Shown: in pieces, positions 1 to 64,000 of the stretch | Layout of the letters: each line of letters starts with the position of its first letter | Position numbering within the stretch: the stretch's first letter is position 1 | Assembly: GCF_965363235.1 (NCBI RefSeq) | Contig: NC_134847.1 | Coordinates: 69,910,935 to 69,974,934, forward strand | Source: Mytilus galloprovincialis | Taxonomy: Eukaryota | DNA length: 64,000 nucleotides | Direction: 5' to 3' | Notes under the pieces: generated by a model | The model's input: the letters and a program-made list of their open reading frames with translations, nothing else | Told to the model about the DNA's origin: nothing | The model's database searches: none | Made by a program: the position numbers and the translations under genes

Positions 1-879
1 AAATGCCTGCAGCAATAATAACCTGAATTGAATATATTTGTATACTATGAAAATAAAAACTTCTAAAAGTGGTTCTTACTAATCTTTTCATCTCTATCGG
101 GAATTTTCAAATAGAAAAGAATGGAAAGCCAAGGATTTTTTACTACCTAAAATGGTATGTTCTTTATGACTGTTTAAGGTCAAATTTGCTCGCGGGAGAT
201 GGAATCTTAGTTACTTGATAATTTATGAATTTGTAAACGGAGAATGTAAGTAAAGAATGTTATAAAGCACTTATTACCGAGTTGATTATACTCTCGTGAG
301 TTAAAAGCTTAGCAGCAGTTGTATTTATTTATTCTTACTATTCAACGGGACTTTCAGATGAACTGGTGGTATCATGAGGTACAGATTTGTTTAAATAATG
401 AAAGTCGGAATACCAGTAGAGAACGACCGACATTCAGCAGGAAACTAGAACTCTAAACATGTATTTTGACGGGAGCTAGAAATGAAAATAACATCTTATA
501 AATTATAATCACTTCTAACTCAAATTGATAAATTGTTTTCCAAGATTTCAACATAAAGTAGATTCGGATAGATAAAGGCAACAGTTGTATACCGCTGTTC
601 AAAACTCATAAATCCATGGACAAAAAACAAAATCGGGGTAACAAACTAAAACCGAGGGAAACGCATTAAATATAAGAGGAGAACAACGACACAACACTAA
701 AATGTAACACACACAGAAATAGACCAAGCATCAGACAAAATCCCACGAGAATAACAAATATAACATCAAAATCAAATAAATGAATTTGGGATAGACAAGT
801 ACCGTGACACGTCTTATCGCAATATGAAATTACACTCAAAAATAAGAGAAAACAAACGACTCAACGTTAAAATGTTAGA

Positions 880-1065
880 CCCTGTTCACACTAGCATTTT
901 TTTTTTATCGATCTTATTTGCCGTATTTGGCACAACTTTTTTGAATTTTGGATCCTCAATGCTCTTCAACTTTGTACATGTTTGGCTTTATCAATATTTC
1001 GATTTGAGCGTCACTGATGAGTCTTATGTAGACGAAACGCGCGTCTGGCGTACTAAATTATAATC
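880..1065 (+). repeat. Copy of a dispersed repeat carrying a hammerhead ribozyme motif (retrozyme/SINE-like). A degenerate paralogue lies at 6841-6980.
   Basis: About 120 bp is shared with 6861-6975 (atcctcaatgctcWtcaactt...gagcgtYaCTGATGAg...gaaacg.gcgtctggcg). ORF 824..1063 lies inside it and is not coding. Confidence 0.5.
1008..1053 (+). ncRNA. Type-I hammerhead ribozyme core: CUGAUGA, helix II GUC/GAC, GAAAC, helix III ACGC/GCGU, and a GUA cleavage site after 1052.
   Basis: CTGATGA at 1014-1020. Then gtcttatgtagac (3-bp helix II with a 7-nt loop), cGAAAc, acgc-gcgtctg-gcgt (helix III), then tA|C. The core order and spacing match Schistosoma and retrozyme HHRs as recalled. Helix I pairing with the upstream gatttgag is imperfect. 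Confidence 0.55.
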
Positions 1066-1079
1066 CTGGTACTTTTGAT

Positions 1080-1860
1080 AACTATTGAATCGATCTAAAT
1101 AAAACCAGTTAGCGTTCACATTATCTTTAATCATATCGATCTATATCGGTCTAATATGAACCACTGCGTTCACACTACAATTAAAAACGCAATCGATCTA
1201 ACCTTTTTGCCCGTAAAACTGTAAACACTGTGTATAAATAGAACTGATTTATCAAATTCATGTGCTGATACACTGATACACACACTTGGAAAAAAAAATT
1301 GGATAAAGTTATTGTTTCTCTTGAATCACAATTTAAAATTTTGATACTGGTGTTATTGCAGTTTTCTTTAATTTTGAAAAAAATAACTGTAGCAACGAAG
1401 TTACAACACGACGCCGGAAATACTGCGGTTCCTGCAAAGAAAAAAAATCAACATAAGAAAAGAAGACACAGATTTCGTAAATCTATGCTATGGCGAAGAC
1501 AACATGTTTACAGTTTGTTTTAAAGGTCTTTTAACAGAGAAATATGGGTTAAACACCGAACATCTGAGATAGTTTTGCCGCTATACATGCGCAAACGATA
1601 TTTTCGATTCAATCGTACTAGTTTAAACCGATCTCTGCGTTCACATCTAAAGTAAGATCGGTTTACTTTAGATCGATTCAAACTAAACTACCTCTTTTGG
1701 TGTTTTAGTTTAGACCGATTGAAGATCGATTCAATGCGTTCACATTAGCCCTTAAACCGATCTAAAGTGAACCGGTCTAGTTTAAATCGATAAAAATGTC
1801 CTAGTGTGAACATAACCCGAATAATCCAGTCGTTATATTCCGACTCACTATCGATCGCTA
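1080..1860. repeat. Cluster of short direct and inverted repeats (GCGTTCACA, AACCGATCT, GATCGATTCAA motifs). Hairpin-rich, foldback-like.
   Basis: gcgttcaca occurs five or more times. tgtgaac also appears in inverted orientation. aaaccgatc...gatcggttt and ttagatcgattcaaactaaac / gtttagtttagaccgattgaa are inverted pairs. Confidence 0.4.
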
Positions 1861-2885
1861 CATTAACCAATATGAAAAACTATATCTCAAAAGTAAGATA
1901 GAATTAGGATTGAATTAAGATTATAATAGAACTAAATACTGATATAAACACATAGAGTTAGAGCAAAGACATCATATGCAACCAACAAACAGCTTAACAT
2001 GTGAAATGACAAAAGCGAAAGACGAACTGCAAGTAAAAAAGTAAGATGACATAAATACCAAGGTTCCTAGGAAAATTTCAAAACAGAATTCCAACAAATG
2101 GCAAATAAAAATCTCAAATACATCAAACGATTGGAAAACAACTGTCCTATGCCTGACGTGGTATAGGTATTTCCTAATGGCTAATGTAGAAATGATTGAT
2201 AAAAACTGGTTTCATTTGGTGCACGACCATAAGTGTCATAAACATAGACGCAATGTTTATGTCGTGTACATTTTTTTATGTTGTACAGCTTATTACCTGT
2301 ACAAAAACATTGTAAGAGTAATTACTTGTAGATTTTGTTCATATAAACTACTGTGAGTTCAGTAGAATATTAAAAATTTAGTTTAACTGATGAAAATATT
2401 TCCTCAATTTCTATCTAAACTATCATGGATGGATTTTGAAAACGACCCATTAGTTATTTATTTGAAACAAAATATGGAAAGATGATTTCAATGCATATTA
2501 TGTTTCTCCTTTTATATTCCCTTATTATTAAAATAAAAATCCTCGAAAGAAAAATCAATATGATTTTAGAACTTTATGCTTCAGAAATTTAACATTAAAG
2601 ATCAGAAATTTTGTTCTTCTGGTCCTACATAATATAGGCTATGTTATCATGCGAAAAATTACATGTCAAAAGAAAAATGTTAATTTTACATTGACAGCAG
2701 AGCTGGATAGATCTCTAAAACAAGATACCTCTGTAAAGTCCATGTGAAACATTGTTACATATTTATAGATTGTTTTCAAGTTCTGTCCTCTATTATTAAT
2801 AAAAGTCATTATCGTTTGATTTTAAAGACAACGACTTTGTAAATAAAAATGTTCATTATTCAAAAGCAATAAACAGGTAAATATA

Positions 2886-3340
2886 AAAAAGAAGATGTGG
2901 TATGATTGCCAATGAGACAACTATCCACAAAAGACCAAAATGACACAGACATTAACAATTAACTATAGGTCACCGTACGGCCTTCAACAATGAGCAAAGT
3001 CCATATCGCACAGTCAGCTATAAAAGGCCCCGATAAGACAATGTAAAACAATTCAAACGAGAAAACTAACGGCCTTATTTATGTAAAAACAAATGAACGA
3101 AAAACGAATAAGTAACACATAAACAAACGACAACCACTGAATTACAGGCTTCTGACTTGGGACAGGCACAAACATAAATAATGTGGCGGGGTTAAACATG
3201 TTAGCGGGATCCCAACCCTCCCCTAACCTGGGACAGTGGTATAACAGTACAACATAAGAACGACCTATAAAAATCAGTTGAAAAAGGCTTAACTCATCAG
3301 ATGGACAAAAATACAAGTGGACGTGGCCCGGTACTTATAG
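2886..3340 (+). mobile_element. SINE-like interspersed repeat, full-length copy, with head AAGATGTGGTATGATTGCCAATGAGACAAC.
   Basis: Near-identical over about 450 bp to 49295-49760. Minus-strand ORFs 3053..3316 and 49486..49752 encode the same peptide, which is a repeat artefact. Confidence 0.55.
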
Positions 3341-5162
3341 AATACCTTCTCATAAGTTTTGCACGGGATACATTAACTAAAGATCAAGGACCAGTAAATG
3401 ACCAGTCCATAGATTTTTTTTTTGAATTTACAACTCAATTAGATATTGATAATATACATCAGAAAAAAGTATATGTCACCGACTTCGTTTTCGAGAAAAA
3501 TCAATTTTTAAAATGGTCCAATAGGGTACTAAATAACATTGAATATATAGGGAAAATCAATATTTTTCTTCAACAATTTTCGTTTTCCTGAATAAATCAC
3601 TTGAACCACTCCATAGAAATTTTTTTTAAATAAAATGTTCTTCCTCTTTGTCTAACAAATTAGATGATGTTAAAAAATAATATGGTCACCGACTTCGTTT
3701 TCCCTGTAGAAGCGACGCAAACTCAACATTTTGGTAAAAAAAAATCAAAAATCTTAACGTCGTCATTTTTATTACATAACGTCAAGTTATCATGCTAATA
3801 ATTTCCAACGTTCTTCGTGTTGATTATGCACGATGATTATGTGTTTTGTGTTGATAGATTCTTTTTATCATAAGAGTCTGGAAATCATCATTAGTTTTTA
3901 TTTTGTATTACCAGTATTCTTTAATAAATATTCTTTATATTTTAGCACCCTATTATCCTCTTTCTTTTTAATCTTTTTTGTCTTTTTTTCGGAAATTTTT
4001 GCCCGTTATTCTGTATTCCATAAACCCTTAATCATACCCTCTTTTATGGACACGTATTTAAAGGAAAGAAAATATTATGTTCATTATCAATATGTATATG
4101 TTTAAGACAAATACTTATTTAGACAAAAATACTTTGTAAGTACATACACGTAAAGTTTTGCACGGGATAATTTGATGCTAATATGAATTTGGGGCCACCA
4201 AAATATTTTGAGAAAGTTAGTAAGATAAAGCCATCTTCTGTCATATAGATATTATGAAATGCATGTAAGCAACATACACAAAAATTGTATGAACATCTTC
4301 GATTTGGTTATTTTAAAAAATCACAATACAATATTATACATATCAAGACATCATCGTTAGTATCAAAGAATATACCCAACTGAGGTTAAAATTAAGTTAA
4401 TAAAAACAAAATTTAAAAAAAGTTAAAATGTTCTTAATTTTCAATATCATTTCGCAGTGAATAAATCTGAATATAAAATACACAACATGGTTCTAAAGTT
4501 TTTTTTTAATGATATCATATGTGTACACTCTAAACTTTCGACATGTGATGAACGACTCTGGCAAAAAGTGCCTCATGATAAAGAGTTTTGGCAAAGTTTA
4601 ATGACGACATTCATCGTCATTTATATTAACTATAAATCTATCATTATCAGGAGAGTGGACAAAACCTTGAATATCTTATGTGCTTCATTTTAAAATATAT
4701 ATTTTATATATCATATACATAACACAGTCACTGAAACACATGAGGATTCAATGTAACATAGGCTTTTATCATTCATGTTTTGGATAGAGGATGCTTGCGT
4801 TTTTTCCAAAGAGAAACAATTTTTAATTTAAAAAAAATCTTAACTAACAAACACCAACAGGAAATGTGTTTTGAAACTCAATGTTGTATTTCTCCTCTCA
4901 TCCTTTTATGCTTAAATACAAAATATGCAAACAAATCCTTCTCATAACTGTAGTGCAATGATATTGGTAATTATATAGTAGCAATTCTAATTCCAACGTC
5001 AAATGATTCCCATTGGACGATTCAAACATAACTCATTCATTTGTTTATTCCTAATATTTAAATTCATTAATTATTCATAATTATAATAATACAGGTACGT
5101 GAGTGACAATCTGCAAGAAATCTTGCAAAGACGATACGAATTTTTCGTAGAAATATACACTG

Positions 5163-5489
5163 ATGGCACCTGGTGATAACATGTTTATAGTTAAATATGT
5201 TTTGTTCTTTTTAAATGTGTTCAGTCCGGGTCAAACTGAAACAAACATTTTTCGCATTCACCCTGATCGGCTTGATTCTAAGCTGCAAGGATACATTTAT
5301 TTAACATTTGAGAAAATATCACCGAGGTTATGCTTTAACAAATGTATACGGAGGCCAAATTGCCACTCGTACAACTATAATAAAGCTGTGCTGACATGTG
5401 AACTAAATAACAAGCCAAAATCAGTATCTACTGAGGATTTCTATTTTCAGAAAGGATATGTATATGTTGAAATTGACCAGTACAGAGGG
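5163..5489 (+). CDS. Mucin-like gene exon 1: start codon, signal peptide and a PAN/apple-like 4-Cys module.
   Basis: ATG at 5163, with a second ATG at 5181. Hydrophobic MFIVKYVLFFLNVFS. RLCFNKCIRRPNCHSYNYNKAVLTCELN. Donor GTATGT at 5490, phase 0. Confidence 0.6.
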
Positions 5490-6184
5490 GTATGTAAAAA
5501 TTTCATATGATAAGGAAAATAATATCTTTTTACCTATGTTTTTCGAATTATTGTACTATTCTGAAAGAAAGTTTAGTTTTGAGCATTGCGCGTGATTCGT
5601 TATGACAGGAATATAATTAGAGTCATAATCAGTTCTAAACTAAAGCATGGATATATTTTTTAAAGTCACATGAGACTTTAGATTAAAAAACAACGTTGCA
5701 TATGTTTTATATACTAACATAAGACCAAGTTTTATAAAACAAGTGTACATGGACCTTCTTTTGAAAGAAAATTCTTTCTCCTACCACATTCTTCAGAAAT
5801 GTAATGCGATTGAATTGTTGTCTTCCCGTATAATAATTCGCCTTTAGCTTTTCCATATGCAGTTAGCATATATAGCAACGAGTCAATCTTTAGTAATTCG
5901 GTAACCTCACAGCGCAAGTGAGAGAGAGAGAAACGAGGCGAAAGAAAGGATACCTTAAATAAATGTAGAGGTTAGATCATGTATATTGATTCTAAAAGAA
6001 AAAACACAAATTTTAAGTTACACATATTATAATACAACAGACGCTTTTGACATAGATCGCTTTTTTTAGTATGTTTTCGGTGTTTGAGGTTTTATGTTAA
6101 ATTTTCTTAATTATTTCTACAAGTTTTCACATATTTAATGCATTGCTGCTCTCGTCTTTCCAATTTTATAATAAAAGTAGTTTA

Positions 6185-6722
6185 AGGGGCTCGCGGGTCT
6201 AAATCCATTTTATTTAATTTAATATAGGATTTCTCTATATTTTTTTTATAAATGAATTTTATCTTATACTTAATAGAAAAATAGAAAAAAAAATGGGGTC
6301 ACCGTTCATTTACCCTCACAATCTGCCTTCGAAAGAAGCATACATTTTTGTTAATGTCCTTTTTTCTGTTGAAATAATAGGAGAAATAGCGGTAATATCG
6401 ATATAAAAAAAGAACTAAATTACAGAAATCGCTAAAATTTTACAATTATTTAGTTTATGTACAGCTTATTCGAAAACAACCTTAAAAAATTATAGGTCAC
6501 CGATGAGTAAAAAAAGATATTTCAATTTTAATGTCAAAAAATGGCATTTTTGCACAAAAGGGAGATAATTTAGAGCTTTTTCAATGATATGTACATTTTA
6601 AAAGTCACCTGGGGCCAACACGAATTGATTTTTGAGAACAACTACTTAAGGTAATAAATAAAATTTGTAATGAAAAATTAATGTTTAATTTTTTTCTGAA
6701 CATCTTATACCCGCGAGCCTCC
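6185..6722. mobile_element. MITE of about 540 bp with 17-bp TIRs (TTAAGGGGCTCGCGGGT ... ACCCGCGAGCCTCCTTAA), TTAA-flanked, lying in mucin-gene intron 1.
   Basis: The inverted termini at 6185-6201 and 6706-6722 were read directly. TTAA sits at both ends, which is piggyBac-like target preference. Confidence 0.55.
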
Positions 6723-6840
6723 TTAAGTGTTGATATGATCATCGGTATGGTCATTATTTTAAAATAAATGTTTACAATACTTTGAATTTTTAAAATAAGT
6801 ATGCTTTTCTATCTCTGGAATAGATTACTTTGACTGTATT

Positions 6841-6980
6841 TGGCAACAACACTCTAAGGATTTTTTTTTATCCTCAATGCTCATCAACTTCGTACTTTAT
6901 TTGGCCTTTTTAACTTTTAATAATTCGAGCGTTACTGATGAGCCTTTTTTAGATGAAACGAGCGTCTGGCGCAAATACAA
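6841..6980 (+). repeat. Degenerate paralogue of the hammerhead-bearing repeat. CTGATGA and GAAAC are retained but helices II and III are disrupted.
   Basis: gagcgttaCTGATGAgccttttttagatGAAAcgagcgtctggcgc. Pairing is lost relative to the copy at 1008-1053. Confidence 0.4.
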
Positions 6981-7199
6981 AATGTCAAAGATGAATTGGT
7001 GAATGTTATGTAATTGTAAGATCTCACGGATGAGGATGAGCAAAAACACATTGAAAAGTGGAATAATTATCTATCCAGTTGGTTTTTTTTCAATATTAAA
7101 TATTGGCCTTGTTTGTTCATTGTGAAGATCATTAAAGACACCAGCGGTTACATTGGTATTATATACTTTTATCTCATGATTCCGTCTCAATATTTTCAG

Positions 7200-7293
7200 G
7201 ACTCGCTACTGGATCCATGTCATAGAAAGCCCTGCCAGTCAGCAGAGATTTGTGAAATAAAACTGGATGGAAACACATTTTGTGTAAAAGATA
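7200..7293 (+). CDS. Mucin-like gene exon 2: EGF-like Cys module (DPCHRKPCQSAEICEIKLDGNTFCVKDS).
   Basis: Acceptor tattttcag at 7199 and donor GTAAGT at 7294. Phase-0 entry matches exon 1. Phase-1 exit (a) joins AA of exon 3 to give Lys. Confidence 0.55.
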
Positions 7294-8726
7294 GTAAGTA
7301 CACAATTTAAGATAAAGGTATCTTTGATTATCTGAAACATTTGTAAAATTTCTGTTTTGTGCATGATCAAAAAGATTTTTTGTTGTAATGAATTTAGAAA
7401 AGGGAGGGAAAGGTTAGGTGGAATAATTCTTGCCTTGATTTTTTCATACTTAACAAAAGAGTTAATGTCATTTTTTTTTAAGAAACAATGATTATAAAGG
7501 CAATGATGCTATAGTATAAAAACAATACGTTTATCAAAATAATTAAGCGTCTAATGATGGAACGACTAGTAATTTTAATATTTATTGATAAAGTTTTATC
7601 ATTGTCATTTAATGATTATAACTTTTGACATAGTACTGTCTAACCTACAAATACTATGCCATCGGATATAATAAAAAAATACGAAACAATTCGAAAGTAA
7701 AAACCAACGGCATGATTTATTCAAAAACAACAAATAAAGCACAATGTATGTTTGATAGGAAAAAGCAAAAAAAAATAACGCCGTGTCTTTAAAAACATTA
7801 GGACGAAATTCCAATAACGTTGTTGCCTATAGCACTTCGTAAAAATAGCAGCATGCAACATAAAAATAATATGACAAAAAATTCCGAACTCCAAGGAAAA
7901 TTCAAGTCGGAAAGTCGCTTATCAAATGGCAAAATCAAAAGCTCAAACACATTAAAGGAATAGATAACATCTGTCATATTCTTGACTTGGCACATACATT
8001 TTCTTATGTAGAAAATGGTGGATTGAACATGGTTTTCTAGCTAACTTATCCTCTCTTTTGTATGGCAGTCGCTTAAAATTGCAATATATTGACAACAATG
8101 TGTGAACAAAACAAACAGACTTAAATGATAGAAATGTCAAAAACTGAGTAGTCATTCTTGTGTTAAAATTTAATTACTATAAAAACAAACAACTCTGTCA
8201 ATAAAATGGCCAATAGCACATCACTTCAGCCAAAATGGAAGACAAGAGTACAAAAAATGTTCATAGCACAATACAAAAATGACTGGATATTAGTATATGA
8301 ATACCGAGGCATGTCAAAAGAATTTCAGGGAAAATGGACTTAACAGTATAGGCTAAAGATATTCATATACAAGTAAAAGAACACGTCGCAAAACATTGAA
8401 ATTGAACGTTTAACAGTCGAGTACGATCCAGATTTGGCTGAAAATCAAACAAAAAGTATGATCAATGCCGATTTTTACATCTAGTTTGATTAATCTTGAG
8501 AGGAATAATTATGCAAAGTGTCTTCATGTAAATCAAGAAACATGTTCTCCGAAGTCACGTAAGATAGTTTCGGCCCTATTAAAATATTTTCTCAGCTCTT
8601 ATCTTTTACATGATATAGAATCAGATAACATGCCTATTGCCTGCAGCCCATTTATAAAAGGTTTTACTTAGAGCAACAACCAGTGAGAAAAGTATCATAT
8701 AGTGAAGTGTATTTACTCTTTTTCAG

Positions 8727-11700
8727 AACCTATTACCACTACAACAAAAGACAATACAAAATTTCTCAATACTGGTACTTCAACAACGCAAATGAAAACA
8801 CTAACATCAATTTCTCGAATAGCCACAACAACTGAAGCAGCTAAAACCGTCACGTTTGATACTACTGCTGAGATACCATTAACAACAACCAAAGGTACAA
8901 TTGTCTCTGAGACCCATAGATCAAAATCTTACAAAACAACTCCTACAACAGCAACAACTTTGCTAGAGACAACCGCTTATAAATCATCGGTCTCTCCAAT
9001 TACTCATGACCAACCAATGGGATTTGCAGACACTATAGCTAGCTCTATGGCGCCAACAAAAATATTAACATCCCTCTCTGACATTCAGACGATTGCCTCT
9101 TATACAGATGATACGACTGTGACAGACACATCAATTGATACAGATGCTTTCGCAGCGGCAGAAAACATCGAACTTATTTCTAGATATAGTACTACTGGCA
9201 TTACCACTAAGACTATTGACAAAACCGATGATATTCTATTGACAAACACAGAAGGTACTACTGTATCTGAGACTCATAGACGAACATCTAATGATGCAAA
9301 TCTTCAAGTAGCAACAACATTGCTAGACACAACAGCTGAGCAAGCTTCAGTCTCTCTAATTACTGACATTAGACTGATGGAAACTACAAACACTATAGTA
9401 AGCTCAGTAACCCCAATAAAAACGTCAGCATTCATTTCTGAGAGTCATACGATTGGCTTTTTAACGATTGATGAAGCTCCTGTCACAACTGCCAAAACCA
9501 TTGAACTTACATCTATATATAATACTTCTGGCACTACCGCTGACATTCAATTGACAAACACAGAAGGTACAACTGCCTCTGAGACACAAGGACCAACATT
9601 TGACGAAGCAACTTACACAGCAACATCAACATTGCTAGAGACAACTGCTGCTAAAGCTTCGAGCTCTCCGATTAATTATGATAAACAGAATGAAATGACA
9701 GACACTATAGCTAGATCAGCAACGCAAACGAAAACACCGGTGTTTATTTCTGAGAGTCAAACGATTGGCTTTACAACAGATGGTAGTACTTTGACAGACG
9801 CAATAACTGATAAAGATACTAGTACTGTCACATCCGCAGACACCATAAAACTTACTTCTATATCGACAACTGGTGGCACTACCACTAACACTGTTGGTAC
9901 TTCTGCCCAACAGCCGTTGATAAAAGCCGAAAGTACAACTGTCTTTGAAACTCATGGGTCAACATCTGACGAAGTAACTCGCACATCAGCATCAACGTTA
10001 CATAAAACAACCACTCAAGCTTCGAACTCTCCGATTACTAATGATAACCAGACGAAAACAATAGCAAGCACAACAAATCCTGGGAGTACACCGCCATTCA
10101 TTTCTGACACTCAGACTATAGGTACTAAAACAAATGATACGACTGGTACAGCCGCAATAACTGATGGAGATACTGTTACAGCCGCAGAAACCTTCCAACT
10201 TACCTCTTTATCTTCTAATACTGTCACTTCCACTAAGACTGTTGGTACTACTGCAGACACACCATTGACAAACACAGAAGGTACATTTACTGTCTCTAAG
10301 ACTCATAAATCACCGTCTGACGAAACCACTCAAAGAGCTGCAGCAAACTTGCTAGAGACAACCGCTGATCAATCTTCGGTCTCTCAGATTACTAATAACA
10401 AATTGACAGAAACGACGGAAACCATAGCTAGACCAGAAACGCCAACACAAACGTCTACATCCATATCTGACAGTATGGCGATCGGCTTTACAACAGATGA
10501 TACTACGGCAACAGACACAACCACTAGTGAAACAACTGTCACAGCCGCAAAAACTATCGAACCCACTTCTTCATCAAATATTGTTGGCACTACAACTACC
10601 ACTTTTGGTACTACCGCAGAAAAACGGTTGATAGACACCGACGGTACAACTACTGTTTCCGAGACTCATGAATCACCATTTGACGACACGGCTCACACAG
10701 CAGCAATATCATTAATAGAGACTACCGCTGATCAAGCTTCGAGTTCTCCGATTACTTATGATGAACCGAGGGAAATATCGAACACTATAACTCACTCAGC
10801 AACGCCAACAAAAACAGCAGCAACCATTTCTGAGAGTCAAACAATTGACTTTACAACAGATGGGAGCACTGTGACAGACGCAATACCTGATGAAGATGCT
10901 GTCACAGCCGCAGAAACCATCAAACGTACTTCTATATCGTATAATGTTGGCACTACCACTCACATTGTTGGTATTTCTGCCGAAAAGCCGTTGATAAATA
11001 CCGAAGGGACAACTTTCTTTGAGACTCATGGGTCGAAATTTGACGAAACAACTCGCACCGTAACAACAACCGCTCAGCAAGCTTCGTACTCTCCGCCTAC
11101 TTATACAAAACTGAGGGAGACGACAGAAACAGTGGTTGGCTCAAAAACCCAAACGAAAACACCGGCATTCATTTCTAACACTCAGCCAATTGGCTCTAGA
11201 ACAGATGATACGACTATGACAGACACAACAATTCGTGAAGTTTCTGTAACAGCTGCAAAAACCATCAAACTTTCCTCTATATCAAATAATATTGGTACTA
11301 CCGAAGAAACCCCATTGATAAACACCGAAGGTACAACTACTGTCTCTGAGACTCACGAACTAGCATCCGACGCAACAACTCACACAGCAGCAACAACCTT
11401 GCTAGAGACAACAATCGAACAAGCCCTGGTCTCTCCGACTACCAATAATAAACTGAGGGAAATGACGGAGACTATAGCTAGCACAGCAATGCCAATTAAA
11501 ACTCCAGCATTCATTTCTTCCAGTCTGACGATTGGCACTACGACCGATGAAACGACTTTGACAGCCACAACTATAAGGGAAGCTATTGTCACATCCGCAA
11601 AACCAATCGAACTTACCTCTATATCTTATGCTGTTGACACTACCACCAACACTATAAGTACTCCGTTGACAAACACCAAAGGTACAATTGTCTCTGAGAC

Positions 11701-14443
11701 TCAAGGACCAACATTTGACAAAAACACTCACACAGCAGCAATAACCTTGCTAGAAATAACTTCTGATCAAGTTTCGAATTCTCCGATTACCAATGACAAC
11801 ACGACGAAAACGTTGGATAGTTTAGCGAGCACAGTAAATACAGTGAAAACACCGGCATCCATTTCTGACACTGAGACTATTGGGACTAGCATAAATGATA
11901 CGACTTTGACAGACGCAACAACTGATGAAAATACTGTTACAACTACCAAACATATGTCTCTTAACATTGGCACTTCTACCAAGACTATTAGTACAACCGC
12001 AGAAATACAGTTGACAAACACAGAAAGTACATCTTTTGTCTCTGAGACTCGTGGATCACCACCTGACGAAACCACTCACACAGCAGCCACAAACTTGCTA
12101 GAGACAACCACTGATCAATCTACGGTCTCTTCGATTACTAATTACAAATGGACAAAAACGATGGAACCCTCAGCTAGACCAGAAACGCCAACAAAAACGT
12201 CTACGTCCATATCTGACTCTCAAACGATCGGCTTTGCAACAGAAGATACTACGGCGACAGACACAACAACTAGTAAAGCTATTGACACAGACCTTAATAC
12301 CATTCAACTTACCTCGATGTCTAATACTGCTGGCATTACCACTAAGATTGTTGGTAGTATTACCGATAAACATTTGACAAACACAGAAGGTACAACTACT
12401 CTTTCTGAGACTCATGAACCAACATCTGACGAAACATTTTTCACAGCAGCAGCAACCCTGCTAAAGACCACAGCTGATCAAACTTCGGTCTCTCCGATTA
12501 CTAATGATAAACCAAGTCAAACGACGGAAATCATATCTAGCTCAATAACGCCTACGTCCATATTTGACACTCGGACGATCGGCTTTACAACAGATGATAC
12601 TCCGATGACAGACACAACCAGTGAAGCTACTGTAACAGCTGCAAAAACCATCAAACTTACCTCGATGTCTAATACTGTTGGCACAACCACAAGGAACATT
12701 GGTACTACTAGTATCACCGATAATTATTTAAAAAACACACAAGGTACAACTTCTGTTTCTGAGATTCATGGACCAATATCTGACGAAACAACTTACACAG
12801 CAGCAATAACCCTGCTAAAGACCACCGCTGATCAAGCTTCGGTATCTCCGATTACTATTAATAAACCGACGGAAACGACGGAAACCATAGCTAGCTCGAA
12901 AACGCCAACAAAAACGTCTATATCCATATCTGGTACTCAAACGATCGGCTTTAAAACAGATGATACTACGATGATAGAAAAAACAAATAGTGACGCTACT
13001 GACAAATCCGCCAAAACCATCCAACTTACATTGATATATAATACTGTTGGCATAATTACAAGGAACATTGGTACTATCACCGATAATTATTTAACAAACA
13101 CACAAGGTACAACTACTGTTTCTGAGATTCATGGACCAATATCTGACGAAACAACTTACACAGCAGCAACAACCCTGCTAAAGACCACTGCTGATCAAGC
13201 TACGGTCTCTCCGATTACTAATGATAAACCGACGGAAACGACGGAAACCATAGCAAGCTCTAAAACGCCAACAAAATCATCTACATTCATATATGACACT
13301 CAAACGATCGGCTTTACAACATATGATACTACGATGACAGACAAAACAACTAGTGACGCTACTGACACACCCGCAAAAACCATCCAACTTACCTCAATAT
13401 CTAACACTATTGGCCTTACCACTAGGCCTATTGGTTCTATCAGCGAGAAACATGTAACAAACACTAAAGGTACAACTACTGTTTCTGAGATTCATGGACC
13501 AATATCTGACGAAACAACTTACACAGCAGCAACAACCCTGCTAAAGACCACTGCTGATCAAGCTACGGTCTCTCCGATTACTAATGATAAACCGACGGAA
13601 ACGACGGAAACCATAGCAAGCTCTAAAACGCCAACAAAATCATCTACATTCATATATGACACTCAAACGATCGGCTTTACAACATATGATACTACGATGA
13701 CAGACAAAACAACTAGTGACGCTACTGACACACCCGCAAAAACCATCCAACTTACCTCAATATCTAACACTATTGGCCTTACCACTAGGCCTATTGGTTC
13801 TATCAGCGAGAAACATGTAACAAACACTAAAGGTACAACTACTGTTTCTGAGATTCATGGACCAATATCTGACGAAACAACTTACACAGCAGCAACAACC
13901 CTGCTAAAGACCACTGCTGATCAAGCTACGGTCTCTCCGATTACTAATGATAAACCGACGGAAACGACGGAAACCATAGCAAGCTCTAAAACGCCAACAA
14001 AATCATCTACATTCATATATGACACTCAAACGATCGGCTTTACAACATATGATACTACGATGACAGACAAAACAACTAGTGACGCTACTGACACACCCGC
14101 AAAAACCATCCAACTTATCTCAATATCTAACACTATTGGCCTTACCACTAGGCCTATTGGTTCTATCAGCGAGAAACATGTAACAAACACTAAAGATACA
14201 ACTACTGTTTCTGAGGCTCATGGATCAATATCTGACGATTCAACTCACACAGCAGCAACAACTCTGCTAAAGACCACCGCTGATCAAGCTTCGGTCTCTC
14301 CGATTATTAATGATAAACCGACGGAAACGACGAAAACAATATCTAGCTCGGAAACGCCAACAAAAACGTCTACATCCATATCTGACACTCAAACGATCGG
14401 CTTTAAAACAGATGATACAACGATGATAGAAAAAAACAACTAG
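8727..14443 (+). CDS. Mucin-like gene exon 3: about nineteen tandem 121-aa (363-bp) Thr/Ser-rich repeats, ending at TAG 14441-14443.
   Basis: Acceptor ctctttttcag at 8726 and phase-1 entry. Long open frame of 8702..14443. Repeat unit ...TNTEGTTVSETHGPxSDETTYTAATTLLKTTADQASVSPITNDKPTETTETIASS.TPTK.S.SISDTQTIGFTTDDTT.TD.TTS.AT.TAAKTI.LTS.SN.VGTT. The last three units (13141-14229) are identical. Confidence 0.75.
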
Positions 14444-15650
14444 TGACGCTACTGACACATCCGCCAAAACCATCCAACTTACCTCAATATCTAATACTGT
14501 CGGCATAATTACAAGGAACATTGGTACTATCACAGATAATTATTTAACAAACACACAAGGTACAACTACTGTTTCTGAGATTCATGGACCAATATCTGAC
14601 GAAACAACTTACACAGCAGCAACAACCCTGCTAAAGACCACTGCTGATCAAGCTACGGTCTCTCTGATTACTAATGATAAACCGACGGAAACGACGGAAA
14701 CCATAGCAAGCTCGAAAACGCCAACACAAACATCTACATTCATATATGACAATCAAACGATCGGCTTTACAACATATGATACTACGATGACAGACAAAAC
14801 AACTAGTGACCCTACTGACACAACCGCAAAAACCATCTAACTAACCTCGATATCTAATAATGTTGGCTTAACCACTAGGACCATTGGTTCTATCAGCGAG
14901 AAACATGTAACAACCACTAAAGGTACAGCTACTGTTTCTGTGACTCTTGGACCAATATCTGACGAAACAACTTACACAGCAGCAACAACCCTGGTAAAGA
15001 CCACCGCTGGTCAAGCTTCGGTCTCTCCGATTACTAATGATAAACCATCGGAAATCATAGCTAGCTCGGAAACTCAAACAAAACCGTCTACATTCATATA
15101 TGACACTCCAACGATCGGCTTTACAACAGATGATACTACGATGACATACACAACAACTAGCGAAGCTACTGTAAAAGCTGAAAAAACATCCAACTTACCC
15201 CGATATCTAATACTGTTGGCATAACCCCAAGGACCATTGGTACTATCACTGATAATTATTTAACAATAAATCGACGGTAACGACAGAATTAATAGCTAGC
15301 TCGGAAACAGCAACAAAAATGTCTACATTCATAATTGACATTCAGACGATCAGATTTACAACAGATGATACTACGATTACAGACACAACAACTAGCGAAA
15401 CTAGTATAACAGCAGCAAAAACCATCTAACTTATCTCGATATTTAATACTACTGGCATAACCACTAGGACCATTGGTAATATTACCGATACACATTTGAC
15501 AAACACAGAAGGTACAACTACTGTTCCTCAGCCTCACGAACCAACATGTGACGAAACTACTTACACAGCAGCAACAACCCTGCTAAAGACCACCGTTGGT
15601 CATGCTTCGGTCTCTCCGAATACTAATGATAAACCGACCAAAAGACCAAC
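14444..15650 (+). pseudogene. Decayed continuation of the mucin repeat array (about 3.3 more units) with frameshifts and stops.
   Basis: The same 363-bp unit continues. The frame shifts by +1 after an A6 to A7 change at about 14430. An in-repeat TAA (accatcTaactaacc) lies near 14836. ORF 14940..15224 is a residual in-frame piece. Confidence 0.5.
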
Positions 15651-15655
15651 AAAGT

Positions 15656-16040
15656 GAAAAAGTATATTTAAACAAAACGCATTTGACTAAAAGGTCGAAT
15701 ATATATATACAAGTCTAAATTGAAAACTACGTTCAAACCTCTGATTGCGTTTGATAAAAACCGCAATTTTTATACGTGTGCATGTAAAACAAGTTTCGTT
15801 GTAGAAGGGTCTAAATACAGTATATATATATTAGTCAAATGCGTTTTGTTTAAATATACTTTTTTCACTTTTTTGGTCTTTTGGAAAATGTTGTTTTTGC
15901 TGTATTTAGACCATTCTACAACGAAATTTGTTTTACATGCACACGTATAAAAATTGCGGTTTTTATCCAACGGAATCATAGGTTTGAACGTAGTTTTCAA
16001 TTTAGACTCGTTTATATCAGGAACATATATATTAACCATG
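15656..16040. repeat. Compound palindromic hairpin element. Arms 15716-15850 and 15900-16036 are inverted; an inner pair 15656-15690 and 15832-15866 is also inverted.
   Basis: +ORF 15720..15950 and -ORF 15770..16039 give near-identical peptides (KTTFKP..DKNRNFYTCACKT), which is the signature of inverted arms. Confidence 0.6.
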
Positions 16041-16379
16041 TTTATGATATACTGTTCCCAGTTTATTTATATATATATATTGCTAGATCAAAACCATATT
16101 TTATCTATATACAATGTATATACACAATAAAAAAAAAGTTTATGAAATTATTGTATAAAATATGTTTAGATTTTAAATTATTTCCCTAGTATGTGCCTTC
16201 TTGTAAAAGATTATGCAAAAACTGCAAACAAATTGAAGATCATATTCATTTCTTTTTGTATTTTAATAGAAACCATAATAATAGAAAAGTTTATTTTGAT
16301 TTTTTGATAAATGAGAATATGCACTTTATAAATTTATATGACATAGATAAAATAATATATATACTCAACCCAAGATAAC

Positions 16380-18527
16380 ACATGCATATTAAGCTAGGAT
16401 CCCTTTTAACACAGTCTCGTGAGTCTATTGAACTGAAGACAGGGGACTCTCGTTTAAAAGAACTTGATAAAAAGCTAGAAGATGCTGAAAAAAATAAATG
16501 TTTCAATGATCTAGATTTTCCAATAAAGGACTCAGAAATATATTCTGCTATTGGTAGATTAAAAATGGATAAAGCTCCTGGATTAGATCATATTAGCAAC
16601 AACATTTTTAAAAGAGGCCAAATTTTCTTAACAAAATGTTTAATTAAATTGTTTAATACCAGTTTATTATATGGTTTATATCCTTAATCATGGGCGGAAA
16701 GATATATAAAAAAATGCATAAAGGTGGCGATAAAGATGAACAAAGTAACTATAGAGGCCTGACAATCACCAGCTGTGTTGGTAAATTATTCAATTGCATA
16801 TTAAACTCTAGATTGGATAATATTTTAATAAAGCATAATAGATGACTCTCAGATTGGTTTCACAAAAAAGGCTAGAACATCTGACCATATATTTATATTA
16901 AAATGCATTATTGATAAATACTGTTCACATATGATATTAAAGGATGGTAGAGTGTTTGTCTGCTTTGTTGATTTAAGAAAGGCTTTTGACACTGTAATTC
17001 ATACAGGATTAAGACTTAAACTCTTAGAAATAGGGGTTGGTACTAAATTTTATAATGTTATTAAGAATATGTACTCTGTAAGTAAATCTTGTATAAAAAC
17101 AAGTAACACTGCTCGCATTGAAATGTTTGATAGTAAATTGGGAGTTAAGCAAGGCGACAACCTAAGTTCTAACTTGTTCAAAATATTTATTAATGACCTT
17201 CCTTCATTACTGAAACAAACATCAGATCCAATTATACTAAACTCTCGGCATATACATTGTTTGATGTATGCAGATGATATTTTTCTGCTCTCTTCCTCAT
17301 CGCATGGTCTTCAACAAAAACTAGATAATTTAGACATGTTAGATAAGTTTTGCAAACAGTGGTGTCTTACTGTAAATTTATCTGAAACCAAAGTACTTAT
17401 ATTCAATAAGGCAGGCAGACATCTCAAATATAATTTCAAATACAATGGAAAAATTGTTGAATGTGTAACCGAATGTAAATATCTTAGCATTACTTTTTGT
17501 TCATCTGGATCTTTCTCCAGACCTATGCTCAAAATGAACTTTATCAGAAGGGTCTAAAGGCTTATTTTAAACTGTGCAAGGAATTTATTTCTCACTGTCC
17601 TTCACCTTAAATCTCATTACATGTATTCGATCATTCTATTATGCCAATATTATTATATGGTTGTGAAACTTTGGGTTATTTTAATCCCTTTACAACAAGA
17701 TTGAAAAAAAAACCCTGATTTGTCCTTTGATGAAATTTATAAAAGAGTTAAATGTGGAAAAATGCATGTTAAATTATGTAAATTTGTTTTGGTTGTGGGA
17801 AAAAGAGTACACATTTTGCCTCCTTGTCATAACTTGGCAGATTAACCACACATTTTAATATCGTCAGTTCAATGCTTAAATATTGGCACTGTTTAGAAAA
17901 TTTACATAATCAATTTCCAATTCTAAAAGATGTCTATTTAACTTCCATAGAGTTGTACGAAAATAAACATCCTTCTTGGTATGGCTCTGTTTATATACAG
18001 AAAAACAGAATTTTTGATAACCATACTGACTTAACATGCTTAGAGTCAATGAAAACAAATAGTTTTAAGAAGACATGTAAAAAAATATATGAAAATTCAT
18101 TATATTAATCTTTGGCAAAAAAAAAAAAAAAACCATCATTATCAGACGGCAAACTGTGTACATACTTCAAGTTTAAACAAAATTTTGGATTTGAAAATTA
18201 TTTGAATATATTATAAAAGATTTTGGGCAGAGGAGAATTTTCACCAGATTCAGAATATCACCTCATAGACGTCAAAATGTTCAAATAGAGTTGGGAAGAT
18301 GTCAAGGTATTATCAGGCAAAATAGATTGTGTGTTCATTGCACATCTGGCAAGGTAGAAGATGAGATCCATTTTTTACTAACATGTACAAAGTATAAAGT
18401 TGAACGTTATGATCTTATAAATGCTATTTGTCCTAATTTTACCCAATTACAAAATCCTGAAAAATTTATTTGGATGATGAATAATGAAGATCATGAAATA
18501 TATGTAAAATTTGCTGTCGTATAGCCA
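16380..18527 (+). mobile_element. 5'-truncated, frameshifted non-LTR retrotransposon (LINE ORF2: RT domains, thumb, C-terminal CCHC). CR1/L2-like.
   Basis: KAPGLDHISNNIFK. YRGLTITSCVGKLF (other frame). FVDLRKAFDTV. MYADDIFLLS. SIMPILLYGCETLG. C-terminal RLCVHCTSGKVEDEIHFLLTCTKYKVER (18291..18524). No endonuclease region. Confidence 0.7.
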
Positions 18528-19372
18528 AACATGAACATACTAATTAAAGAGTAGTGGGACTTTGTCACTTCACTTGCACCTGCATGCTACTGCTATGCTA
18601 GAGTGTTGACTATGTATATATATACATTTGTAAATATAATTACACACGATTTTGGATGCCAAAACCTTATAGTATCATCCCTTGGTGAATTCTGCATTAA
18701 AGTGAACAATTTTTTTTTACTTTTGTGCACTAGTCACGAGGGGGTTAAGACGGTATCTAAAATTCCACTTACTAACATGTCCAAGCGCATTTGCCCTTGT
18801 TCTCTTTTCCATTTTAGTGACTTGTATTATTTATTCCTTCAACTTATTTTTCTGGATAAGAGACAAGGTGGACCTCTGTTAGCCAACTATTTCCATTCTC
18901 AATTTACAATGATTTAATATGGTGAATTAATAAATTTTTTAACTATTTTTGCTGGCACTCTGGCATGGCAGAAAAACAAAAGATTTGAAACTTTGAAAGA
19001 ACTAAAATAACTGTTAAATAATAACAATAACAATAGTTTTGTGTTGTGATATTTTATATGATTATATAAGGTCATCTGCAAATAATAATTTAGCTGTTGT
19101 ACGACCGAAGAAAAATTCAATGAAGAAATCTTTTGCATATAGATCATCTATACTTTGGAATAAACTACCAAATGAAATAAAAATGTTGTGAAAACCTGGA
19201 CACTTTTAAACAAAATGTGTTGATTTCTTGACTATAAATGATTTATAACAACTTACTCAAATATTCTAATGATTTGTATGTTAAGTATATATATATCAAT
19301 GAATTTATTTTTCTCTTGTTCTACAGACAGTTTATAGTTAGTATCAGAGACATATTATACATGATATATATG

Positions 19373-20110
19373 TTCCAGACCGTATGAGTATTTGGACCGT
19401 ATGCGTATATTTTCAAAATGCGCATACGGTCGGACCGTACGCGTACGGTCTGACTAATATTAAGAAGTTGGTCACGTTTATCAGATACAAATGTATATAA
19501 CAGATCAACATAGCTTACATCTCAAATTAATGTAAAAAGTTCAATAGTAATTGAAATAAAACAAAATAATGTTATAACTATTTTAAAAAATCACGTTTAC
19601 TTAATCTGTTAATCTCCTGTATTTAGCATGTCAGTAATTCATATATTGAAGCCAAGTATGCTAATTAAAATTGAAGTTATCGGAAGTAAACTTAGAGTGG
19701 GAAGACAATCGTTTTAGAATATTAAGGAACTTTACAAAAAAAAAAATGCAAAGCAACGTGCATGAACAAATTATGTTACTGTAAAAAAAAATATGACGTT
19801 CTTTGTGGAAGTCAGTGTCACCTTGAGTACCAAAATAGGAATCACGGATATAAAAATAAACACATATTTAATTTCAATTGTTCGCTTAATCATTTCATCC
19901 ATATACATGTAATAAAATCAATTTGTATAACTAAAAATAATGATTTTGATAAATATTTGTTTAAATTTAACCAATATGATCCCAAAACATCAGCTGGACC
20001 GTACGCGTATACTCATACGGTCCGACCGTACGCGTATGGTCGGACCGTACGAGTATACGTATACGGTCCGGACCGTACGCGTACGGTCCAAATACTCATA
20101 TGGTCTGGAA
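19373..20110. mobile_element. Foldback element of about 740 bp. Arms of about 90-125 bp are built from GGACCGTACGCGTA-type subrepeats; the centre is AT-rich.
   Basis: Left start ttccagaccgtatgagtatttggaccgta and right end tacggtccaaatactcatatggtctggaa are reverse complements. Subrepeats occur at 19396-19450 and 19990-20085. Confidence 0.65.
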
Positions 20111-20214
20111 CATATACACATGTGTATATATGTCTCTGTTAGTATGAATAGTGCATTTACATAATATGTTAGAAACTGTAAGCTTTGTAATATTTGTACT
20201 GTTTGTTCTTTGTG

Positions 20215-20770
20215 AGGGCCTCAAGGTAGATTAGCGAAAGCTAATTGAGTCACCCTCTGTTCACGGGGGGTTACTTCCTATTATTGGGTATACGGGGATG
20301 TGCCAAAAATATGGGTCATAATTTTGCGAGATTTTATATTAAAATGACCCTCCTTTTTAATGACATCCTTTATTAAAATACATTTACGTTTGATAACTGT
20401 ATATTGATTTCGGGTATGATCTGCATATCATACATATAAATATGCTATTTAGAATCTTACATATAAATGGTCAATTAATTTATTATATCAAATTAAATCA
20501 ATTCATTTGAAAGTTCACCTCTCAAATAAGTTCCCAAATGAACTCCGGAAATTTGTCTCCTGATTTGATGAGTTAGTGCTTATATAAGCATGTGTCATGT
20601 ATCAAATAAAATATTGTATATAAGTATAGGTCATTCTTTCTTAAATATTTATATAACTATAGGTACTGAATTTCAGTGAATGTTATATTAAAATGGGTAC
20701 GTTTTTTTAAGGCAGAAATGGCACACCCCTACCAAAAAAATATCGAAGTTACCCCCCCGTGCCTCTGTTA
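20215..20770. repeat. Possible MITE bounded by imperfect inverted repeats (ttcacggggggttacttcc / gaagttacccccccgtgcc).
   Basis: Inverted G7/C7-centred motifs at 20262-20280 and 20741-20760. Internal hairpin gggtcataattttgcgagattttatattaaaatgaccc. Confidence 0.3.
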
Positions 20771-20780
20771 AATAAAGTCA

Positions 20781-20811
<31 letters not shown>

Positions 20812-20812
20812 T
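20781..20812. repeat. (ACTT)8 microsatellite.
   Basis: Read directly from the sequence. Confidence 0.85.
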
Positions 20813-21589
20813 TATATAAATTAATATTACCTCATCCTCTTCATGTGAATTATAATTTTAATTTTATCTTCATTATATGTTTATGTGTTAAGAATCAGAA
20901 TGTATTGTGTATTGTTGTCATAAATGTCCCGTCAGGGCCCTTAATTGGAAAATAAAGAACTTTGAACTTTGAACTTTGTAGTAAAATAAATCAACTATAG
21001 ATCATTGTTATTTTTAGAACAGGAAGTCATTCGACGGTTAACCTAAACATTAAAAAAATTTCCCGATCACTGTCACATATTTTACAAAAAACGCAGTTAT
21101 TGTATTCATCATGACGGGGACCTGTTGAAGCAAAATATGCTGCATTAATCAAACAGCAACGAGAAATTTGTTAAAGTTAACAACTAATTTGCATAGGTAG
21201 ATATTGAATTACAAATGATCAAAAACAGCAAAATTCTAGGGATTTTCAAAATATTTCAATATTTACTTTTAGGGAAGGACAGGAAAATATTCATATAAAT
21301 TTTCATTCTATCCTAGGACAATCGTCCAATGGAACCTTTTACCAATTACTGCTGTCCAATGCACCACAGTTGAAGCATTCAGAGAACAGATTCCTATATC
21401 TGTTCTCAACCAATACTACACCATGTAATGTAACACCTTGTAAATAGTTTTATCTTATATGTACAGTGAAAATCAAAAACAAGTTATTATTTCTTTATTA
21501 ATTTTTTTTAATGTAAGTATAAAATTGTAAATTTTACCCCCGCATGCATGGCACATAGTTATCAATATTATGATGGAGTGCAGAAACTA

Positions 21590-21995
21590 AAAGAAGAAGA
21601 AAAGGGGGGGTAGTGGCAGGGTGGGTATCAGCTCTGTTCACACCCAATACACTTTCGCACCCTACACGTTCGCACCTCCCACATTCGCACCCAAAGTCCG
21701 TTCGCACCCTACACTTTCTCACCCAATTTTAAAGCAAATTCTAGTTGAATAATTAGAAAATCATGATTGTTGTTTAAACAGAGTGGCTATTTTTATTAGG
21801 GTGTACCACTGACTGCTTTAGAAAGGGGAGGGACTCCAAGCTTCAGTGATTCCTTCAATAATCAACCATTTTTTTCAACAAAATAAGGGGCTGGGCACCC
21901 TGGTGAATCCGGGTCTGTTCGCGCCCATTCACTTTCGCGCCCAGTCTCATTCTCACCCTTTCACTCTCACACCCTACACATTCGCGCCCAATTTT
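21590..21995. repeat. Two blocks, 21600-21725 and 21900-21995, of a 13-20-bp minisatellite (CACWTTCGCRCCC), each preceded by a G-rich lead (gggtatcagctctgttc / ccgggtctgttc).
   Basis: Read directly. This is a local duplication of a lead-plus-array unit about 300 bp apart. Confidence 0.5.
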
Positions 21996-23762
21996 TTATT
22001 GGTTTTGTGTTTAATGACTTTGTAATCAAGTTTTGGCATGCACATTGCAATGGCCGGACAAATAGCCCTGGCAATTAATTTTGGTGAGGTTCGTTTTCAT
22101 TATCTAATGGGTTAAATACTTAATGCAAATTTTTCCATTTTAATTTGGTTAGAATACATTGCAAACTTTTCAAGAAATATTTTTCTTCATGATCACCTCG
22201 TCAGAAATTTAAAATAAGCATGAATAATATCATGGCCAAATAAACAATAAAACTTAAGACATAATTCTGCATCTTATGGTATCTATTTTATAAAAATCAC
22301 TCAAAGAGCGACTTGGTAATAATTTTTTGAAAATATTGATTTTAGTTGAAATAATAGGACATTTTTTGAGTGGTAACTCACTTTTGTCCGAGGACTGTAT
22401 ATTCTAATGGGAGAAATTCCGGTCACAAGGTCATGTAGTGAGGACATAATAAAGGTAACAGTAATTGTTGGTGCATGATGTTAAAATGTACTTTATTTTT
22501 AATGATAAAAAAATCGACCGATTTTGACAAATCACTTAAAAAAATTCAAATATGACTGTTATGATTATTATTTGGGACTTCTGACTAATCACAATAAGGA
22601 TATATGTAGACAAATCACAGTAAAATTTAACCAATTTGATGCTAATGGTAGCCAGAAATTACCGTTGGACATCCTTTTGGTAAAGGGAATTTACTACCCT
22701 CATGGTAGCTACATGTAGGTAGGCATTTTTGGGTTTTTTTTTAATGGCAAACTCAAGTCAGATATTTTTTAGTCTTCATGAGTAGAAGAAAAAAACTTTA
22801 TCACATCAGTACAATAAAAGATTTTGAGTAGGCAGCTATTTTCTAGGTAGGTAAACATATATGCATTTATGGCCTTATTAAAAAAATTTGTATTTTTAGC
22901 TGCACTAGTCAGTATAAGATAAATGTAATTGTTGCTCTATTTTTACTCGTATAACAATCTTGTTTGAGTGCACACACCTAATGTAATTGCTTTCACTCTA
23001 AGCAAATGCTAAGGAAACTTCACTATATTAATTGAAGTTATATAGAGTCCACTAGTGATGGGAGTGGATTCTGTCAGAAAATTTCAATTGAAAAAATGCC
23101 AGGGAAAATTTCAATTGAAAAAATTTCCAGGGAAATTATTAAGTTGTGATTTCTAATGTTTAATTTCAAATACCTTTCAAGGAAGACATTTATTACCCTT
23201 GCCACCCCCACCTCAAATACCAACATACCCACCCTTTACACCTCAACTCATACTTTCTAACTTGATTAGTACTTGCTATGCTCCTAAGAGAGGAATTATA
23301 TAAACAAACAATGCACAGGAATAGAAAGTTTTAAAGAAAAAAATTGGATAATCGGGAGAAAAGGGTTTGAGAAAAAGAACATGTAAAAAAAGTAATATGT
23401 TGTTGGATGTAAGATCATATATATTGTGAATTAAAGCAATTGATGCCATTTCTATATATAACTTTATTCAGTAGAATAATAAGTTACAAAGTCTTAATAA
23501 TTAATTTGTTCATAACTATTTTAAATGTTTCTTTGTACATGTATAAGCCAAACTATCAAACTAAAATTTATACCATAACTGCACATATACATTTTTTTTT
23601 TATTTGCAGTCAATTAAAGTAGAATCACATAGAGTATCTTTTCGGATGAGAATTTGGAACAATTGTAGCTGTAACAGGTATATCTTTTCATATTATCCAT
23701 CTTCTTTTCAAGCCTGTTCACATAGACACATACTCTTAAACGTCTCTTTATTTTCTCAATTA

Positions 23763-23900
23763 AAAGATGATGTGGTATGATTGCCAATGAGTCGACTATC
23801 CACCAATGACCATAAGTGACATGTATTTATGCAGGCCTGTAGATCATTGCTTGGCCTTTAACAATGATTATCATCCTGTGTGCAATTCCAAGACCAGCAT
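23763..23900 (+). mobile_element. SINE-like family fragment (AAGATGATGTGGTATGATTGCCAATGAG head) about 90 bp upstream of PARP4-like exon 1.
   Basis: The head motif matches copies at 2886, 36700, 49295 and 60676. Confidence 0.45.
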
Positions 23901-23989
23901 ACTTCTATGAGTCTATTTATTTGGTATCTCTATCATGAATGGTTTATAATCAGTGTGTTTGATCCATGATTTTTTTCTTCAGATAAAAG

Positions 23990-24118
23990 ATGTCGATATT
24001 TAGTGATTGTCAAATTGTCCTTGATTTGACAACCAGTGTCAACTTTAAGAAAAAGACAGAAATCAGGAAAAAGATAACTAATAATGGAGGAGTTATATCA
24101 TATATTGTCACTAAAAAG
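23990..24118 (+). CDS. PARP4: PARP4-like exon 1: start codon and N-terminal half of the BRCT domain.
   Basis: MSIFSDCQIVLDLTTSVNFKKKTEIRKKITNNGGVISYIVTKK parallels the vault-PARP N-terminus (IF.NC.F.L...KK...I..NGG..S). Donor AAG|GTAAAC at 24119. Phase 0 joins exon 2 at 34164. Confidence 0.6.
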
Positions 24119-24175
24119 GTAAACATCATAGAACTCGCCATTTACCAATTTCCAGATTTTAGAATTTTATACTAA

Positions 24176-24240
24176 GAAGATGTGGGGTATGATTACAATG
24201 CGAAAACTATAATCCAACAGAATTCAAATGACCAATATAA
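24176..24240 (+). mobile_element. SINE-like family fragment (head only).
   Basis: gaagatgtggggtatgattacaatgcgaaaac. Confidence 0.35.
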
Positions 24241-25032
24241 CAACAATTTTACCTTTTTTTTTATTAGTTTTCATTCATCTGGACAGTTGAATTTAAATGT
24301 TATCAAGAAATAAAAAAATAAAAATTGAAGTATGAGAAACCATATAGATATTAGGGTTTCAATAAATGGCATAAACTGAGCTGGAGTTATTTCCCTTAGT
24401 CATCATTTTGAAGGTGGTTGATTTTAAACTAGATTTTTTAAGGAAAAAAAGTCAGTTATTGATTTGGTGATATATGGCGGTGAGTAGGCTGCCAAACAAT
24501 GTCCATTCATTAACATGCAAACGCTTTGACATAATTTTTCAAATTCAGATATGTTGTTTCAAACTCAGACCATTTGTTACAAAACCTGGATGTTTAAATG
24601 TTGCTCTCGAAAAAACATGGACAATGCAAATCACAAAATTTTAAGTTAAATACAGTCAAACCTGCTTAAGAGACCATCTGTATTAAGCAAAACCCTGTAT
24701 CATACGACCATAAATTTAGATCCCTCTAGCTGTAGTACATTTCATATAGTTTGAACCTGTAATAAAAGACTACATGTCTTCATGAGAGACCACTTTTTTG
24801 TTCTCCCTTAACTTTACTGGTCTCTAAAAACAGGTTTCACTGTACAATAATATTTTGTGACTTTTTTGCTCTAAACATGTATAGTATTCAAAATAAGATG
24901 GACAGTCACGAATAAGACTGTTATAATTAGGAAATAGCACTTGTTTTATCACGAAAAAAAAACCCCACAAGATCTGCATCCGAAAAAAAGTGGACGAATT
25001 CACTTGAAAAGAACACAATCTTTGCCAGACAC

Positions 25033-25055
25033 TATATATATATATATATATATAC
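25033..25055. repeat. (TA)n microsatellite.
   Basis: Read directly. Confidence 0.8.
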
Positions 25056-25157
25056 CTACTGTTCAAAGAGCATTTTTATTAGTTGCCCAAATTTCATTTC
25101 TTGGATTTAAAACTGTGAATTAAGAAATTATTGTGTGCATTTATATTATTATTGTGA

Positions 25158-26310
25158 CTTTTTATACGACTGCAAAAAATGTTTGAGGTCGTATATTGGT
25201 ATGACGTTGGCACATTGGTTTTCGCACTATCACTTTAGTTTTTGTAAATAGAAATCTATGAAAATTAAACGCAAGGTTTGTGACCACTAAAGGAAGGTTG
25301 GGATTGATTTTGGGAGTTTTGGTCCCAACAGTTTAGGAATTAGGGGCCAAAAAAGGGCCCAAATAAGCATTTTTCTTGGTTTTCGCACAATAACTTTAGT
25401 AAAAGTAAATAGAAATCTATGAAATTTAAACACAAGGTTTATGAACACAAAAGGAAGGTTGGAATTGATTTGGGAGTTTTGGTCTCAACAGTTTAGGAAT
25501 TAGGGGCCAAAAAGGGGCCCAAATAAGCATTTTTCTTGGTTTTGGCACCATAACTTTAGTATGAGTAAATAGAAATCTATGAAATTTAAACACCATAAAA
25601 GGAAGGTTGAGATTGATTTTGGGAGTTTTAGTCCCCACAGTTTAAGAATTAGGGGCCCAAAGGGTCCAAAATTAAACTTAGTTTGATTTCATCAAAAATG
25701 GAATAATTGGGGTTCTTTGATATGCCGAATCTAACTGTGTATGTAGATTCTTAATTTTTGGTCCTGTTTTCAAATTCGTCTACAATAAGGTCCAAGGGTC
25801 CAAAATTAAACTTAGTTTGATTTTAACAAAAATTGAATTCTTGGGGTTCTTTGATATGCTGAATTTAAACATGTACTTAGATTTTTGATTATGGGCCCAG
25901 TTTTCAAGTTGGTCCAAATCGTGGTCCAAAATTAAACTTTGTTTGATATCAACAAAAATTGAAACCTTGGGGTTCTTTGATATGCTGAATCTAAACATGT
26001 ATTTAGATTTTTGATTATAGGCCCAGTTTTCAAGTTGGTTCAAATCGGGGTCCAAAATTAAACTTTGTTTTATTTCAACAAAAATTGAATATATGGGGTT
26101 CTTTGATATATGCTGAATCTAACCATGCATTTAGAATTATGATATTTGGGCCCGGTTATCAAATTGGTCCACATTGAGGTCTAAAGGGTCCAAAATTGAA
26201 CTTTATTTGATTTCATCAAAAATTGAATTCTTTGGGTTCTTTGATATGCTGAATCTAACCATGTAATTAGATTTTGGATATTGGACCATAATAGGTAAAT
26301 GTCCAATTTA
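25158..26310 (+). mobile_element. Satellite-bearing non-autonomous composite element, copy 1. This is the 5' part; its 3' tail resumes at 33647-33756 after the nested Ngaro.
   Basis: Starts ctttttatacgacYgcaaaaa...ggtcgtata (9-bp hairpin) as in copy 2 at 50643. Contains satellite I (units of about 150-171 bp, 25215-25640) and satellite II (units of about 126-138 bp, 25662-26290). Both satellites carry GGGCCC. Confidence 0.6.
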
Positions 26311-27320
26311 TACAAAATTCTCAGAAATGATCCTGAATATGTTTAATTGTCATTTGTTCCATGTTTGCAATGTGTTCTGATTCTTTGTAAATATTTTTTA
26401 GGGTAAATTTATTTCTGTTTGATGTGATGCTGTTCTAATCTTATTTTAATTGTCTTTTGTTTATACTGTATCTTTTCTGTGGTAATCTGTTATGTAATAG
26501 GGAAATGTGTGTTAACACCTGAGCAAACATCCAACCTCATATCTTCTTGCAAATTCTTTGACCTGACAATTAAACCATCCTGATCTAACTTTCGGTCCTA
26601 TATTTTAATTTTGCTAATAAATGTGTCAGTGAACAAAATCCTCAAAGTCACACATAATGAGTTCATATTAATTTCATAGTAATTTAAATAATTTAATTAC
26701 CCCTGATTTCTTTCAGAACACACTGTTTGAACTCATGATATGTAAAATTAAGGATTTAGTGCTCACATTATTATCAACCTAATTTTTCCTGCTATCACCT
26801 ATCTTGTAAATAAACTCCTGGGAAATACTGTGTAGCAATGCCATTGGTATCCATGTTTGAATTAAACATAAATCATAATTTAATTGCAACTTTTATTTTA
26901 TATATATACATCACGATTATAATTTGGCCCTTGGGGAAACTACTCAGCTAAAAAATTTAATTTTTTGCTCCATGCCTAAACCAAGAGCCTAGCTATGTGC
27001 ATACTGAAAAGTAGCAAAGTATAGACCCCTGGCTTGACATCACACCAATCCAATTGGAACGATGGTTCAAAATAAATGCATGAGGCTATCAGGAAGCCTA
27101 TGAGGCTATCATTCCTAGAGGCTATCATGCCTATGAGGCTATGAGGAAGCCTATAATGAGACAATGAGGAAGCCTGTAAGGAGGCTATGAGGAAGCCTAG
27201 TAGTGTTGATGTTGAATTGGTGTTGGAATGAATTTGTATGAAATTTGACAGTTTATCCCCAGAAATTCTTGGGGGATGAGTGAAATTTTTGAAACAACCA
27301 GTGATAAAATTTCATAAATG
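26311..27320 (-). repeat. Ngaro terminal direct repeat, copy at the element 3' terminus. Contains ATGAGGCTATCA/GAGGAAGCCT subrepeats at 27087-27200.
   Basis: Identical, as read, to 27841-28856. Confidence 0.8.
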
Positions 27321-27398
27321 AAATCAATAAACATAATGCTGAGATTGCTTCCCCTGTCATGGCAATATTGAAGGTGAAAGGAGGGGTCGGTGGGAGGC

Positions 27399-27839
27399 AA
27401 GTTTTTAGCTAAAACCTATTAGCACTATTAGCCAAGATTATTCTATAACTGCTTAATCTGCATTTAGATAAATGAATACTCAAGGCAGCATACACAGGTT
27501 TTTAATACACAACTTCTTAATGGGATACTCCTAAGTGGGAGGAGTTAAAACTGCACCCAGATTAATGTATCAAGAAACAAAGGACAAAGGAAGCCAAATG
27601 CCACAAGTGGTCACTAATTAACAAGACATGTATATTTGTATTGGAACTGATGAAATTAGACCTCCTGCTAAGAACATGTGATAAACTTCATATCTAACTG
27701 ATTGACATATGATAATAAATCTGTTTCATCTCAACAGCAAAGAAAATACACATCCTGGGAAAATCCTAAAATAATGACTACTGAGTAATTAAAATCAAAT
27801 TATGTATAAACATACTTATATAACATATAAGTACCTATT
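27399..27839 (-). repeat. Ngaro internal copy of the 0.44-kb repeat, identical to 33203-33646.
   Basis: agtttttagctaaaacctattagcac...gtacctattta is present at both sites. Confidence 0.8.
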
Positions 27840-27840
27840 T

Positions 27841-28856
27841 ATACAAAATTCTCAGAAATGATCCTGAATATGTTTAATTGTCATTTGTTCCATGTTTGCA
27901 ATGTGTTCTGATTCTTTGTAAATATTTTTTAGGGTAAATTTATTTCTGTTTGATGTGATGCTGTTCTAATCTTATTTTAATTGTCTTTTGTTTATACTGT
28001 ATCTTTTCTGTGGTAATCTGTTATGTAATAGGGAAATGTGTGTTAACACCTGAGCAAACATCCAACCTCATATCTTCTTGCAAATTCTTTGACCTGACAA
28101 TTAAACCATCCTGATCTAACTTTCGGTCCTATATTTTAATTTTGCTAATAAATGTGTCAGTGAACAAAATCCTCAAAGTCACACATAATGAGTTCATATT
28201 AATTTCATAGTAATTTAAATAATTTAATTACCCCTGATTTCTTTCAGAACACACTGTTTGAACTCATGATATGTAAAATTAAGGATTTAGTGCTCACATT
28301 ATTATCAACCTAATTTTTCCTGCTATCACCTATCTTGTAAATAAACTCCTGGGAAATACTGTGTAGCAATGCCATTGGTATCCATGTTTGAATTAAACAT
28401 AAATCATAATTTAATTGCAACTTTTATTTTATATATATACATCACGATTATAATTTGGCCCTTGGGGAAACTACTCAGCTAAAAAATTTAATTTTTTGCT
28501 CCATGCCTAAACCAAGAGCCTAGCTATGTGCATACTGAAAAGTAGCAAAGTATAGACCCCTGGCTTGACATCACACCAATCCAATTGGAACGATGGTTCA
28601 AAATAAATGCATGAGGCTATCAGGAAGCCTATGAGGCTATCATTCCTAGAGGCTATCATGCCTATGAGGCTATGAGGAAGCCTATAATGAGACAATGAGG
28701 AAGCCTGTAAGGAGGCTATGAGGAAGCCTAGTAGTGTTGATGTTGAATTGGTGTTGGAATGAATTTGTATGAAATTTGACAGTTTATCCCCAGAAATTCT
28801 TGGGGGATGAGTGAAATTTTTGAAACAACCAGTGATAAAATTTCATAAATGGCCAT
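27841..28856 (-). repeat. Ngaro internal copy of the 1.01-kb repeat.
   Basis: Identical to 26311-27320. Duplicate ORFs 26976..27164 and 28507..28695 give the same peptide. Confidence 0.8.
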
Positions 28857-29079
28857 AACACAGATGGTAACAGCTGAGTGTCCCCAAGGATTTGTGAGGT
28901 TAGGGAGGGGGTACCTTCAATAAAGCCATGAAATAAAAAAAAAATAAAAAAATAATAAAAATAATAAATGTTATCACATAATAATACACAATATCAAAAT
29001 CAATTGTCAAACAAAAACAATATCATCTAGAATCTCTGTAAAAAACATGTGTATGGAATATTTGAAAATGAGCATGCCC

Positions 29080-30093
29080 TTAAATTCTACCTAACCTACT
29101 TTGAGCTGTTTTAATAGATGCTGGCGTTACCCTAATGTATCTGATGTAACTATCTGAAGTCCAGCGCCCTAATGTTTTTATCAAGTGATCTTCTATTTTT
29201 GCCTTACCAGCACTTGTAGCTGCCCCAATTCTAAAACTATGACCATTATAATGACTTGAGTTGAAACCACATATATCCAGTACTTTTTTGATACAAGTGA
29301 TGAAATATTGTCTCTCCAAAGGTTTCTTATCAATGGTTATGAAAAGTGGATCAGTTTGATTAGTAGGAGAAAATTCTTTCCTTATTTGTATATATTCTAA
29401 CAAAATTGTGTAAGGGCAGATAAGCTGACCTAATTTATGTAGCTGTAGATTTATGCCTTTTCTAAAAGGATCTGTTTTTGATTGTTTTAATTTCAAAACT
29501 ACTAAGTCTGAGTGAAATACAACATCTTCAATACATAAATTTATATGTGGATCAAACTGTGAGGCCTTTGACACTGTAAACTCGCCACATCTCAAAAATC
29601 CATAAAATGCGACAATGCATGCAGTTCTTAACATTAAATCAGTAAACTTGGAACAAAAACCTTTTCTCAAACAATTTACAATTTTTTCCAAAATTTCGAA
29701 AGTTATTGGTAATCTTATGTGATTTTTTGTTTTTTGCAGTCTTTTTACAGAATTTAAAACATAATCAAGTCTGATTAAAGGTGTATTATGAGCAGATTGT
29801 AAGGGATCATTTTGATTACCCTGTACATATTTATACCTAATTCCACATAAATATAATTTAATGGTAGAGTATTGTAAACTCAGAACTTTAAAGCAGTGGG
29901 CTATGAAATAAATTAAAATATCCTCAGAAATAGGAGGTAAATTAGAAAATTGAAAACCATTCAATAACATAAAAGTCTCAAATTTTCTGAACCCAGTATC
30001 ATAAACAGTTCTTGTAGTATTAGCAATAGCACTGTTCCAAAGTTCATTCACTGCTTGATTTAGGACCACATTACATCTGAGCTGCTTGGGCAC
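29080..30093 (-). CDS. Ngaro tyrosine recombinase (phage-integrase-type YR), 337 aa.
   Basis: Box I FLRCGEF. Box II GHSFRIGAATSA. LGRWTSDSYIRYIR carries the Tyr nucleophile, so the R-H-R-Y set is present. Overlaps the RT ORF by 34 nt. Confidence 0.85.
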   Translation of the reverse strand: MPKQLRCNVVLNQAVNELWNSAIANTTRTVYDTGFRKFETFMLLNGFQFSNLPPISEDILIYFIAHCFKVLSLQYSTIKLYLCGIRYKYVQGNQNDPLQSAHNTPLIRLDYVLNSVKRLQKTKNHIRLPITFEILEKIVNCLRKGFCSKFTDLMLRTACIVAFYGFLRCGEFTVSKASQFDPHINLCIEDVVFHSDLVVLKLKQSKTDPFRKGINLQLHKLGQLICPYTILLEYIQIRKEFSPTNQTDPLFITIDKKPLERQYFITCIKKVLDICGFNSSHYNGHSFRIGAATSAGKAKIEDHLIKTLGRWTSDSYIRYIRVTPASIKTAQSRLGRI

Positions 30094-31553
30094 TTCATTG
30101 GATGTTGTGCTGCACTGGGAGCTAGTTTGCGGAATCTGTCTATCTGTAAACGAGATAGAGCATCACTTATATCATTCTGATATCCTGGAACATGTTTGGC
30201 ACTAAAATGAAAGTTGTATTTACAAGCACACCATGTAAGTTTCCTCATTAATTTCATTATTTGTAAACACTTTGAACGGCCCTTTTTTACTATAGCCACT
30301 GTAGCTTCATTGTCACACCAGAAAAGAATGCGTTTTGTTGTCCACTGTGAGCCCCACAGTATTGCGGATACTACAATGGGGTATAATTCAAGAAAAGCCA
30401 TTGAAAATGTTTTGTCAGGATAAGCAATGTTTGATGGCCATGATGAATAAAACCATTCTCCCTTGAAATATCCACCAAATCCTTTTGTTGATGAGGCATC
30501 AGTAAAAAGTTCCATATCATAACTTGAGTAAAATTGTCTACTGTAAAACATGTTCACACCATTCCAGCTGCTCAGAAAAAGTAACCAAAATTCTAGGTCA
30601 ACACGGCATTCCTTATCTAATTTAACATAATGATGCAAATCATTGACAGTAGTGGACAGCCCTATGAGGTATGAAACAAAGGATCTACCAGGTAAAATGA
30701 CACGTGAAGCAAAGTTTAAGTGACCCAAAAGCTGCAACAATTCCCTTTTTGTACAAGATTTTTTCCTGCATAATTTTTTGATGAATTCACAAATGCGATC
30801 AACTTTATTAAGAGGTAGTCGAGCTTCCATTTTTTCAGAATCTAGAATAATACCCAAATATTCTAAACATTTTACAGGACCTATTGTCTTATGTTTTGCT
30901 ATAGGAATGTTCAGTTTTTTGAAAATCATCATCATTATAGCCATAGTCCTCTCACCATCAGCATCTGGTGGATCTATGGTTAGGAAATCATCCAATAAAT
31001 GCAAAATGCTATTAACTTTGTAATTGTTTTCTGCAATATGACACAAAGCTTGGGATAAATGGTCAAAAATTTTGGGGCTTGAACGACATCCAAAAGTTAA
31101 ACGGACATAAAAATAATACATTTTTTCCCATTTTATGCAGAAAAGAGGCCACTGACTTGGTACAATTGGACAATTTTTGAACGCGTCGGATATGTCGAAC
31201 TTGCAAAGCCAGGAATTTCTTCCAAATTTCAAAATAACATCAATGGCGTCATCTATTCTAACATAAGACATTGAGCAATCCTGTTTGTCAATAAGATCAT
31301 TAATACTTAGATGTTTATCATCATTATGTGGTGAAGATAAGTCCAATATTAAACGCTTTTTACCAGAATATTTCCCTTCTGCAATACCAATTGGGCTTAC
31401 CCTATAATTTTGAAAAGGGGGATCCTTAAAAGGCCCATACAAGAAACCTTTAAAAACTTCTTTCTCTATCAAATCAGAAACCACATCTGGTTGTGTCCTA
31501 GCAGATAAACTATTCCTACATTCTTTTGTAGGTAAATCTGTTGTAGATACCAT
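30060..31553 (-). CDS. Ngaro reverse transcriptase plus RNase H, 497 aa, with no methyltransferase domain.
   Basis: RT blocks LILDLS, KFDISDAFKNCPI, LTFGCRSSPKIF, HLLDDFL (YxDD equivalent). RNase H FTDASSTKGFGGYF...WCDNEATV. The ORF is too short for a DIRS-type methyltransferase, so Ngaro rather than DIRS. Confidence 0.85.
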   Translation of the reverse strand: MVSTTDLPTKECRNSLSARTQPDVVSDLIEKEVFKGFLYGPFKDPPFQNYRVSPIGIAEGKYSGKKRLILDLSSPHNDDKHLSINDLIDKQDCSMSYVRIDDAIDVILKFGRNSWLCKFDISDAFKNCPIVPSQWPLFCIKWEKMYYFYVRLTFGCRSSPKIFDHLSQALCHIAENNYKVNSILHLLDDFLTIDPPDADGERTMAIMMMIFKKLNIPIAKHKTIGPVKCLEYLGIILDSEKMEARLPLNKVDRICEFIKKLCRKKSCTKRELLQLLGHLNFASRVILPGRSFVSYLIGLSTTVNDLHHYVKLDKECRVDLEFWLLFLSSWNGVNMFYSRQFYSSYDMELFTDASSTKGFGGYFKGEWFYSSWPSNIAYPDKTFSMAFLELYPIVVSAILWGSQWTTKRILFWCDNEATVAIVKKGRSKCLQIMKLMRKLTWCACKYNFHFSAKHVPGYQNDISDALSRLQIDRFRKLAPSAAQHPMKCPSSSDVMWS

Positions 31554-31682
31554 AGTATCAAATCCTTTCTCTAAGCCATTGCATAAATAGTTAACAGATT
31601 TTTTGTCAGGATGAGAAATTAATTCTTTTGCAAGTATAATAACATTAATTGGAGTAGTAGCCAGATATGGGAAATCATGTAG

Positions 31683-33083
31683 TCATTGACCTTGCTTATT
31701 TGTTGTTATTTTCTCAAACTTTTGTGAAGAGTTTACTGTATGTGGCTTAGATTGTACTTCAGTCCTACCTTGAGAGGGGAAAACTTTTTGACAAGATAAT
31801 AGGGTATGACCAGCGACTTTACATCTGCTACAGATATGTGAAAAATGACAAAAACTCCTGGTACAACCCCTACTGGTATTAAAATTATTGCAAACCTCCC
31901 GCCCAGAATGATAAATTTTCTTTCTACCTAACTTATCAGTAGTGTCTACCTGCCTTGATACTTTATCTGGGTAGTCTTGATATGTCATGGAGGTTTGCAT
32001 AGGACAAAAAGCAGTAGTGTGATCAACCAAATTACAAATTTTGCAAACATTTACATTCCCACCAGCAACTATTAATGAAAGAAGATCCCTATCTCTTTTG
32101 CTCCAGTCAACCTTAATCCTTCTCTCCCTTAAAAGAGCTGCTGATTTTGCAGAAAACAATTTATGGTAATCATAAAATCTGTCACCATAAAAATTACTAA
32201 TATCTATAATCTCATCTTCATAAGCATCTAGCTCTGCTCTACGGTCAGGGTAAACTGATGACATGACCCTCTTAAACTTGCCAAATGCCTTAATGAATTC
32301 TTGAATTGTGAGTTTTCTATTCAGACGGGGATCTGGCTTCCCAGAAATATTTAACTCTAACCCATTAGCTGCAACAGAGTGAATTTGGGGAGTTTCATAG
32401 TTTGGGATAAGCAGAGATGCCAAATTAACATCCTTACCGTCAATGATTTGCTTTTGAATAGAAGGAGATATAATGTCCACATTAGAATATTCATCCGAAC
32501 GCACTCCACATGAAACATTTCCAACTTGTGGTCCTGAGATGAAAGATGCATGCTCTTGTGTATTTCCATGTAAAACAGTATTATTTCCTCTGTTAGAAAT
32601 TTCACTCCTATTCCCAATCCCTGCATGGTTGTACCACTGTTGAAGGTTGAATTCGCGATCTCTACCTGTGTCATGAGTACAATTGTCTCTGTAAATTAGC
32701 TGTTTAAAGGTCTCTTGAAGTCCTTCAAAACACTGAGCTATGTTCCTGTCTGTTCCACCATTTGAAACACTGCTTCTGTGTTGATGCACTGATTCTGCTA
32801 AGGTAATTGGAAGAGTGCTCTCTGGTGAGGAATCTGTGTTAATCTCATCACTAATGGTGTCTGTCTGTTGTGTCTCTAAAGATGTTACTCCATCAAAACA
32901 ATTCTCTAAATAAAGTTGTTTTAACACTTGTTTTGACATACCAGAAGGTGTTCTTATTCCCTTTTTGTTAAGTTCTTCTTTTAGTTTGTTTATTGTCCAA
33001 TTAGAAGGGTTATTAGAATCCCATTGGGTCTCATACGGAGAACTCCTAGTTTTCCTTCGAACACCTTTTCCTCTGCCAGACAT
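31683..33083 (-). CDS. Ngaro Gag-like protein, 466 aa, with an N-terminal SAP-like motif and two CCHC zinc knuckles.
   Basis: INKLKEELNKKGIRTPSGMSKQVLKQLYL (SAP-like). CKICNLVDHTTAFC and CSRCKVAGHTLLSC (C-x2-C-x4-H-x4-C). Basic N-terminus. Confidence 0.75.
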   Translation of the reverse strand: MSGRGKGVRRKTRSSPYETQWDSNNPSNWTINKLKEELNKKGIRTPSGMSKQVLKQLYLENCFDGVTSLETQQTDTISDEINTDSSPESTLPITLAESVHQHRSSVSNGGTDRNIAQCFEGLQETFKQLIYRDNCTHDTGRDREFNLQQWYNHAGIGNRSEISNRGNNTVLHGNTQEHASFISGPQVGNVSCGVRSDEYSNVDIISPSIQKQIIDGKDVNLASLLIPNYETPQIHSVAANGLELNISGKPDPRLNRKLTIQEFIKAFGKFKRVMSSVYPDRRAELDAYEDEIIDISNFYGDRFYDYHKLFSAKSAALLRERRIKVDWSKRDRDLLSLIVAGGNVNVCKICNLVDHTTAFCPMQTSMTYQDYPDKVSRQVDTTDKLGRKKIYHSGREVCNNFNTSRGCTRSFCHFSHICSRCKVAGHTLLSCQKVFPSQGRTEVQSKPHTVNSSQKFEKITTNKQGQ

Positions 33084-33202
33084 TTTGTTGTCAGTTAATC
33101 CAAAATAATGTTTATTGTTTCAGGTTATATAGTTTGAATTATATTTAGTTGTTTAAAAACTGTCATATAGCTTTTGTAAAGTAATCCAAACACTGAAAGT
33201 TC

Positions 33203-33646
33203 AAGTTTTTAGCTAAAACCTATTAGCACTATTAGCCAAGATTATTCTATAACTGCTTAATCTGCATTTAGATAAATGAATACTCAAGGCAGCATACACA
33301 GGTTTTTAATACACAACTTCTTAATGGGATACTCCTAAGTGGGAGGAGTTAAAACTGCACCCAGATTAATGTATCAAGAAACAAAGGACAAAGGAAGCCA
33401 AATGCCACAAGTGGTCACTAATTAACAAGACATGTATATTTGTATTGGAACTGATGAAATTAGACCTCCTGCTAAGAACATGTGATAAACTTCATATCTA
33501 ACTGATTGACATATGATAATAAATCTGTTTCATCTCAACAGCAAAGAAAATACACATCCTGGGAAAATCCTAAAATAATGACTACTGAGTAATTAAAATC
33601 AAATTATGTATAAACATACTTATATAACATATAAGTACCTATTTAA
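33203..33646 (-). repeat. Ngaro 5'-terminal copy of the 0.44-kb repeat.
   Basis: Matches 27399-27839. Confidence 0.8.
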
Positions 33647-33756
33647 AAAATTTATAAGTTTTTAAGTTTAAGTTCTTAGACCACATTTATTCTGTGTCAA
33701 CTGTTCAGGGTTCGAACTCTGCGGCCGTATAAAGCTGCACCCTGCAGAGCATCTGG
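33647..33756 (+). mobile_element. 3' tail of composite element copy 1, displaced by the Ngaro insertion. Homologous to 52135-52296.
   Basis: aaatttWtaagtttttaagtttaagttcttagaccacatt...actgttcagggttcgaMctctgcgg...taaagctgcRccctgcagagcatctgg is shared by both copies. Copy 2 has an extra 60 bp. Confidence 0.6.
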
Positions 33757-34163
33757 ATAAGAATGGACATAAAGGCAAGTTTAATTATTGTGATTCCAGG
33801 AAAATATTTATACAGAGTTGTTTACTTGATATCAGAATGAAAGTTTCAATTAATGCGATACAAACCCACTCCCAGTCACATTATTCAGATGAATGTGAAC
33901 CTCACAAGAATTTTTGAATTCACTGTATACAGGACTATATATATCATGTATCTATATGTATCCCCAAATTTAAATAATGATTTCACTTGACTATTAACGA
34001 ATATATTTACAGAGTACACATGTTGTATGTAATGACCTTTTTATGAGCTATTAACATTTGACACAAATTTCAAAACCTCCCTAATGTCTACATGTCTTCC
34101 CTAAAGATCGATCATTATCATATTTGTTGTCTTGTTTATTATATGTTTCTGGTTTATTTACAG

Positions 34164-34362
34164 AGTACACATGTTGTATGTAATGACCCAGAAAAGGCAG
34201 ATATCAGTTACAAATGTAAGATGGCCTCAAAGTATGGATTACCAGTAGTGTCACTTGATTATATCCATGACTGTGTAGACCAGGGGAGACTACTCAATAC
34301 AGATAATTACATCCTTGTAGGAAAAACAAAGTCACAAGAATTCAGCTCAGGAAAGATAACAG
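34164..34362 (+). CDS. PARP4: PARP4-like exon 2: C-terminal half of BRCT.
   Basis: STHVVCNDPEKADISYKCKMASKYGLPVVSLDYIHDCVDQGRLLNTDNYILVGK. Acceptor ttatttacag, donor GTAAAA, phase-1 exit. Confidence 0.65.
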
Positions 34363-34865
34363 GTAAAAGGAAAAGGAAAAATAAACAAACTTATTTCATA
34401 AATGGAAAAGGGGTATCTACCAATATCTCATGTTTGGCCTACTGTTTGATTGAAGTTTTAAAACTTGAAATTAAAATTAGAAATAATTTTTCAATATTCT
34501 AAAGATTTCCAAAGTACAAATCTCTGAATACAATATGTATGACATTAGTTTTTTCAGACTTCAAAAATTGTTCAGTAGGTCTGAACGTACTTTAGTGAAA
34601 AATATTTTACATTACGGTTTTAAAATTATGTTATGTCCATTTATTGTAGAAGCGTAAGTGTATTGTTACACAAGCAAGGGCATTATCTGGGTCCTCATAA
34701 TGGACACATTCTCCATTTATATCAATATGTATTTGTCTTTACAACACAACATTTACCTGGCTTACAGATGAGGTAAAAATTAGCAGAAATGTAATAATTG
34801 TTAAATATTAAAATATTTAGACATGATGAATATATAAAAGAGGAATGATTTGTTTTGATTTGCAG

Positions 34866-35008
34866 CCTCAAAATATCAGAGCAAAGAACCCAAGAAGAAG
34901 AAATTTAAAATTGACCCTAAAAATGTTAAAGTTTGGAAGATAGAAGATAAAAATGCCCCAGAGTACAATGAAAAAGACTATGAGGTGGCTAAGTATGCCA
35001 TATTTCAG
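34866..35008 (+). CDS. PARP4: PARP4-like exon 3.
   Basis: ASKYQSKEPKKKKFKIDPKNVKVWKIEDKNAPEYNEKDYEVAKYAIFQ. tttgcag / GTAAGG. Phases 1 to 0. Confidence 0.6.
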
Positions 35009-35845
35009 GTAAGGAATAATGCTCTTATTTTTTAGAATTATAGAAATTAACAATTTTGTATTAGATTTTTTTTTTTTTTAGATGAAAGCGATTTTAAATG
35101 ATAATTTGGTTCTTATCTCTTTGTCTGTGCTTAGCCTGCAGTCAGATAGTATTTTAATTACAGAGTTCTTAAGTTAGTAATTTGCAGTGGAAAAAAATGT
35201 GTTTTCTGTTGTCTACATTTATTAGTGATTACCTGAAGTTAATTTCACATTGAGTGTGTTAAAAAATTGATTCCCATCTATATGAAATACTTAAGGAAAA
35301 TGTGACATCATGCACAAATAAAAAGTATATATATACCCTTGTAGTGAGGAAAATAAATAGTTAAAAACCAATTATTATAAACTATATATCTTTTTTTTTT
35401 GGTTAATACATTTTAAATTTTTTTAATTGTTCATTTGTGTCTGTTTCAAAAGATTTTGCAACGAACCAATTTTTAGAGAAGTCTATTTTATTTAAAAATA
35501 CCAGTTATTCATGCTGCTATACATGCACTGTGTAAGTTTGTTACTAAACATACAATAATGTAAACCAACTTATTTTCGCAGATACTTTATTTTGTGTTTT
35601 AGCCCTTACTAGCCCTTTTCATGGTGATTTAGTTTCACGATTTCAAATTTGATTTACGTATTTAAATAAGGAGAGATAAAAGTTTTACATATTTACCACT
35701 ATTTATATCAGCGTTATTTTTTATTTGTGAAAGCGCAAAAATAAATCGCTCTCAAAAATAAGTTGGTTTACAGTATTTCTTATCAGTAAAACTTTTTTAA
35801 ATGATAGGTAACATGTTACTGTTATTGTAGTTATATATATTTCAG

Positions 35846-35980
35846 AAATATGACAAGTTAAAAGAGACCATGCTGTTTTATAATTTGGAGATACATGTAG
35901 CTGAGCCGGTGGATTTGAACAGATCAGACTGTTATAGATTCAGGGTCTATTCACATTTTGGTTCACTGACTGACATTGAG
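35846..35980 (+). CDS. PARP4: PARP4-like exon 4.
   Basis: KYDKLKETMLFYNLEIHVAEPVDLNRSDCYRFRVYSHFGSLTDIE. This is the only open frame. atatttcag / GTAGAT. Confidence 0.55.
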
Positions 35981-36513
35981 GTAGATAAGATTATCAGATT
36001 GTAATTTCTTGATTTCCAAATATTTAGAAGATTCATAAGTTAAAGAACAACTACTGTGGATTCATTATTATTCGTTGGATACCATTTTTTGTGGATTATG
36101 GGGTACAGGTAAACCATGAAAGTAAAAGTTTGACCAACAACAAATTTTCTATTGGCTAAATGTGTTCACAATTTGGCAAAAACCATGAAATTAAATATCG
36201 ATGAACATATAAGTTTTCCTTAAGCCACGAACATTGATACCCATGAAAATAAATGAATCCACAATATCTGTCAAATTAATATAATTGATTGGTTAATAAG
36301 TTGTGCTGTGAAATATTTTTGTTCATAAAATTGCCATTGTTCTTATGTCTCTGATTGATACAAACATTGATGACATATTTTGTTAACCTGTATGTTTATT
36401 GAGATCTAATATCTGAACATTTACAGTTAATTATAAAATGAACACCAGTGTATAGTGTGGAAGAAAACCATATAAACAGCAGTCTGTAATAATGATTTGA
36501 TATTATTTTTCAG

Positions 36514-36666
36514 AGAGGTGTTACAGAATGTCGGTATGTTGCCACATCAGATGATGCCCTACATGTGTATACCTATTTACATACTGAACAAACTCGACCT
36601 CCATACAACATGGATGTTATATACCAACCCTTGTCAAGAAAAATTGGTTCTACAAACTTTCAAAAG
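36514..36666 (+). CDS. PARP4: PARP4-like exon 5.
   Basis: RGVTECRYVATSDDALHVYTYLHTEQTRPPYNMDVIYQPLSRKIGSTNFQK. tttttcag / GTAGGT. Confidence 0.55.
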
Positions 36667-36699
36667 GTAGGTTGTATAAAAAGTTGATAAAATATAAAA

Positions 36700-36935
36700 A
36701 TTGAAGATTTGGTATGATTGCTAATGAGAGAAAATGACATAGAACTATAAGTCACTGTACAACCTTCTTGAATGAGCAAATGACCCATATCACAAAGTCA
36801 GCCATATGAGTCCTTGAAGTGACAGCAACAAACAACCACCACTGAATGAAATACTCCTGACTTGGGACAAGCACTTACAGAATGTGATGGGGTCAAGCTA
36901 TAGTTTGCTGGTGCCCAACCCTCATTGTTTCCATA
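36700..36935 (+). mobile_element. SINE-like family copy (divergent) in PARP4-like intron 5.
   Basis: gaagatttggtatgattgctaatgagag...ctgacttgggacaagcac...ggtgcccaaccctc parallels 2886-3250. Confidence 0.45.
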
Positions 36936-37556
36936 TAAAGATATCTTTAATTCTATGGAAATTTGTACCTTTCTGAAACTCGTTGTACAAAAAAATTTAA
37001 TCAACGTATGGTTGCCTGTGATCTCAGAAGATGATTGTATGATTTAAAGGGTCATAATCTTTATCACCCTACTGAATGAATCAAAATATTCTAACAGGTG
37101 TTAATGAAATTGACAACATCTTAGAATGTTGCAGGCACTTGAAGGGGATTTTAGTTTAGCAAAAAATTGTTACATAGTTACTTTTGGATTATCCAATTTA
37201 TCGAGGCTCAGACTTTAAAATTGATAATTTAACTATCTGGATTGGATAAATCTGATAATTCACTGGTTTCAATGAAAGAATCTGTATATATAATTATAAG
37301 AAGTAACAGCCTATGGTTAACTTTAACCTTAAAGATTTAACATGTCAAGTACACTAGCTAGTATGAGCCTTAATATTGAGAACCAGATTAAACATTTTCT
37401 GTGGAAACAAATAGAATGACCATTGAGATACATTTTTTTCTGTACTTGCATTCTGAGAAATGTAAAACTGTTCAATTGACATGTCAGAAATTGCAATTGG
37501 ATCATAATTGGGCGAGTTTATTGTTTAGTTTGCTTATTCTTATTATTGTTTTTCAG

Positions 37557-37694
37557 ATGGTAGAAATATATGGAATGGACAGTCGTCCCTTGTCACCATC
37601 AACTGTAGAGTTAATTGAACATATCTGGAAAGAGGCTACAGGTGAAATAGAGCAGGTGATAAGTGTACCTTTACAGAGCATCAAGTTCGAACAG
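37557..37694 (+). CDS. PARP4: PARP4-like exon 6: start of the PARP helical regulatory domain.
   Basis: MVEIYGMDSRPLSPSTVELIEHIWKEATGEIEQVISVPLQSIKFEQ. tgtttttcag / GTATGT. Confidence 0.6.
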
Positions 37695-38143
37695 GTATGT
37701 AAACTTTTTATGAACTAGAATACAAACTGGAATAACTTATATAACTTGTACCTTTGATAACCAATTATATACAATGTTATGCAATAAGTATTTGTCACTA
37801 ACGATCTTTACTATATATTTCTAACTATAACAAACAGTATTATGAACGACACAGCTATTTTATATTTTATATCTATTGATGATTTGTCATCAGTTGTCTT
37901 AGTTTTTTTCCTGGAGTGAACATTTAGTTTGATTGAAATAAATGGCAACGTTCCAGACAAAAATGAAATGAGAAAGCGTCATAATAAAAGTATAACCAAA
38001 GTTGTTAGTTCAAACCCTGCTTGTGGCATGTTGCATTAATGGATTTTATTTGACACAGTTTGCAACTTTTACTGTAGAAGGCTTTTGGTTTTCTTTGGGT
38101 ACTCTTGCTGCCTCAACCATTGAAAAATATGCACCATGATAAT

Positions 38144-38357
38144 ACTGTAAATTCAGAAATTATTGTGTGCATTTTATTATTGCTATTTGGTCATTTTAGA
38201 CTTCAATGCGATTTTAATCTTTACGATTTTGCGAAAAATCCTGTTTAATTCATATAAAATATTTCAAAATGTCAGTTTAAATTATTGCGTTTACCACATT
38301 TTTTCGCATTTTTCTCAATATTAAAAACCTTGCAATAATTTCTGAATTTACTGTAGT
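38144..38357. mobile_element. MITE of about 215 bp with TIR CTGTAAATTCAGAAATTATTG / CAATAATTTCTGAATTTACTG. A paralogue lies at 58322-58530, and the same head occurs at 25118-25157.
   Basis: Termini read directly. The internal sequence is shared with 58322-58530 (attattgtgtgcatttWattattg...ttgattcatataa.aaatttcaaaatg). Confidence 0.55.
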
Positions 38358-38485
38358 CAAGGGTCTTTAAGTGGCATTTATCACAAGCATACCAGAAAAT
38401 GAATTGTACAGTATTTGAATGTAATGCAAATGTTGATCTGATAAAAATATGTAATACAACATTTTTCTTTTGACATATATTATAG

Positions 38486-38653
38486 ATAGAGAAAGCAGAA
38501 GCTATTCTGTTGAAGATAAAGGATTGCAAGGATGACTTAAAAGTAGAACAGTTGTTTAAAGAATTCAATGAAATATTACCACACAAAAACAAAACTCAAC
38601 CAGTCAAATCACATAGGAGATCATGGCTATCAAAGAAACAAGATATATGTCAG
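38486..38653 (+). CDS. PARP4: PARP4-like exon 7: helical domain.
   Basis: IEKAEAILLKIKDCKDDLKVEQLFKEFNEILPHKNKTQPVKSHRRSWLSKKQDICQ. attatag / GTAATA. Confidence 0.6.
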
Positions 38654-39239
38654 GTAATATGTTTGATTCATTTCAATTACCAGAAATACTCTTTAACTGT
38701 ATTCTGACTTCTCATGCAACTTTTAATGGGTTAAGTGGATCCCTGAATCTTTGAACATAATCAAAACCTGCCTATAGAAATATATTAAATTTTATCATTT
38801 AAAAACACTTACAAAGCAGTCACATAGAATATATCCCCATTAGAATATTCATCCCTTAGCTCAACACACTGACATAAATTTTATGCCTAGCAAACCCATT
38901 ATTGACTTCAAATTATGTCACATAAAACCAAACACTTTCACAGAAAAGAGTCATGTTAGTTAATATTCATATAGAAACACTTTCTTCACTCATTTTCCAT
39001 TACAATTAGTGATCTTTATTGTTCTTGTATATAGAAATGTCAGGACAAAATAAGAACACATTTTGAAGGAAGATTTTGTAAGTCTGAGTAAAGAAATGCT
39101 CTATTACAAAATTAGATGTTTCTTTCTTATCATTTTTACCTATTACAAAAGGAGGTAAATCACTAGTTTCCTGACTTTTAGAATTTTTGTGTATGTATTT
39201 GACATGATGTATGTATTTAAAGATTATGACATATTTCAG

Positions 39240-39400
39240 ATGATTAAAGATATGGTAGCTGTGAGTGAGTCTACAAACTGGTCAACCAGAAGTAGTACCG
39301 AGGCCAAGTATAAAGCATTACGATGTAGACTTGATGGTTTAGAGATTACAGATACAGAATATAAACAGATCAAGGAACACATTATACAGTCTCTCAAACA
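39240..39400 (+). CDS. PARP4: PARP4-like exon 8. The donor GTTTGT is weak, so the 3' boundary is uncertain.
   Basis: MIKDMVAVSESTNWSTRSSTEAKYKALRCRLDGLEITDTEYKQIKEHIIQSLK. The phase-2 exit needed by exon 9 fits CA|gtttgt. Confidence 0.45.
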
Positions 39401-40307
39401 GTTTGTATTTTTGATATCTTACATTATTTTGTTGTTGATGATGATTCAATAACATTTTAATGTATTTTTATATATCAATGGTAATCAATGAAATTTGGGT
39501 GCAATAAAACCTGGTTGTTGTCTTCTATGATAGAGAGGCCAAGTGGTCTTAATAGCTCCTGCAGGTGCACATGACTCAAATCTTAATTGACTAGGATTGT
39601 CAGATTTTCTAACAAAGGTCAGTAGTTTTCTCTTGGCTCTCCCACTTCCTTCACCAATAAAAACAGGCTGCTATCAAATAGCCATAAAGTGGTGCTAAAA
39701 GTGGAATTTAAACACAAAAAATTAAATCATATCAAATCTTCTATATAGGATATGTAATTGTCATCTTTAGGACATATTTAGAATCGAAAACCTTATTAAT
39801 TAGATCTTTATGAAATCATGATGAATGGGTTCAAAACAATTAAAATGAATCCTTAGTTTTTACTAACTTCCTAAGAAATAAGAGATTGATGTTTGTATCA
39901 CTTTCTAGATTATCATACTGATTAAAATACACCTCTAGATGTCTTTTTCTTGGGTCATTGTGTTTTTGGACGCTAATATTTAATCCAAATCTTAAAGAGA
40001 AAACATCAAGAAGTCAATAAATTTAATACTTGTAGTATAAGTAGTTAAGCTTTGATGGTACCACAAGATTTATGTATTTATATAGTGTCAGAAAAACACC
40101 CATCTGAAAAAGTTTGAAAAAAATGTTCTACATCCAGTCATTCTTCAATGGATATTTTTTTTTCAAGTTTTATTCTTTGAATCAGCTGTCATTGAGAAAT
40201 TAATGGCAATATGTTGTATTTTGCTTGTTTTTTAGGGGTAGTATAGCTATTAAGTTTATTGCTGGTCAGTTCAGGATTTACAACTTATCAGTAATTTTTT
40301 ATTTCAG

Positions 40308-40448
40308 AGGAAGTCCTGAGATCAGCATTAGTAATGTTTTCTGTGTTCATCGACAAGTTGAAGAAGACAATTTTAGAAAAGATTTAAGACCTCAGAAGTT
40401 GTTGTTTCATGCATCAAAAGTTCAGAACTTTGTTGGAATATTATCTAG
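40308..40448 (+). CDS. PARP4: PARP4-like exon 9: PARP catalytic domain, H-G-S-type motif.
   Basis: GSPEISISNVFCVHRQVEEDNFRKDLRPQKLLFHASKVQNFVGILSR (LLFHAS...GILS resembles LLWHGSR..N..GILS). atttcag / GTAAAA. Confidence 0.65.
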
Positions 40449-41010
40449 GTAAAAAGTTTTAATTTAATCACAAATGGCCAAATAAATAGGACCATAGTAG
40501 AATCTGAATGTACTATTGAAGAGTTTTGCTTTTCATTATCTTAATATTATAATTCATTAGTTTCTAAGGGATTTTTATGAACCATATCACCAAATCTCTT
40601 AAAATTTTACACAATATGATTGATAACTAAATAACCAGGTTCATTTGCATGATTTTCAGATTCGGCCTTTCAACAGTTCAGTTGTAAACATCCTGTTGCA
40701 AAGCCAAAATTTCTAAGAAAATTGAAACAGAGAATTGAAAGGCAATGTTTTAAAGATCTCCCGCACATAATAATTTAAAAAAAAAAACAAAACTTAAAAA
40801 TATGTCTGTGTTAATATATATAGTGCCTTCCAACAACCAATCTATTATTTTCTGATATAGCCAATCCTTTTTTTTTCTGGAATAGAAAAAATATTTAAAT
40901 TAAAAATTACATTTGTAGATTATACATATAAAAAAAACCATGATATGACAAAATTGATGTAACTGCTTTATACCACAATTTTGTGACAAGTATTAATCTT
41001 TCTTTTTTAG

Positions 41011-41109
41011 GGGTTTACTTTTGCCTAAAATAATTGTTGATGATTTTGGTGGAACCAGAACAGATGCAGGAATGCTTGGAAATGGTGTCTACTTTGCCAG
41101 CTCTGCTAG
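41011..41109 (+). CDS. PARP4: PARP4-like exon 10: catalytic, Tyr-Phe-Ala motif.
   Basis: GLLLPKIIVDDFGGTRTDAGMLGNGVYFASSAR (resembles GKGIYFAD). ttttttag / GTATGT. Confidence 0.65.
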
Positions 41110-41479
41110 GTATGTAGAGGTCAAATTAACTCAAATAAAATTCTGTAAAACAAAATGGACTTTTGTCATATAGTGTTGACCTCAGTGGTCAATTTTGTTT
41201 TCAATGTTAGATATTTGCGTGGCAATCAATTTTTCTTTATTTTAATTCTTGAAATGAGAATAAAGTGTAACTGAAAATTTTCCTTCTATCTTGGGATTAG
41301 ATTCAAGGTTATTTGAAGGTTATTCAAATTTGCAAAGTTCTGGACATTTTAGTAGGTAAGCTCTTTATCTTTCGTGTATATGAAAGTCAACAAGATATAC
41401 AAATGAATAAAGTACTTAAATAATGTAAGATTCAAGTCAGAGAATGATAAACATAATATGATTTATTTTAATATTACAG

Positions 41480-41663
41480 TACTAGTATACAATACTCAGA
41501 CCAAAGTAAATGTAAGGGAACCAGAATGATGCTAGTCAGCAATGTTGCCCTTGGCAACTGTAAAGATTTCACAGAATACCACAAAGATCTACAGGGGCCT
41601 CCAGAGGGGTATGATAGCTGTCATGGTGTAGCTTCGTCAGAAGATCAATCTTCAGAATTTCAG
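41480..41663 (+). CDS. PARP4: PARP4-like exon 11: catalytic.
   Basis: STSIQYSDQSKCKGTRMMLVSNVALGNCKDFTEYHKDLQGPPEGYDSCHGVASSEDQSSEFQ (LVSNVALG resembles LLLCEVALG). attacag / GTACAC. Confidence 0.6.
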
Positions 41664-41929
41664 GTACACAGACAAATAACAAAAGCCTCTAATGGTTTAA
41701 TATAACCAGTACATTGGGTTTTTTTTTTCACCAAGAAAAGATGTAAAATTTCAAGAGATTCTTGATAAATGGGGTCCACCATGACCTTGTAATACTTTTA
41801 CTTGTGTAGCTTCTTTGCAACAACAAATGTAGAATAAAAGTTATCAATATGTTTAAGATTTTTAATGAATTTTGAATGATATTAAAAAATAATATGGAGA
41901 AATACTTGTGACATGAGCTCACAGTACCT

Positions 41930-44900
41930 AGATTGCACATTCCTAAAAGACAATACAAAGGATATGGGCTATCCATCCATGACACAAGCACATTCCTAAT
42001 AGACACTACAAAGGATATGGAGTATCCATCCATGACACAAGTACATTCCTAATAGACACTACAAATGATATGGGCTATCCATCCATGACACAAGCACATT
42101 CCTAATAGACAATACAAATGATATGGGCTATCCATCCATGACACAAGCACATTCCTAATAGACACTACAAATGATATGGGCTATCCATCCATGACACAAG
42201 CACATTCCTAATAGACAATACAAATGATATGGGCTATCCATCCATGACACAAGTACATTCCTAATAGACAATACAAATGATATGGAGTATCCATCCATGA
42301 CACAAGCACATTCCTAATAGACACTACAAATGATATGGGCTATCCATCCATGACACAAGCACATTCCTAATAGACACTACAAATGATATGGGCTATCCAT
42401 CCATGACACAAGCACATTCCTAATAGACACTACAAATGATATGGGCTATCCATCCATGACACAAGCACATTCCTAATAGACACTACAAATGATATGGGCT
42501 ATCCATCCATGACACAAGCACATTCCTAATAGACACTACAAATGATATGGGCTATCCATCCATGACACAAGCACATTCCTAATAGACACTACAAATGATA
42601 TGGGCTATCCATCCATGACACAAGCACATTCCTAATAGACAATACAAATGATATGGGCTATCCATCCATGACACAAGCACATTCCTAATAGACACTACAA
42701 ATGATATGGGCTATCCATCCATGACAAAAGCACATTCCTAATAGACACTACAAATGATATGGGCTATCCATCCATGACACAAGCACATTCCTAATAGACA
42801 CTACAAATGATATGGGCTATCCATCCATGACACAAGCACATTCCTAATAGACACTACAAATGATATGGGCTATCCATCCATGACACAAGCACATTCCTAA
42901 TAGACACTACAAATGATATGGGCTATCCATCCATGACACAAGCACATTCCTAATAGACACTACAAATGATATGGGCTATCCATCCATGACAAAAGTACAT
43001 TCCTAATAGACACTACAAATGATATGGAGTATCCATCCATGACACAAGCACATTCCTAATAGACACTACAAATGATATGGGCTATCCATCCATGACACAA
43101 GCACATTCCTAATAGACACTACAAATGATATGGGCTATCCATCCATGACACAAGTACATTCCTAATAGACACTACAAATGATATGGGCTATCCATCCATG
43201 ACACAAGCACATTCCTAATAGACAAAACAAAGGATATGGGCTATCCATCCATAACACAAGCACATTCCTAATAGACACTACAAATGAAGTACATTCCTAA
43301 TAGACAATACAAATGATATGGGCTATCCATCCATGACACAAGCACATTCCTAATAGACAATACAAATGATATGGAGTATCCATCCATGACACAAGCACAT
43401 TCCTAATAGACACTACAAATGATATGGGCTATCCATCCATGACACAAGCACATTCCTAATAGACAATACAAATGATATGGGCTATCCATCCATGACACAA
43501 GTACATTCCTAATAGACAATACGAATGATATGGGGTATCCATCCATGACACAAGCACATTCCTAATAGACACTACAAATGATATGGAGTATCCATCCATG
43601 ACACAAGCACATTCCTAATAGACACTACAAATGATATGGGCTATCCATCCATGACACAAGCACATTCCTAATAGACACTACAAATGATATGGGCTATCCA
43701 TCCATGACACAAGCACATTCCTAATAGACACTACAAATGATATGGGCTATCCATCCATGACAAAAGTACATTCCTAATAGACACTACAAATGATATGGAG
43801 TATCCATCCATGACACAAGCACATTCCTAATAGACACTACAAATGATATGGGCTATCCATCCATGACACAAGCACATTCCTAATAGACACTACAAATGAT
43901 ATGGGCTATCCATCCATGACACAAGTACATTCCTAATAGACACTACAAATGATATGGGCTATCCATCCATGACACAAGCACATTCCTAATAGACAAAACA
44001 AAGGATATGGGCTATCCATCCATAACACAAGCACATTCCTAATAGACACTACAAATGATATGGGCTATCCATCCATGACACAAGCACATTCCTAATAGAC
44101 ACTACAAATGATATGGGCTATCCATCCATGACAAAAGTACATTCCTAATAGACACTACAAATGATATGGAGTATCCATCCATGACACAAGCACATTCCTA
44201 ATAGACAATACAAATGATATGGGCTATCCATCCATGACACAAGCACATTCCTAATAGACACTACAAATGATATGGGCTATCCATCCATGACACAAGCACA
44301 TTCCTAATAGACAATACAAATGATATGGAGTATCCATCCATGACACAAGCACATTCCTAATAGACACTACAAATGATATGGGCTATCCATCCATGACACA
44401 AGTACATTCCTAATAGACAATACAAATGATATGGGCTATCCATCCATGACACAAGCACATTCCTAATAGACACTACAAATGATATGGAGTATCCATCCAT
44501 GACACAAGCACATTCCTAATAGACACTACAAATGATATGGGCTATCCATCCATGACACAAGCACATTCTTATAGACAATACAAATGATATGGGCTATCCA
44601 TCCATGACACAAGTACATTCCTAATAGACAATACGAATGATATGGGGTATCCATCCATGACACAAGCACATTCCTAATAGACACTACAAATGATATGGAG
44701 TATCCATCCATGACACAAGCACATTCCTAATAGACACTACAAATGATATGGGCTATCCATCCATGACACAAGCACATTCCTAATAGACACTACAAATGAT
44801 ATGGGCTATCCATCCATGACACAAGCACATTCCTAATAGACACTACAAATGATATGGGCTATCCATCCATGACACAAGCACATTCCTAATAGACACTACA

Positions 44901-46200
44901 AATGATATGGGCTATCCATCCATGACACAAGCACATTCCTAATAGACACTACAAATGATATGGGCTATCCATCCATGACACAAGCACATTCCTAATAGAC
45001 ACTACAAATGATATGGGCTATCCATCCATGACACAAGTACATTCCTAATAGACAATACAAATGATATGGGCTATCCATCCATGACACAAGCACATTCCTA
45101 ATAGACAATACAAATGATATGGAGTATCCATCCATGACACAAGCACATTCCTAATAGACAATACAAATGATATGGGCTATCCATCCATGACACAAGCACA
45201 TTCCTAATAGACAATACAAATGATATGGGCTATCCATCCATGACACAAGCACATTCCTAATAGACAATACAAATGATATGGGCTATCCATCCATGACACA
45301 AGCACATTCCTAATAGACACTACAAATGATATGGGCTATCCATCCATGACAAAAGTACATTCCTAATAGACACTACAAATGATATGGAGTATCCATCCAT
45401 GACACAAGCACATTCCTAATAGACACTACAAATGATATGGGCTATCCATCCATGACACAAGTACATTCCTAATAGACAATACAAATGATATGGAGTATCC
45501 ATCCATGACACAAGCACATTCCTAATAGACACTACAAATGATATGGAGTATCCATCCATGACACAAGCACATTCCTAATAGACACTACAAATGATATGGA
45601 GTATCCATCCATGACACAAGCACATTCCTAATAGACACTACAAATGATATGGGCTATCCATCCATGACACAAGCACATTCCTAATAGACACTACAAATGA
45701 TATGGGCTATCCATCCATGACACAAGCACATTCCTAATAGACACTACAAATGATATGGGCTATCCATCCATGACACAAGCACATTCCTAATAGACACTAC
45801 AAATGATATGGGCTATCCATCCATGACACAAGCACATTCCTAATAGACAATACAAATGATATGGGCTATCCATCCATGACACAAGCACATTCCTAATAGA
45901 CACTACAAATGATATGGGCTATCCATCCATGACAAAAGTACATTCCTAATAGACACTACAAAGGATATGGAGTATCCATCCATGACAAAAGTACATTCCT
46001 AATAGACACTACAAATGATATGGAGTATCCATCCATGACACAAGCACATTCCTAATAGACAATACAAATGATATGGAGTATCCATCCATGACACAAGCAC
46101 ATTCCTAATAGACACTACAAATGATATGGGCTATCCATCCATGACACAAGCACATTCCTAATAGACAATACAAATGATATGGGCTATCCATCCATGACAC
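41930..46200. repeat. Intronic satellite: about 80 tandem copies of a 53-bp unit (ACAAATGATATGGGCTATCCATCCATGACACAAGCACATTCCTAATAGACACT).
   Basis: The 53-bp period was verified at 42061, 42114 and 42167. Variants segregate (gcac/gtac, cact/caat, gggc/ggag). Lies inside PARP4-like intron 11. Confidence 0.85.
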
Positions 46201-46427
46201 AAAATCAGTAGGTGCACACCAAAAAAGCACAAGAAGCAAACAGTGCATTTATAGTTGTTCTTCTTCTAGGGGTAACAGTTAGGCCTACAATGCTGAGCAA
46301 AGAAACTCCCACCCTTCTGCAATTCCAAGACAACCACCAGCACCGGTCCTAGTAAAGTTTTGTGTACATACCACAGTATATTGTACAATTTAATTATATG
46401 TTACAATTTTTATTTTAATTTATACAG

Positions 46428-46575
46428 GATGATGAATATGTCATTTACAATACAAACCAGCAGATCGTAGAGTACTTAGTGGAGTTTTCTGTGGAAGGGG
46501 ATATCAAACAATCGTTCAACATAGAATCAATGTTCACCATGGAAGAAGATGTAGATTTAGATGTTAACCAGCAAA
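46428..46575 (+). CDS. PARP4: PARP4-like exon 12: end of the catalytic domain, with the catalytic Glu.
   Basis: DDEYVIYNTNQQIVEYLVEFSVEGDIKQSFNIESMFTMEEDVDLDVNQQ (resembles NEYIVYD...KYLL). tatacag / GTAATA. Phase-1 exit. Confidence 0.65.
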
Positions 46576-47040
46576 GTAATATTATTATTTAATATCACTT
46601 TTGCAGTTAATACCCTTATTATAGGAAATTCAAACTATTCAATTGGTGTGAATTTCATAAGTAAATTTTGATATAATTGAAAAACAAATGACTGTGGAAC
46701 ATATTCACTGAATAGACTAAAACTAATGGTAGTATTCATTATAGTCATTTTGGTCCCATTATACTTACTGACTCTTATGACAATTGTGACTTTTATTAAT
46801 TTACTAAATATTCAACATAATTTATTTGCTTAAAATCATTTCATCCTTAAGTATTAAATATCAGAAATATTTTAACTTAACTGTTGTCTTATCTTAAATA
46901 ACTCTCAAAATAGTTTTGCCAATGGACGTTAACCAACCAACTTATTATCAATCAAAATAATTTAGTAAAGTCTTAACCTCATTGTATGTTTCTTTAGTGC
47001 AGTGTGCATTAACTGTCCCAAATATTCTTTTATATTTCAG

Positions 47041-47174
47041 TTGATTTAAAAGATGTTTCTGGAATAAAGAATCCCATGGACAAAGTAGAGCCAGGATTGG
47101 TATCTACCTCAGGAGAATCATGTGTTCTTAAATCAGTCCATATCAGAGCTCAGCTTATGGACTTGGCCTCAAAG
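47041..47174 (+). CDS. PARP4: PARP4-like exon 13: start of the VIT domain.
   Basis: IDLKDVSGIKNPMDKVEPGLVSTSGESCVLKSVHIRAQLMDLASK. tatatttcag / GTATGA. Confidence 0.6.
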
Positions 47175-47317
47175 GTATGATTATACCATCAGTACCTAAC
47201 ATAGAAAAATATTTTAAAACTATTCACATTGCTGGACAAATTAAACTACAATATACTGTTTGGCAATTTTCTTTAAGGAATGTCATTAATTGTGGCTTCA
47301 AATGTTTGTGAGTAGAT

Positions 47318-47470
47318 GTGATATGAGTGCCAATGAGACAACTCTCAAATCCAAGTCACAATTTGGTAACAAATAACGGTCTTCAATATGAAGCATTGGC
47401 CCACACCAAACAGCAAGCTATATAGGGCCCCAAAAATGACTAGAATAAAACCATTCAAATGGAAAAAACA
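47318..47470 (+). mobile_element. SINE-like family fragment.
   Basis: tgatatgagtgccaatgagacaactctcaaa...ggtcttcaatatgaagcattggcc parallels the head of the family. Confidence 0.4.
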
Positions 47471-48038
47471 AAAGAGTTGTTTCTCTTTCACACTGGCTGC
47501 AATGCCAACTTTTACTTTTCAAATTCATAATTCATGATTTTACTGTCACAGATTGATGACTGTTTAAACATTTTCAGACATCTCAAAAGTCAAGTATACA
47601 AAAATTGATAATTTGTAGTAAAATCTGAATAAGTTCTGAATAAAAGTTTTTTTTCTGAAATAGGCAGGACTTCAGTAGAAATTGATCTCAATGTAACCAA
47701 AACATGTAAAGGAATGATATCACTTTTCATTCTATTATTCAATCCTTGCAAAACTGTTAGAAGGAAACTAATGCCATTGTAAAAAAAAAAAGACATTTAT
47801 GCAACAGGTTATAATTAGGAAATTGAATTGAACAATGTTGTTTTTTTTGTATTTCAGAAAATATTCAAGAATAGTTGGGTTTTATGAAGGCATACTCCCA
47901 ACATGCACCTATGTAATTTCATAAGCTGAATAGGCTTGATGGGTTCTGTTTAGACCTGTTTTGCTGTAATCCTACTTTCAAAGCCATTTATGTATTGGAA
48001 GCCTGTTACATTTTTTCCGACAATACTTTATATTTCAG

Positions 48039-48263
48039 GTAGTAGTTTTACAGGAGTACCACAACAATAGTACCTCTACTCTAGAAGCTAAGTATGTGTT
48101 TCCATTAGATGATATGGCTGCTGTTTGTGGATTTGAGGCTTTTATCAACGGTAAACATATTGTGGGAGAAGTAAAGGAGAAGGAGACGGCTCACAAGGAA
48201 TACAAGAAGGCAATAAGTGAAGGACATGGAGCTTATCTCATGGATCAGGATGAAGAAACTCCC
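48039..48263 (+). CDS. PARP4: PARP4-like exon 14: VIT domain.
   Basis: VVVLQEYHNNSTSTLEAKYVFPLDDMAAVCGFEAFINGKHIVGEVKEKETAHKEYKKAISEGHGAYLMDQDEETP. tatttcag / GTAGGT. Confidence 0.7.
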
Positions 48264-49294
48264 GTAGGTTAAATAATAGGCCGTTTCAGAATCTAAAGGT
48301 CTATGGGTTACTCAATTGTTTGTACCCAACATTGAAAATAACACCACAGCATTGGTCTAATTTCAATTATTTAGGACATTTTTAACCAATCATGACGCTT
48401 TGGTGTACACTTATGAAAATATTACCCAGAATGCATTAGATTCTTAAACAGCGAATTATATACTTGCTGTTTTGTTTTATTGTACTCATTATTTTGTTGT
48501 TGTCTTGTTGCTATTTTCCCACATCTCCTGTTAGTAATACTACAGGAATAATGTTTTAACAGTATATAGTTGTACCTTTTTAATGTGTATGGTTACATTA
48601 ATGAGTCAACTGTGAGTTAAATTATTATATAAAACATTTGGTGTCATCAAATTCAAATATATTAAAGGATCTTTTTGAACACACAGGTCATGTAAACATT
48701 TACAATACAGTGCACAGATCAATTTGTTAGCCAACTTTACATATATAAATTGAACACCAAATTTCTTAACCCTTTCAACGCTACACAAAAAAAAGAGAAA
48801 AATGGCTGCTGCTGCTGCATTTTTTGTGTGTTCATTCATTAGAACAGTATATTCCTTTTCAGACTGCTGTATCTTTTTTATTATAAGAGATACAGAGAAA
48901 GTTATTGCATGAAAAATGCTCAGGAGAGTATGAACTGTAATGTTGGGCAGTTATTTCAGTAAAATTTTTATCAGGTTACCTGCATTTTCATGTAATTAAC
49001 AGGTAAAAGGTGTAATTTATTACATTTGTGTTGAATTTGGAATAAAAACTACTTTTAGTCTTCATCTATTTTGTTGTTTTATCTGCCATATAATAAAGAA
49101 GACACCAATTGCTCGATTCCGTAGCGTATAGCACCATTCACAACGTATTATGTAATCTTGGCACAAATCAGTGGCTCCGTCCTCAAAATTTTCAGTCAAC
49201 CTCCGTTTTCCGCGAATAGCAGTGGCGGACGGCGTATGTCATCGCGGCATATGCCGTGTAAAGCGTTGAAAGGGTTAATATAGTGAATGTAAAA

Positions 49295-49760
49295 AAGAAG
49301 ATGTGGTATGATTACCAATAAGACAACTGTCCAAAAGAGACCAAAATTATACAGACATTGACAACTATAGGTCACCATACGGCCTTCAACAAAGAGCAAA
49401 GCCCATACCGCATAGTCAGCTATAAAAAGCCCCGATATGTCAATGTAAAACAATTCAAATGAGAAAACTAACGGCCTTATAAAAGTTATTTATATAAAAA
49501 AATGAATGAAAAACAAATATGTAACACATAAACAAATGACAACCACTGAATTACAGGCTCCAAACTTGGGTAAGGCTCATACATAAATAATGTGGCGGGG
49601 TTAAACATGTTAGCGGGATCCCAACCCTCCCCTAACCTGGGACAGTGGTATAACAGAACAACATAAGAACGAACTATAAAAATCTGTTGAGAAAGGCTTA
49701 ACTCATCAGATGGACAAAAATACAAGTGGACGTAGTCCGAGTACTTGTACATCCCGACAA
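49295..49760 (+). mobile_element. SINE-like family, full-length copy, in PARP4-like intron 14.
   Basis: Near-identical to 2886-3340. Confidence 0.55.
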
Positions 49761-49961
49761 CAAAAAGACATTTAAGGAACAGATCTGAGAGTACTCGCAG
49801 TTATCTGACAGCTAGTTCAAAGCTTCTAACAACTAATACAAAAAATCATGTATCTAAGATTAAACTGAAGATTTATGATATACTGTTATAATTTGTAGGC
49901 TATATGTTATGTGTCTTTTTTTGAAGAAAAGTTACTAATAAATCCTTCTTGTTTCTTGCAG

Positions 49962-50117
49962 GATGTATTTACTGTCAGTGTGGGTAATTTGCCACCAGGG
50001 TGTGTGGCCCTTATCAAAATAACTTATGTATCAGAATTACAAGTAGAAGGAGAATTGATCAACTTCACAATTCCTGGATCTGTGGCTCCTTGGAAACAGG
50101 AAGCCAGTAATACTGAA
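49962..50117 (+). CDS. PARP4: PARP4-like exon 15: VIT.
   Basis: DVFTVSVGNLPPGCVALIKITYVSELQVEGELINFTIPGSVAPWKQEASNTE. gtttcttgcag / GTAAGG. Confidence 0.65.
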
Positions 50118-50430
50118 GTAAGGGAGATAACAATAGCATAGGGTAAAATAATAAATCACTGAAGCGTAACCGGAGAGGCCCCGTCTTAAGCAGTCAGTGG
50201 GCCACCACTTATTAAAATTTCTGGATCCGCTACTGGTAAAGGGATATATTTTTGGAAGATGATGATATTAAATGAAACCATTTGTAAAAAAGTGAAATCT
50301 AAGTTTTTCATAGCAGGAAAGTTTATTTGTATCTACAGAATTCATTTTACACTTAGAATTTTATATTGGACAGAGAGGTGAGTTAAAGTTATATTGAAAC
50401 ACGTATGTTGTCATTGTACATGTATTACAG

Positions 50431-50520
50431 GATGATGACAGCTGTACCATCCAAGTGTCAATACAGATGCCATTTGATATCAGAACAGTAACATGTCCAA
50501 CTCATAAAATTATGAAAAAG
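50431..50520 (+). CDS. PARP4: PARP4-like exon 16.
   Basis: DDDSCTIQVSIQMPFDIRTVTCPTHKIMKK. tattacag / GTAAGT. Confidence 0.6.
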
Positions 50521-51107
50521 GTAAGTAACTCTCTTTATGTTGCTTCAAAAAAATTTCTGTGCATGGTTTTATTTTTCAGCTATGGAAAGCTTTCAAATTT
50601 TGACAAATTGAGTTTTTTGAAATGTCTGATATGTTCAAGCTCCTTTTTATACGACCGCAAAAATTGAAAATTTTTTGGTCGTATATTGGTATCACGTTGG
50701 CATCAGCGTCGGCGTCATCAAAGATATTTGGTTTTCGCACTCTAACTTTAGTAAAAGTAAACAGAAATCTATGAAATATAAACCTGACCATAAAAGGAAG
50801 GTTGGGATTGATTTTGGGTGTTTTGGTCCCAACAGTTTAGGAATTAGGGACCAAAAACAGATCCCAAATAAGCATTTTTCTTGGTTTTTGCACAATAACT
50901 TTAGTATAAGTTAATAGAAATCTATGAAATTTTAACACAAGGTTTATGACCACAAAAGGAAGGTTTGGATTGATTTTGGGAGTTTTGGTGACAATGAATT
51001 AGGGGCCAAAAGGGTCCAAAAGTAACTTGTTTGATTTCATCAAAAATGAATTATTGGGGTTCTTTGATATGCCAAATCTAACCGTGTATTCAGATTCTTA
51101 ATTTTTA

Positions 51108-51402
51108 TGCCCCACCTACGATAGTAGAGGGGCATTATGTTTTCTGGTCTGTGCGTCCGTTCGTTCGTCCGTCCATCTGTTCCTTCGTCCGTCTGTCCCT
51201 CTTCAGGTTAAAGTTTTTGGTCAAGGTAGTTTTTGACGAAGTTGAAGTCCAATCGACTTCAAACTTAGTATACATGTTCCCTATGATATGATCTTTTTAA
51301 TTTTAATGCCAAATTAGAGGGTTTACCCCAATTTCACGGTCCACTGAACATAGAAAATGATGGTGCGAGTGGGGCATTCGTGTACTGGGGACACATTCTT
51401 GT
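51108..51402. mobile_element. Small insertion of about 295 bp inside copy 2, with 9-bp inverted termini ATGCCCCAC / GTGGGGCAT. Absent from copy 1.
   Basis: Copy 1 reads ttaatttttggtcctgttttcaaatt at 25751-25776 without it. The 5' hairpin is atgccccacctacgatagtagaggggcat. Confidence 0.45.
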
Positions 51403-51574
51403 TGGTCCTGTTTTCAAATTGGTCTGCATTAAGGCCCAAAGGGTCCAAAATTAAACTAAGCTTGATTTGAACAAAAATTGAGGTTCTTTGATATGCTGAA
51501 TCTGAACATGTACTTAAATTTTAAATTATGGGCCCAGTTTTCAAGTTGGTCCAAACCGAGGTCCAAAATTATTA

Positions 51575-51835
51575 TATTTAGTATCGTGCAATAGCAAGAA
51601 ATTTTCAATTGCACAGTATTCCGCAATAGCAAAAAATCTTCAATTGCACAGTATTGTGCAATAGCAAGAAATTTTCAATTGCACAGTATTGCGCAATAGC
51701 AAGAAATATTCAATTGCACAGTATTGTGCAATAGCAAGAAATATCTAATTGCACAACATTGCGCAATAGCAAGATATTTTCAATTTCATAGTTTTGCGCA
51801 ATAGCAAGAAATATTCAATTGCACAGTATTGTCCC
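51575..51835. repeat. About eight tandem copies of a 33-bp unit AATTGCACAGTATTGYGCAATAGCAAGAAATWTTC. Each unit holds a TTGCACA...TGYGCAA palindrome.
   Basis: Read directly. Present only in copy 2 of the composite element. Confidence 0.6.
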
Positions 51836-52582
51836 GTTTTCAAATTGGTCTACATTAAGGTCCAAAGGGTCAAAAATTAAACTTTGTTTGATTTCAACAA
51901 AAATTGAATATATGGGGTTCTTCAATATGCTGAATCTTACCATGTATTTAGATTTTTAATATTTAGGCCCGGTTATCAAATTGGTCCACATTGAGGTCTA
52001 AAGGGTCTAAAATTGAACATTATTTGATTTCATCAAAAATTGAATTCTTGGGGTTCTATGATATGCTGAATCTAACCATGTATTTAGATTTTGGATATTG
52101 GACCATAATAGGTAAATGTCCAATTTAAAATTTTTAAGTTTTTAAGTTTAAGTTCTTAGACCACATTCATTCTGTGTCAGAAACCTATATTGTGTTAATT
52201 ATTTGATCAAGCTTAAATGTTGTGTCCATACTTGCCCCAACTGTTCAGGGTTCGACCTCTGCGGTCATATAAAGCTGCGCCCTGCAGAGCATCTGGTTAG
52301 CTTGATGGATTAGAAAACCATAAGTATCATAAGATTTACAAATAGCATTCTTCAAATGTTATCTAGACTTTCTTTTTTATCAGCAGATTTGCTTTTTTGA
52401 TTGTGTTTTTGTTAACTTCATCATTTTCAATAGATATTTGAAGACTGCCAAATTTGACTCGTTTGATATTCAAAAGAATATTATGATAATAGCAACAGCA
52501 GTTAACAGTTCAGTTCTATTTTGAAAAAATACAAAATATGAATTGAATGGAATAATAATATAGCTTTATATTGATTAATTAC

Positions 52583-53515
52583 GGTCCTACTAAAAAGCGC
52601 CCAGGAGCGCCCGGGTGAAGAAAAAGCGCCCGGAGAAAAGAAAAAGCGCCCGGGGAAGAAAAAACAGCGCCCGGGGAAAAGAAAAGGCGCCTGGGAGAAT
52701 AAAATAATAATATGTATGATAACAATAAATATTTTCCTGAAGAAAAAAAATCATTGCTTGTTTTGTCCTTATATAAATGGGGATATGTACGATGCTACGA
52801 TCTGGAATTGACAAACTTTGCCTGAGATGTTCCTCACCACAGACAAAAAATGTGAATTATTCATGCAAAGCGTTTTTTTCCAATGACCAGTCAGATTAAT
52901 ACACATACACATCAGCTTTATTACGATTGACAGAGATGAGATTTGTAATATATTATATAAATAATAAAGAGAAAATAATAAAACGTTCTGTTCAGACAAT
53001 GCAAAAGGTACGCTTATGGAATTTTAATATTTCATTATTCTACATCCGTTTTCATTTTTTTAACAATCGTTAACTGTACACACTGTTGATTTTGCATTTT
53101 TTTTTTTAAATCATTCTTAAAAAACATGTCTTTTGATGTCTTACATTTTATAAATCTATAGCATAAACTGTGATCGATTCATTTTTATCTGTCTTTTGAA
53201 ATAGTATTCATATATTATTGTTAAAATTGAAACATTCATACTCGTTTTTATGCTTTATTATATATCTCTATTATCTGAATTTGCAAAATACTTGTCTGAA
53301 ATTAGAAAAAATAATCAATGTGCATAACTTATTTCATCGACACAAAGTTGTCTCATGCCAATACAATATCTATAAAATTTCCCCGGGCGCCTTTTCTTTC
53401 CCCGGGCGCTGTTTTTCTACATGGGGCGCTTTTTCTTTTCCCCAGGCACTGTTTTTTTCTTCCCCGGGCAATTTTTCTTCTACCGGGCACTACCGGGCGC
53501 TTTTTAGTAGGGCCC
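52583..53515. mobile_element. Foldback element of about 930 bp. Inverted arms are made of AAAAGCGCCCGGGGRAG subrepeats; the centre is AT-rich.
   Basis: ggtcctactaaaaagcgcccaggagcgcccggg... at 52583 and ...cccgggcgctttttagtagggcc at 53493-53515 are reverse complements. ORFs 53218..53530 and 52590..52814 are low-complexity artefacts. Confidence 0.65.
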
Positions 53516-53574
53516 ATTAATTTTCTGTAAGCATATATAGAAATGAAGTAAAGTTTGTGTTTTTTTTGTTTCAG

Positions 53575-53712
53575 AGTACAGCTACAAGATGTACAGTTTC
53601 AATGGTGGAAGGACAGACTATTTCTGATGGATTTCAGTTACTGATAGGACTGGCTGAGATACATGTACCGAGGATGTGGGTCGAGGTAGATGGTGAAGGC
53701 AAACAAACTGAG
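53575..53712 (+). CDS. PARP4: PARP4-like exon 17.
   Basis: STATRCTVSMVEGQTISDGFQLLIGLAEIHVPRMWVEVDGEGKQTE. gtttcag / GTATGT. Confidence 0.6.
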
Positions 53713-54043
53713 GTATGTTATCAAAAGATGGGGAAATAGCTAGTTTAGTATGTGCAAAACAATTTCTTTATTTACTTTTTCAAGGTCAATTCACTGCCAA
53801 ACATTAATTATAAATTATAATATCCATGTAAATAATTTCAAACATATGATAAAAAAAAGTATGGTCTTTTTAACTACTTATGTGAATTGTCAGAACCAAA
53901 TTTTGTTAAATTTTTTTTATCTAAATTTTATATAGAGAACATACTTTGTAACCTTTCAACAATTATATAGGGGGTAAAAAAGGGAACAATGAGAGTTATG
54001 TACTCTTGCTGGTATAAACATTCTATCTTTCACATTTTTTTAG

Positions 54044-54230
54044 GCAGCCATGTTGACATTTTATCCAGAATTTGAAGCAGCAGAAGACAATGAAACAGAG
54101 ATAATACTTGTCCTTGACCTTTCAAATTCAATGAAGGGGAAAGCTTTGCAGGAAGCTAAGAAAATTTTGCTGCTAACACTGAATCATCTGTCAGCACATA
54201 CTCTGTTTAACATTGTAGTATTTGGCACAT
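54044..54230 (+). CDS. PARP4: PARP4-like exon 18: start of the vWA domain.
   Basis: AAMLTFYPEFEAAEDNETEIILVLDLSNSMKGKALQEAKKILLLTLNHLSAHTLFNIVVFGT. tttttttag / GTAGGT. Phase-1 exit. Confidence 0.7.
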
Positions 54231-54590
54231 GTAGGTACTTGAGTAGATGTCTTAAGATATGATAATATGACTGTCTTGATCATCCTTACTTACATTTTAT
54301 GCTTGAGAAACTCTTGACAATGTCAAATGTAGCAATAAGTCAATGTCAAAGGTTGCAAGAGGTTAATGTCATAGGTAGCAAGAGGTCAATGTCAGAAGGT
54401 GCAAGAGGTTTATGTCACAGCTTTAAAAATATATCTATAACAATGCATCATCCTTTATGAATATGTCATCTGTAACTGTTCCTTAGTATTAATTTACAAT
54501 ATACATGTATGTAACAACAATGTCTATAAAGTTTCACATGTAATTATAAACTGTCATTATAAACAGGTTACAGAGAATTATTTCCTGCAG

Positions 54591-54640
54591 GCCAGAAAAA
54601 GTCCAAGTCAACGCTGAAAATTTCTGAGCAATTTGTTAAG
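54591..54640 (+). CDS. PARP4: PARP4-like exon 19. An alternative in-frame acceptor lies 24 nt upstream at 54567.
   Basis: CQKKSKSTLKISEQFVK from the ttatttcctgcag acceptor, or CYRELFPAGQKKSK... from aaacag. Both restore the frame. Donor GTATGT at 54641. Confidence 0.45.
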
Positions 54641-55318
54641 GTATGTTTAAATTTCAAACTCAGTTCAAAATGCATTATATCAAGGGCACTAAAATTTGAC
54701 GTGCAGCCTCTCATGTAAAACAGATTGAAAGAGGTAGGGTAGAGTTTCTGAACTTTTTTTGGTGGGAAGGCAAAATAAAAAAAATGTTAAAATGTGATGA
54801 ACATGTCTCATATACTTTCTGTGTAAAAATTTTATTTGTAATTTTCTTTTCATTTCATGTTTAAGCATCCTGGATATGCATGAAATATTTGCCACTCGTT
54901 GTTAAGCAACCTACAATCAATCAAATAATGTATATACAGTGTAACCTGACTAATCCCACACCTGAGTATTCCAACATCCTGCATTAACTGACACATTTTC
55001 ATGGTCCCAATATATTCCTATCCTTGCAGAAAAAAACTTGAGTATTCCGACACCCTGCTCAATCCGACATTTTTTTCTGGTCCCCAAATGTTTCAGATAA
55101 CACAGATTACCCTGTATATTGAAAAAGTTTTCATATTCAGTGAGTAGCAATTATAAACACTTACAATCTGTTGTTTACAGTAACTCTTGATGAGACTTCT
55201 TCGTCTAACATTAGTATAAGTATCTTTATAGATTAAAAATGGTATAAGCATACTCATTACTTATCCCTTTCTATACACCTTGGCTTGTTTCCCTCTAATT
55301 CTGTCTTTTTTGTTTCAG

Positions 55319-55506
55319 GATATCCAAGCCAACATGGGTAGCACAGAGGTATATCGTCCCCTCCACAGTTTCTTCCTCCTAAAGCCGGAGAACTCATTGA
55401 GAAATGTCTTTATATTATCTGACGGTCATATTAACAATGAGGAGACTACTCTTAAAGCTGTTCATGACAACTGTCAGCACACAAGAATCTTTACATTCGG
55501 TGTTAG
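55319..55506 (+). CDS. PARP4: PARP4-like exon 20: vWA domain.
   Basis: DIQANMGSTEVYRPLHSFFLLKPENSLRNVFILSDGHINNEETTLKAVHDNCQHTRIFTFGV. tgtttcag / GTAACT. Phase-2 exit. Confidence 0.65.
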
Positions 55507-55892
55507 GTAACTGTAAATAAAACTTTTATATTAAAAGATAATTTAGGTTTTTGTTTGTCATGTTTGCACCACTGCCTTATTCCTAGGCAGATTGGCACTT
55601 AAATTTATATCTACTACAGTAATGAAAAGTTACTTGCTGAAATGTAAAAAGAATAACATTTGTCCCTTTCTAATAGATCCCGCGGAAATTTCTCATAGAC
55701 ATTAGGAGGTTAAAAATTGTATGTTCCTTACGGTAACAAGCATATATTAAAAGGCTATGTATATTTCTTTTTAATTTGGATATTTTCATCATGTATGTAT
55801 TTTTAAAAAAGAAAAAAAAGTCTATTGTCATAAATACTAATTGCTTGTTAAAGAGAATGAAAGAATAAATGAATGTTCTTGTTCTGTTTCAG

Positions 55893-55992
55893 TGCCATTG
55901 CTAACAAACATGTGCTGAAGGCTATGTCCAGACTTGGAGCAGGTTCTTTTGAATATTTTGATTCTCATGCAAAGTCAAAGTGGGAAAACAAG
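55893..55992 (+). CDS. PARP4: PARP4-like exon 21: vWA domain.
   Basis: SAIANKHVLKAMSRLGAGSFEYFDSHAKSKWENK. ctgtttcag / GTAGTT. Confidence 0.6.
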
Positions 55993-56294
55993 GTAGTTAA
56001 TAAACTTATTAAAGAAGCTTTTTTTTATGTAACTATTTTTATGTTTGAAGAAGAGTTTTATGTTTTTTTTAAGTGGGATTTATTTAAAGTTTTATTTGAT
56101 TAAAAAGAGGATATAATAAGCTGTAGAAAGAAATAAGATCAGTAAAATAGTATTTTTCAGTAGAACTCTTTTACAGTTGATATACAATAAGAAAGCTGAA
56201 AACACAGTGTAAAAATAAAGATAATGACATTTTATGTCATCTAAAAACATCATAACTTGTGTGATCTATAATTCATAATGTATGAATATTGCAG

Positions 56295-56459
56295 GTAAAA
56301 TCCCAAATTCAGAAGACCTCTCAGCCAGTGTTGACCTCTGTATCAGTTGCTTGGCAACAGTTTGATACTCCTCCTCCAGTTCAAGCTCCACAACAAATCA
56401 CAGCTCTGTTTAATGGCTCCAGACTTGTGGTATATGGATTTGTCAGCAATTGTAAAATG
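56295..56459 (+). CDS. PARP4: PARP4-like exon 22.
   Basis: VKSQIQKTSQPVLTSVSVAWQQFDTPPPVQAPQQITALFNGSRLVVYGFVSNCKM. tattgcag / GTAATT. Confidence 0.55.
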
Positions 56460-57190
56460 GTAATTATAAGTACATTTTACAATTTTGTTTTGTTATACAT
56501 TAACAAATAACAAACTTAAAGACAAATCAGACAATTATTTATTAAGTCAGACTGATTTCTTGTTAGATTAACTTTTTTTTTGTTCTAAAGAATAAAGTAT
56601 CCTTTTTTTCACCCTTTTTATTATATCTATGTTGGGAGCCAATAAAATGTAACTTTTTGTGCTTAGAATCATCAGTTTGAATTCACAAAAGTTACATTAT
56701 GGAAAGTTTAAACACTTTCAGAATCATTACTTTTTAAAGATCTCACATGAACAACATTACATATAACTTAACAGGGTTTTCCAATGTTTGTGCAGACTTA
56801 TAACCAAATTTGACATGTAAATTGATCACCCTGATACAATACATGAATATGTAGTGTATTCTTTATGGACATATTTCTTGTTTAGGTAAAGTTATTATTT
56901 TGTTTCTCACAAATCATGATATATAGTTCAAAAATGATAACTTTAAATAGCTTTCCATTAACTTCAGTATTCTATTGCACATTTTGTATATTGACTGCCA
57001 ATGTTTTAGAGTTATGCCCCTTGAAATGTTTTTTTTCAAAGCCTTAGTATATAGTTATATACCATGAACTTATACAATGATGTGAAAGATCAAAGATAGG
57101 TTATGTTCTCTATCATTTATATAACTGGTTTGCCCTCAAATGAATATAATATGTACACATATAAACCATGTTTTACGGTTTTTTATACAG

Positions 57191-57271
57191 GCTACTTTAA
57201 AGGCAGAGATTGGTGGCCAAGAAATATCTACTGTTGTCTCTACGTCTGAGCTCAGTACTACACAAGGGCAG
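57191..57271 (+). CDS. PARP4: PARP4-like exon 23.
   Basis: ATLKAEIGGQEISTVVSTSELSTTQGQ. ttttatacag / GTAAGG. Confidence 0.55.
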
Positions 57272-57664
57272 GTAAGGATAATTTAACAACTGAAATTTCA
57301 TCAAAACTTTTCTTTGGGTTAGTATCCTCATTTAAAAAACATTTAAAGTGCATATATAGATTTTGGAAACTTTGAACACAAATCCTAACTTTCAGATCTG
57401 ACATTAGTAATATCATGTGTATAAACTTGATATTTTTATGTTCAATCTTTTTAGAAAACAATGGAGAAAATAAAATTGTTACAGTGATATTTGTCACAAC
57501 TGTTCCTTTAGGGGGGAAGTCAGAGCTTTATACTAAACTGTTTTGAAGACAACATGTTGACCACTAGATGTCATCTTTCTTTGTTATTGCCCTGCTGTCA
57601 TGTACCGAGAATCACCTTTTATTCATGAGATTGATATGATAATGTTGTTGTTTTTTTCTTGCAG

Positions 57665-57745
57665 AATCTCCACAGACTAACAGCTAAAGCAATAATCAGA
57701 GACTGGGAAGATGGAGTACTTTCCCCAGACAGTATTGACCATCAG
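57665..57745 (+). CDS. PARP4: PARP4-like exon 24.
   Basis: NLHRLTAKAIIRDWEDGVLSPDSIDHQ. ttcttgcag / GTAAAA. Confidence 0.55.
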
Positions 57746-58321
57746 GTAAAATTAAATGAATAAGGTAGAATCTGAACTTTAGTTTGGATGTGAATCATAA
57801 GAGACAGTTACTAATTTTACAAAATTTCTTGCAATAAAAACTACAACATTTCAGTACAACACCATTCATTTTTGTTGTAATAATTTTTTATAAAAAGAGG
57901 AGAACATTTTCAGTACTTTTAAAACTGACAAGACTAAGTGTTAGTTGAGACCCCTGCTACCAAAGTTGATATATTTGCTACTGCTCATGATCTATTAGCC
58001 AATCATACAGCATTCAGGAATTAGAGCATTTGGCTTTGAGTCAATAAATGTGTGTGAGTAGGGTTAGATATCATCCTGTACAGATACCTTGTGATCTTTA
58101 TCTTGTTAAAACTCATGCCCAAGATGTCATTCTATTACAAAACAGGGTTCATATTTGTATAGCAGTTAAACCTTTTACATCCTTATTTGCTGAAAATGAA
58201 AGTTCATGTTATAACTTAAACACCAGCTGCAAAATTGCATCTAGTATCCAAGCTCTTTATTTTGAGACATCTCTGTAATTACTGAGTCAGTTTTTGAATT
58301 ACTCTAGGAGGAATTATATAT

Positions 58322-58530
58322 ATATACTGTAAATTCAGAAATTATTGTGTGCATTTATTATTGTGATTTTGTCATTTTAGAATAAAATGCAATTTAATTT
58401 TTGAGATATTTAGAAAATTCCTATTTGATTCATATAATAAATTTCAAAATGCGAGTTTTAATTATTGTGATGATAAACCTGTTGCATTTTCGCAATAATA
58501 AAAACATCCCAAGGATTTCTGAATTTAAGG
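58322..58530. mobile_element. Second copy of the 38144-type MITE, in PARP4-like intron 24.
   Basis: actgtaaattcagaaattattgtgtgcattt...gcaataataaaaacatcccaaggatttctgaatttaagg. Confidence 0.5.
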
Positions 58531-58577
58531 TAATTTCTATGGATAAAGAAGTAGAATTATTTATGATTTGTTTGCAG

Positions 58578-58679
58578 TTGAAGAAGATGGACATGAAAGA
58601 CTATATAATAGAACTGAGTAAGAAATACTCTATAGTCACTCAGCTGACAAGTTTCATAGCCGTGGAGAAAAGAGAAAAG
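58578..58679 (+). CDS. PARP4: PARP4-like exon 25. The gene probably continues beyond this point, but later exons are not resolved.
   Basis: LKKMDMKDYIIELSKKYSIVTQLTSFIAVEKREK (TSFIAVE as in VIT-vWA proteins). tttgcag / GTAATA. Confidence 0.55.
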
Positions 58680-59439
58680 GTAATATTTACCTATGTTAAT
58701 AGATAAGAATATTTTACCCCACTCTTTGTCCGTTTTGGTCCATCTGTTGTAACTTTTGTTACCATACCTGCCAACTTTCACGATTTAGGCGTGTATTACA
58801 CGATTTTGACCCTTTGTCACGATTGCACGATCGTGATCGTGAAAAACCCTCTAAAACACGATTTTGTGAAAATCTACACGAAAAATATGATGGTTCCCGA
58901 TTTTGAACTGTGTCCATGGAAGACATTCATGTTCAGCCAATCAAATTCTATGTTTCTCATGATCAAATTAATCAGCCAATCAAAAACGTTTTCTCTCAAG
59001 ATAATTCTAACATCCTAGATTTTGAACTTGTGTTGAATTCCTCTGTATTTTAAAATTGTGAACATGGCAAATGGTTTTTCAAATGCAAGGAGGTTCTTAC
59101 ACAGAATAAGAATAAAAGCATGGCTGATTGACAAACTTCAATGATGCATTACTACCATAAAGATAATAAATAGTAGTTTATTCACTAATTTATTGATATT
59201 ACACTTGCTGTAACAAATGTTATTTATGTATTAATTAAAATACCAAATCATTTAATGTACTATTCTTTATTTTTCACATGGACAAAAAAAAAAAGCCCAC
59301 ATGAGGAATCCCTTCAATGAGGGACTTCCCTTAGTCAAGGGGTCATTTTACTTCTGTGAAAAATGAAATGAAAAATGTAGATTTTTATTTAACTTAAAAA
59401 TGGGAAATTCTGACATTATATTTAGAACTACTTTTCTAA

Positions 59440-59727
59440 GGCAGCAACCATTTGATTTTCTGGGGGGGGGGGCTATGTTTTTTTTTTCTGAACAAACTTT
59501 TTTTTTCGCCTGTGGCGAAAAACAATCTATTTTTTTCGCGACAAGTCGAAAACAATTTTTTTCTTTCAATTTTAGCATTACATATAGTGGCAGCTGAGGG
59601 TGAAACAAACAATTTTTTTTCTAAGAATGAAAAACAAATTATTTTTTTCTCCAAAAACTGGAAACAAACTTTTTTTTCCAAAAAAACGCATAGCCCCCCC
59701 CCCCAGAAAATCAAATGGTTGCTACCT
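59440..59727. repeat. Hairpin element of about 290 bp. Termini GCAGCAACCATTTGATTTTCTG(G)n / (C)nCAGAAAATCAAATGGTTGCTA, with internal palindromic T7CG...CGA5 subrepeats.
   Basis: Read directly. ORFs 59348..59771 are low-complexity artefacts. Confidence 0.6.
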
Positions 59728-60675
59728 AAATGTAGGGTCCAATTATTTTGAAAAATAAAGAAGATATACATGATATATTAGGCCAAGAACATACAAAAAT
59801 TCTAGGACATGTGTTGACCATATTATACCAGACAGATCATAAGATGTATAATTCTTTGGGAAAAGTTTCTTCAAATAACATGAATGTGCGCTCATTTTTA
59901 TTTAAAAAGTGGTTTTAATGTCGTTACATTGAGGGGATACCCCTAGGTGTTGTTCCCAACCTGATAAAGGTCTTTTTTTGTGCATAATTTTAAATTTGAA
60001 AAGTCAACAATTATTTAATATCCTTACACATGAAATTAATTCCTGGTCTTGCAGCTACATGTTCATCTTTTCTACTGATATATAATAACTAGAATCATGC
60101 AAATAAACTTAAGAAATAGGCATGTAAGCTCATCTTACAAATATGACACTTTTTCTAGACCACAAAACAGCACACGCAAATAGTCGTCGCAAGGAATTGT
60201 AACCTTTGAAATTGTTGTCGCGCACTAAAACCCCCATGGGCACTTTCAAAACTTGGCAGGTATGTGTTACATATAACACAGATTCTGTATAAAGTATTTT
60301 GATGCTTTGTCTTTCCTATAAATTTTGCATGACCAAACATAGATATATATGTGGAGAGTCTTTCTATTATATTGAATATGCTATCAAAACTTAAGGCCTA
60401 TAAAAATGGTCCAAATTAGATGGGCAGAGATACTGATAATGTTGCTGTTGGCTTTTGAAACTTTTAACACTAATGGACTTGTAGGCTTGGTAATTTATTC
60501 TGTAACTATTTCATGAACAAATAATACAGAATAGAATAACACTTAAAAGTTTTAAACCAAATTGAAAGTTACTGTACAACCCAGAACTGTTTGAATGAAT
60601 TTATGTTCCAATGTTTTATATAGTCAAAAAGTTCAGAATAAATACACACTAGAAACGGTAACCTGTTATTAAAAT

Positions 60676-60800
60676 AAAGAGATGTGGTATGATTGCCAAG
60701 GAGACAAATATTCACCAGACAAATTGATATGGATAGCTATAGGGTGTAAGCAATTATAGTCAACCATACAGCCTTCAACAATTAGAAAAACCAATATTGT
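60676..60800 (+). mobile_element. SINE-like family 5' fragment.
   Basis: aaagagatgtggtatgattgccaaggagacaaatattcacc...caaccatacagccttcaacaattag. Confidence 0.45.
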
Positions 60801-61429
60801 ATAATTGACTATTAAAGCTAATACTAAGTTATGTTGGTAAAATATTTTTAGAAATCTGAAAGAATAAATATGTCTAGCTATAAAATGATAATAAAATGTT
60901 TAAGAATATTATGATTTAAAATCAGAATTTGATTTGTGCATTTAAATTATTATTGTTAATTTTCTATAGCAAACAAAAAATGATTATTTTAATTAATATA
61001 ATTTCTGTGTAAATTGTAGAATAATTATTACTCTACAAGTTTTTCATCCTGTCTAGTTTTCCACATTAGTATCTGAAATGATCTGTATGCCAAGCAACAT
61101 ATATGGTAGCTAAAATATATTTCTTTTATACCAGTATGTCATGTTACAGTGAGTTGACTGTTAGTGTTGCTCTCCACCAATTGCAACTCATTCAAAATTT
61201 TGACCAAATTGCAATTTGTTTTATAAAATCAAATTGTTCAACTGGTCAGAAATTTGAACCAACTGCTGTAGAAAACCACAGCCAAGTCATGAAAGTGCAA
61301 GGTGATAAAATAAAACTTACTTACAATCCTATAAGACTTTAATTCCACTTTAATGATGTTGTGACAAAATTAGTTTATCAGTTTGTATAGTTATATTATA
61401 TTCATTTCCATGCTGAAGGGGAACTGTTT

Positions 61430-61810
61430 ATTTAGAATTGCTATTAAATTGTCCAAACTAAGCTTTCATATAGTTTTTCTTTCTAAAAGTATTCTATATT
61501 TATAAGAATCAGACATTATGTGAATTAAAACATTTCATATTCAGTAAAATATGTGTAAAATTGCAATATATGTTTGTAGGAAGTTTCCATGGGGGAGATA
61601 ATAACTTTTCTTTCAAAAAGTCTTTATTCAAAAGAATAATATTTTAGGTTATCTCCCCTGAAAACTTATCAATAGCATATTGTTATTTCACACATATTTT
61701 ACTGAATATATGATGTTTTATTTAAAATGATATCTGATTCTTATAAATAAAAAATACTTTTAGAAAGAAAAACTATATGAAAGCTTAGTTTGGACAATTC
61801 TTATTCATAT
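61430..61810. repeat. Large palindrome with arms of about 150 bp (61440-61590 and 61650-61800) around a GGGGGAGATAA/TTATCTCCCC core.
   Basis: aattgtccaaactaagctttcatatag and tatttataagaatcagacattat have reverse complements in the right arm. Confidence 0.55.
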
Positions 61811-62074
61811 TTCGCCTTCGGTCTCAAGTAATGAATTAGCTTAACTTCTCTATGAGGGGTGAAGCTTACATATAATATCTCTGTTTAAAGAAACGAACTA
61901 TACCACCAGACCATACCTGGCCAGTGACCTTGACCCTAGTATATAAGCACCTGTTCCATAATAACTTGTCATTATTTTTCTTGAGGGTTTGAAGTGAACA
62001 CTTCACGTAAGTACTTTTTAGTTATTTTATTTTTATCTTAAATTTGGGAGAAAGTTATTAAAGTTACATTAACT

Positions 62075-62310
62075 TGTCTACGATGTACGACAAGTTCTAT
62101 TGTTATTTTGTTATTTACAAATAATAATTCCTCAATTGTCTACGATGTATGACAAGTGTTGATGGAAATGAATTTAAAAATTTCTTGTCTACGATGTATG
62201 ACAAGTGTTCATGGAAATTAATTAAATATTTTATTGTCTACGATGTATGACAATTTTATATATTCATTAAGTTTTTGCCTTAGTACGATGTACGGCAATT
62301 ACTTTTTCAT
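62075..62310. repeat. Five tandem copies of a 55-60-bp unit containing TTGTCTACGATGTAYGACAAG (TTGTC...GACAA palindromic).
   Basis: Read directly. Confidence 0.6.
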
Positions 62311-64000
62311 ACCCCTGTTTGTTAAACAGGTAGATATTTAAAAGTATTTCTATTCACCTGAAGGTCGTGAGTACTCTTCACAATTTACACGTGTTTTACC
62401 TGCACAGGTACACATTTTTGTATTACAATGGCTGAATTTGTTTATGCAAATGTTTTGTTTTTGCAAGATGTTTAGAATGATGTTTACACTTACAAGGGTG
62501 ATGGTTATGATTTTCATCACCTCTGGAATGTTTTAGAAATTAAAGATGATAAATTTAATAGGAAAACAAGAGGTATTTTGAATAAATCCTCTTCTTTAAC
62601 AGATATAAAACCTAGTAGTTTTATAATAAATCATAATGGCATGGCAATTGGAAATAATTGACAAAGCAACAGAACCTGTAAAATTAGTAATTTTTAAAAT
62701 CTAGTGCTACTTGTATAACTTCAAAATCTACTTGATTTGTGAATGTTTCTCACGAAAGTGCTGTTGAGATTTAAGATAGGCATGTATATTGATACATTTA
62801 CTCATTATTATTAATGACTATGTAGTAAAGAACCTGTATGAATCATAAGGTTTGAGACAGTTTCACTGCCTTCAACTCTAGCAGAGTTTGTAGAGAAACC
62901 TGCTGCTATATTTGAAAATTAGAGGCTTACTTTAATGAAGATTTAGTTCTAATTTATTTTTTTTTATCTGATCTACTGAAATGATACGTGTATGTACCTC
63001 CTTTTGGAGTTTGTGCCATGGCTGATGATAGTCCAGCCGGAGTTGAATTTGATACATCTTTTGATCCTGCATTAAGGTTTTCAGAAGCCTTTAAGGCTTC
63101 TTTTATTGAGATTAATGGTCCATTATCTCATCCTGTTTGTTGAACAGTTTAATCATGATTTTGATAAAATCAGGAAAATATAAAGTTCATAGAGGAAATA
63201 CTATCACACTGAGACTGTGACAATCCTAGTGTGTCTAGGATAAATAATAAATCGATATGGCACTGCCTAGACAGGCCCACTCTGTGGTTTCAAAGATGCA
63301 GGAAACCCAGAGATACTTTTTTAAGGGGTTGATCATCACCCCTATTGTTGAGTTGGCTATTTCTTGTTGTAAGAATGAGCCATTGGATCTTGATAATACA
63401 AGGATTTTATTGTAAAATTCTTTTTGTTTGTTTGACCATGGGTTTCTGGTTAAACCCATAGGAGATGCTCAGAAATATTTAGATGATAATACTTATTTGT
63501 AATTCTGTTGTGATAGTTGCTTTATCACATTTCTAGTTACGATTGCAAAAAGCAAACTTAGTGTTTATACAAAGATTCTGAAGCAAATTATAGATTCCTT
63601 GGAAGAGGTTCCAGGTCTAGCAATTAATTTACTCCCAGCTGTTATGGGAAAGGCAATATCAGTTTTTTAACTGCAGAGGCTCTGTTGGTCAACAGAGCGA
63701 CTATATTAGTAGGCATTTCCCTTCATTGAGAGGGAGAGGTTTCCAAAAAGGGAACAGAGAATCTCGAAGAGGTCACATTTCTCAACCAGTTGCTATATAT
63801 ACAGTAGATAACTTAAATATTATGATTTGGAAAATGTTACTAATGATCTATTGATATTAGATTTATTAAGAAATGGTTATAAAATTATTTTTAATGATGT
63901 ACCACAAGGTTTATCATTTCTGAATTAAATACATTTCACCTTTCATAAGGATGAATTTATTTCAGAAGTCCAAAAATTGATAGCTAAGGGAGCTATTTAA

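Follow-up and report, generated by a model that had tools for sequence, protein, structure and literature searches.

Non-LTR retrozymes are non-coding, non-autonomous retroelements. The genome of the mussel Mytilus galloprovincialis holds about 5000 hammerhead ribozymes, which lie within repeats of 350–390 bp, and in the cycle described for this family tandem genomic copies are transcribed and each unit is excised by a type I hammerhead (Cervera & de la Pena 2020, PMC7229834). The excised monomer is circularised by an RtcB-type ligase, cDNA is made by the reverse transcriptase (RT) of an autonomous element and is then integrated, and Penelope-like elements are the suspected source of the enzyme. 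Retrozymes have themselves been proposed to be non-autonomous derivatives of Penelope-like elements. The supplementary file of the mussel study contains a genomic retrozyme clone of M. galloprovincialis, Mg353, with its cleavage site marked, and a consensus of the cloned circular RNAs (Cervera & de la Pena, Nucleic Acids Res 2020, PMC7229834). Hammerheads of the Mg353 family cleave themselves co-transcriptionally with a kobs of about 0.1 per min, and circular RNAs of the family are abundant in several tissues and were seen on northern blots (PMC7229834). Newt hammerheads require dimers, whereas the mussel hammerhead reaches this rate from a single-hammerhead construct, and most of the nucleotides that make tertiary contacts between loop 1 and loop 2 are absent from mussel hammerheads (PMC7229834).

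Here we describe two fragments of this family in one stretch of M. galloprovincialis DNA of 64 kb, called the window below. Mg353 is the closest described system. The hammerhead of the better preserved fragment, copy 1, is identical to that of Mg353 except for one base of loop 2, and it has the same cleavage site, between GCGCGUC and UGGCG. Low GC content and the Mytilus host are shared as well. The published active form of Mg353 consists of tandem units of 350–390 bp that yield circular RNAs, whereas each copy in the window stands alone and is incomplete, with 0.48 unit in one and about 0.7 unit in the other.

Other hammerhead-bearing repeats are less close. The Schistosoma Sm-alpha and newt satellite 2 hammerheads, on which the Rfam family RF00163 is based, share with copy 1 the type I topology, the CUGAUGA...GAAAC core, the base of helix II (GUC/GAC), the palindromic helix III ACGCGCGU and the GUC triplet, but their repeat context is unrelated to that of the mussel copies. 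The hammerheads in the pLTRs of Penelope-like elements are likewise of type I and lie near the 3' end of a retroelement, and insertions of these elements are 5'-truncated, occur at times as partial tandems and carry target duplications that vary. They differ from the present locus in that no RT/endonuclease ORF occurs here and in that the ribozyme here is canonical and not minimal. Plant LTR retrozymes are also non-autonomous retroelements, and their RNA is likewise cut out by hammerheads and made circular, but they have type III hammerheads, LTRs, PBS and PPT, target duplications of 4 bp and a high GC content, none of which is seen in the mussel copies.

Results

Two fragments homologous to Mg353

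The Mg353 clone and the circular RNA consensus aligned to 917–1079 at 81% identity, covering consensus positions 266–393 and then 1–37. Homology of copy 1 to tandem units of the family ran from 128 nt before the cleavage site to 41 nt after it, and the whole of copy 1 corresponds to consensus positions 266–393 plus 1 to about 41 (Table 1). Homology to the published Mg353 unit was present on both sides of the hammerhead. Copy 2 aligned to the same two references over 246 bp (6739–6983) at 78%, with a weaker extension to 6727, and corresponds to consensus positions 129–393 plus 1–17. That the hammerhead lies in a dispersed repeat, as the original prediction held, is borne out by the two copies themselves, which are 79% identical between 946–1050 and 6864–6971.

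Table 1. Positions of the retrozyme copies, the parts of their hammerheads and neighbouring features, in window coordinates.
Feature	Position	Strand	Basis or remark
Retrozyme copy 1, solo, 5'-truncated, 170 bp, ~0.48 unit	917–1086	+	Mg353 81%; L014/L027/L029 91.8–95%
Candidate target-site duplication ATCGATCT, upstream, followed by 2-nt filler TA	907–914	.	Shuffle test
Candidate target-site duplication ATCGATCT, downstream, preceded by 2-nt filler GA	1089–1096	.	Shuffle test
Type I hammerhead, complete, including helix I upper stem	1001–1059	+	Rfam match 1008–1051; duplexfold for extension
Helix I upper stem, 6 bp	1001–1006 with 1054–1059	+	duplexfold
Helix I lower stem, 5' strand GCGUCA	1008–1013	+	Pairs with UGGCGU 1046–1051
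Core box CUGAUGA (C3–A9)	1014–1020	+	Sequence, Rfam alignment
Helix II GUCU/AGAC, 4 bp, loop 2 UAUGU	1021–1033	+	G1021–U1024 with A1030–C1033
Core GAAA (1034–1037) and helix III	1034–1044	+	Rfam alignment, pair counts
Predicted self-cleavage site, after GUC and before U	1045–1046, between C1045 and U1046	+	Rfam alignment; Mg353 homology
Retrozyme copy 2, solo, about 257 bp, ~0.7 unit	6727–6983	+	78% to Mg353; 3' end possibly ~7011
Decayed hammerhead of copy 2	6929–6972	+	Hammerhead_1 15.7 bits, E 0.47
PAN-domain exon-like ORF	5163–5510	+	Pfam PAN_1
Mucin-like ORF	8702–14443	+	Same strand as copy 2
DIRS-like retrotransposon RT ORF, 497 aa	30060–31553	-	Identical product in Mytilus assemblies

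Copy 1 has the traits of the Mg353 family. It is non-coding and low in GC (36.5%; copy 2, 30.4%), it has no LTR, PBS or PPT, it is flanked by a candidate duplication of 8 bp (more than 4 bp), and its host is a Mytilus mussel. The GC content of the window as a whole is 32.8%. The only ORF across copy 1 is a run-through of 79 aa, for which an exact look-up in the protein collection gave no record. The exact hammerhead string was absent from the main texts in the literature and was present in the supplementary file of PMC7229834 only.

The sole difference between the hammerhead of copy 1 and that of the active Mg353 clone is A1026 in loop 2, and the same variant occurs in four other copies of the family (L014a, L022p, L027 and L029). 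Compared with the circular RNA consensus, copy 1 has 1 difference within the 47-nt ribozyme and 31 in the other 122 columns (Fisher p = 2.9e-4); the ribozyme is therefore a conserved module between subfamilies. The subfamily of copy 1, which has the loop 2 UAUGU and a tail ending in ...GATAACTATT, is nearer to L014, L027 and L029 (92–95%) than to the published consensus.

Tandem Repeats Finder detected no tandem repeat at the site of copy 1 or copy 2. Only two fragments of the family lie within the window, and they do not form head-to-tail units of 350–390 bp.

The original prediction of a second, decayed hammerhead also proved right. In copy 2, helix II is broken by G6942·U6954 and by the mismatch of C6943 with A6953, so that 1 bp remains counted from the base, and the palindrome of helix III is lost (A6961). 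Copy 2 is thus a fragment of the Mg353 family that is either older or more heavily damaged than copy 1, and its hammerhead is probably inactive. It is probably intronic, because it lies between the PAN-domain exon-like ORF and the mucin-like ORF on the same strand.

Detection of the hammerhead motif

The sequence at 1000–1065 is cgatttgagcgtcaCTGATGAgtcttatgtagacGAAACgcgcgtctggcgtactaaatt. The Rfam model Hammerhead_1 (RF00163) aligned end to end with 1008–1051 on the + strand at 33.0 bits, with an E-value of 9.2e-7 when 251 nt were searched and of 2.4e-4 for the full 64-kb window and all 4227 families. The gathering cutoff of this model is 34 bits, which is an operational cutoff and not a biological defining feature. 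An Rfam scan of the full window at the gathering threshold returned no match and the E-value mode was required, because 33.0 bits is 1 bit below the curated cutoff. A score under the gathering threshold had been named in advance as a reason to give up the motif, and formally the score falls there by 1 bit. However, it is uninformative as a refutation, because every hammerhead of the mussel family that was tested scored between 31.2 and 33.3 bits, all under the cutoff. The hammerhead of a tandem-array unit reached 33.3 bits, and 31.2 bits were obtained for a copy that shares its core and loop 2 with the active Mg353 ribozyme.

A strict descriptor, consisting of the core boxes, a helix II of at least 3 bp and a helix I with at least 5 of 6 bp, matched the window once and matched none of 300 shuffled versions of it. 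Minimum free energy (MFE) folding of 1000–1062 did not recover the hammerhead, and its energy was no better than that of shuffles (z = 0.8). Such a failure is usual for three-way-junction ribozymes having short helices, and the fold was given no weight in either direction. The hammerhead motif at 1008–1051 is genuine.

Fold register and predicted cleavage site

Both core boxes occur in canonical order, as had been predicted, with the GAAAC box at 1034–1038. The dinucleotide before the cleavage site, U1044-C1045, is of the U-H type, and the core thus has the order CUGANGA, GAAA, U-H. Helix I is open, and helices II and III are closed by loops, which gives the type I topology. Within helix I, an internal loop with A1007 facing A1052 and C1053 separates the two stems. 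Helix III consists of 2 bp (A1037–U1044 and C1038–G1043) closed by the tetraloop GCGC (1039–1042), and its sequence ACGCGCGU is a palindrome. The cleavage site marked in Mg353, between ...GCGCGTC and TGGCG, is the homologue of the C1045–U1046 junction.

This arrangement departs from the original prediction in several helices. A helix II hairpin is present between the boxes, but it has 4 bp and the loop UAUGU instead of 3 bp and a loop of 7 nt. A helix III formed by ACGC (1037–1040) and GCGU (1048–1051) is contradicted by the Rfam alignment, by the mapped site of Mg353 and by pair counts on 20 hammerheads. The proposed GUA triplet lies in a register 7 nt too far 3', and cleavage is instead predicted after GUC. 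Helix I, which had been described as imperfect, is well paired in the GUC register, with 6 + 6 bp. Its duplex energy there is -8.2 kcal/mol, compared with -1.9 kcal/mol for the best helix I in the register first proposed. The likeness to trematode hammerheads was confirmed, in that the helix II base GUC/GAC and the helix III ACGCGCGU are those of the Rfam type I consensus.

The two registers were compared on 20 aligned hammerheads, 12 from the mussel family and 8 from other metagenome families. In the GUC register 94% of the cells were paired, compared with 18–52% when the 3' partners were slid. The helix III register of the original prediction had 72.5% of cells paired, with no compensatory changes and no excess above shuffles. 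Changes on both sides were found in 6 of 10 pairs of the GUC register (5 of 6 in helix I and 1 of 2 in helix II), and these double compensatory changes come from the comparison between families only; helix III is uninformative for covariation on the 20 hammerheads, because the search pattern had set it in advance. When the mussel family is taken by itself, the helices vary on one side only (G·U to G-C or A-U) and the pairs are kept. The covariation that had been proposed as a check of the helices is therefore present between families and one-sided within the mussel family.

With its core and helices intact, and with a single difference from Mg353 at a loop-2 base that other copies share, the hammerhead of copy 1 is predicted to cleave a + strand transcript once, between C1045 and U1046. 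The locus at 917–1086 cannot release or circularise a monomer, because it has one ribozyme and less than one unit and is not tandem.

Relatives in other sequence collections

Metagenome contigs, bacterial and archaeal genomes, and viral contigs were scanned with the pattern CTGATGA-N(11-15)-GAAACGCGCGTC. The metagenome contigs contained 51 pattern loci, among which 7 belong to the mussel family (L003, L011, L014, L022, L024, L027 and L029). The remaining metagenome matches were of two kinds, namely other animal-type hammerhead families, whose helices were clean, and fortuitous matches in bacterial DNA rich in GC. Copy 1 is 95% identical to L027 and 94% identical to L029, loop-2 variant included. 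L014 is a true head-to-tail array of units of about 355 bp, which are 89–92% identical to copy 1 (91.8% for one unit).

There were no pattern matches in the viral contigs. The bacterial and archaeal genomes gave 36 matches, and nearly all of these were without helices I and II and lay in GC-rich DNA, so they were set aside as chance fits to the GC-rich helix III. One contig of a metagenome-assembled genome, L071, was the sole hammerhead-like match among the 36, and none of them was of the mussel type.

Insertion termini

The stretches that flank copy 1 share ATCGATCT as their longest common string (8 nt), a length equalled or exceeded in 2 of 500 shuffles. The same string recurs in a local repeat of about 54 bp. 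Between the GTTCACA motifs at 884 and 1114 this repeat would account for a single ATCGATCT, whereas two were found, one on each side of the insert.

In nine independent solo copies, which represent two subfamilies, the 3' end lies 41–63 nt beyond the cleavage site and gives way to unrelated flanking sequence, and the 5' starts range from -39 to -330. The 3' stops lie at +42 to +45 in L027, +42 to +44 in L029, +43 to +55 in the + copy of L022, +47 in its - copy, +45 to +50 in L011 and about +52 in L003. In L089, which is a full-length monomer standing alone in M. edulis, the stop is at about +52 to +63 and there is a small insertion. The L014 array runs on beyond the 3' terminus of the solo copies. 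L011 is flanked by the candidate target duplication TTATATCAA, which was likewise equalled or exceeded in 2 of 500 shuffles. Overall, a clear target duplication of 8–9 bp was found in 2 of the 6 copies with both ends visible, and the other four had none that was clear.

Surroundings of the copies

The first recognisable exon of a putative + strand gene is found about 4 kb downstream of copy 1. Within 4 kb of either copy there is no long ORF except the PAN-domain exon and the start of the mucin-like ORF, and the nearest RT fragment is at 16931–17557. An exact protein look-up gave no record for the PAN ORF, an integrase-like ORF, a gag-like ORF or the RT fragment.

The window also carries a DIRS-like retrotransposon. 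The product of its RT ORF is identical in GCA_900618805.1 (M. galloprovincialis) and in GCA_905397895.1 and GCA_963676685 (M. edulis), and the element, of about 7 kb, is 99.6% identical in these three assemblies, where it lies elsewhere in the genome. These matches place the window in the Mytilus edulis species complex. The three large Mytilus loci that were found through this ORF are other insertions of that element and do not correspond to the window.

Discussion

Our data indicate that 917–1086 is very probably a dead-end genomic copy of a Mytilus non-LTR retrozyme of the published Mg353 family. It retains only about the final 170 bp of a unit, the stretch in which the hammerhead lies. Both copies in the window are ordinary members of a family that is already known. 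The original prediction had left the choice between a retrozyme and an HHR-SINE, and the homology to Mg353 supports the former. An HHR-SINE of the Sm-alpha type would have a tRNA-like head and an A-rich tail, and both are absent. ARAGORN found no tRNA-like sequence in 1–9000, which is a weak test for a degenerate head, and the copies end in ...ACTATT or ...TTTATTT with no A tail. The suggestion that such elements produce circular RNAs in metazoans holds for the Mg353 family as published, but not for 917–1086, which is a solo fragment of less than one unit.

It is extremely unlikely that 917–1086 is an active retrozyme producing its own circular RNA. Tandem copies of the family do give abundant circular RNAs (PMC7229834), and the hammerhead of copy 1 is intact. 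However, the locus holds only 170 bp of a unit of about 355–390 bp, it has no tandem repeat, another hammerhead is lacking over the length of one unit, and a single cleavage site cannot free a monomer. The other copy in the window is 5.9 kb away and decayed. The presence of a lone type I hammerhead could also be understood if it were a remnant of the pLTR of an autonomous Penelope-like element and not of a retrozyme, since these elements bear type I hammerheads in their pLTRs and insert 5'-truncated with odd termini, and retrozymes have been proposed to derive from pLTRs. This origin is very unlikely, because the flanks on both sides of the ribozyme are homologous to the non-coding Mg353 unit. 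Neither an RT nor a GIY-YIG ORF lies nearby, the ORFs in 1–8800 being short except for the PAN-domain exon and the mucin-like start, and the Penelope-like hammerheads in the literature are atypical minimal variants, whereas the one at 1001–1059 is canonical with three helices.

The preservation of the ribozyme raises another explanation, namely that it has been recruited to process, in cis, the RNA of the neighbouring + strand gene. The hammerhead has the same orientation as the putative gene to which the PAN-domain exon and the mucin-like ORF would belong, and it is far better preserved against the consensus than the rest of copy 1. Near-identical hammerheads with the same loop variant are found at the unrelated loci L027, L029 and L014, and therefore the preservation reflects the source subfamily and not local selection. 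Moreover, copy 1 is about 4 kb away from the first recognisable exon, and the copy that is probably intronic is the decayed one. Such a role is hardly credible here. The probability that the motif is a chance fit to the hammerhead consensus is negligible. Its score is under the Rfam gathering cutoff and its MFE fold is not distinctive, but the window-wide E-value, the lack of descriptor matches in 300 shuffles and the homology, over 170 bp around the motif, to an element whose ribozyme has been validated by experiment speak against chance, and the homology already refutes it. The assignment of copy 1 to the Mg353 retrozymes as a dead-end copy is the reading that we retain.

The termini of the solo copies bear on how such dead-end copies arise. 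From nine copies we infer, rather than demonstrate, that solo copies resemble products of target-primed reverse transcription. Synthesis would have a fixed starting point, some 45 nt 3' of the cleavage site, and would often halt before one full round, and in copy 1 an early abort would have produced the 5' truncation. Since the solo copies run without a break through the cleavage site, their template must on this view have been either a circle closed by ligation or a multimer that had escaped cleavage. A Penelope-like element is the suspected source of the enzyme that mobilises mussel retrozymes, a link that comes from the literature. We tentatively propose that the fixed 3' terminus marks an internal start of reverse transcription, and that the hammerhead with its tail of about 45 nt may serve as a 3' recognition module for an RT, probably a Penelope-like one; we give this proposal slightly less than an even chance.

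The biological weight of this single locus is small, as its family, which was described and experimentally tested in 2020, has thousands of copies. Two practical consequences follow for Mytilus genomes. The gathering cutoff of 34 bits misses all mussel-retrozyme hammerheads that were tested, and standard annotation therefore leaves these ribozymes unmarked. In addition, any transcript crossing a solo copy could be cut by it where the hammerhead is intact and in sense orientation. The common 3' end of the solo copies offers a cheap handle on the integration mechanism. If the proposed recognition module is real, it would provide sequence-level support from an invertebrate for retrozymes as non-autonomous Penelope-like elements, and it would account for the great number of solitary hammerheads.

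Genomic surroundings of the two retrozyme copies in the window

Retrozyme copy 1, a solo 5'-truncated fragment of the Mg353 family with a type I hammerhead, is inserted within a local repeat with a period of ~46-54 bp, and the periodicity of this host repeat helps to recognise the 8-bp candidate target duplication on either side of the copy. Retrozyme copy 2, a solo fragment of the same family with a decayed hammerhead, would lie in sense orientation in an intron of a putative secreted gene. Among the parts of this gene, one exon-like ORF has a PAN domain and a hydrophobic N-terminus, another ORF is EGF-like and rich in Cys, and a mucin-like ORF of 1913 aa is rich in Thr/Ser and contains nine 363-bp tandem repeats (12007-15266).

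Features of the window and mussel-type retrozyme copies at other loci (positions without a locus prefix refer to the window)
Feature	Position	Strand	Remark
Local repeat, period ~46-54 bp	884-1200		ATCGATCT ... GCGTTCACA
Putative secreted gene, parts	5163-5510, 7113-7310, 8702-15266	+	
Reverse-transcriptase fragment	16931-17557	+	Pfam RVT_1, E 3e-20
GC-rich palindromic and tandem repeat	19996-20088		GGACCGTACG...
Tandem repeats, 160 bp and 126 bp	25215-26279 and 51836-52099		
Repeated blocks going with DIRS-like element	27096-27199 and 28627-28730		
DIRS-like retrotransposon	29080-33083	-	Three ORFs
Its tyrosine-recombinase-like ORF	29080-30093	-	Weak Phage_integrase match
Its RT ORF	30060-31553	-	Pfam RVT_1
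Its gag-like ORF	31683-33083	-	
ORF with BRCT-like domain	34092-34502	+	
Satellite array, 53-bp unit	41935-46202		
Long palindromic element	59442-59724	Both	MIR2646 match far under threshold
Solo full-length retrozyme monomer	L089:20212-20594		M. edulis GCA_905397895.1
Mussel-type hammerhead copy with neighbouring ORFs	L024:400-1440	-	5' part reduced to ~45 nt before cleavage site

The DIRS-like element is young, as ~7 kb of it shares 99.6% identity with copies located elsewhere in the M. galloprovincialis and M. edulis assemblies. The separate reverse-transcriptase fragment is apparently a dead retroelement. The satellite array comprises ~80 copies of ~96% identity and also shows periodicity of a higher order, at 106 and 159 bp. 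The 160- and 126-bp tandem repeats are related to a 136-bp block 26 kb distant, and they are probably members of another dispersed mussel repeat family. The long palindrome scored 46-51 bits against the plant miRNA-precursor model MIR2646, whose threshold is 245, and is probably a MITE-like hairpin rather than a miRNA. The GC-rich repeat gave sub-threshold MIR4380 matches on both strands.

Hammerheads at other loci

On the published circRNA consensus of the Mytilus retrozyme, the M. edulis monomer extends from position ~40 through 393 to ~48, and it therefore has a terminal redundancy of a few bases; its hammerhead core carries mutations (ACGAUGA, GAUAAAAC). The truncated copy in the metagenome locus L024 is adjoined by ORFs with a putative likeness to Crypton/DUF3504-type domains.

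Metagenome contigs also contained other type I hammerhead families (L009, L010, L030, L033, L036, L042, L048; L020, L021; L051). These have helix III ACGCGCGU as in the mussel type, and helices I and II that are different and co-varying. Two hammerhead copies are present both in L021 (spacing 980 bp, score 51 bits) and in L042 (spacing 1354 bp). They probably represent repeats of the retrozyme kind from other animals, captured in environmental assemblies.

Each mussel-retrozyme hammerhead tested, namely those of five metagenome loci (L003, L011, L014, L027 and L029) and that of copy 1 (window 1008-1051), scored 31.2-33.3 bits with the Rfam Hammerhead_1 model RF00163, slightly lower than its gathering cutoff of 34 bits. 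The family is therefore missed by default Rfam annotation.

Follow-up and report, generated by a model that had tools for sequence, protein, structure and literature searches.

A Mytilus gene predicted to encode a Thr-rich, mucin-like, and probably secreted protein with a variable tandem-repeat array

Mucins and PAN-containing relatives

Vertebrate mucins carry a large Thr/Ser-rich tandem-repeat exon with copy-number variation, according to PMC13345508. In vertebrate genes such as MUC22 and MUC3A, whose names NCBI has borrowed for mussel models, there is likewise one huge T/S-rich tandem-repeat exon that is variable in copy number. Pajic et al. 2022 (PMC9417175) described lineage-specific "mucinization" and mucin exon repeats that vary in copy number. 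The gene analysed here lies in a 64,000-nucleotide stretch of Mytilus galloprovincialis DNA (the window) and resembles that model in joining a mucin-like body to a head taken from a family of secreted proteins that are not mucins. Its likeness to vertebrate mucins is one of composition only, without sequence homology; its unit is long (121 aa), and its repeats are Pro-poor (3.9%), whereas the mammalian mucinization precursors are Pro-rich (PMC9417175). Unlike MUC3A and MUC22, it has no SEA or transmembrane (TM) segment, and unlike gel-forming mucins, it has no VWD or CTCK domain.

Relatives of the head occur within Mytilus itself. PAN plus four-Cys heads that are 45–62% identical to that of the window gene, with an invariant YRG...D.C....C...E.C.........C..D motif, are present in "fibrinogen-like protein A" (XP_052066311.1, with a fibrinogen C domain), a "plasminogen-like" protein (XP_076103127.1, with EGF and two kringles), and F5/8 type C proteins. 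These paralogs with other bodies (labelled P0006, P0013, and P0001) differ from the window gene in carrying a lectin-type or kringle body instead of a repeat array. In M. coruscus, the paralog P0001 agrees with the window gene in the length and phase of both head exons, including a 94-nt exon 2 with the same donor position. The M. galloprovincialis paralog P0005 shares the PAN-4Cys-repeat layout and its junctions.

LET-653 of C. elegans is a secreted apical matrix protein that combines PAN/apple domains, a mucin-like linker, and a ZP domain. It shares with the window gene a PAN/apple head and a Thr/Ser-rich region, but the window gene has no ZP domain and its array is far larger.

Gene structure and head exons

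The Mytilus locus is a genuine gene with a predicted Thr-rich, mucin-like, and probably secreted product. A frame check joins its three exons (Table 1) in frame into a CDS of 6138 nt and 2045 aa. An earlier note had proposed this in-phase join, and comparison with the M. galloprovincialis protein VDH98076.1 (P0152) points the same way, as its junction peptides are identical (...VEIDQYRG/DSLLDPC...CVKD/KPITTTT); the head exons are also intact upstream of the array in M. trossulus and M. edulis. The mussel belongs to the Mytilus edulis species complex. The whole is best explained, with good confidence, by a three-exon PAN/4-Cys/repeat gene encoding a putative secreted mucin-like rod, with an array that evolves as a VNTR.

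Table 1. Positions of gene and repeat features in the window
Feature	Position	Strand	Description
Exon 1	5163–5489	+	ATG, hydrophobic N-terminus, PAN/apple domain with 4 Cys
Exon 2	7200–7293	+	94 nt, ends in phase 1; EGF-like/follistatin-N-like 4-Cys hairpin DPCHRKPCQSAEICEIKLDGNTFCVKD
Exon 3, coding part	8727–14443	+	Thr/Ser-rich acidic repeats, 1904 aa, no Cys; preceded by acceptor TTTTTCAG; stop TAG 14441–14443
Old diverged units W01–W10	8926–12423	+	312–366 bp each; 65–81% identical among themselves
Young homogenised coding units W11–W15	12424–14229	+	Mutual identity 83–100%
Near-identical triplet W13–W15	13141–14229	+	From unit comparison
Perfect 363-bp periodicity	13104–14117	+	1014 bp, 2.8 units; offset-363 self-comparison, i = 13104..13754 mismatch-free
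A7 homopolymer	14430–14436	+	A6 in W12 and M. edulis E13–E16; A6 or CA4 in sister units
"Fossil" units	14444–15643	+	Rest of W16, W17 (14594–14956), W18 (14957–15260), W19 (15261–15544), 98-bp stub

Exon 1 ends at a phase-0 donor (GGG/GTATGT) that is shared with M. trossulus, and its amino acid identity reaches 88% with the M. trossulus sequence and 99% with that of M. edulis. It encodes a putative signal peptide at approximately residues 7–20, with possible cleavage after SPG; this is based on the hydrophobicity profile only (Kyte-Doolittle peak of 2.3 at residues 7–17), and a Lys lies inside the h-region. The PAN module anticipated in the earlier note was recovered by HMM search, with Pfam PAN_1 (PF00024) matching residues 53–90 at 26.8 bits (gathering score 21.4 bits) and also matching P0152, P0005, and paralogs. 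The four Cys of the PAN core, in CFNKCIRRPNCHSYNYNKAVLTCE, are invariant in P0001, P0002, and the window protein. From these conserved Cys, pairing into the two disulfides of a PAN hairpin is predicted.

Exon 2 is bounded by the acceptor TTTTCAG/ and the donor GATA/GTAAGT and is 94% identical in amino acids to M. trossulus and 100% identical to M. edulis. As judged from its sequence, its EGF-like character is a resemblance only. It contains four cysteines in place of the six of the EGF pattern, as do 9/9 aligned paralog modules, and a Pfam search for the EGF family (PF00008 and relatives) gave no match to the window protein at E<=1. An EGF HMM matches one of the nine paralog modules (E=0.0099), and a paralog profile searched against the PDB finds as its best match the SPARC FS-domain (follistatin-like N-terminal) hairpin (E=0.0025), with factor VII EGF1 at E=0.16.

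Predicted orthologues or alleles are present in the databases: VDH98076.1 (UniProt A0A8B6BYW0, "Apple domain-containing protein", 1682 aa), M. edulis XP_071133558.1 ("mucin-22-like") and CAG2205454.1, and an M. trossulus "mucin-3A-like" model (2404 aa). Database and window versions share the locus, PARP4-like synteny downstream, W01–W11 at 95–98% amino acid identity, and the MIEKNN end. The window allele has three additional W13-type units (2045 aa) relative to the database alleles, while the M. trossulus gene differs in missing the first three units, in its own homogenised core, and in its stop. The searchable literature makes no mention of VDH98076.1, XP_071133558.1, CAG2205454.1, or the M. 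trossulus "mucin-3A-like" accessions.

Two of these NCBI models, XP_071133558.1 and the M. trossulus "mucin-3A-like" protein, lack the PAN and EGF-like exons and start within or just before exon 3, as would be expected if exon 3 were a stand-alone gene and the head exons were another small gene or relics, with no PAN-EGF-mucin protein. In keeping with this, the searches returned no annotated protein with the PAN exon from either M. trossulus or M. edulis, and in M. trossulus a mutation has removed the canonical GT of the exon-2 donor. However, M. trossulus has another donor 18 nt downstream that keeps phase 1 and reproduces the P0005 junction of M. galloprovincialis, and the M. galloprovincialis annotation links all three exons. 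The head exons have dN/dS values indicative of purifying selection (0.18 for exon 1 and 0.25 for exon 2, against M. trossulus), and each of the paralogs splices them in phase 1 to a downstream body exon. The exon-3 frame stays open as far as its acceptor, and a product of exon 3 alone could not be secreted because the first in-exon ATG (MKTLTS...) is not followed by a hydrophobic leader. A stand-alone exon 3 is improbable; the comparative data instead favour the single PAN, EGF-like, and mucin-like gene of secreted type that the earlier note had described.

Composition of the repeat domain

In exon 3, the coding frame runs through 1913 codons without a stop, whereas the other two frames contain one approximately every 20 codons. 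The repeats contain 28.4% T, 10.8% S, and 3.9% P, have no Cys, and carry a net charge of -99; the low proline content agrees with their prior description as Pro-poor. With mucin and mucin-like criteria taken as in PMC9417175, Thr+Ser lies above 20%, averaging 39% and never falling below 31% in 100-aa windows, and approximately 15.6 translated units of ~121 aa form a tandem repeat in a single exon. Under PTSpred-type thresholds, P+T+S reaches >=40% in 81% of 100-aa windows; the region is nevertheless probably not a classical PTS domain because proline is low and only 22% of windows combine TS>=40% with P>=5%. Gel-forming mucin features (VWD-C8-TIL, cystine knot/CTCK) are absent, PAN_1 being the sole Pfam match on full-length P0152. 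Membrane-tethered mucin features are absent as well: Pfam gives no SEA match, and the C-terminus ...GFKTDDTTMIEKNN has no hydrophobic segment or TM.

The predicted ~2045-aa protein begins with a putative signal peptide, followed by a PAN/apple domain, a four-cysteine EGF-like hairpin of small size, and ~15.6 acidic repeats of ~121 aa. It would enter the secretory pathway, and its Thr/Ser-rich array, judged by composition alone, may be densely O-glycosylated into a mucin-like rod that is extended and does not form gels. The PAN/4-Cys head, which would be disulfide-bonded, may serve as the binding or docking part.

The 121-aa unit might instead be a folded beta-rich domain that acts as a structural or adhesive repeat, as opposed to a disordered O-glycosylated mucin segment. 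Its length of 121 aa, low Pro content, and conserved hydrophobic positions (L12, I50, I56; motifs TIxLTSIS and TLLxTT) are compatible with a fold, and AlphaFold2 suggests several strands in the C-terminal half (pLDDT 50–63). The unit as a whole reaches a mean pLDDT of only 46.8 and a pTM of 0.27, although such low confidence establishes neither disorder nor the lack of a fold, because a PAN-containing control paralog with equally shallow alignments also scored low (pLDDT 36.7). Against a fold stand the between-species dN/dS of 0.85, the many in-frame indels within units (104–122 aa), the Thr+Ser content of 39%, and the Pfam search of the repeats, which found no domain at gathering score (best Sigma_reg_C, 19.9 bits, cutoff 25). 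A folded unit is very improbable, and a disordered mucin-like segment is the preferred reading.

Turnover of the array and its untranslated tail

The 363-bp tandem array extends over approximately 8856–15643 (TRF score 4392), and single-unit BLAST identifies 19 full or partial units and one leading fragment, with E values down to 1e-151. The earlier count of about nineteen 121-aa repeats is correct for the ~19 DNA units of 363 bp but not for the protein, in which ~15.6 are translated. Lengths are divisible by 3 in 15/15 coding units (312–366 bp) but not in 3/4 tail units. The 5′ units are 65–72% identical to the young units, in line with the ~60–70% first reported. Three units had been described as 100% identical; this is true of 13141–13503 and 13504–13866, while 13867–14229 has 5 mismatches (98.6%). 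The perfect-period block (Table 1) is the most recent duplication.

Unit matrices show that the 5′-end units are old and have been inherited stably, and M. trossulus carries 1:1 orthologues of them. W04–W10 match M. trossulus T01–T07 1:1 at 82–91%, and W01–W11 match M. edulis E01–E11 1:1 at 97–99%. W11–W15 are 77–85% identical to all of M. trossulus T08–T17, none 1:1, and W11–W19 are 78–100% alike within the window versus 72–85% to T08–T17, with no 1:1 partner. By the same comparisons, the 3′ units are shown to have been repeatedly duplicated, lost, and homogenised via unequal crossing-over or gene conversion, with the consequence that haplotypes differ in amplified unit type and unit number. 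The identity matrices and the different amplified cores of the haplotypes thereby support the concerted evolution, by recent unequal crossing-over or conversion, that the note had proposed. In the M. edulis haplotype L002, flanks 97–99% identical to those of the window enclose five W12-type 369-bp units, as opposed to W12 and three W13-type units in the window. M. trossulus carries a three-unit higher-order duplication (T09/T12 89%, T10/T13 96%). The alleles are predicted to be 1561, 1682, 1682, and 2045 aa long, with differences that are multiples of 121 aa.

These haplotype comparisons of unit number and type are between assemblies rather than reads, and the unit copy number from any one assembly could be off. 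The identical units could accordingly be an artefact of repeat mis-expansion or mis-collapse and not a biological duplication: tandem 363-bp units that are 100% identical over 1 kb are difficult to assemble, and fewer units are present in the database alleles that come from short-read assemblies. Yet an independent chromosome-level M. edulis assembly has, at the same place, five units of another type that are 97–99.5% identical. The 5 substitutions of the third window unit cluster at its 3′ end, which is expected of a real junction and not of a duplicated consensus, and the 3′ half is homogenised at identities of 84–94% too, levels that are not assembly-sensitive. An artefact has very little probability, and biological duplication remains the favoured explanation.

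The extra A at 14430–14436 shifts the frame to ...MIEKNN-TAG, as seen by alignment to sister units and a census of A-runs in the window and L002. Because of this A6-to-A7 slip, the ORF ends at 14443, and therefore the last ~3.3 of ~19 DNA units are untranslated. The gene had initially been extended to 15650; 14443 is taken as the coding end because 14444–15643 contains an in-frame TAA (at 14838) and two deletions, one of 1 bp and one of 121 bp. It remains the case that no C-terminal domain follows, as the ORF terminates within the array. An AATAAA motif is located at 15265, inside this tail. Other M. edulis and M. galloprovincialis alleles have the slip in common and end in the same MIEKNN C-terminus (P0003, P0152, P0153, and P0155), so it is not private to the assembly of the window. 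The tail is allelic to M. edulis E17–E20 (97–99%), and this ~1.2 kb of repeat-derived sequence is presumed to be 3′ UTR.

The frameshift also raises the question of a decaying pseudogene. It shortens the array and occurs twice in the M. edulis reference, where five more units are cut off; the tail bears a nonsense codon, and the repeat dN/dS is 0.85. Even so, a frame of 5.7 kb has stayed free of stops although the genome is AT-rich, 2404 codons are open in M. trossulus, every indel in the coding units preserves the frame, and the PAN exon has a dN/dS of 0.18. Transcripts with a stop codon in the last exon escape nonsense-mediated decay, and the truncated product would not be a target of it because its stop lies there. 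Decay of the locus is extremely improbable. The comparison with M. trossulus shows purifying selection on the PAN exon and near-neutral evolution of the repeats, with only frame and composition selected.

The locus is an ordinary example of mucin gene evolution, and predicted models are already deposited in databases. A broader reading, tentative and rather unlikely, joins a Mytilus exon-shuffling cassette (a signal/PAN/4-Cys head that always ends in phase 1) with a mobile A6/A7 length switch. The two-exon head would have been joined onto fibrinogen-related, F5/8 type C, kringle, and repeat bodies, and the A6/A7 slippage site within the unit, of which the window has one copy and the M. edulis reference two, may spread by unit turnover. 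Copied around the array, it would allow haplotypes to switch their number of translated units. If the cassette reading is true, the window gene would belong to a lectin-like family of secreted proteins and be its "mucinised" member.

Gene structure and the end of translation

The gene under study encodes a PAN module, an EGF-like module, and a mucin-like repeat domain in three exons that join in frame to give a 6138-nt CDS and a protein of 2045 amino acids. An alternative exon-1 donor at 5479|5480 was ruled out, as it creates stops in exon 2. Exon 1 has a hydrophobic N-terminus (Kyte-Doolittle maximum 2.3, residues 7-17), and Pfam confirmed its PAN domain, proposed in the earlier note, with a PAN_1 match of 26.8 bits where the gathering score is 21.4. 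The exon-2 product, DPCHRKPCQSAEICEIKLDGNTFCVKD, contains four cysteines. It is EGF-like in look, but the tests did not place it in the EGF family: the exon-2 module of the window protein has no Pfam EGF match. Of nine paralogous modules compared with Pfam EGF, only one gave a weak match (E=0.0099). A profile built from these modules matched best to SPARC, at the N-terminal hairpin of its follistatin-like domain (E=0.0025), with factor VII EGF1 next (E=0.16).

Features of the gene and of other elements in the window
Feature	Window position	Details
Exon 1	5163-5489	ATG start; donor GGG|GTATGT
Exon 2	7200-7293	acceptor TTTTCAG|; donor GATA|GTAAGT
Exon 3	start 8727	preceded by TTTTTCAG|
Open frame	8702-14443	1913 codons
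Leading array fragment	8856-8924	
Consecutive units W01-W19	8926-15643	19, full or partial
Perfect periodicity	13104-14117	
Identical units	13141-13503, 13504-13866	100%
Following unit	13867-14229	five mismatches (98.6%)
W16 A-run	14430-14436	A7
Stop codon	14441-14443	TAG
In-frame TAA past the stop	14838	
End of repeat-derived sequence	15643	
Foldback arms, first pair	15657-15690/15831-15864	34 nt, 100%
Foldback arms, second pair	15703-15820/15900-16017	118 nt, 94%
Whole foldback element	15657-16017	nested, MITE-like
Non-LTR-type reverse transcriptase fragment	16382-17557	RVT_1, E=3e-20 for 16931-17554
PARP4-like gene	20988-25154 and 34092-34499	
Tandem arrays	25215-26279 and 51836-52099	160-bp and 126-bp units, with a related 136-bp repeat 26 kb away
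DIRS-order retroelement	26303-33652	ORFs on minus strand, 29083-33083
DIRS direct repeat A	26303-27320 = 27834-28851	99.9%
DIRS direct repeat B	27398-27850 = 33202-33652	99.6%
Satellite	41935-46202	4.3 kb; unit length 53 bp, about 80 copies, 96% matches

The window is AT-rich (about 31% GC) except at 8-16 kb, where GC content is 37-42% with strong negative GC skew. Tandem Repeats Finder called a 363-bp array in the window. BLAST of one unit against 8000-16500 resolved a leading fragment and the consecutive units W01-W19, whose identity to the reference unit is 65-72% in the 5' part and climbs to 100% further along. Both frames other than the open one are stop-rich. Three units had been described as fully identical; this is true of two, whereas the third differs slightly from them. 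The repeat domain of 1904 amino acids is 28.4% Thr, 10.8% Ser, and 3.9% Pro, with zero cysteines and a net charge of -99.

The earlier note carried the open reading frame to 15650 and assigned about nineteen repeats to the protein. The frame instead ends in ...MIEKNN-TAG, because the A-run of W16 holds one base more than its sister units (A6 in W12). Past the stop, the repeat-derived sequence contains an in-frame TAA and two deletions, one of 1 bp and another, of 121 bp, where W18 meets W19. Thus, nineteen full or partial units are present in the DNA, but only about 15.6 are translated. The remaining 3.3 or so are untranslated fossil units that presumably form the 3' UTR. Candidate poly(A) signals (AATAAA) are located at 15265 and 16126. 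Coding of the tail (14444-15643) through another frame or an intron was ruled out, as the TAA and both deletions persist after correction of the A-run. A nested foldback element abuts the array end directly and may mark the event that cut the array's 3' end.

A database search identified P0003, an M. galloprovincialis protein (94% identical) that has the same C-terminus. Its 90% cluster contains VDH98076.1 (P0152), a full-length 1682-aa model with exon junctions identical to those of the window gene, XP_071133558.1 and CAG2205454.1 (both M. edulis), and one ENA ORF. Three of these four further members also have the MIEKNN ending. In the chromosome assembly of M. edulis (L002; GCA_963676685.2 OY782965.1), A7 occurs in two units, E12 and E17 (positions 14177 and 16023), of which E17 is allelic to the window's A7 unit and E12 lies upstream. 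Because of these two runs, the annotated M. edulis protein ends five units early and is followed by a second 600-aa ORF of near-identical units. The double occurrence in M. edulis means either that the slippage allele has truly spread or recurred, or that the homopolymer contains an error. An assembly error as the source of the window's frameshift at 14436 was rejected, as four independent database proteins share the MIEKNN end and M. edulis has A7 at the allelic unit. Within the limits of assembly data, the A7 frameshift is real, and a slippage-prone A-run determines where translation ends.

Orthologous loci, array turnover, and selection

In the M. trossulus locus (L001), a PAN exon (88% amino acid identity) and an EGF-like exon (94%) lie upstream of a 2404-codon repeat ORF, with a PARP4-like neighbour downstream as in the window. 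The M. edulis protein is 99% identical to the window's in exon 1 and 100% in exon 2, which places the window in the M. edulis species complex. The NCBI models "mucin-22-like" (M. edulis) and "mucin-3A-like" (M. trossulus) start within exon 3 and omit the PAN and EGF-like exons, which sit 1.4-4.6 kb upstream. Both models are probably 5'-truncated, since a product of exon 3 alone has no signal peptide.

M. trossulus shares the exon-1 donor and exon-2 acceptor of the window, and its exon-2 donor GT is gone: the window's GATA|GTAAGT reads AC there (L001 8622-8660 against window 7280-7320). The M. trossulus site AAAG|GTAAAT, 18 nt past the lost donor, retains phase 1; splicing there would produce ...CVKDNKYTIK|E..., exactly the annotated junction of the M. 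galloprovincialis paralog P0005. In the window, the path to this downstream position holds a TAA. The TAA and the lost GT together indicate that the two lineages appear to use different exon-2 donors in the same phase.

A unit-by-unit identity matrix of the window and M. trossulus arrays separates two regimes. W04-W10 match the M. trossulus units T01-T07 one-to-one at 82-91%, although within one genome these units are only 65-81% alike. W11-W19 have no one-to-one partner; they are 72-85% identical to each of T08-T17 and 78-100% identical to one another, and M. trossulus has young private copies of its own (T10/T13 96%, T09/T12 89%, T14-T16 89-95%). When the window is compared with the M. edulis haplotype, the flanks are allelic at 97-99% (W01-W11 with E01-E11, W16-W19 with E17-E20). 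The array core of the window consists of W12 and three W13-type units, and that of M. edulis of five W12-type 369-bp units that are mutually 97-99.5% identical. Predicted full-length equivalents of 1561, 1682, 1682, and 2045 aa are spaced by multiples of 121 aa. The two regimes and the differing allele cores bear out the concerted evolution claimed for the array and are the standard pattern that unequal crossing-over or gene conversion leaves in a VNTR. The sequence similarity of W12 to W16 (93%) and W13 to W17 (94%) suggests an older two-unit duplication followed by a very recent triplication of W13. Conversion of the coding units from the untranslated W17, to which W13-W15 are nearest (94%), was also considered; the same two pairings make the two-unit duplication more parsimonious.

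Between the window and M. trossulus, dN/dS is 0.18 for exon 1, 0.25 for exon 2 (few sites), and 0.85 for the orthologous 5' repeat units. Length is divisible by three in all 15 coding units (312-366 bp) and is not in three of the four tail units. The head (exons 1-2) is under sequence constraint. In the body that follows, constraint is limited to frame and composition, which is what a mucin-like domain should show.

Other elements in the window

A degenerate non-LTR-type reverse transcriptase fragment, with frame interruptions upstream, separates the mucin-like gene from the downstream PARP4-like gene. The PARP4-like ORF at the second interval has weak BRCT matches just under Pfam cutoffs, and the start region is syntenic with an M. 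trossulus gene bearing BRCT, PARP, VIT, and VWA domains. Upstream of this BRCT-matching ORF sits a young DIRS-order retroelement whose ORFs include a reverse transcriptase (RVT_1, E=3.6e-9) along with a tyrosine recombinase, the Phage_integrase match of the latter (E=1e-4) being under the Pfam cutoff. Its split direct repeats follow a layout typical of Ngaro/PAT-like elements. The 53-bp satellite has marked negative GC skew and a GC content above its surroundings. The 160-bp and 126-bp arrays and a related 136-bp repeat 26 kb off have in common the motif GGTCCAAAA(T)TAAAC...TTTGATTTCAACAAAAATTGAATA, and probably belong to a dispersed satellite of Mytilus or to a repeat derived from a TE.

The head family and its bodies

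With exon 1 as the query, an exhaustive HMMER search returned 147 relatives at E<=0.001, the nearest being Mytilus proteins with a PAN and four-cysteine head and the invariant motif YRG...D.C....C...E.C...C..D. This head is joined to a fibrinogen C domain (XP_052066311.1), to EGF and two kringles (XP_076103127.1), to F5/8 type C domains (P0006, P0013), and to Thr-rich repeats (P0005 and the gene under study). The body of a further paralog, P0001, has no Pfam match and is F5/8-C-like by eye only. At the M. coruscus P0001 locus, the phase at the end of exon 1 of the head is 0, and the 94-nt exon 2 ends in phase 1, with the GATA|GT position as in the window. P0001 there adjoins a MACPF/ApeC-domain gene, an immune-type neighbour (L003 26263-34861). 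The diversity of bodies is compatible with a common head spread by exon shuffling, and the gene under study fits a non-mucin family that gained a mucin-like body. Such an outcome is like mammalian "mucinization", but the mammalian precursors are proline-rich and the mussel repeat is proline-poor (PMC9417175).

The mussel protein would enter secretion, where O-glycosylation of its repeats may produce an extended, acidic, rod-like molecule. Since it lacks VWD, CTCK, and cysteines, it is predicted to be non-gel-forming, and the PAN/four-cysteine head may mediate binding. AlphaFold2 gave a pLDDT of 46.8 for the repeat unit and 36.7 for P0001, a control with a bona fide PAN domain; the low confidence of this control makes the predictions uninformative.

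The gene is already in public databases as automatic predictions, and a literature search on its accessions and on Mytilus mucin, apple-domain, and mucus proteins found nothing specific to it. The behaviour of the array matches that known for mucin VNTR exons (PMC13345508; PMC9417175). Such behaviour is expected of a mucin repeat exon, and current understanding is not overturned. Of modest added interest are the head cassette common to the family, the M. trossulus donor shift that keeps its phase, the likely truncated NCBI models, and the slippage-prone A-run. The gene offers a clean invertebrate case of mucin-type VNTR dynamics in a single exon, with old stable 5' units and a fast-turnover core toward the 3' end. 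The comparison also suggests that the NCBI orthologue models are 5'-truncated, as they lack the conserved signal peptide, PAN, and EGF-like exons. The gene joins a Mytilus family that pairs one PAN/four-cysteine head with lectin-type, kringle, or mucin-like bodies, a placement that may bear on mussel mucosal or immune biology.

Follow-up and report, generated by a model that had tools for sequence, protein, structure and literature searches.

The question raised by this locus is why the reading frame of a long, repeat-rich mussel gene stops where it does, inside an array of repeats that continues beyond the stop codon. In a first-pass annotation of the window (the whole 64,000-nucleotide stretch of DNA that was analysed), the end of a mucin ORF was attributed to a single A6 to A7 change, and two alternatives were put forward, a real and recent 3' truncation or a homopolymer sequencing error hiding a longer protein. 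The sequence reads as that annotation proposed: positions 14423-14443, in the frame of the ORF, are ATG ATA GAA AAA AAC AAC TAG, whereas the sister unit U12 has ATG ATA GAA AAA ACA AAT AGT GAC. The frame-preserving A6 is the state of U12 in the window and of at least seven sister units in other haplotypes. The A6 context that had been quoted for the paralogous unit U12 was right, but its 'gatag' string begins at 12973 and not at 12970. The ORF that includes the TAG spans 8702-14443 (1913 codons), and its predicted C-terminal peptide is …TDDTTMIEKNN. As set out below, this is very probably a secreted mucin-like VNTR gene in which slippage from A6 to A7 has truncated the reading frame, the allele being old, the downstream repeat a 3' relic and the truncation part of a stepwise erosion.

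Coordinates of the features of the locus, in positions of the window.
Feature	Position	Strand	Description
Exon 1	5181..5489	+	Start codon, hydrophobic signal-like N-terminus, PAN/Apple domain; GT donor (GTATGT) at 5490
Exon 2	7200..7293	+	Cys-rich (EGF-like) segment DSLLDPCHRKPCQSAEICEIKLDGNTFCVKD; AG acceptor, GTAAGT donor
Exon 3, coding part	8727..14443	+	Thr/Ser-rich repeat domain (~5.7 kb), ends at the TAG made by A7
Tandem array	8882..15638	+	~20 units of ~363 bp (121 aa); TRF, unit map, unit identity matrix
A6 run, sister unit U12 (MIEKTN)	12978..12983	+	Frame-preserving state
U13-U15	13094..14182	+	Three near-identical units, 99.2-99.7%
A7 homopolymer, U16	14430..14436	+	+1 relative to A6
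TAG stop	14441..14443	+	In frame through A7; C-terminus -MIEKNN
Relic of former coding repeat	14444..15654	+	Rest of U16, U17, U18, partial U19 and U20; three-frame translation
TAA, relic frame	14838..14840	+	CAA to TAA; private to the window haplotype
A-run, frameshift relative to the repeat	15181..15186	+	1-bp loss; four length states among five haplotypes
~130-bp deletion junction (15265/15266)	15265..15270	+	Length 1 mod 3; common to all five haplotypes
Second TAA, relic frame	15427..15429	+	Common to all five haplotypes
TGA, repeat frame at array edge	15655..15657	+	…NDKPTKRPTK*; presumed ancestral stop

The locus is a three-exon Mytilus gene of the M. edulis species complex, encoding a PAN/Apple plus Thr/Ser-rich mucin-like protein that is predicted to be secreted; its CDS of 6120 nt yields 2039 aa. 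The N-terminus, MFIVKYVLFFLNVFSPG, is hydrophobic and signal-like as judged by eye from the translation, and an ATG at 5163 is a second possible start for exon 1. This exon shows 91% identity over aa 1-103 (tblastn, query P0001), is identical in usage to the M. galloprovincialis model VDH98076.1 and has a PAN_1 (PF00024) match of 26.9 bits, above the curated Pfam cutoff of 21.4. Exon 2 carries no substitutions relative to M. edulis OY782965.1 or ENA ERZ6864376 and its junctions give the annotated proteins P0006, P0007 and P0009 exactly; the splice junctions of the window also agree with those of the annotated orthologues VDH98076.1 and CAG2205454.1. Exon 3 is Thr/Ser-rich and Pro-poor (T 28.3%, S 10.8%, P only 3.9%), and the term mucin-like is used here as a description of composition only. 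When the first 200 aa and two repeat units were searched against Pfam, PAN_1 and PAN_4 were the only domains found and VWD, C8, CK and SEA domains were absent; beyond the searched N-terminus the protein consists of repeat.

The 363-bp repeat falls inside one large exon, exon 3. Its units are old and diverged from U1 to U11, and are followed by the A-type unit U12, the B-type units U13-U15 and the A-type unit U16 with the A7, while U17, U18 and the partial units U19 and U20 form the 3' end of the array. Among the haplotypes compared, the U13-U15 expansion is found in the window haplotype only, and the nearest relative of these three units is U17 (95%), which now lies in the relic.

Three-frame translation showed that the repeat persists in the +1 frame past the stop and carries further lesions, in agreement with the first-pass annotation. 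The stop codon that had been placed near 14836 is the TAA at 14838-14840, and the indels placed near 15190 and 15280 correspond to the 1-bp deficit in the A-run and to the junction of the ~130-bp deletion, respectively. A 9-bp in-frame deletion near 15046, the second TAA and the TGA at the edge of the array can now be added to that list, and beyond the TGA the DNA is AT-rich and non-repetitive. The relic, which aligns one-to-one with four other haplotypes, thus holds two stops and three frame breaks in 1.2 kb, and among its indels are some that vary between haplotypes and are not multiples of three. Relative to the M. edulis haplotype OY782965.1 it has diverged by 2.3% with an omega of ~0.9-1.2, compared with 0.64-0.73 (up to 1.1) for exon 3 upstream, a difference that leans in the expected direction but is based on few substitutions. 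The stops, the frame breaks, the indels and an omega of ~1 together indicate that the relic is unconstrained, and it is now untranslated, as either 3' UTR or intergenic sequence. The deletion junction spells AATAAA, a possible poly(A) signal, and another AATAAA is located at 16126. The frame-breaking lesions common to the five haplotypes (the 15181 frameshift, the 130-bp deletion and the TAA at 15427) are unevenly placed, with three in the distal 474 nt and none in the proximal 737 nt, and in the four haplotypes other than the window the proximal part is open for 262-267 codons. A 146-aa 'Sgs-3-like' protein annotated by RefSeq in M. edulis lies wholly within the relic and is broken in the window by the TAA at 14838.

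In long-read assemblies the errors that most often remain are homopolymer indels, and it is on this ground that the A7 might be a sequencing or assembly error, with a true A6 and a longer protein. Five haplotypes were compared, namely the window, L001 (M. edulis OY782965.1), L002 (ENA ERZ6864376), L006 (M. galloprovincialis UYJE01000975.1) and L007 (M. edulis GCA_905397895.1). The A7 and the stop are identical at the orthologous unit in all four further, independent assemblies, whose near-neutral sites are 2.6-3.1% diverged from the window (the five are 0.5-3.1% apart) and which represent different individuals and species. Yet A6 is called elsewhere in the same 24-nt context, at 8161, 8530 and 8899 in L001, at 6529 in L002 and at 13826 and 14935 in L006, and the published models VDH98076.1 and XP_071133558.1 likewise end in -MIEKNN. 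L007 is a noisy assembly that has other frameshifts besides its erratic calls of A5, A6 and A7; it is less reliable, lends weaker support and would by itself speak for an error. Nor would an A6 restore much: the proposal that the ORF would then continue to the next lesion is only half apt as a criterion, as the window would still stop at the substitution-derived TAA at 14838, 138 codons from the ATG at 14423, and in the other haplotypes the reading frame would run for 262-267 codons before closing in a frameshifted tail. As the A7 is shared by assemblies that call A6 correctly in sister units, a sequencing error is effectively excluded, and we regard it as highly improbable. On these comparisons of assembled sequence the A7 truncation is a real, inherited variant and its allele is old, having passed to each of the five haplotypes sampled from the complex; its being common to haplotypes this far apart, across M. 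edulis and M. galloprovincialis, is at odds with the description of the truncation as recent. Further A7 stops are present upstream in L001 (7791) and L006 (14195 and 14565), which may reflect assembly error or gene conversion instead of separate slippage events. A scan of JGI metagenomes returned no matches to the A6/A7 site.

Two further explanations accept the A7 but read it differently. It has to be asked whether the run is a recoding site, at which A AAA AAC makes the polymerase slip or the ribosome change frame, giving a longer second isoform that extends into the downstream units. The heptamer GA[A AAA AAC] indeed stands in the zero-frame X XXY YYZ register just 5' of the stop, and the A7 is invariant in five of five haplotypes, compared with the four length states of the A-run at 15181. 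However, the repeat frame would have to be reached by a +1 and not a -1 shift, and the stretch by which the protein would be extended is interrupted by lineage-specific stops and frameshifts, with an omega of ~1. A programmed -1 frameshift at A AAA AAC was rejected: it enters the wrong frame, adds only 23 unrelated residues and is accompanied by no stable, stimulatory RNA structure 5-9 nt downstream (MFE -9.8 kcal/mol, z = +0.31 relative to shuffled sequences). We consider recoding to be as improbable as a sequencing error. A somewhat smaller degree of doubt, still leaving it improbable, attaches to the idea that the locus in its entirety is a dead pseudogene in which the A7 is one lesion among many, which would fit the near-intronic rate of change in exon 3 (2.0% versus 2.2%), the omega values of up to 1.1 in this exon and the extra upstream stops in the reference alleles from M. 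edulis and M. galloprovincialis. Against this, no disabling lesion is found in the 2039 spliced codons and the GT/AG splice sites are intact. The repeat frame of exon 3 has a single stop, the terminal one, in 1905 codons, while the other two frames have 98 and 200, and upstream of the TAG there is neither a premature stop nor a frameshift; had the coding part (5717 nt) gathered lesions as densely as the relic (5 in 1212 nt), the Poisson probability of finding it free of them would be 6e-11. Moreover, all indels in 8727-12730 are multiples of three in the three haplotypes compared, and exons 1 and 2 have one substitution in 357 nt where 8 would be expected from the intron rate (P = 0.003). The conservation of exons 1 and 2, combined with a lesion-free exon 3 in which only multiples of three are gained or lost, argues that the gene is functional.

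The true orthologues were found by an exhaustive HMMER search and had been missed by a word-indexed protein search. They are VDH98076.1 (Apple domain-containing, M. galloprovincialis), XP_071133558.1 (mucin-22-like, M. edulis) and XP_063404517.1 (mucin-3A-like, M. trossulus), which share the exon structure and a syntenic locus upstream of a PARP4-like gene but differ from the window in the number of units and in the unit that bears the A7. Among the alleles of the edulis complex the window allele is the longest, with 2039 aa compared with 1682 aa for VDH98076.1. The M. trossulus orthologue, by contrast, is without A-type units and terminates at a nonsense codon, which is followed by ~270 nt of repeat with two more stops. 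It was rejected as an outgroup for the order of lesions, given that its introns are only ~80% identical, its A-type units are absent and its 3' flank is unrelated. M. coruscus P0004 (L003) and M. galloprovincialis P0001 (L004) are paralogous loci and uninformative on the A7 site. A search of the literature returned nothing specific on this Mytilus protein.

We hypothesize that a substitution in the A-type subfamily, GAC AAA ACA to GAA AAA ACA, made the A6 run and that replication slippage in U16 later extended it to A7, which would have shifted the frame by +1 so that the TAG lands two codons on. With the stop in the last exon and no conserved C-terminal domain to be lost, a shortened protein with the end -MIEKNN would be expected to be both produced and tolerated; the last-exon position also suggests that the transcript would escape nonsense-mediated decay. 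Sequence 3' of the stop would then drift neutrally. The distal relic, however, seems to have lost its coding capacity earlier, through the 130-bp deletion, the frameshift at 15181 and the TAA at 15427, lesions that, judged from their density and not from an outgroup, probably predate the A7. The placement of these lesions, together with the upstream A7 stops and the M. trossulus stop with its repeat tail, suggests that the coding array shortens stepwise from its 3' end, with the A7 as the latest step and decay having begun before it; if this is so, the upstream A7 stops in the reference sequences for M. edulis and M. galloprovincialis would mark where the process goes next. The first-pass annotation was thus right to describe the downstream units as decaying, but on our reading it was not the A7 that started the decay. 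It is also conceivable, though unlikely, that the A7-bearing unit is a movable 'terminator unit', displaced along the array by recurrent slippage or by unequal crossing-over and gene conversion. If so, haplotypes would differ widely in the number of repeats, the position of the A7 would set the length of the protein, from ~1550 to 2040 aa, with all forms ending in -MIEKNN, and the invariance of the A7 beside a hypervariable A-run 750 bp downstream might reflect selection keeping the stop.

For annotation, the stop at 14441-14443 is genuine and the gene model should close at it; the repeat that continues past it for 1.2 kb should neither be 'corrected' into the ORF nor named as a separate gene. 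Biologically, the locus would offer a clean and datable case of a last-exon coding VNTR that shrinks where no C-terminal domain follows, with a sequence of events that leads from a substitution to a slippage-prone run, a slip and a stop, after which the tail decays while the upstream units keep expanding and contracting. We see in it nothing out of the ordinary, a gene rich in repeats that is eroding from its 3' end, and it opens no new question.

The A7 truncation is of the same kind as the homopolymer frameshifts in the coding repeats of human MUC1 and CEL. As described for MUC1 in ADTKD-MUC1, an extra base in a 6-7-nt homopolymer of one coding VNTR unit likewise shifts the downstream frame; there, however, the shifted frame remains open and its product is a toxic neoprotein, the variant being both rare and pathogenic, whereas the mussel gene meets a stop two codons on and its A7 is carried by every sampled haplotype, in at least two named species. 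The nearest mechanistic analogue is CEL (BSDL), for which a one-base insertion in the exon-11 VNTR has been described that gives a truncated enzyme with the C-terminus PRAAHG instead of PAVIRF (PMC5352176). In both genes the coding VNTR lies in the last exon, and the gain of one base within it leads to a premature stop and a shorter protein with an altered C-terminal peptide. CEL differs in being a human enzyme gene whose variant was described from tumour cells and pre-neoplastic tissue (PMC5352176), while the mussel A7 would be a germline allele found across mussel species, with a decaying relic of the former coding repeat still visible downstream.

The window (GC ~31%) is Mytilus DNA with M. 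edulis and M. galloprovincialis as its nearest database matches, and its ORF at 8702-14443 is the final exon of a gene with three exons. Joined, the exons give a 6120-nt CDS of 2039 aa with the terminal stop as its sole stop, and the exon junctions exactly match the annotation of two orthologues, VDH98076.1 and CAG2205454.1. Exon 1 matches the Pfam family PAN_1 with 26.9 bits (cutoff 21.4). Exon 3 is built of tandem ~363-bp (121-aa) units, numbered U1-U20. Its coding frame of 1905 codons contains a single stop, against 98 and 200 in the two alternative frames. The repeat domain (T 28.3%, S 10.8%, P 3.9%) is mucin-like by composition only.

The end of this reading frame had been attributed in the first-pass annotation to an extra A in an A6 run, followed by repeat units decaying in the +1 frame. 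All of the features described there were found in the sequence, with the approximate positions off by 2-14 bases: unit 16, an A-type unit, reads ATG ATA GAA AAA AAC AAC TAG and carries A7, its sister unit U12 carries A6 and keeps the frame, and repeat in the +1 frame with lesions continues over 1.2 kb past the TAG (the relic, 14444-15654). Older unit types have GAC AAA ACA ACT at this position; therefore, a C-to-A substitution made the A6 run and A7 is the derived state.

The same annotation had allowed for either a recent truncation or a homopolymer sequencing error. The orthologous locus was compared in four further assemblies, namely M. edulis OY782965.1 (L001), ENA ERZ6864376 (L002), M. 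galloprovincialis UYJE01000975.1 (L006) and M. edulis GCA_905397895.1 (L007). The five sequences can be aligned one-to-one over the stretch from unit 16 to past the old TGA, and each has A7 followed by an in-frame TAG, which is retained in L007 in the context CAAATAG. At sister units with identical 24-nt context these assemblies show A6, so the run length is not systematically miscalled. Over the same segment the window diverges by 2.6-3.1% from the other four, which differ by 0.5-1.4% among themselves, indicating five distinct haplotypes and not one assembly copied. The new C-terminus, -MIEKNN, is also found in the independent annotations VDH98076.1 and XP_071133558.1. Judged from these assembly alignments, a sequencing error is effectively excluded, and the truncation is real. 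A programmed -1 frameshift is a further rival, with A AAA AAC standing in register at the A7 site. However, it would yield just 23 unrelated codons and go in the wrong direction, the repeat frame requiring +1, and no RNA structure was found downstream of A AAA AAC (z = +0.31).

That the locus is simply a dead gene conflicts with the data, since 2039 codons are intact and exons 1-2 are conserved, differing between the window and M. edulis by one substitution in 357 nt, where the intron rate (70 substitutions in 3122 nt) predicts eight (P = 0.003). Exon 3 has diverged by 2.0%, close to the intron rate, with omega at 0.64-0.73 (window versus others), yet its frame is preserved and every indel in 8727-12730 among three haplotypes is a multiple of 3. 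The relic has diverged by 2.3% with omega ~0.9-1.2, and its indels include some whose length is not divisible by 3. Were lesions as dense as in the relic, a lesion-free 5.7-kb coding part would have a probability of 6e-11, and therefore selection keeps the frame open up to the A7 stop but not past it.

The truncation is older than the split of the five haplotypes, as all share A7 and the stop, and hence it is not recent as had been proposed. It is younger than the origin of the A-type units, none of which is present in the syntenic M. trossulus orthologue XP_063404517.1. All five haplotypes carry the 9-bp and ~130-bp deletions, the TAA at 15427 and the TGA at 15655, and the TAA at 14838 is confined to the window. 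At 15181 the A-run occurs in four lengths among the five, whereas A7 at the stop is invariant, which may be due to chance, to run length or to weak selection for retaining the stop. All three shared frame-breaking lesions fall in the relic's last 474 nt and none in the proximal 737 nt, where, with A6 in place of A7, the frame of the other four haplotypes would run on for 262-267 codons. The last units are the most diverged (~80-85% identity, versus 95% for U17). The most economical reading of these sequence patterns would be stepwise erosion from the 3' end, with the distal lesions earlier and A7 later. The truncation and the downstream decay stand as first described, but A7 was probably not the first lesion.

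Erosion seems to be still ongoing, judging from other alleles. Five units upstream, a second A7 stop is found in the M. edulis reference (L001 7791), and the M. galloprovincialis reference has two additional A7 + TAG sites (L006 14195 and 14565). These upstream sites occupy A-type units, different ones in the two species, and the annotated proteins concerned are shorter and still end in -MIEKNN; the sites could stem from repeated slippage, from gene conversion or from errors of assembly. In M. trossulus the orthologue (2404 aa) terminates at a TAA in frame, beyond which ~270 nt of same-frame repeat hold two more stops (L005 13213-13480), a case of independent 3' erosion of the same gene. Copy number between U11 and U16 varies by haplotype (window 13094-14182, L001 7551-9396, L002 6289-6657): the window carries one A-type unit and three almost identical units of B type, M. 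edulis five A-type units, each of 369 bp, and the ENA contig one. The nearest relative of the window's B units is relic unit U17 (95%), past the stop.

The demonstrated steps of the mechanism are the substitution behind the A-run, the +1 slip, the stop and the drift of the tail. Stops in the last exon spare an mRNA exon-junction-dependent nonsense-mediated decay, so the A7 mRNA should escape it, and with no C-terminal domain to lose the truncation would be nearly neutral. The relic would then act as 3' UTR, with candidate poly(A) signals AATAAA at 15265 and 16126. The first of these (15265-15270) is spelled by the deletion junction itself, is conserved across the five haplotypes and may serve as the poly(A) signal of the truncated gene.

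Features of the window
Feature	Position	Strand	Remarks
Exon 1	5181-5489		hydrophobic N-terminus, PAN/Apple domain
Exon 2	7200-7293		Cys-rich segment
Exon 3	start 8727		polypyrimidine-AG acceptor directly before
A7 run, unit 16	14430-14436
TAG stop	14441-14443
Relic TAA	14838-14840
Relic 9-bp in-frame deletion	near 15046
Relic 1-bp deficit in A-run	15181-15186
Relic ~130-bp deletion junction	15265/15266
Relic second TAA	15427-15429
TGA at array edge	15655-15657
Reverse-transcriptase fragment	16931-17557	+	RVT_1 3e-20; ~1.3 kb past repeat array end
160-, 126-, 136-bp tandem repeats	25215-26279 and 51836-52099		common motif …GGGTCCAAAATTAAAC…TTGATTTCAACAAAAATTGAATAC…
DIRS-like retroelement	29080-33083	-
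BRCT-domain ORF	34092-34502	+	BRCT_2 2e-5, BRCT 3.4e-4, both slightly under Pfam cutoffs
53-bp satellite	41935-46202		~80 copies, 96% identity

In the DIRS-like element, a 466-aa ORF is gag-like, a 497-aa one encodes a reverse transcriptase (RVT_1 3.6e-9) and a 337-aa one a tyrosine recombinase (Phage_integrase 1e-4, under the Pfam cutoff). Next to it, tandem repeats of 16 bp and 23 bp form two identical blocks 1.5 kb apart (27096-27199 and 28627-28730), which could be the terminal repeats of a mobile element. The 53-bp satellite has a strong strand skew (C > G, A > T), as in the mucin array, and is non-coding because 53 is not a multiple of 3. The 160-, 126- and 136-bp repeats resemble a family of dispersed satellites or MITEs. 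The BRCT ORF is probably part of a PARP4-like gene (BRCT-PARP-VIT-VWA); in both M. edulis and M. trossulus such a gene is found downstream of the mucin locus, and in the window the gap between the two has been widened by transposon insertions. At the paralogous PAN-domain mucin-like locus of M. galloprovincialis, the repeat array (L004 16395-20601) is broken into four ORFs in different frames, and the first break is where the annotated protein, P0001, ends; each break reflects either a genuine frameshift or a mistake in assembly.

The value of the A7 truncation lies chiefly in annotating the gene correctly. The RefSeq M. edulis 'salivary glue protein Sgs-3-like' (P0002, 146 aa) has its ORF wholly within the relic, from the end of U17 to U18 (L001 10001-10441, window ~14790-15240); the ORF ends in the frameshifted tail, is broken in the window by the TAA at 14838 and so is very likely a spurious gene model. 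As an event, A7 is of the same type as the one-base duplication in a C7 run of the human MUC1 VNTR (PMC7248079, PMC9039432). A closer likeness is the C insertion in the CEL/BSDL exon-11 VNTR, where the stop comes prematurely and the C-terminal peptide is a new one (PMC5352176). Unlike both, the mussel A7 is a germline allele shared between species, its stop is almost immediate and the locus retains a readable, decaying relic.

What the first reader, a model, noticed from the sequence alone, without database searches (positions are those of the whole stretch)
23990..58679. PARP4 (vault PARP) ortholog with conserved H-Y-E triad and a 10-kb first intron that has become a transposon nest
The exon chain joins in phase as BRCT (exons 1-2), PARP helical and catalytic domain (exons 6-12), VIT (exons 13-16) and vWA (exons 18-21). 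That domain combination is unique to PARP4. The candidate catalytic residues are retained: His in LLFHAS, Tyr in GVYFAS, Glu in DDEYVIY. Intron 1 (24119-34163) holds the composite satellite element plus the nested Ngaro. The BRCT domain is split across that intron, so retroelement transcription is antisense to the host gene.
Basis: partly seen in the sequence, partly recalled or inferred. Interest (0 to 1): 0.5.

Follow-up and report, generated by a model that had tools for sequence, protein, structure and literature searches.

The report
Mussel PARP4 gene with transposon-filled intron
This is the first 25 coding exons of the already-annotated PARP4 (vault-type ADP-ribosyltransferase) gene of the Mediterranean mussel; its 10-kb first intron is large only because two ordinary mobile elements inserted there, and they are missing from another mussel genome.

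Summary
The observation and the interpretation both hold, but the result is ordinary.

**Gene model.** A spliced alignment recovers 25 GT-AG exons on the + strand (23990-58679). Their translation is 100% identical to residues 1-1173 of RefSeq XP_076077942.1, [quoted passage not shown].

**Domains.** The order is BRCT, WGR-like, helical + catalytic, VIT, vWA. It is collinear with human PARP4 (E = 4e-249). His443, Tyr483 and Glu553 sit in columns that are invariant across 15 orthologues.

**Intron 1 (24119-34163).**
- 86% of it is a Helentron-type non-autonomous element carrying satellite-like repeats (25164-33757).
- Nested inside that element is an intact 7.3-kb Ngaro tyrosine-recombinase retrotransposon (26311-33645), antisense to the gene.
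- The Ngaro has A1…B1A2B2 split repeats at 99.6-99.9% identity and no target-site duplication.
- The nest is haplotype-specific. A second M. galloprovincialis assembly has a 966-bp intron with neither element. M. edulis has the satellite element but an empty Ngaro site.

- H-Y-E does not imply poly-ADP-ribosylation.
- Exons 3-5 encode a WGR-like fold.
- The 54591 acceptor would delete a conserved ELFP motif.
- The C-terminal half, including the vault-docking region, lies outside the window.

Novelty: already known. Interest: low.

The parts
23990..24118 (+). PARP4 coding exon 1 (aa 1-43, N-terminal half of BRCT); ATG at 23990
   Evidence: Pfam BRCT aa 2-81
24119..34163 (+). Coding intron 1, 10,045 bp, GTAAAC...TTTACAG, phase 0; splits the BRCT domain
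   Evidence: The orthologous intron is 966 bp in L001 and 6,920 bp in L002
25164..33757 (+). HINE-like (Helentron-associated, MgE/pearl-type) non-autonomous element. Its own sequence is 25164-26310 and 33646-33757. It has a 5' subTIR ATACGACyGC with a nearby complementary IR, a 3' subTIR followed by a palindrome, sits in a T-run, and has no TSD. Boundaries are good to +/- 2 nt.
   Evidence: Empty site in L001. Present at the same site in L002. Feature list from PMC7492417
25215..26279 (+). Satellite-like tandem arrays inside the HINE: 160-bp unit x2.9 (25215-25661) and 126-bp unit x4.7 (25660-26279)
26311..33645 (-). Full-length Ngaro-type tyrosine-recombinase retrotransposon, 7,335 bp, antisense to PARP4, nested in the HINE; no TSD; ATTTA microhomology at both junctions
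33202..33645 (-). Ngaro split direct repeat A1 (5' end of the element)
   Evidence: 99.6% identical to A2; ends defined
31683..33083 (-). Ngaro ORF1, 466 aa, gag-like, with a CX2CX4HX4C zinc knuckle (CKICNLVDHTTAFC)
   Evidence: sequence read directly; no significant Pfam hit
30060..31553 (-). Ngaro ORF2, 497 aa, reverse transcriptase / RNase H; too short to hold a methyltransferase domain
   Evidence: RVT_1 37.1 bits against a cut-off of 29.6. 99%-identical relatives in Mytilus and 1149 homologues with E<1e-20, mostly ~500 aa
29080..30093 (-). Ngaro ORF3, 337 aa, tyrosine recombinase (LRCGE ... HSFRIGAAT ... GRW ... YIRY)
   Evidence: phrog_1 integrase E=1.8e-7; Pfam Phage_integrase E=1e-4, below the cut-off
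27842..28851 (-). Ngaro split direct repeat B1; abuts A2
   Evidence: 99.9% identical to B2 over 1018 bp; junction
27398..27841 (-). Ngaro split direct repeat A2
26311..27320 (-). Ngaro split direct repeat B2 (3' end of the element)
34164..34362 (+). Exon 2 (aa 44-110, C-terminal half of BRCT)
34866..35008 (+). Exon 3 (aa 110-157, start of the WGR-like domain)
35846..35980 (+). Exon 4 (aa 158-202, WGR-like)
36514..36666 (+). Exon 5 (aa 203-253, WGR-like)
37557..37694 (+). Exon 6 (aa 254-299, start of the helical domain)
38486..38653 (+). Exon 7 (aa 300-355, helical domain)
39240..39400 (+). Exon 8 (aa 356-409); followed by the weak but conserved donor ACA|GTTTGT at 39401
40308..40448 (+). Exon 9 (aa 409-456); catalytic His443 (codon 40408-40410)
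41011..41109 (+). Exon 10 (aa 456-489); catalytic Tyr483 (codon 41090-41092)
41480..41663 (+). Exon 11 (aa 489-550)
41935..46202 (+). 53-bp minisatellite, ~80 copies, 96% matches, filling most of intron 11 (41664-46427). Length-polymorphic: 1.5 kb in L001, 7.8 kb in L002
46428..46575 (+). Exon 12 (aa 551-600); catalytic Glu553 (codon 46434-46436)
47041..47174 (+). Exon 13 (aa 600-644, VIT start)
48039..48263 (+). Exon 14 (aa 645-719, VIT)
49962..50117 (+). Exon 15 (aa 720-771, VIT end)
50431..50520 (+). Exon 16 (aa 772-801)
50649..52297 (+). Second copy of the same HINE-like family, in intron 16 (50521-53574), without a Ngaro. It serves as a paralogous empty site for the Ngaro insertion
53575..53712 (+). 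Exon 17 (aa 802-847)
54044..54230 (+). Exon 18 (aa 848-910, vWA start)
54567..54640 (+). Exon 19 (aa 910-934, vWA). The acceptor at 54567 is the one used by both RefSeq isoforms. The in-frame AG at 54589-54590 would remove 8 aa, including the conserved ELFP
55319..55506 (+). Exon 20 (aa 935-997, vWA)
55893..55992 (+). Exon 21 (aa 997-1030, vWA end)
56295..56459 (+). Exon 22 (aa 1031-1085)
57191..57271 (+). Exon 23 (aa 1086-1112)
57665..57745 (+). Exon 24 (aa 1113-1139)
58578..58679 (+). Exon 25 (aa 1140-1173), donor GTAATA; last coding exon inside the window
58680..64000 (+). Start of intron 25; no further PARP4 coding sequence in the window. It holds two haplotype-specific insertions: a 1,496-bp TIR element at 58763-60258, and an insertion from 61147 to the window end

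Best explanation
The region holds the 5' 58% (coding exons 1-25, aa 1-1173 of 2036) of a Mytilus galloprovincialis PARP4 gene on the + strand.

**Protein.** The encoded part has the PARP4 architecture: BRCT, WGR-like fold, helical regulatory domain, ADP-ribosyltransferase fold with His443-Tyr483-Glu553, VIT and vWA. By homology it is an NAD+-dependent ADP-ribosyltransferase. It is most likely mono-ADP-ribosylating, as human PARP4 is. The rest of the protein is encoded beyond the window and carries an actin-like fragment and a weakly conserved MVP-interaction (vault-docking) domain.

**Intron 1.** The intron is 10 kb because of two successive insertions, which I infer were neutral.
1. A Helentron-type non-autonomous element carrying 160-bp and 126-bp satellite-like repeats inserted into a T-run by rolling-circle transposition.
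2. An intact Ngaro retrotransposon then integrated into that element by tyrosine-recombinase crossover at an ATTTA microhomology. It lies in the orientation opposite to PARP4.

Both insertions are structural polymorphisms rather than fixed features. Splicing simply removes them.

**Shown here:** exon structure, domain content, element anatomy, orientation, presence or absence in other assemblies.

**Inferred:** enzymatic activity, vault association, neutrality of the insertions, any antisense transcription.
For: **Gene model and annotation**
- The exon model is 100% identical to XP_076077942.1 over aa 1-1173. Isoform X1 is identical in this part.

**Domains**
- Pfam gives BRCT 1.9e-11, PARP catalytic 3.5e-30, VIT 1e-36 and VWA_3 1.9e-21, in that order.
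- Human PARP4 is the best PDB match: 4.3e-249 for the full length and 1.2e-71 for HD-ART.
- The H, Y and E columns are invariant in 15 orthologues from molluscs to coelacanth.
- An AF2 model of aa 100-262 has pLDDT 86.5. Its top 24 Foldseek PDB hits are all PARP1/2/3 WGR domains.

**Ngaro**
- ORFs run gag, RT/RH, YR on the minus strand.
- The A1...B1A2B2 repeats are 99.6% and 99.9% identical.
- The empty site CCAATTTA|AAAA is present in M. edulis and in the intron-16 paralogous copy, and there is no TSD.

**HINE**
- It has a subTIR plus IR, tandem repeats, and a 3' subTIR plus palindrome.
- The empty site is present in the second M. galloprovincialis assembly, whose intron 1 is 966 bp and free of gaps.
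Against: - No expression or splice-junction data could be consulted. Usage of the weak donor at 39401 and continued correct splicing across the 10-kb intron rest on the RefSeq model and on conservation.
- The Pfam regulatory-domain hit is below its cut-off (21 bits against 26.8). Pfam WGR does not hit at all. Those two domains rest on the alignment to human PARP4 and on a predicted fold.
- Vault docking is doubtful. Similarity to the human MINT domain is weak (E=9.6e-5 over 63 residues).
- PMC12280208 reports that the MVP residues contacting PARP4 are conserved only in vertebrates.
- M. galloprovincialis has a second, 85%-identical PARP4 lineage. This gene is therefore a co-orthologue, not a strict 1:1 orthologue.
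Confidence: 0.93

Rival explanations
1. The locus is a decaying or non-functional PARP4 paralogue. A second PARP4 gene does the work, and the heavy transposon load in introns 1, 11, 16 and 25 reflects relaxed constraint.
For: - A second PARP4 lineage exists in Mytilus. P0019/P0020 (M. galloprovincialis) is 93% identical to M. trossulus P0004 but only 85% identical to this gene.
- Several haplotype-specific insertions are present. One begins 19 bp upstream of the exon-26 acceptor.
Against: - All 25 exons are open, in phase, and have GT-AG borders.
- The catalytic and structural motifs are invariant.
- The protein is 98% identical to its M. edulis and second M. galloprovincialis counterparts, which fits purifying selection.
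- The insertions are all intronic and are absent from other haplotypes.
- The available model of the other lineage, P0019, is itself truncated: it starts at aa 459 and lacks the His.
Confidence: 0.04
2. The 10-kb intron is an assembly artefact: repeats were wrongly joined into the scaffold, and the true intron is about 1 kb as in the other M. galloprovincialis assembly.
For: - Another assembly of the same species has a 966-bp intron 1.
- Mytilus assemblies are known to be difficult because of high heterozygosity.
Against: - Both insertions have the precise junctions expected of real transposition. The Ngaro sits cleanly between CCAATTTA and AAAAATTT with a complete A1...B1A2B2 structure.
- The HINE has matching termini and is present at the same site in M. 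edulis.
- A misjoin would not reproduce element termini exactly at an empty-site breakpoint.
Confidence: 0.03
3. The antisense Ngaro is functionally relevant. Its promoter drives antisense RNA across exon 1 and the PARP4 promoter, or its insertion changes PARP4 expression or isoform use in carriers of this haplotype.
For: - The element is intact: three open ORFs and near-identical repeats.
- It belongs to a family with 99%-identical copies elsewhere in Mytilus, so it may be transcriptionally competent.
- It points toward exon 1, 2.2 kb away.
Against: - No expression data are available.
- Antisense orientation of intronic retroelements is the commonly tolerated configuration, because it avoids sense-strand polyadenylation and splice signals (general knowledge).
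- The RefSeq model splices across it.
Confidence: 0.1

Closest known systems
Human PARP4 / vault PARP (PDB 8sx1, 8swy, 9bw6/9bw7; PMC10711553, PMC12280208)
   Same: - Same domain order: BRCT, WGR, HD, ART, VIT, vWA.
- Collinear alignment over ~1200 residues (E=4.3e-249).
- H-Y-E triad in the same motifs: LLHGS/LLFHAS, GIYFS/GVYFAS, DDEFVVY/DDEYVIY.
   Different: - About 39% identity to vertebrate orthologues.
- The mussel protein is longer (2036-2069 aa against 1724).
- Its C-terminal half carries a proline-rich region and a 60-residue actin N-terminal fragment.
- It has only a weak match to the MINT vault-docking domain.
- Activity and vault association are untested.
RefSeq XP_076077942.1 / XP_076077939.1, PARP4-like isoforms X2 and X1 of Mytilus galloprovincialis
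   Same: Identical over aa 1-1173. This is the same gene in the same assembly.
   Different: Nothing in the coding part. The RefSeq record continues with aa 1174-2036, encoded beyond the window.
Ngaro retrotransposons (DIRS order; Goodwin and Poulter; summarised in PMC13465315)
   Same: - gag, RT/RH and YR gene order.
- Split direct repeats A1...B1A2B2.
- No methyltransferase domain.
- Integration without target-site duplication.
   Different: - A 77-nt unique spacer lies between A2 and B2.
- Family assignment rests on structure, not on a phylogeny with reference Ngaro sequences.
HINE / Helentron-associated interspersed elements with satellite-like repeats (Cg_HINE of Crassostrea gigas, PMC7492417; MgE of M. 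galloprovincialis, Kourtidis et al. 2006, as cited there)
   Same: - 5' subTIR with a nearby complementary IR.
- Internal arrays of ~126-160-bp repeats.
- 3' subTIR followed by a palindrome.
- No TSD.
- Dispersed copies in introns (a second copy sits in intron 16).
   Different: - No microsatellite was identified in the left module.
- It carries two different repeat units in one element.
- Sequence identity to MgE itself could not be tested, because no reference sequence was available.

Membership tests
PARP4 (vault PARP, PARP clade 5) | N-terminal BRCT domain | tested here: met
   Pfam BRCT 44.5 bits (cut-off 21.3) at aa 2-81; BRCT_2 40.2 bits (cut-off 27.3)
PARP4 (vault PARP, PARP clade 5) | WGR-like domain between BRCT and the catalytic region (W-G-R residues themselves are not conserved in PARP4; PMC10711553) | tested here: met
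   There is no Pfam WGR hit. However, the AF2 model of aa 100-262 has pLDDT 86.5, and its 24 best Foldseek PDB matches are all WGR domains of PARP1/2/3 (prob 0.99-1.00, E 1.6e-3 to 0.09, TM-score on target 0.5-0.6 for the isolated-WGR chains).
PARP4 (vault PARP, PARP clade 5) | Helical domain plus ART fold with an H-Y-E triad | tested here: met
   - Pfam PARP 105.5 bits.
- Aligns over 316 residues to the human PARP4 HD-ART crystal chain 8sx1 (1.2e-71).
- H443, Y483 and E553 are invariant in 15 orthologues.
- Pfam PARP_reg alone is below its cut-off (21 bits against 26.8).
PARP4 (vault PARP, PARP clade 5) | VIT followed by vWA, C-terminal to the catalytic domain | tested here: met
   VIT 125.9 bits at aa 629-741; VWA_3 77.2 bits at aa 866-1016
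PARP4 (vault PARP, PARP clade 5) | Closest relative is PARP4, not PARP1/2/3 or an inter-alpha-trypsin-inhibitor heavy chain | tested here: met
   Human PARP4 scores 4.3e-249 against 1e-21 for the next family, PARP2. Every listed hit that a source names as a numbered PARP is named PARP4 or PARP4-like, apart from one Mytilus edulis entry labelled PARP2_3_4; the rest are plain poly [ADP-ribose] polymerase or hypothetical entries.
PARP4 (vault PARP, PARP clade 5) | C-terminal MVP-interaction (MINT) domain | tested here: inconclusive
   - It is not encoded in the window.
- In the full-length RefSeq protein, precomputed Pfam lists PF26156. The M. edulis locus has a PF26156 PARP4_MVP-ID call just downstream.
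- Direct comparison gives only E=9.6e-5 to human residues 1575-1637.
- The local Pfam scan found nothing.
PARP4 (vault PARP, PARP clade 5) | Physical residence in vault particles; ADP-ribosyltransferase activity | not testable with these tools
   This needs biochemistry. PMC12280208 reports that the MVP residues binding PARP4 are conserved only in vertebrates.
Ngaro (YR retrotransposon, DIRS order) | Reverse transcriptase / RNase H ORF | tested here: met
   RVT_1 37.1 bits (cut-off 29.6). An RNase H-type TDAS motif can be read in ORF2.
Ngaro (YR retrotransposon, DIRS order) | Tyrosine recombinase instead of a DDE integrase | tested here: met
   - phrog_1 integrase E=1.8e-7 over aa 31-332.
- Pfam Phage_integrase E=1e-4, below its cut-off.
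- The motifs LRCGE, HSFR, GRW and YIRY are present.
- A related M. edulis protein is named Tyr recombinase domain-containing (P0135).
Ngaro (YR retrotransposon, DIRS order) | Split direct repeats: A1 at the 5' end, B1-A2-B2 at the 3' end (PMC13465315) | tested here: met
   A1 33202-33645 matches A2 27398-27841 at 99.6%. B1 27842-28851 matches B2 26311-27320 at 99.9%. B1 and A2 abut.
Ngaro (YR retrotransposon, DIRS order) | No methyltransferase domain (distinguishes it from DIRS and PAT) | tested here: met
   Only RVT_1 hits ORF2, which is 497 aa. There is no further ORF between RT/RH and YR.
Ngaro (YR retrotransposon, DIRS order) | Integration without target-site duplication | tested here: met
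   Filled and empty sites were compared in M. edulis and in the intron-16 paralogous copy. Only a shared ATTTA lies at the crossover.
Ngaro (YR retrotransposon, DIRS order) | Phylogenetic placement of RT/YR with reference Ngaro elements | not tested
   No reference Ngaro sequences (Repbase) were available in the tools.
HINE (Helentron non-autonomous element) | 5' subTIR with an adjacent complementary IR; 3' subTIR followed by a palindrome (PMC7492417) | tested here: met
   - 5' end: ATACGACCGC...GCGGTCGTAT, perfect in the M. edulis copy.
- 3' end: GCAGTCGTAT / GCGGCCGTAT lying inside the CTCTGCRG...CTGCRGAG inverted repeat.
HINE (Helentron non-autonomous element) | Internal short array of satellite-like tandem repeats | tested here: met
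   160-bp x2.9 and 126-bp x4.7
HINE (Helentron non-autonomous element) | No TSD; insertion in a T-rich target | tested here: met
   The empty site GATTTTTT|AAGAATGG in L001 compares with CTTTTT[element]TAAGAATGG in the window. The second copy is also flanked by T5 / TT with no duplication.
HINE (Helentron non-autonomous element) | Microsatellite in the left module; link to an autonomous Helentron with Rep/helicase | not tested
   No microsatellite was looked for systematically. No autonomous partner is present in the window.

The most novel reading that the evidence does not exclude
The Ngaro in intron 1 is a currently active copy (three intact ORFs, terminal repeats 99.6-99.9% identical, private to this haplotype). 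With the other haplotype-specific insertions, especially the one starting 19 bp upstream of the exon-26 acceptor, it makes the PARP4 alleles of M. galloprovincialis differ in expression or splicing. Separately, the mussel PARP4 may not be a vault enzyme at all. Its docking domain is barely conserved, and the MVP contact residues are reported as vertebrate-specific.
Probability: 0.15. Interest if true: 0.35.

Novelty: already known. Interest (0 to 1): 0.15.

Why it matters
It matters little beyond confirming annotation.
- The useful by-product is a cleanly resolved three-state series (empty, HINE only, HINE + Ngaro). It gives exact integration junctions for a Ngaro and a HINE in a bivalve.
- It also illustrates how much intron length at one Mytilus locus varies between haplotypes and between two Mytilus species. 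Intron 1 is 1, 7 or 10 kb; intron 11 is 2, 5 or 12 kb; intron 25 is 1, 8 or more than 5 kb.
- The Ngaro copy could serve as a reference full-length element for bivalve repeat libraries.

Tried and rejected
- **Later exons in the window.** I searched 58680-64000, and all six frames of the whole window, for aa 1151-2036 of the RefSeq protein at E up to 10. Only the known last exon matched. The C-terminal MVP-interaction region is therefore not in the window.
- **Pfam on the C-terminal 191 aa and on aa 110-299.** No hits even at E up to 10. MINT rests on precomputed annotations and a weak PDB match; WGR rests on a predicted fold.
- **Solved-structure sequence search with the Ngaro recombinase ORF.** Nothing meaningful came back. 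PHROGs gave the integrase hit instead.
- **Alternative acceptor at 54591.** The AG exists, but using it would delete YRELFPAG, whose ELFP is conserved across phyla. Neither RefSeq isoform uses it.
- **Actin-like fragment in the C-terminal half as a possible novelty.** Rejected: actin domains appended to PARP4-like proteins are already described (PMC4245714).
- **The skewed 8-16 kb region as a satellite related to the intron-11 array.** Rejected: it is an open reading frame of Thr/Ser-rich repeats, and blastn shows no similarity between the two.
- **Rfam and tRNA scans of the window.** No hits.
- **Bacterial promoter/terminator scan.** Not run, because it does not apply to a eukaryotic locus.

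Full report
**Source of the window.** It is AT-rich animal DNA (about 32% G+C). A rough concatenation of open + strand segments between 23990 and 58679 was searched against the protein collection. The best hit, at 98% identity, was [quoted passage not shown] (P0001, 2036 aa, on a 91-Mb contig). Next came PARP4 entries from other Mytilus species, oysters, gastropods, cnidarians, hemichordates and fishes. The exact accession is XP_076077942.1. Isoform X1 (XP_076077939.1 to XP_076077941.1) differs only by a 33-residue insert near the C-terminus.

**Exon chain.** tblastn of P0001 against the window gave 25 collinear blocks covering residues 1-1173. I refined every junction by enumerating GT/GC donors and AG acceptors and scoring the joined translation against P0001.
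- The best solution at all 24 junctions uses GT-AG.
- The assembled 3,519-nt coding sequence has no stop. It translates to a peptide 1173/1173 identical to P0001.
- The 39401 donor is the weakest of the 25 (5 of 9 matches to MAG|GTRAGT). It is nevertheless identical in a second M. galloprovincialis assembly and in M. edulis.
- A second AG at 54589-54590 would give an in-frame acceptor at 54591. It would delete YRELFPAG, and ELFP is conserved from sponge to fish. Neither RefSeq isoform uses it.
- Residues 1174-2036 have no match anywhere in the window.

**Domains.**
- Pfam on the full RefSeq protein gives BRCT (aa 2-81), PARP catalytic (394-571), VIT (629-741) and VWA_3 (866-1016), all well above their cut-offs. 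It also finds an actin fragment at 1320-1383, outside the window.
- The regulatory helical domain scores below the Pfam cut-off. The region aa 260-575 nevertheless aligns end to end with the human PARP4 HD-ART crystal chain 8sx1 (E = 1.2e-71). PARP2 is the next family at 4.7e-24.
- Full-length human PARP4 aligns collinearly, 1-1207 against 3-1217, with E = 4.3e-249.
His443, Tyr483 and Glu553 are invariant in a 15-sequence alignment.
An AlphaFold2 model of aa 100-262, built from a 22-sequence alignment, reached pLDDT 86.5. Its 24 best Foldseek matches in the PDB are all WGR domains of PARP1, PARP2 or PARP3.
- That matches the BRCT-WGR-CAT organisation described for human PARP4 (PMC10711553).
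- The same paper shows that human PARP4 keeps H-Y-E but only mono-ADP-ribosylates, because its acceptor site is disrupted. Triad retention therefore says 'probably active', not 'polymerase'.

**Intron 1.** The median of the 24 introns in the window is 632 bp, and intron 1 is 10,045 bp. Self-comparison and ORF listing resolve it as follows.
- *HINE-like element.* A + oriented element spans 25164-33757. It carries a 160-bp x2.9 array and a 126-bp x4.7 array.
  - It begins ATACGACTGC...GGTCGTAT, a 5' subterminal repeat with an adjacent complementary copy. It ends with a matching 3' subterminal repeat inside a CTCTGCGG...CTGCAGAG palindrome.
  - These are the defining substructures of HINE, the non-autonomous Helentron elements that carry satellite-like repeats in bivalves (PMC7492417). 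That paper groups the M. galloprovincialis element MgE with them.
  - A second copy of the family lies in intron 16 (50649-52297).
- *Nested retroelement.* A 7,335-bp retroelement on the minus strand sits inside the first copy at 26311-33645.
  - ORF1 (33083-31683) is gag-like and has a CCHC knuckle.
  - ORF2 (31553-30060) is RT/RNase H (RVT_1 above its cut-off).
  - ORF3 (30093-29080) is a tyrosine recombinase. It hits phrog_1 integrase at 1.8e-7 and Pfam Phage_integrase at 1e-4. The LRCGE, HSFR, GRW and Y motifs are present.
  - In element orientation the repeats are arranged A1 (33645-33202), ORFs, B1 (28851-27842), A2 (27841-27398), a 77-nt spacer, B2 (27320-26311). The A copies are 99.6% identical and the B copies 99.9%.
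  - Split direct repeats of this form without a methyltransferase domain define Ngaro (PMC13465315). DIRS and Ngaro types are reported at low copy number in bivalves (PMC10294476).
  - The RT ORF has 99%-identical relatives in Mytilus data and more than a thousand homologues of about 500 aa.
- Together the two elements make up 85.6% of intron 1.

**Comparison with other assemblies.** The look-up of encoding contigs returned the orthologous loci of a second M. galloprovincialis assembly (GCA_900618805.1, L001) and of M. edulis (GCA_905397895.1, L002).
- *Intron 1 in L001.* It is 966 bp, with GT and AG in place, and the only assembly gap is 39 kb away. Neither element is present. The empty site reads GATTTTTT|AAGAATGG, where the window has CTTTTT[HINE]TAAGAATGG.
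- *Intron 1 in L002.* It is 6,920 bp. The HINE is present at the same site at 91% identity, but the Ngaro is absent.
- *Ngaro junctions.* The M. edulis sequence and the intron-16 copy read GTCCAATTTA|AAAATTTT. The window reads GTCCAATTTA[TACAAAA...CCTATTTA]AAAAATTT. The internal A2|B1 junction of the element, which mimics the circle junction, reads CCTATTTA|TACAAAA. Integration thus looks like a reciprocal crossover at a shared ATTTA with no duplication, as expected for a tyrosine recombinase.
- *Order of events.* The HINE inserted first: it is old enough to be shared with M. edulis, yet still polymorphic or lost in one M. galloprovincialis haplotype. The Ngaro inserted recently.
- *Other introns* vary in the same way.

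| Intron | Window | L001 | L002 |
|---|---|---|---|
| Intron 1, length | 10,045 bp | 966 bp | 6,920 bp |
| Intron 11, 53-bp minisatellite array | 4.27 kb | 1.5 kb | 7.8 kb |
| Intron 25, length | >5.3 kb | ~8.3 kb | ~1.0 kb |

- Window 58763-60258 is a 1,496-bp element with 12-bp terminal inverted repeats and a 6-bp duplication. It is absent from both other assemblies.
- At 61147 another insertion begins and runs to the window end.
- In L001 and L002 that empty site lies 19 bp upstream of the acceptor of the next exon, which starts DEVIQADGPS.
- This is why the next exon, and with it the whole C-terminal half, falls outside the window.

**Vault association.**
- The MINT domain of human PARP4 (residues 1562-1724) docks it in the vault (PMC12280208).
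- The mussel C-terminus matches human residues 1575-1637 only weakly (E = 9.6e-5).
- Precomputed Pfam annotations list PF26156 (PARP4_MVP-ID) for P0001 and for the gene call just downstream in M. edulis. The local Pfam scan found nothing.
- PMC12280208 also reports that the MVP residues contacting PARP4 are conserved only in vertebrates.
- 'Vault PARP' is therefore a reasonable label by homology but is unproven for the mussel. None of that region is in the window.

**Paralogy.** M. galloprovincialis P0019/P0020 and M. trossulus P0004 form a second lineage. They are 93% identical to each other and 85-86% identical to this gene. The window gene is therefore one of at least two PARP4 co-orthologues. 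Independent PARP4 duplications in other animals are already recorded (PMC4245714).

**Verdict.**
- The gene is already annotated. The domain set is the canonical one. Appended actin fragments are known.
- Intronic, antisense, polymorphic transposon insertions are the normal state of a repeat-rich, highly heterozygous bivalve genome.
- Nothing here would surprise a specialist. The only modest value is the precisely resolved Ngaro and HINE insertion series.

Noticed in passing
window 8702-14443 (+), repeats to ~15640: A single open frame of more than 1,913 aa made of ~121-aa Thr/Ser-rich repeats (363-bp period, 9 near-identical copies at 12007-15266). It has strong strand composition skew and no Pfam hit. 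It looks like a mucin-type exon of an upstream gene, not a non-coding satellite.
   Followed up: partly
window 5163-5510 (+): An ORF with a PAN/Apple domain (PAN_1, E=2.1e-6). It may be an exon of the same upstream mucin-like gene.
   Followed up: partly
window 16931-17557 (+): A reverse-transcriptase fragment (RVT_1, E=3e-20) between the mucin-like gene and PARP4. It is a remnant of another retroelement.
   Followed up: partly
window 41935-46202 (intron 11): A 53-bp minisatellite with ~80 copies and 96% matches, with marked GC and AT skew. It separates the Tyr and Glu exons of the catalytic domain. Array length is 4.3 kb here, 1.5 kb in a second M. galloprovincialis assembly and 7.8 kb (interrupted) in M. 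edulis.
   Followed up: yes
window 58763-60258 (intron 25): A 1,496-bp non-autonomous element with 12-bp terminal inverted repeats (CATACCTGCCAA) and a 6-bp target duplication (TGTTAC). It is absent from L001 and L002. It contains an internal palindromic stretch that gives mirror ORFs on both strands (59436-59771).
   Followed up: partly
window 61147-64000 (intron 25): An unclassified insertion starts right after a TA at 61146 (CAGTGAGTTGACTG...) and runs off the window. In the other two assemblies the uninterrupted site lies only 19 bp upstream of the acceptor of the next PARP4 exon. In this haplotype the branch-point region of that exon must therefore lie within or beyond the inserted DNA.
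   Followed up: partly
window 2877-3336 and 49283-49746; 38139-38350 and 58320-58527: Two further dispersed repeat pairs, at 89% and 80% identity. Each has a copy in a PARP4 intron (intron 14; introns 6 and 24). They were not classified.
   Followed up: no
P0001 aa 1317-1376 (outside the window; single exon at L002 52730-53119): The C-terminal half of the mussel PARP4 contains a 60-residue copy of the actin N-terminus (E~1e-19 to actins). Pfam Actin hits recur in PARP4 of sponge, cnidarians, hemichordate, echinoderm and other bivalves. Actin domains in PARP4-like proteins were already noted by Perina et al. 2014 (PMC4245714).
   Followed up: partly
P0019/P0020 and P0004 (other loci): A second PARP4 lineage exists in Mytilus: 93% identity between M. 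galloprovincialis P0019 and M. trossulus P0004, but only 85-86% to the window gene. This points to a duplication older than the species complex, or to very divergent haplotypes.
   Followed up: partly
window 23970-23989: A pyrimidine tract plus CAG (tttttttcttcag) lies 7 nt upstream of the ATG. It looks like a splice acceptor, so there may be a non-coding first exon further upstream.
   Followed up: no

Follow-up and report, generated by a model that had tools for sequence, protein, structure and literature searches.

Three minus-strand ORFs flanked by two kinds of long direct repeat raise the question of what type of retrotransposon lies in the middle of the window (the whole stretch of 64,000 nucleotides that was analysed), and whether this copy is intact and young. 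An earlier note, made from the sequence alone, had assigned it to the Ngaro-type tyrosine recombinase (YR) retrotransposons, and the repeat order, the lack of a methyltransferase and the reverse transcriptase (RT) phylogeny all agree with that assignment. We conclude, with a probability of about 0.92, that positions 26306-33645 (minus strand) represent a full-length, structurally intact YR retrotransposon of the Ngaro superfamily, belonging to the Ngaro1-like clade, in the Mytilus genome. Ngaro elements have already been documented in molluscs, including bivalves; the element is one more member and leaves class-level knowledge unchanged.

Read along the minus strand, the element extends from 33645 to 26306 (7,340 bp) in the order A1, gag, RT/RNase H, tyrosine recombinase, B1, A2, a 77-bp spacer and B2, with the following features:

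33202-33645, minus strand: A1, the 5' split direct repeat, 444 bp, 100% identical to 27398-27841
31683-33083, minus strand: gag-like ORF, 466 aa, ending in TGA (ORF call; 138 homologs)
32901-33011, minus strand: N-terminal HeH (SAP/LEM-like) helix-extension-helix domain, Gag residues 25-61 (Pfam, homologs, AF2)
32004-32045, minus strand: first CCHC zinc knuckle, CKICNLVDHTTAFC, Gag residues 347-360 (C347, C350, H355 and C360 invariant in 51 homologs)
31836-31892, minus strand: CCCH (C3H1-type) zinc finger, CX8CX4CX3H, Gag residues 398-416 (C398, C407, C412 and H416 invariant)
31791-31832, minus strand: second CCHC zinc knuckle, CSRCKVAGHTLLSC, Gag residues 418-431 (C418, C421, H426 and C431 in at least 90% of homologs)
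31680-31685, minus strand: gag stop and next codon, TGA CTA, in frame with pol, a candidate programmed readthrough site (seven-lineage comparison)
30060-31682, minus strand: pol ORF (RT and RNase H), 540 aa from the codon after the gag TGA (RVT_1, AF2, Foldseek)
29080-30162, minus strand: tyrosine recombinase ORF (BLASTP to reference Ngaro YRs, Cre alignment)
28852-29079, minus strand: unique 3' untranslated region from YR to B1 (sequence read)
27837-28851, minus strand: B1, the internal 1,015-bp repeat copy, 100% identical to 26306-27320
27398-27841, minus strand: A2, the internal 444-bp repeat copy, no mismatches to A1
27321-27397, minus strand: unique A2-B2 spacer, 77 bp, absent from the earlier note
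26306-27320, minus strand: B2, the 3' terminal repeat, 1,015 bp, ending in TTTTGTATAAAT, no mismatches to B1

What defines Ngaro elements is an A1-ORFs-B1-A2-B2 arrangement of split direct repeats in which the internal copies follow the YR gene (PMC4157794, PMC3783388). Both the A pair and the B pair follow this order here, and the arrangement B-ORFs-A-B-A described previously is the same one with the letters swapped. Alignment and mismatch counting, the check proposed at that time, returned complete identity for both pairs; the pairs are real, and only their boundaries had been misplaced, by about 5 bp. The first five nucleotides of A1 (TAAAT) are common to the end of B, and B1 runs into A2 with a 5-nt overlap (sense-strand TAAAT) at what is the predicted circle junction. 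Nucleotides shared between both ends and the B1/A2 junction were likewise found in two other elements: TAAA in L001, a copy from another locus and another assembly, and AA in L012, which belongs to a second family. None of the three (window, L001 or L012) displayed a target-site duplication. Ends of this kind, with 2-5 nt common to the termini and the B1/A2 junction and no duplication, are those of Ngaro integration. They also agree with the integration signature of DIRS elements, in which a short sequence is common to the circle junction and the target (PMC7192593).

The spacer opens with a C-rich tract, CCTCCCACCGACCCCTCCTTTCACC (27373-27397). Equivalent spacers with a similar tract are present in L012 (96 bp) and L007 (92 nt), giving three lineages in all, and a C-rich tract also occurs inside the 3' untranslated region (28888-28911). 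The repeats and spacer hold no further ORFs of more than 67 aa.

The pol product consists of RT and RNase H throughout. RVT_1 matched above the Pfam cut-off (E=3.6e-9), and the invariant residues of both RT (D163, D231-D232) and RNase H (D395, E432, D457, D507) are present. An AF2 model with an overall pLDDT of 92 retrieved, by Foldseek, the RT-RNase H structures of CaMV, foamy virus, Ty3, MLV and HIV at E-values down to 3.5e-18. The full length of pol matches these structures, and all 540 residues are taken up by RT and RNase H, which bears out the earlier statement that no methyltransferase is encoded. The RNase H ADALSR motif and the start of YR are only about 30 residues apart. The previously reported length of 497 aa is correct when counted from the first ATG (31553-30060), but it is an artefact of that choice: the frame is open and conserved for 43 further codons, back to the gag stop, and this stretch, up to pol codon 44, contains no in-frame ATG. 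These 43 residues are folded in the model (pLDDT 96-97), and at least 90% of 62 sequences retain L33, G40, F41 and T43.

The YR ORF uses the -1 frame with respect to pol; this frame is open from position 30162, and its first ATG is codon 42. The earlier YR length of 337 aa holds for a GTG start (30093-29080) and likewise reflects the choice of start. Phage_integrase matched below the Pfam cut-off (E=1e-4), and BLASTP against reference Ngaro YRs gave E=1e-36. The catalytic R, K, HxxR, W and Y align with those of Cre, in keeping with the R-H-R-Y tetrad claimed from the sequence. We found no recognisable slippery heptamer in the pol/YR overlap. The catalytic sets of RT, RNase H and YR are thus all complete. 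A methyltransferase, integrase or protease was not detected anywhere in the element by Pfam (no rve or RVP matches), a small-ORF scan, or the pol structure model with Foldseek. RT/RNase H and YR without a DDE integrase or aspartic protease is the enzyme complement of Ngaro elements.

For phylogenetic placement we used the reference RT and YR alignments of PMC6681497 (supplements 16 and 18). The trees are neighbour-joining trees on short trimmed domains (∼196 columns for RT and ∼157 for YR), as distinct from maximum likelihood on the full Repbase set. The ten best BLASTP matches among the reference RTs were all Ngaro-like, headed by Ngaro1_DR (53% identity, E=1.7e-34). In the RT tree the element fell inside the Ngaro clade with 100/100 bootstraps and within a clade containing zebrafish Ngaro1_DR, its sister in the tree, with 97/100, apart from DIRS1-like, PAT-like, VIPER/TATE, Gypsy, BEL and retroviral sequences. 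The nine best YR matches among the references were also all Ngaro-like. As judged from the YR domain sequence, the YR placement agrees with that of RT at weaker support, the grouping with Ngaro1_DR reaching 74/100 and the whole Ngaro clade only 53/100.

The gag ORF (33083-31683) has the 466 codons reported before, and its 138 homologs come mainly from Mytilus and other bivalves. The domain order of the protein is HeH, a conserved helical core, CCHC, CCCH, CCHC. The 'SAP-like' motif noticed earlier turns out to be a real, conserved HeH/LEM/SAP-type domain. Although the window Gag itself gave only a sub-threshold Thymopoietin/LEM-like match in Pfam (E=0.006), HeH matches were obtained for 12 of 51 homologs (best E=2e-8) and SAP matches for three of 51. 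The AF2 model places helices at residues 31-40 and 51-62, separated by a loop, with pLDDT 91-94. Foldseek gave a weak local match of this domain to the C-terminal domains of CDNF/MANF, which have been described as SAP-like. The two CCHC knuckles recognised previously are both present (CX2CX4HX4C), but the CCCH finger between them had been missed (zf-CCCH, E=0.05); all three fingers are invariant or nearly so in the 51 homologs. In the databases the Gag homologs carry the name 'C3H1-type domain-containing protein'. The core showed no significant match among solved structures, so that to call it capsid-like is an assumption.

Gag and pol share one frame in seven lineages, separated by a single TGA followed by C (mostly TGA-CTA). 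This conserved context suggests programmed readthrough. In several relatives an AUG also lies close to the pol start. No stable RNA structure (pseudoknot or stem-loop) was predicted 3' of the UGA in the window (z=+0.76); readthrough would therefore depend on local context alone.

The window copy is very recently inserted. Three Mytilus assemblies contain the exact RT protein at three other loci, in elements that are 99.5-99.6% identical to this one and have unrelated flanks; one of them, L001, has the same A1..B1-A2-77bp-B2 layout. Two SRA-derived contigs also carry the exact RT ORF. Copies this similar at other loci indicate recent activity of the family, and it is at the family level that the earlier description 'young, possibly active' holds. 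The window copy carries ∼8 private substitutions. Variants private to it occur in both members of the A pair and of the B pair alike, indicating that the repeats were regenerated at the last transposition; gene conversion or assembly polishing could in principle account for identical repeats instead.

Other readings of the locus were weighed against this evidence. Two long direct-repeat pairs around gag- and pol-like ORFs look LTR-like at first glance, and an A-B-A-B pattern might also be mimicked by a nested composite or by misassembly, since De Bruijn assemblers collapse such repeats and in both L006 and L008 the ends show an overlap close to the k-mer length. We regard an origin of this kind as extremely improbable. 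The 5' and 3' terminal repeats differ (A versus B), and L001 reproduces the architecture, including the 77-bp spacer, at an independent locus and in an independent assembly, and L012, from a different family, shows the same layout built from an A, a B and a spacer of its own. LTR retrotransposons (Gypsy, BEL, Copia and retroviruses) were rejected: the element has no identical LTRs, no DDE integrase, no protease and no target duplication of 4-6 bp, and its RT does not group with those of Gypsy, BEL or retroviruses. A DIRS1-like or PAT-like element with homoplasious split repeats and a recently lost methyltransferase deserves equally little credence. Split direct repeats do occur in PAT-like elements, and loss of the methyltransferase has been described in the Pat1 lineage, for a C. 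briggsae Pat1 derivative (PMC4157794). However, DIRS1-like and PAT-like elements form RT clades separate from the Ngaro clade that holds the window RT (100/100), BLASTP to their RTs gave 1e-14 or weaker versus 1e-34 for Ngaro1_DR, and the internal repeats lie downstream of YR in the Ngaro manner. The inverted terminal repeats and internal complementary region of DIRS1-like elements were not found, with no pairs of inverted repeats of at least 40 nt in 24000-36000; the methyltransferase in pol that marks both groups was missing by Pfam, AF2 model and Foldseek.

A less remote reading, which we nevertheless consider unlikely, is that the element is a genuine Ngaro that looks intact and is not competent for transposition, either because the missing pol and YR AUGs are defects or because of host silencing, so that only other master copies move. 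The stretch from the gag TGA to pol codon 44 lacks an in-frame ATG, as does the YR frame before codon 42; the private substitutions, and the frameshifts that sister copy L001 carries in this region, which show that decaying copies exist, point the same way. Yet the in-frame TGA-C and the AUG-less, -1-frame YR both recur in lineages with only ∼60% RT identity, which marks these apparent defects as design features of the family and not as lesions. Every catalytic residue is also intact, and both repeat pairs are 100% identical.

Replication of this Ngaro element can be outlined following the DIRS/Ngaro model (Cappello et al.; Goodwin & Poulter, summarised in PMC7192593 and PMC3783388). A transcript running from inside A1 to inside B2 would be reverse transcribed, and, with the internal B1-A2 junction as template, the two incomplete ends would be completed and joined. 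The expected product is a double-stranded circle with the B/A junction GTATAAAT/AGGTAC. YR would then recombine this junction with an AT-rich target having 2-5 nt in common with it, leaving the shared bases at both ends and no duplication. The comparative evidence further suggests that ribosomes may read through the in-frame gag UGA, in its UGA-CUA context, to yield Pol as a Gag-Pol fusion, and that YR, in the -1 frame and without an AUG, probably requires a further recoding or reinitiation event.

We tentatively propose that UGA-CUA Gag-Pol readthrough, the HeH/SAP-type Gag domain and the C-rich A2-B2 spacer element form a conserved set in the mollusc Ngaro1-like clade, a proposal that is more likely to be wrong than right. 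In the literature searched we found no earlier description of these three features together for YR retrotransposons. If the proposal is correct, the N-terminal DNA-binding HeH/SAP-type domain of Gag could tether the DNA intermediate to chromatin, the C-rich cis element opening a short obligatory spacer could be a priming or strand-transfer signal, and the Mytilus copy, being intact and young, would lend itself well to studies of Ngaro replication.

To our knowledge, YR retrotransposons are the least understood retrotransposon order; we know of experimental mobilisation for DIRS-1 only, and of no experimental knowledge of Ngaro replication. The window copy provides a clean full-length reference for a recently active Mytilus Ngaro family, of use in annotation, TE libraries and insertion dating. 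Its perfect repeats, complete ORFs and several near-identical siblings offer concrete sequences for testing: the B/A junction as candidate recombination site, the UGA-CUA gag-pol boundary, the AUG-less pol/YR overlap and the C-rich tract after A2.

Comparison with known systems places the element as follows. Gag-Pol expression of the gammaretrovirus type proceeds by stop-codon readthrough, and UGA-CUA is the 'type II' context for readthrough in plant viruses, in alphaviruses and in some genes of animals. All seven lineages compared resemble these systems in having gag and pol in one frame, separated by one UGA that is followed by CUA or C. They differ in the AUG close to the pol start of several relatives and, for the window element, in that no downstream pseudoknot or stem-loop was detected; readthrough here is a candidate mechanism. 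DIRS-1 of Dictyostelium and DIRS1-like elements likewise combine a tyrosine recombinase, RT/RNase H and gag, and their ends are thought to be restored from an internal junction and their integration, at a short sequence common to element and target, to leave no duplication. In contrast to the window element, they have inverted terminal repeats, an internal complementary region and a methyltransferase, and form a separate RT clade. PAT-like elements (PAT, Kangaroo, Toc) share split direct repeats and a YR, but carry a methyltransferase, place their repeats otherwise and also occupy a separate RT clade. Some Ngaro elements encode an extra hydrolase-type ORF (PMC7192593), which the window element lacks. 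The invertebrate Ngaro-like elements of Repbase (DIRS-6_CGi and DIRS-7_CGi of Crassostrea gigas, LvNgaro1/2, SpNgaro3, DIRS-22_NV) fall in the same RT superfamily clade (100/100) and group with the window element in the YR comparison, with the YR motifs HSFRIGAAT and GRW.S..Y.RYIR in common. The window element and its mollusc relatives nevertheless form a distinct sub-clade with Ngaro1_DR, and RT identity to the two oyster elements is only 31-33%. Closest is zebrafish Ngaro1 (DrNgaro1 or Ngaro1_DR; Goodwin & Poulter 2004), which differs in its host (Chordata versus Mollusca) and shares the A1-ORFs-B1-A2-B2 arrangement, the lack of a methyltransferase and the order gag, RT/RH, YR. It provides both the nearest reference RT (53% over 109 aa) and the nearest YR in the tree (74/100).

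We defined the repeats of the element by self-comparison of window 24000-36000 followed by exact extension. Two long pairs of direct repeats were found, and no inverted repeats were detected in this comparison. The pairs are split around the ORFs in the order that the earlier note had given as B-ORFs-A-B-A, which is the same arrangement with the letters swapped; its repeat coordinates proved accurate to within about 5 bp.

Features of the element in minus-strand order (window positions)
33645-33202, minus: A1, 444 bp, 0 mismatches to A2 by exact extension; followed by the 5' UTR
33083-31683, minus: gag, 466 aa
31553-30060, minus: RT ORF (pol) counted from its first ATG, 497 aa
30093-29080, minus: YR ORF as listed from a GTG, 337 aa; followed by a 228-bp unique stretch
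28851-27837, minus: B1, 1,015 bp, 0 mismatches to B2 by exact extension
27841-27398, minus: A2, 444 bp
27397-27321, minus: unique spacer, 77 bp
27320-26306, minus: B2, 1,015 bp

The end of B1 and the start of A2 share 5 nt (TAAAT), and A1 begins and B2 ends with these same five bases. AATAAA occurs at B positions 424 and 908. The window holds no second copy of the element, and an Rfam scan of window 24000-36000 returned no family reaching its gathering score. Each B copy also contains short tandem repeats of GCCTATGAGGCTAT-like 16-bp and 23-bp units (window 27096-27199 and 28627-28730).

In Pfam searches the window pol matched RVT_1 above the cut-off (E=3.6e-9) and the YR matched Phage_integrase below it (E=1e-4). 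Across 62 pol homologs the RT aspartates D163 and the LLDD pair D231-D232 were invariant, as were RNase H residues D395 (TDAS), E432 (ELYP), D457 (CDN) and D507 (ADALSR). Conservation of the pol C-terminus reaches up to its stop (W539). An AlphaFold model of 540 pol residues, counted from the codon after the gag TGA (mean pLDDT 92, pTM 0.86), resembled complete RT-RNase H structures from CaMV, foamy virus, Ty3, MLV/XMRV and HIV over about 480-600 aligned columns, with E down to 3.5e-18; by sequence, pol gave only weak MLV RT matches in the PDB (E about 0.01). No portion of pol is left for a methyltransferase, and no ORF in the repeats and spacer exceeds 67 aa, which bears out the earlier claim that this enzyme is absent. 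The R (FLRCGE), K (QSKTD), HxxR (HSFRIG), W (GRWTS) and Y (RYIR) motifs of the YR align with the corresponding motifs of Cre.

By published definition a Ngaro element is a YR retrotransposon that lacks a methyltransferase and whose split direct repeats run A-ORFs-B-A-B, the internal ones lying downstream of the YR (PMC4157794; PMC3783388). The window element displays all of these features. For phylogenetic placement we used the reference RT and YR alignments of Ribeiro et al. 2019 (PMC6681497, supplements 16 and 18). The best ten references in RT BLASTP were all Ngaro-like, headed by Ngaro1_DR (53% identity, E=1.7e-34), with PAT-like and DIRS1-like references at 1e-14 or weaker. In a neighbour-joining tree (100 bootstraps) of the window RT, six mollusc homologs and the references, the window and mollusc sequences grouped with Ngaro1_DR in 97/100 replicates, inside a Ngaro clade (100/100) that lay apart from DIRS1-like, PAT-like, VIPER/TATE, Gypsy, BEL, retroviral, caulimoviral and hepadnaviral RTs. 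The best nine YR references were likewise Ngaro-like, and the YR tree paired the window sequence with Ngaro1_DR (74/100) within a weakly supported clade (53/100). The Ngaro interpretation is upheld by each of the tests proposed with it, namely repeat identity and order, lack of a methyltransferase and RT phylogeny.

Translation through the gag-pol boundary placed both genes in the same frame with just one TGA between them, and the 43 codons from this stop to the first pol ATG are open. A conserved pol N-terminus, with the consensus TPIN...L..EL..HPD..FV.YL..GL..GFDT, sits upstream of that ATG; its L33, G40, F41 and T43 are conserved in at least 90% of sequences, and the region is modelled as two helices (pLDDT 96-97). 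Several relatives have an AUG near the pol start. All seven Ngaro1-like lineages examined (the window family; L006, a metagenome contig; related loci L007-9; Saccostrea L010; Pecten L011; L012, the second Mytilus family; and related locus L013) carry gag and pol in frame with exactly one stop, always TGA with C as the next base. Five lineages have CTA as the codon after the stop, and CTC and CAA occur in one lineage each; in the window TGA plus CTA occupies 31680-31685 (minus). As the amino acids around the stop are not conserved, it is the stop and its context themselves that have been retained. UGA-CUA is a recognised readthrough-promoting context, known from type II viral motifs, alphaviruses and some animal genes. 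Together, the retained stop and this context suggest that Gag-Pol is probably made by UGA readthrough, to which we assign a probability of about 0.6-0.7. We also considered a conserved stimulatory RNA structure 3' of the gag UGA, which the z-scores of four loci did not support (window +0.76, L006 -0.36, L010 -0.77 and only L007 at -1.98). Readthrough of an in-frame gag stop goes unmentioned in the searchable Ngaro literature, a scope that for stop and spacer alike does not take in Goodwin & Poulter 2004.

The YR is read in the -1 frame with respect to pol, in a frame that is open from 30162 and overlaps pol by about 100 nt (window 30060-30162, minus). This frame has no ATG ahead of codon 42, and a search of the pol/YR overlap of the window for a -1 slippery heptamer found none. 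All three relatives examined (L006, L007 and L008, a second metagenome contig) have the YR in an overlapping -1 frame; L007 and L008 share the lack of an AUG with the window, and in L006 an in-frame ATG precedes the conserved YR region. Overlapping YR ORFs in a shifted frame have been described before for this class of element (PMC3783388).

Gag conservation was assessed in an alignment of 51 homologs. An N-terminal motif, P.NWT...L..EL...GI..P....K..L..LY, and a helical core at about aa 193-341 are conserved, the core strongly so; the core gave no significant match to solved structures. Three cysteine-histidine motifs follow.

Cysteine-histidine motifs of Gag (amino-acid positions; 51 homologs)
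347-360: first knuckle, CX2CX4HX4C, invariant
398-416: finger, CX8CX4CX3H, invariant
418-431: second knuckle, CX2CX4HX4C, conserved

The two CCHC knuckles described in the earlier note are both present, but that description was incomplete, since the invariant CX8CX4CX3H finger had been missed. In Pfam the window Gag gave solely sub-threshold matches (LEM-like E=0.006, zf-CCCH E=0.05); among the 51 homologs the N-terminus matched HeH/LEM in 12 (best E=2e-8), SAP in 3 and Ish1 in 2. It is modelled as a helix (31-40), a loop and a second helix (51-62) at pLDDT 91-94. Foldseek returned only small, non-significant matches to it, namely the C-terminal domains of CDNF and MANF (TM 0.73-0.80 over 36-42 residues), which have been described as SAP-like. 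The N-terminal motif is a helix-extension-helix (HeH) domain. A literature search for a SAP domain in a retrotransposon Gag yielded nothing on-topic by title or abstract.

The A2-B2 spacer is not peculiar to the window copy: it measures 96 bp in L012, and 92 nt separate the two B copies of L007. In all three of these divergent lineages it opens with a C-rich tract of about 25 nt and CCACC/CCTCC type.

C-rich tracts opening the A2-B2 spacer
Window 27373-27397, minus: CCTCCCACCGACCCCTCCTTTCACC
L012:10260-10282: CCACCACCTTCCCCACCACCACC
L007:5364-5390: CCACCACCATCCCCGCCACCTTCC

The GC content of the window element is 33%, and its sole other C-rich 24-mer lies at 28888-28911 (minus), 37-60 nt upstream of B1. 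Our guess is that the tract might serve as a priming or strand-transfer signal.

For pol and gag alike, the nearest homologs come from Mytilus edulis and M. galloprovincialis (98-99% identity); Pecten, Saccostrea, Patella and many marine metagenome contigs contain relatives that are about 60% identical. Three other loci encode the exact 497-aa RT protein, L001 (GCA_900618805.1), L002 (GCA_905397895.1) and L003 (GCA_963676685.2), and their elements are 99.5-99.6% identical to the window copy; their flanks cannot be aligned to those of the window, so they are different insertions. Two short SRA contigs, L004 (SRR16156404) and L005 (SRR16156427), also carry the exact RT ORF at 99.4-99.9% nucleotide identity, which would point to transcription if the runs are RNA-seq. 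L001 is full length with the A1...B1-A2-77bp-B2 layout of the window. Its two B copies disagree at 5 positions, and indels disrupt the frame in the stretch from its gag stop to its pol ATG; this sibling is older and in decay.

The paired repeats of the window copy show 0 differences in 1,459 bases (Poisson upper limit about 3 differences, or <0.2% divergence), indicating a recent insertion. Window-private variants are common to both A copies (33619/27815 and 33220/27416) and to both B copies (28127/26596), the pattern to be expected when retrotransposition rebuilds both members of a pair from a single template, as it does for LTRs. L012 (GCA_963676685.2 OY782959.1, about 4403-10854) represents a second, distinct Ngaro family in M. 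edulis, with an RT about 62% identical. Its A (170 bp) and B (499 bp) repeats are also 100% identical, so more than one Ngaro family in Mytilus looks recently active. Clear split repeats were not seen in Saccostrea L010. In L006 and L008 the overlap between the contig ends is close to the k-mer length, which we took as A/B repeat collapse in the assembly graph, setting circular DNA aside.

Several other features lie in the window. Two adjacent tandem arrays at 25215-26279 (160-bp unit x 2.9 and 126-bp unit x 4.7, 83-86% matches) adjoin the 3' end of the element and are not resumed beyond its other end. A 1,913-aa uninterrupted ORF at 8702-14443 (plus) with Thr/Ser-rich repeats of roughly 130-140 aa looks mucin-like. 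A fragment of another retroelement lies at 16931-17557 (plus), where a 208-aa ORF matches RVT_1 strongly (E=3e-20). On the strand opposite the element, about 450 bp from its 5' end, an ORF at 34092-34502 (plus) with sub-threshold BRCT_2 (E=2e-5) and BRCT (E=3e-4) matches is probably an exon of a host BRCT gene.

No target-site duplication was found in any copy examined (window, L001 and L012); 3' junction evidence excludes L003, whose 3' end meets an assembly gap, and L002, which is truncated at both ends. Both ends of the element match the internal B1/A2 junction over TAAAT in the window, TAAA in L001 and AA in L012; by our own estimate the chance expectation for 5-nt sharing in such AT-rich DNA is about 0.002. 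The 3' end of B is alike in the two families (TTTTGTATAAAT in the window, TTGTGTATAAA in L012). Such short shared sequences fit the idea, put forward for DIRS elements, that the YR recombines a circle junction with a target that has a few nucleotides in common with it, leaving one copy at each end (PMC7192593). Inspection by eye showed an inverted repeat of 8 bp around a 3-nt spacer, ACTTATAT GTT ATATAAGT (window 33618-33636 and 27814-27832, minus), placed 5 nt inside the start of each A copy and adjoining the B/A junction; it could be a recombinase binding site.

Anatomy, intact enzymes, repeat identity and multi-copy status are direct observations here, and for the replication cycle of the window element we infer the following from the DIRS/Ngaro model. 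A subgenomic transcript would run from within A1 to within B2 and be reverse transcribed, and the ends would be completed and linked by copying the internal B1-A2 junction as template. The cDNA would then become a double-stranded circle with the predicted B2-to-A1 junction ...TTTTGTATAAAT|AGGTACTTATATG, and the YR would recombine this B/A junction with a target. The candidate recombination junction is GTATAAAT|AGGTAC, with AT-rich targets, and the empty site expected at window 26306/33645 would read ...ATAAATTTTT-TAAAT-TGGACATTT.

Ngaro elements have already been reported in molluscs, with 53 copies in Lottia (PMC4157794), occurrence across bivalves (PMC10294476) and 0.14-0.18% of the Mercenaria genome (PMC8905726), so an intact young Mytilus copy will not surprise a specialist. 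What this family adds is modest: a conserved UGA-C(UA) gag-pol boundary, a HeH-CCHC-CCCH-CCHC Gag, a conserved spacer with its C-rich tract and a defined junction core. It is a reasonable model for experiments on Ngaro replication, for which we know of no equivalent to the junction and cDNA results obtained with DIRS-1. In that system the internal junction region has been shown to be essential, and the bulk of the cDNA is linear and single-stranded (PMC7192593).
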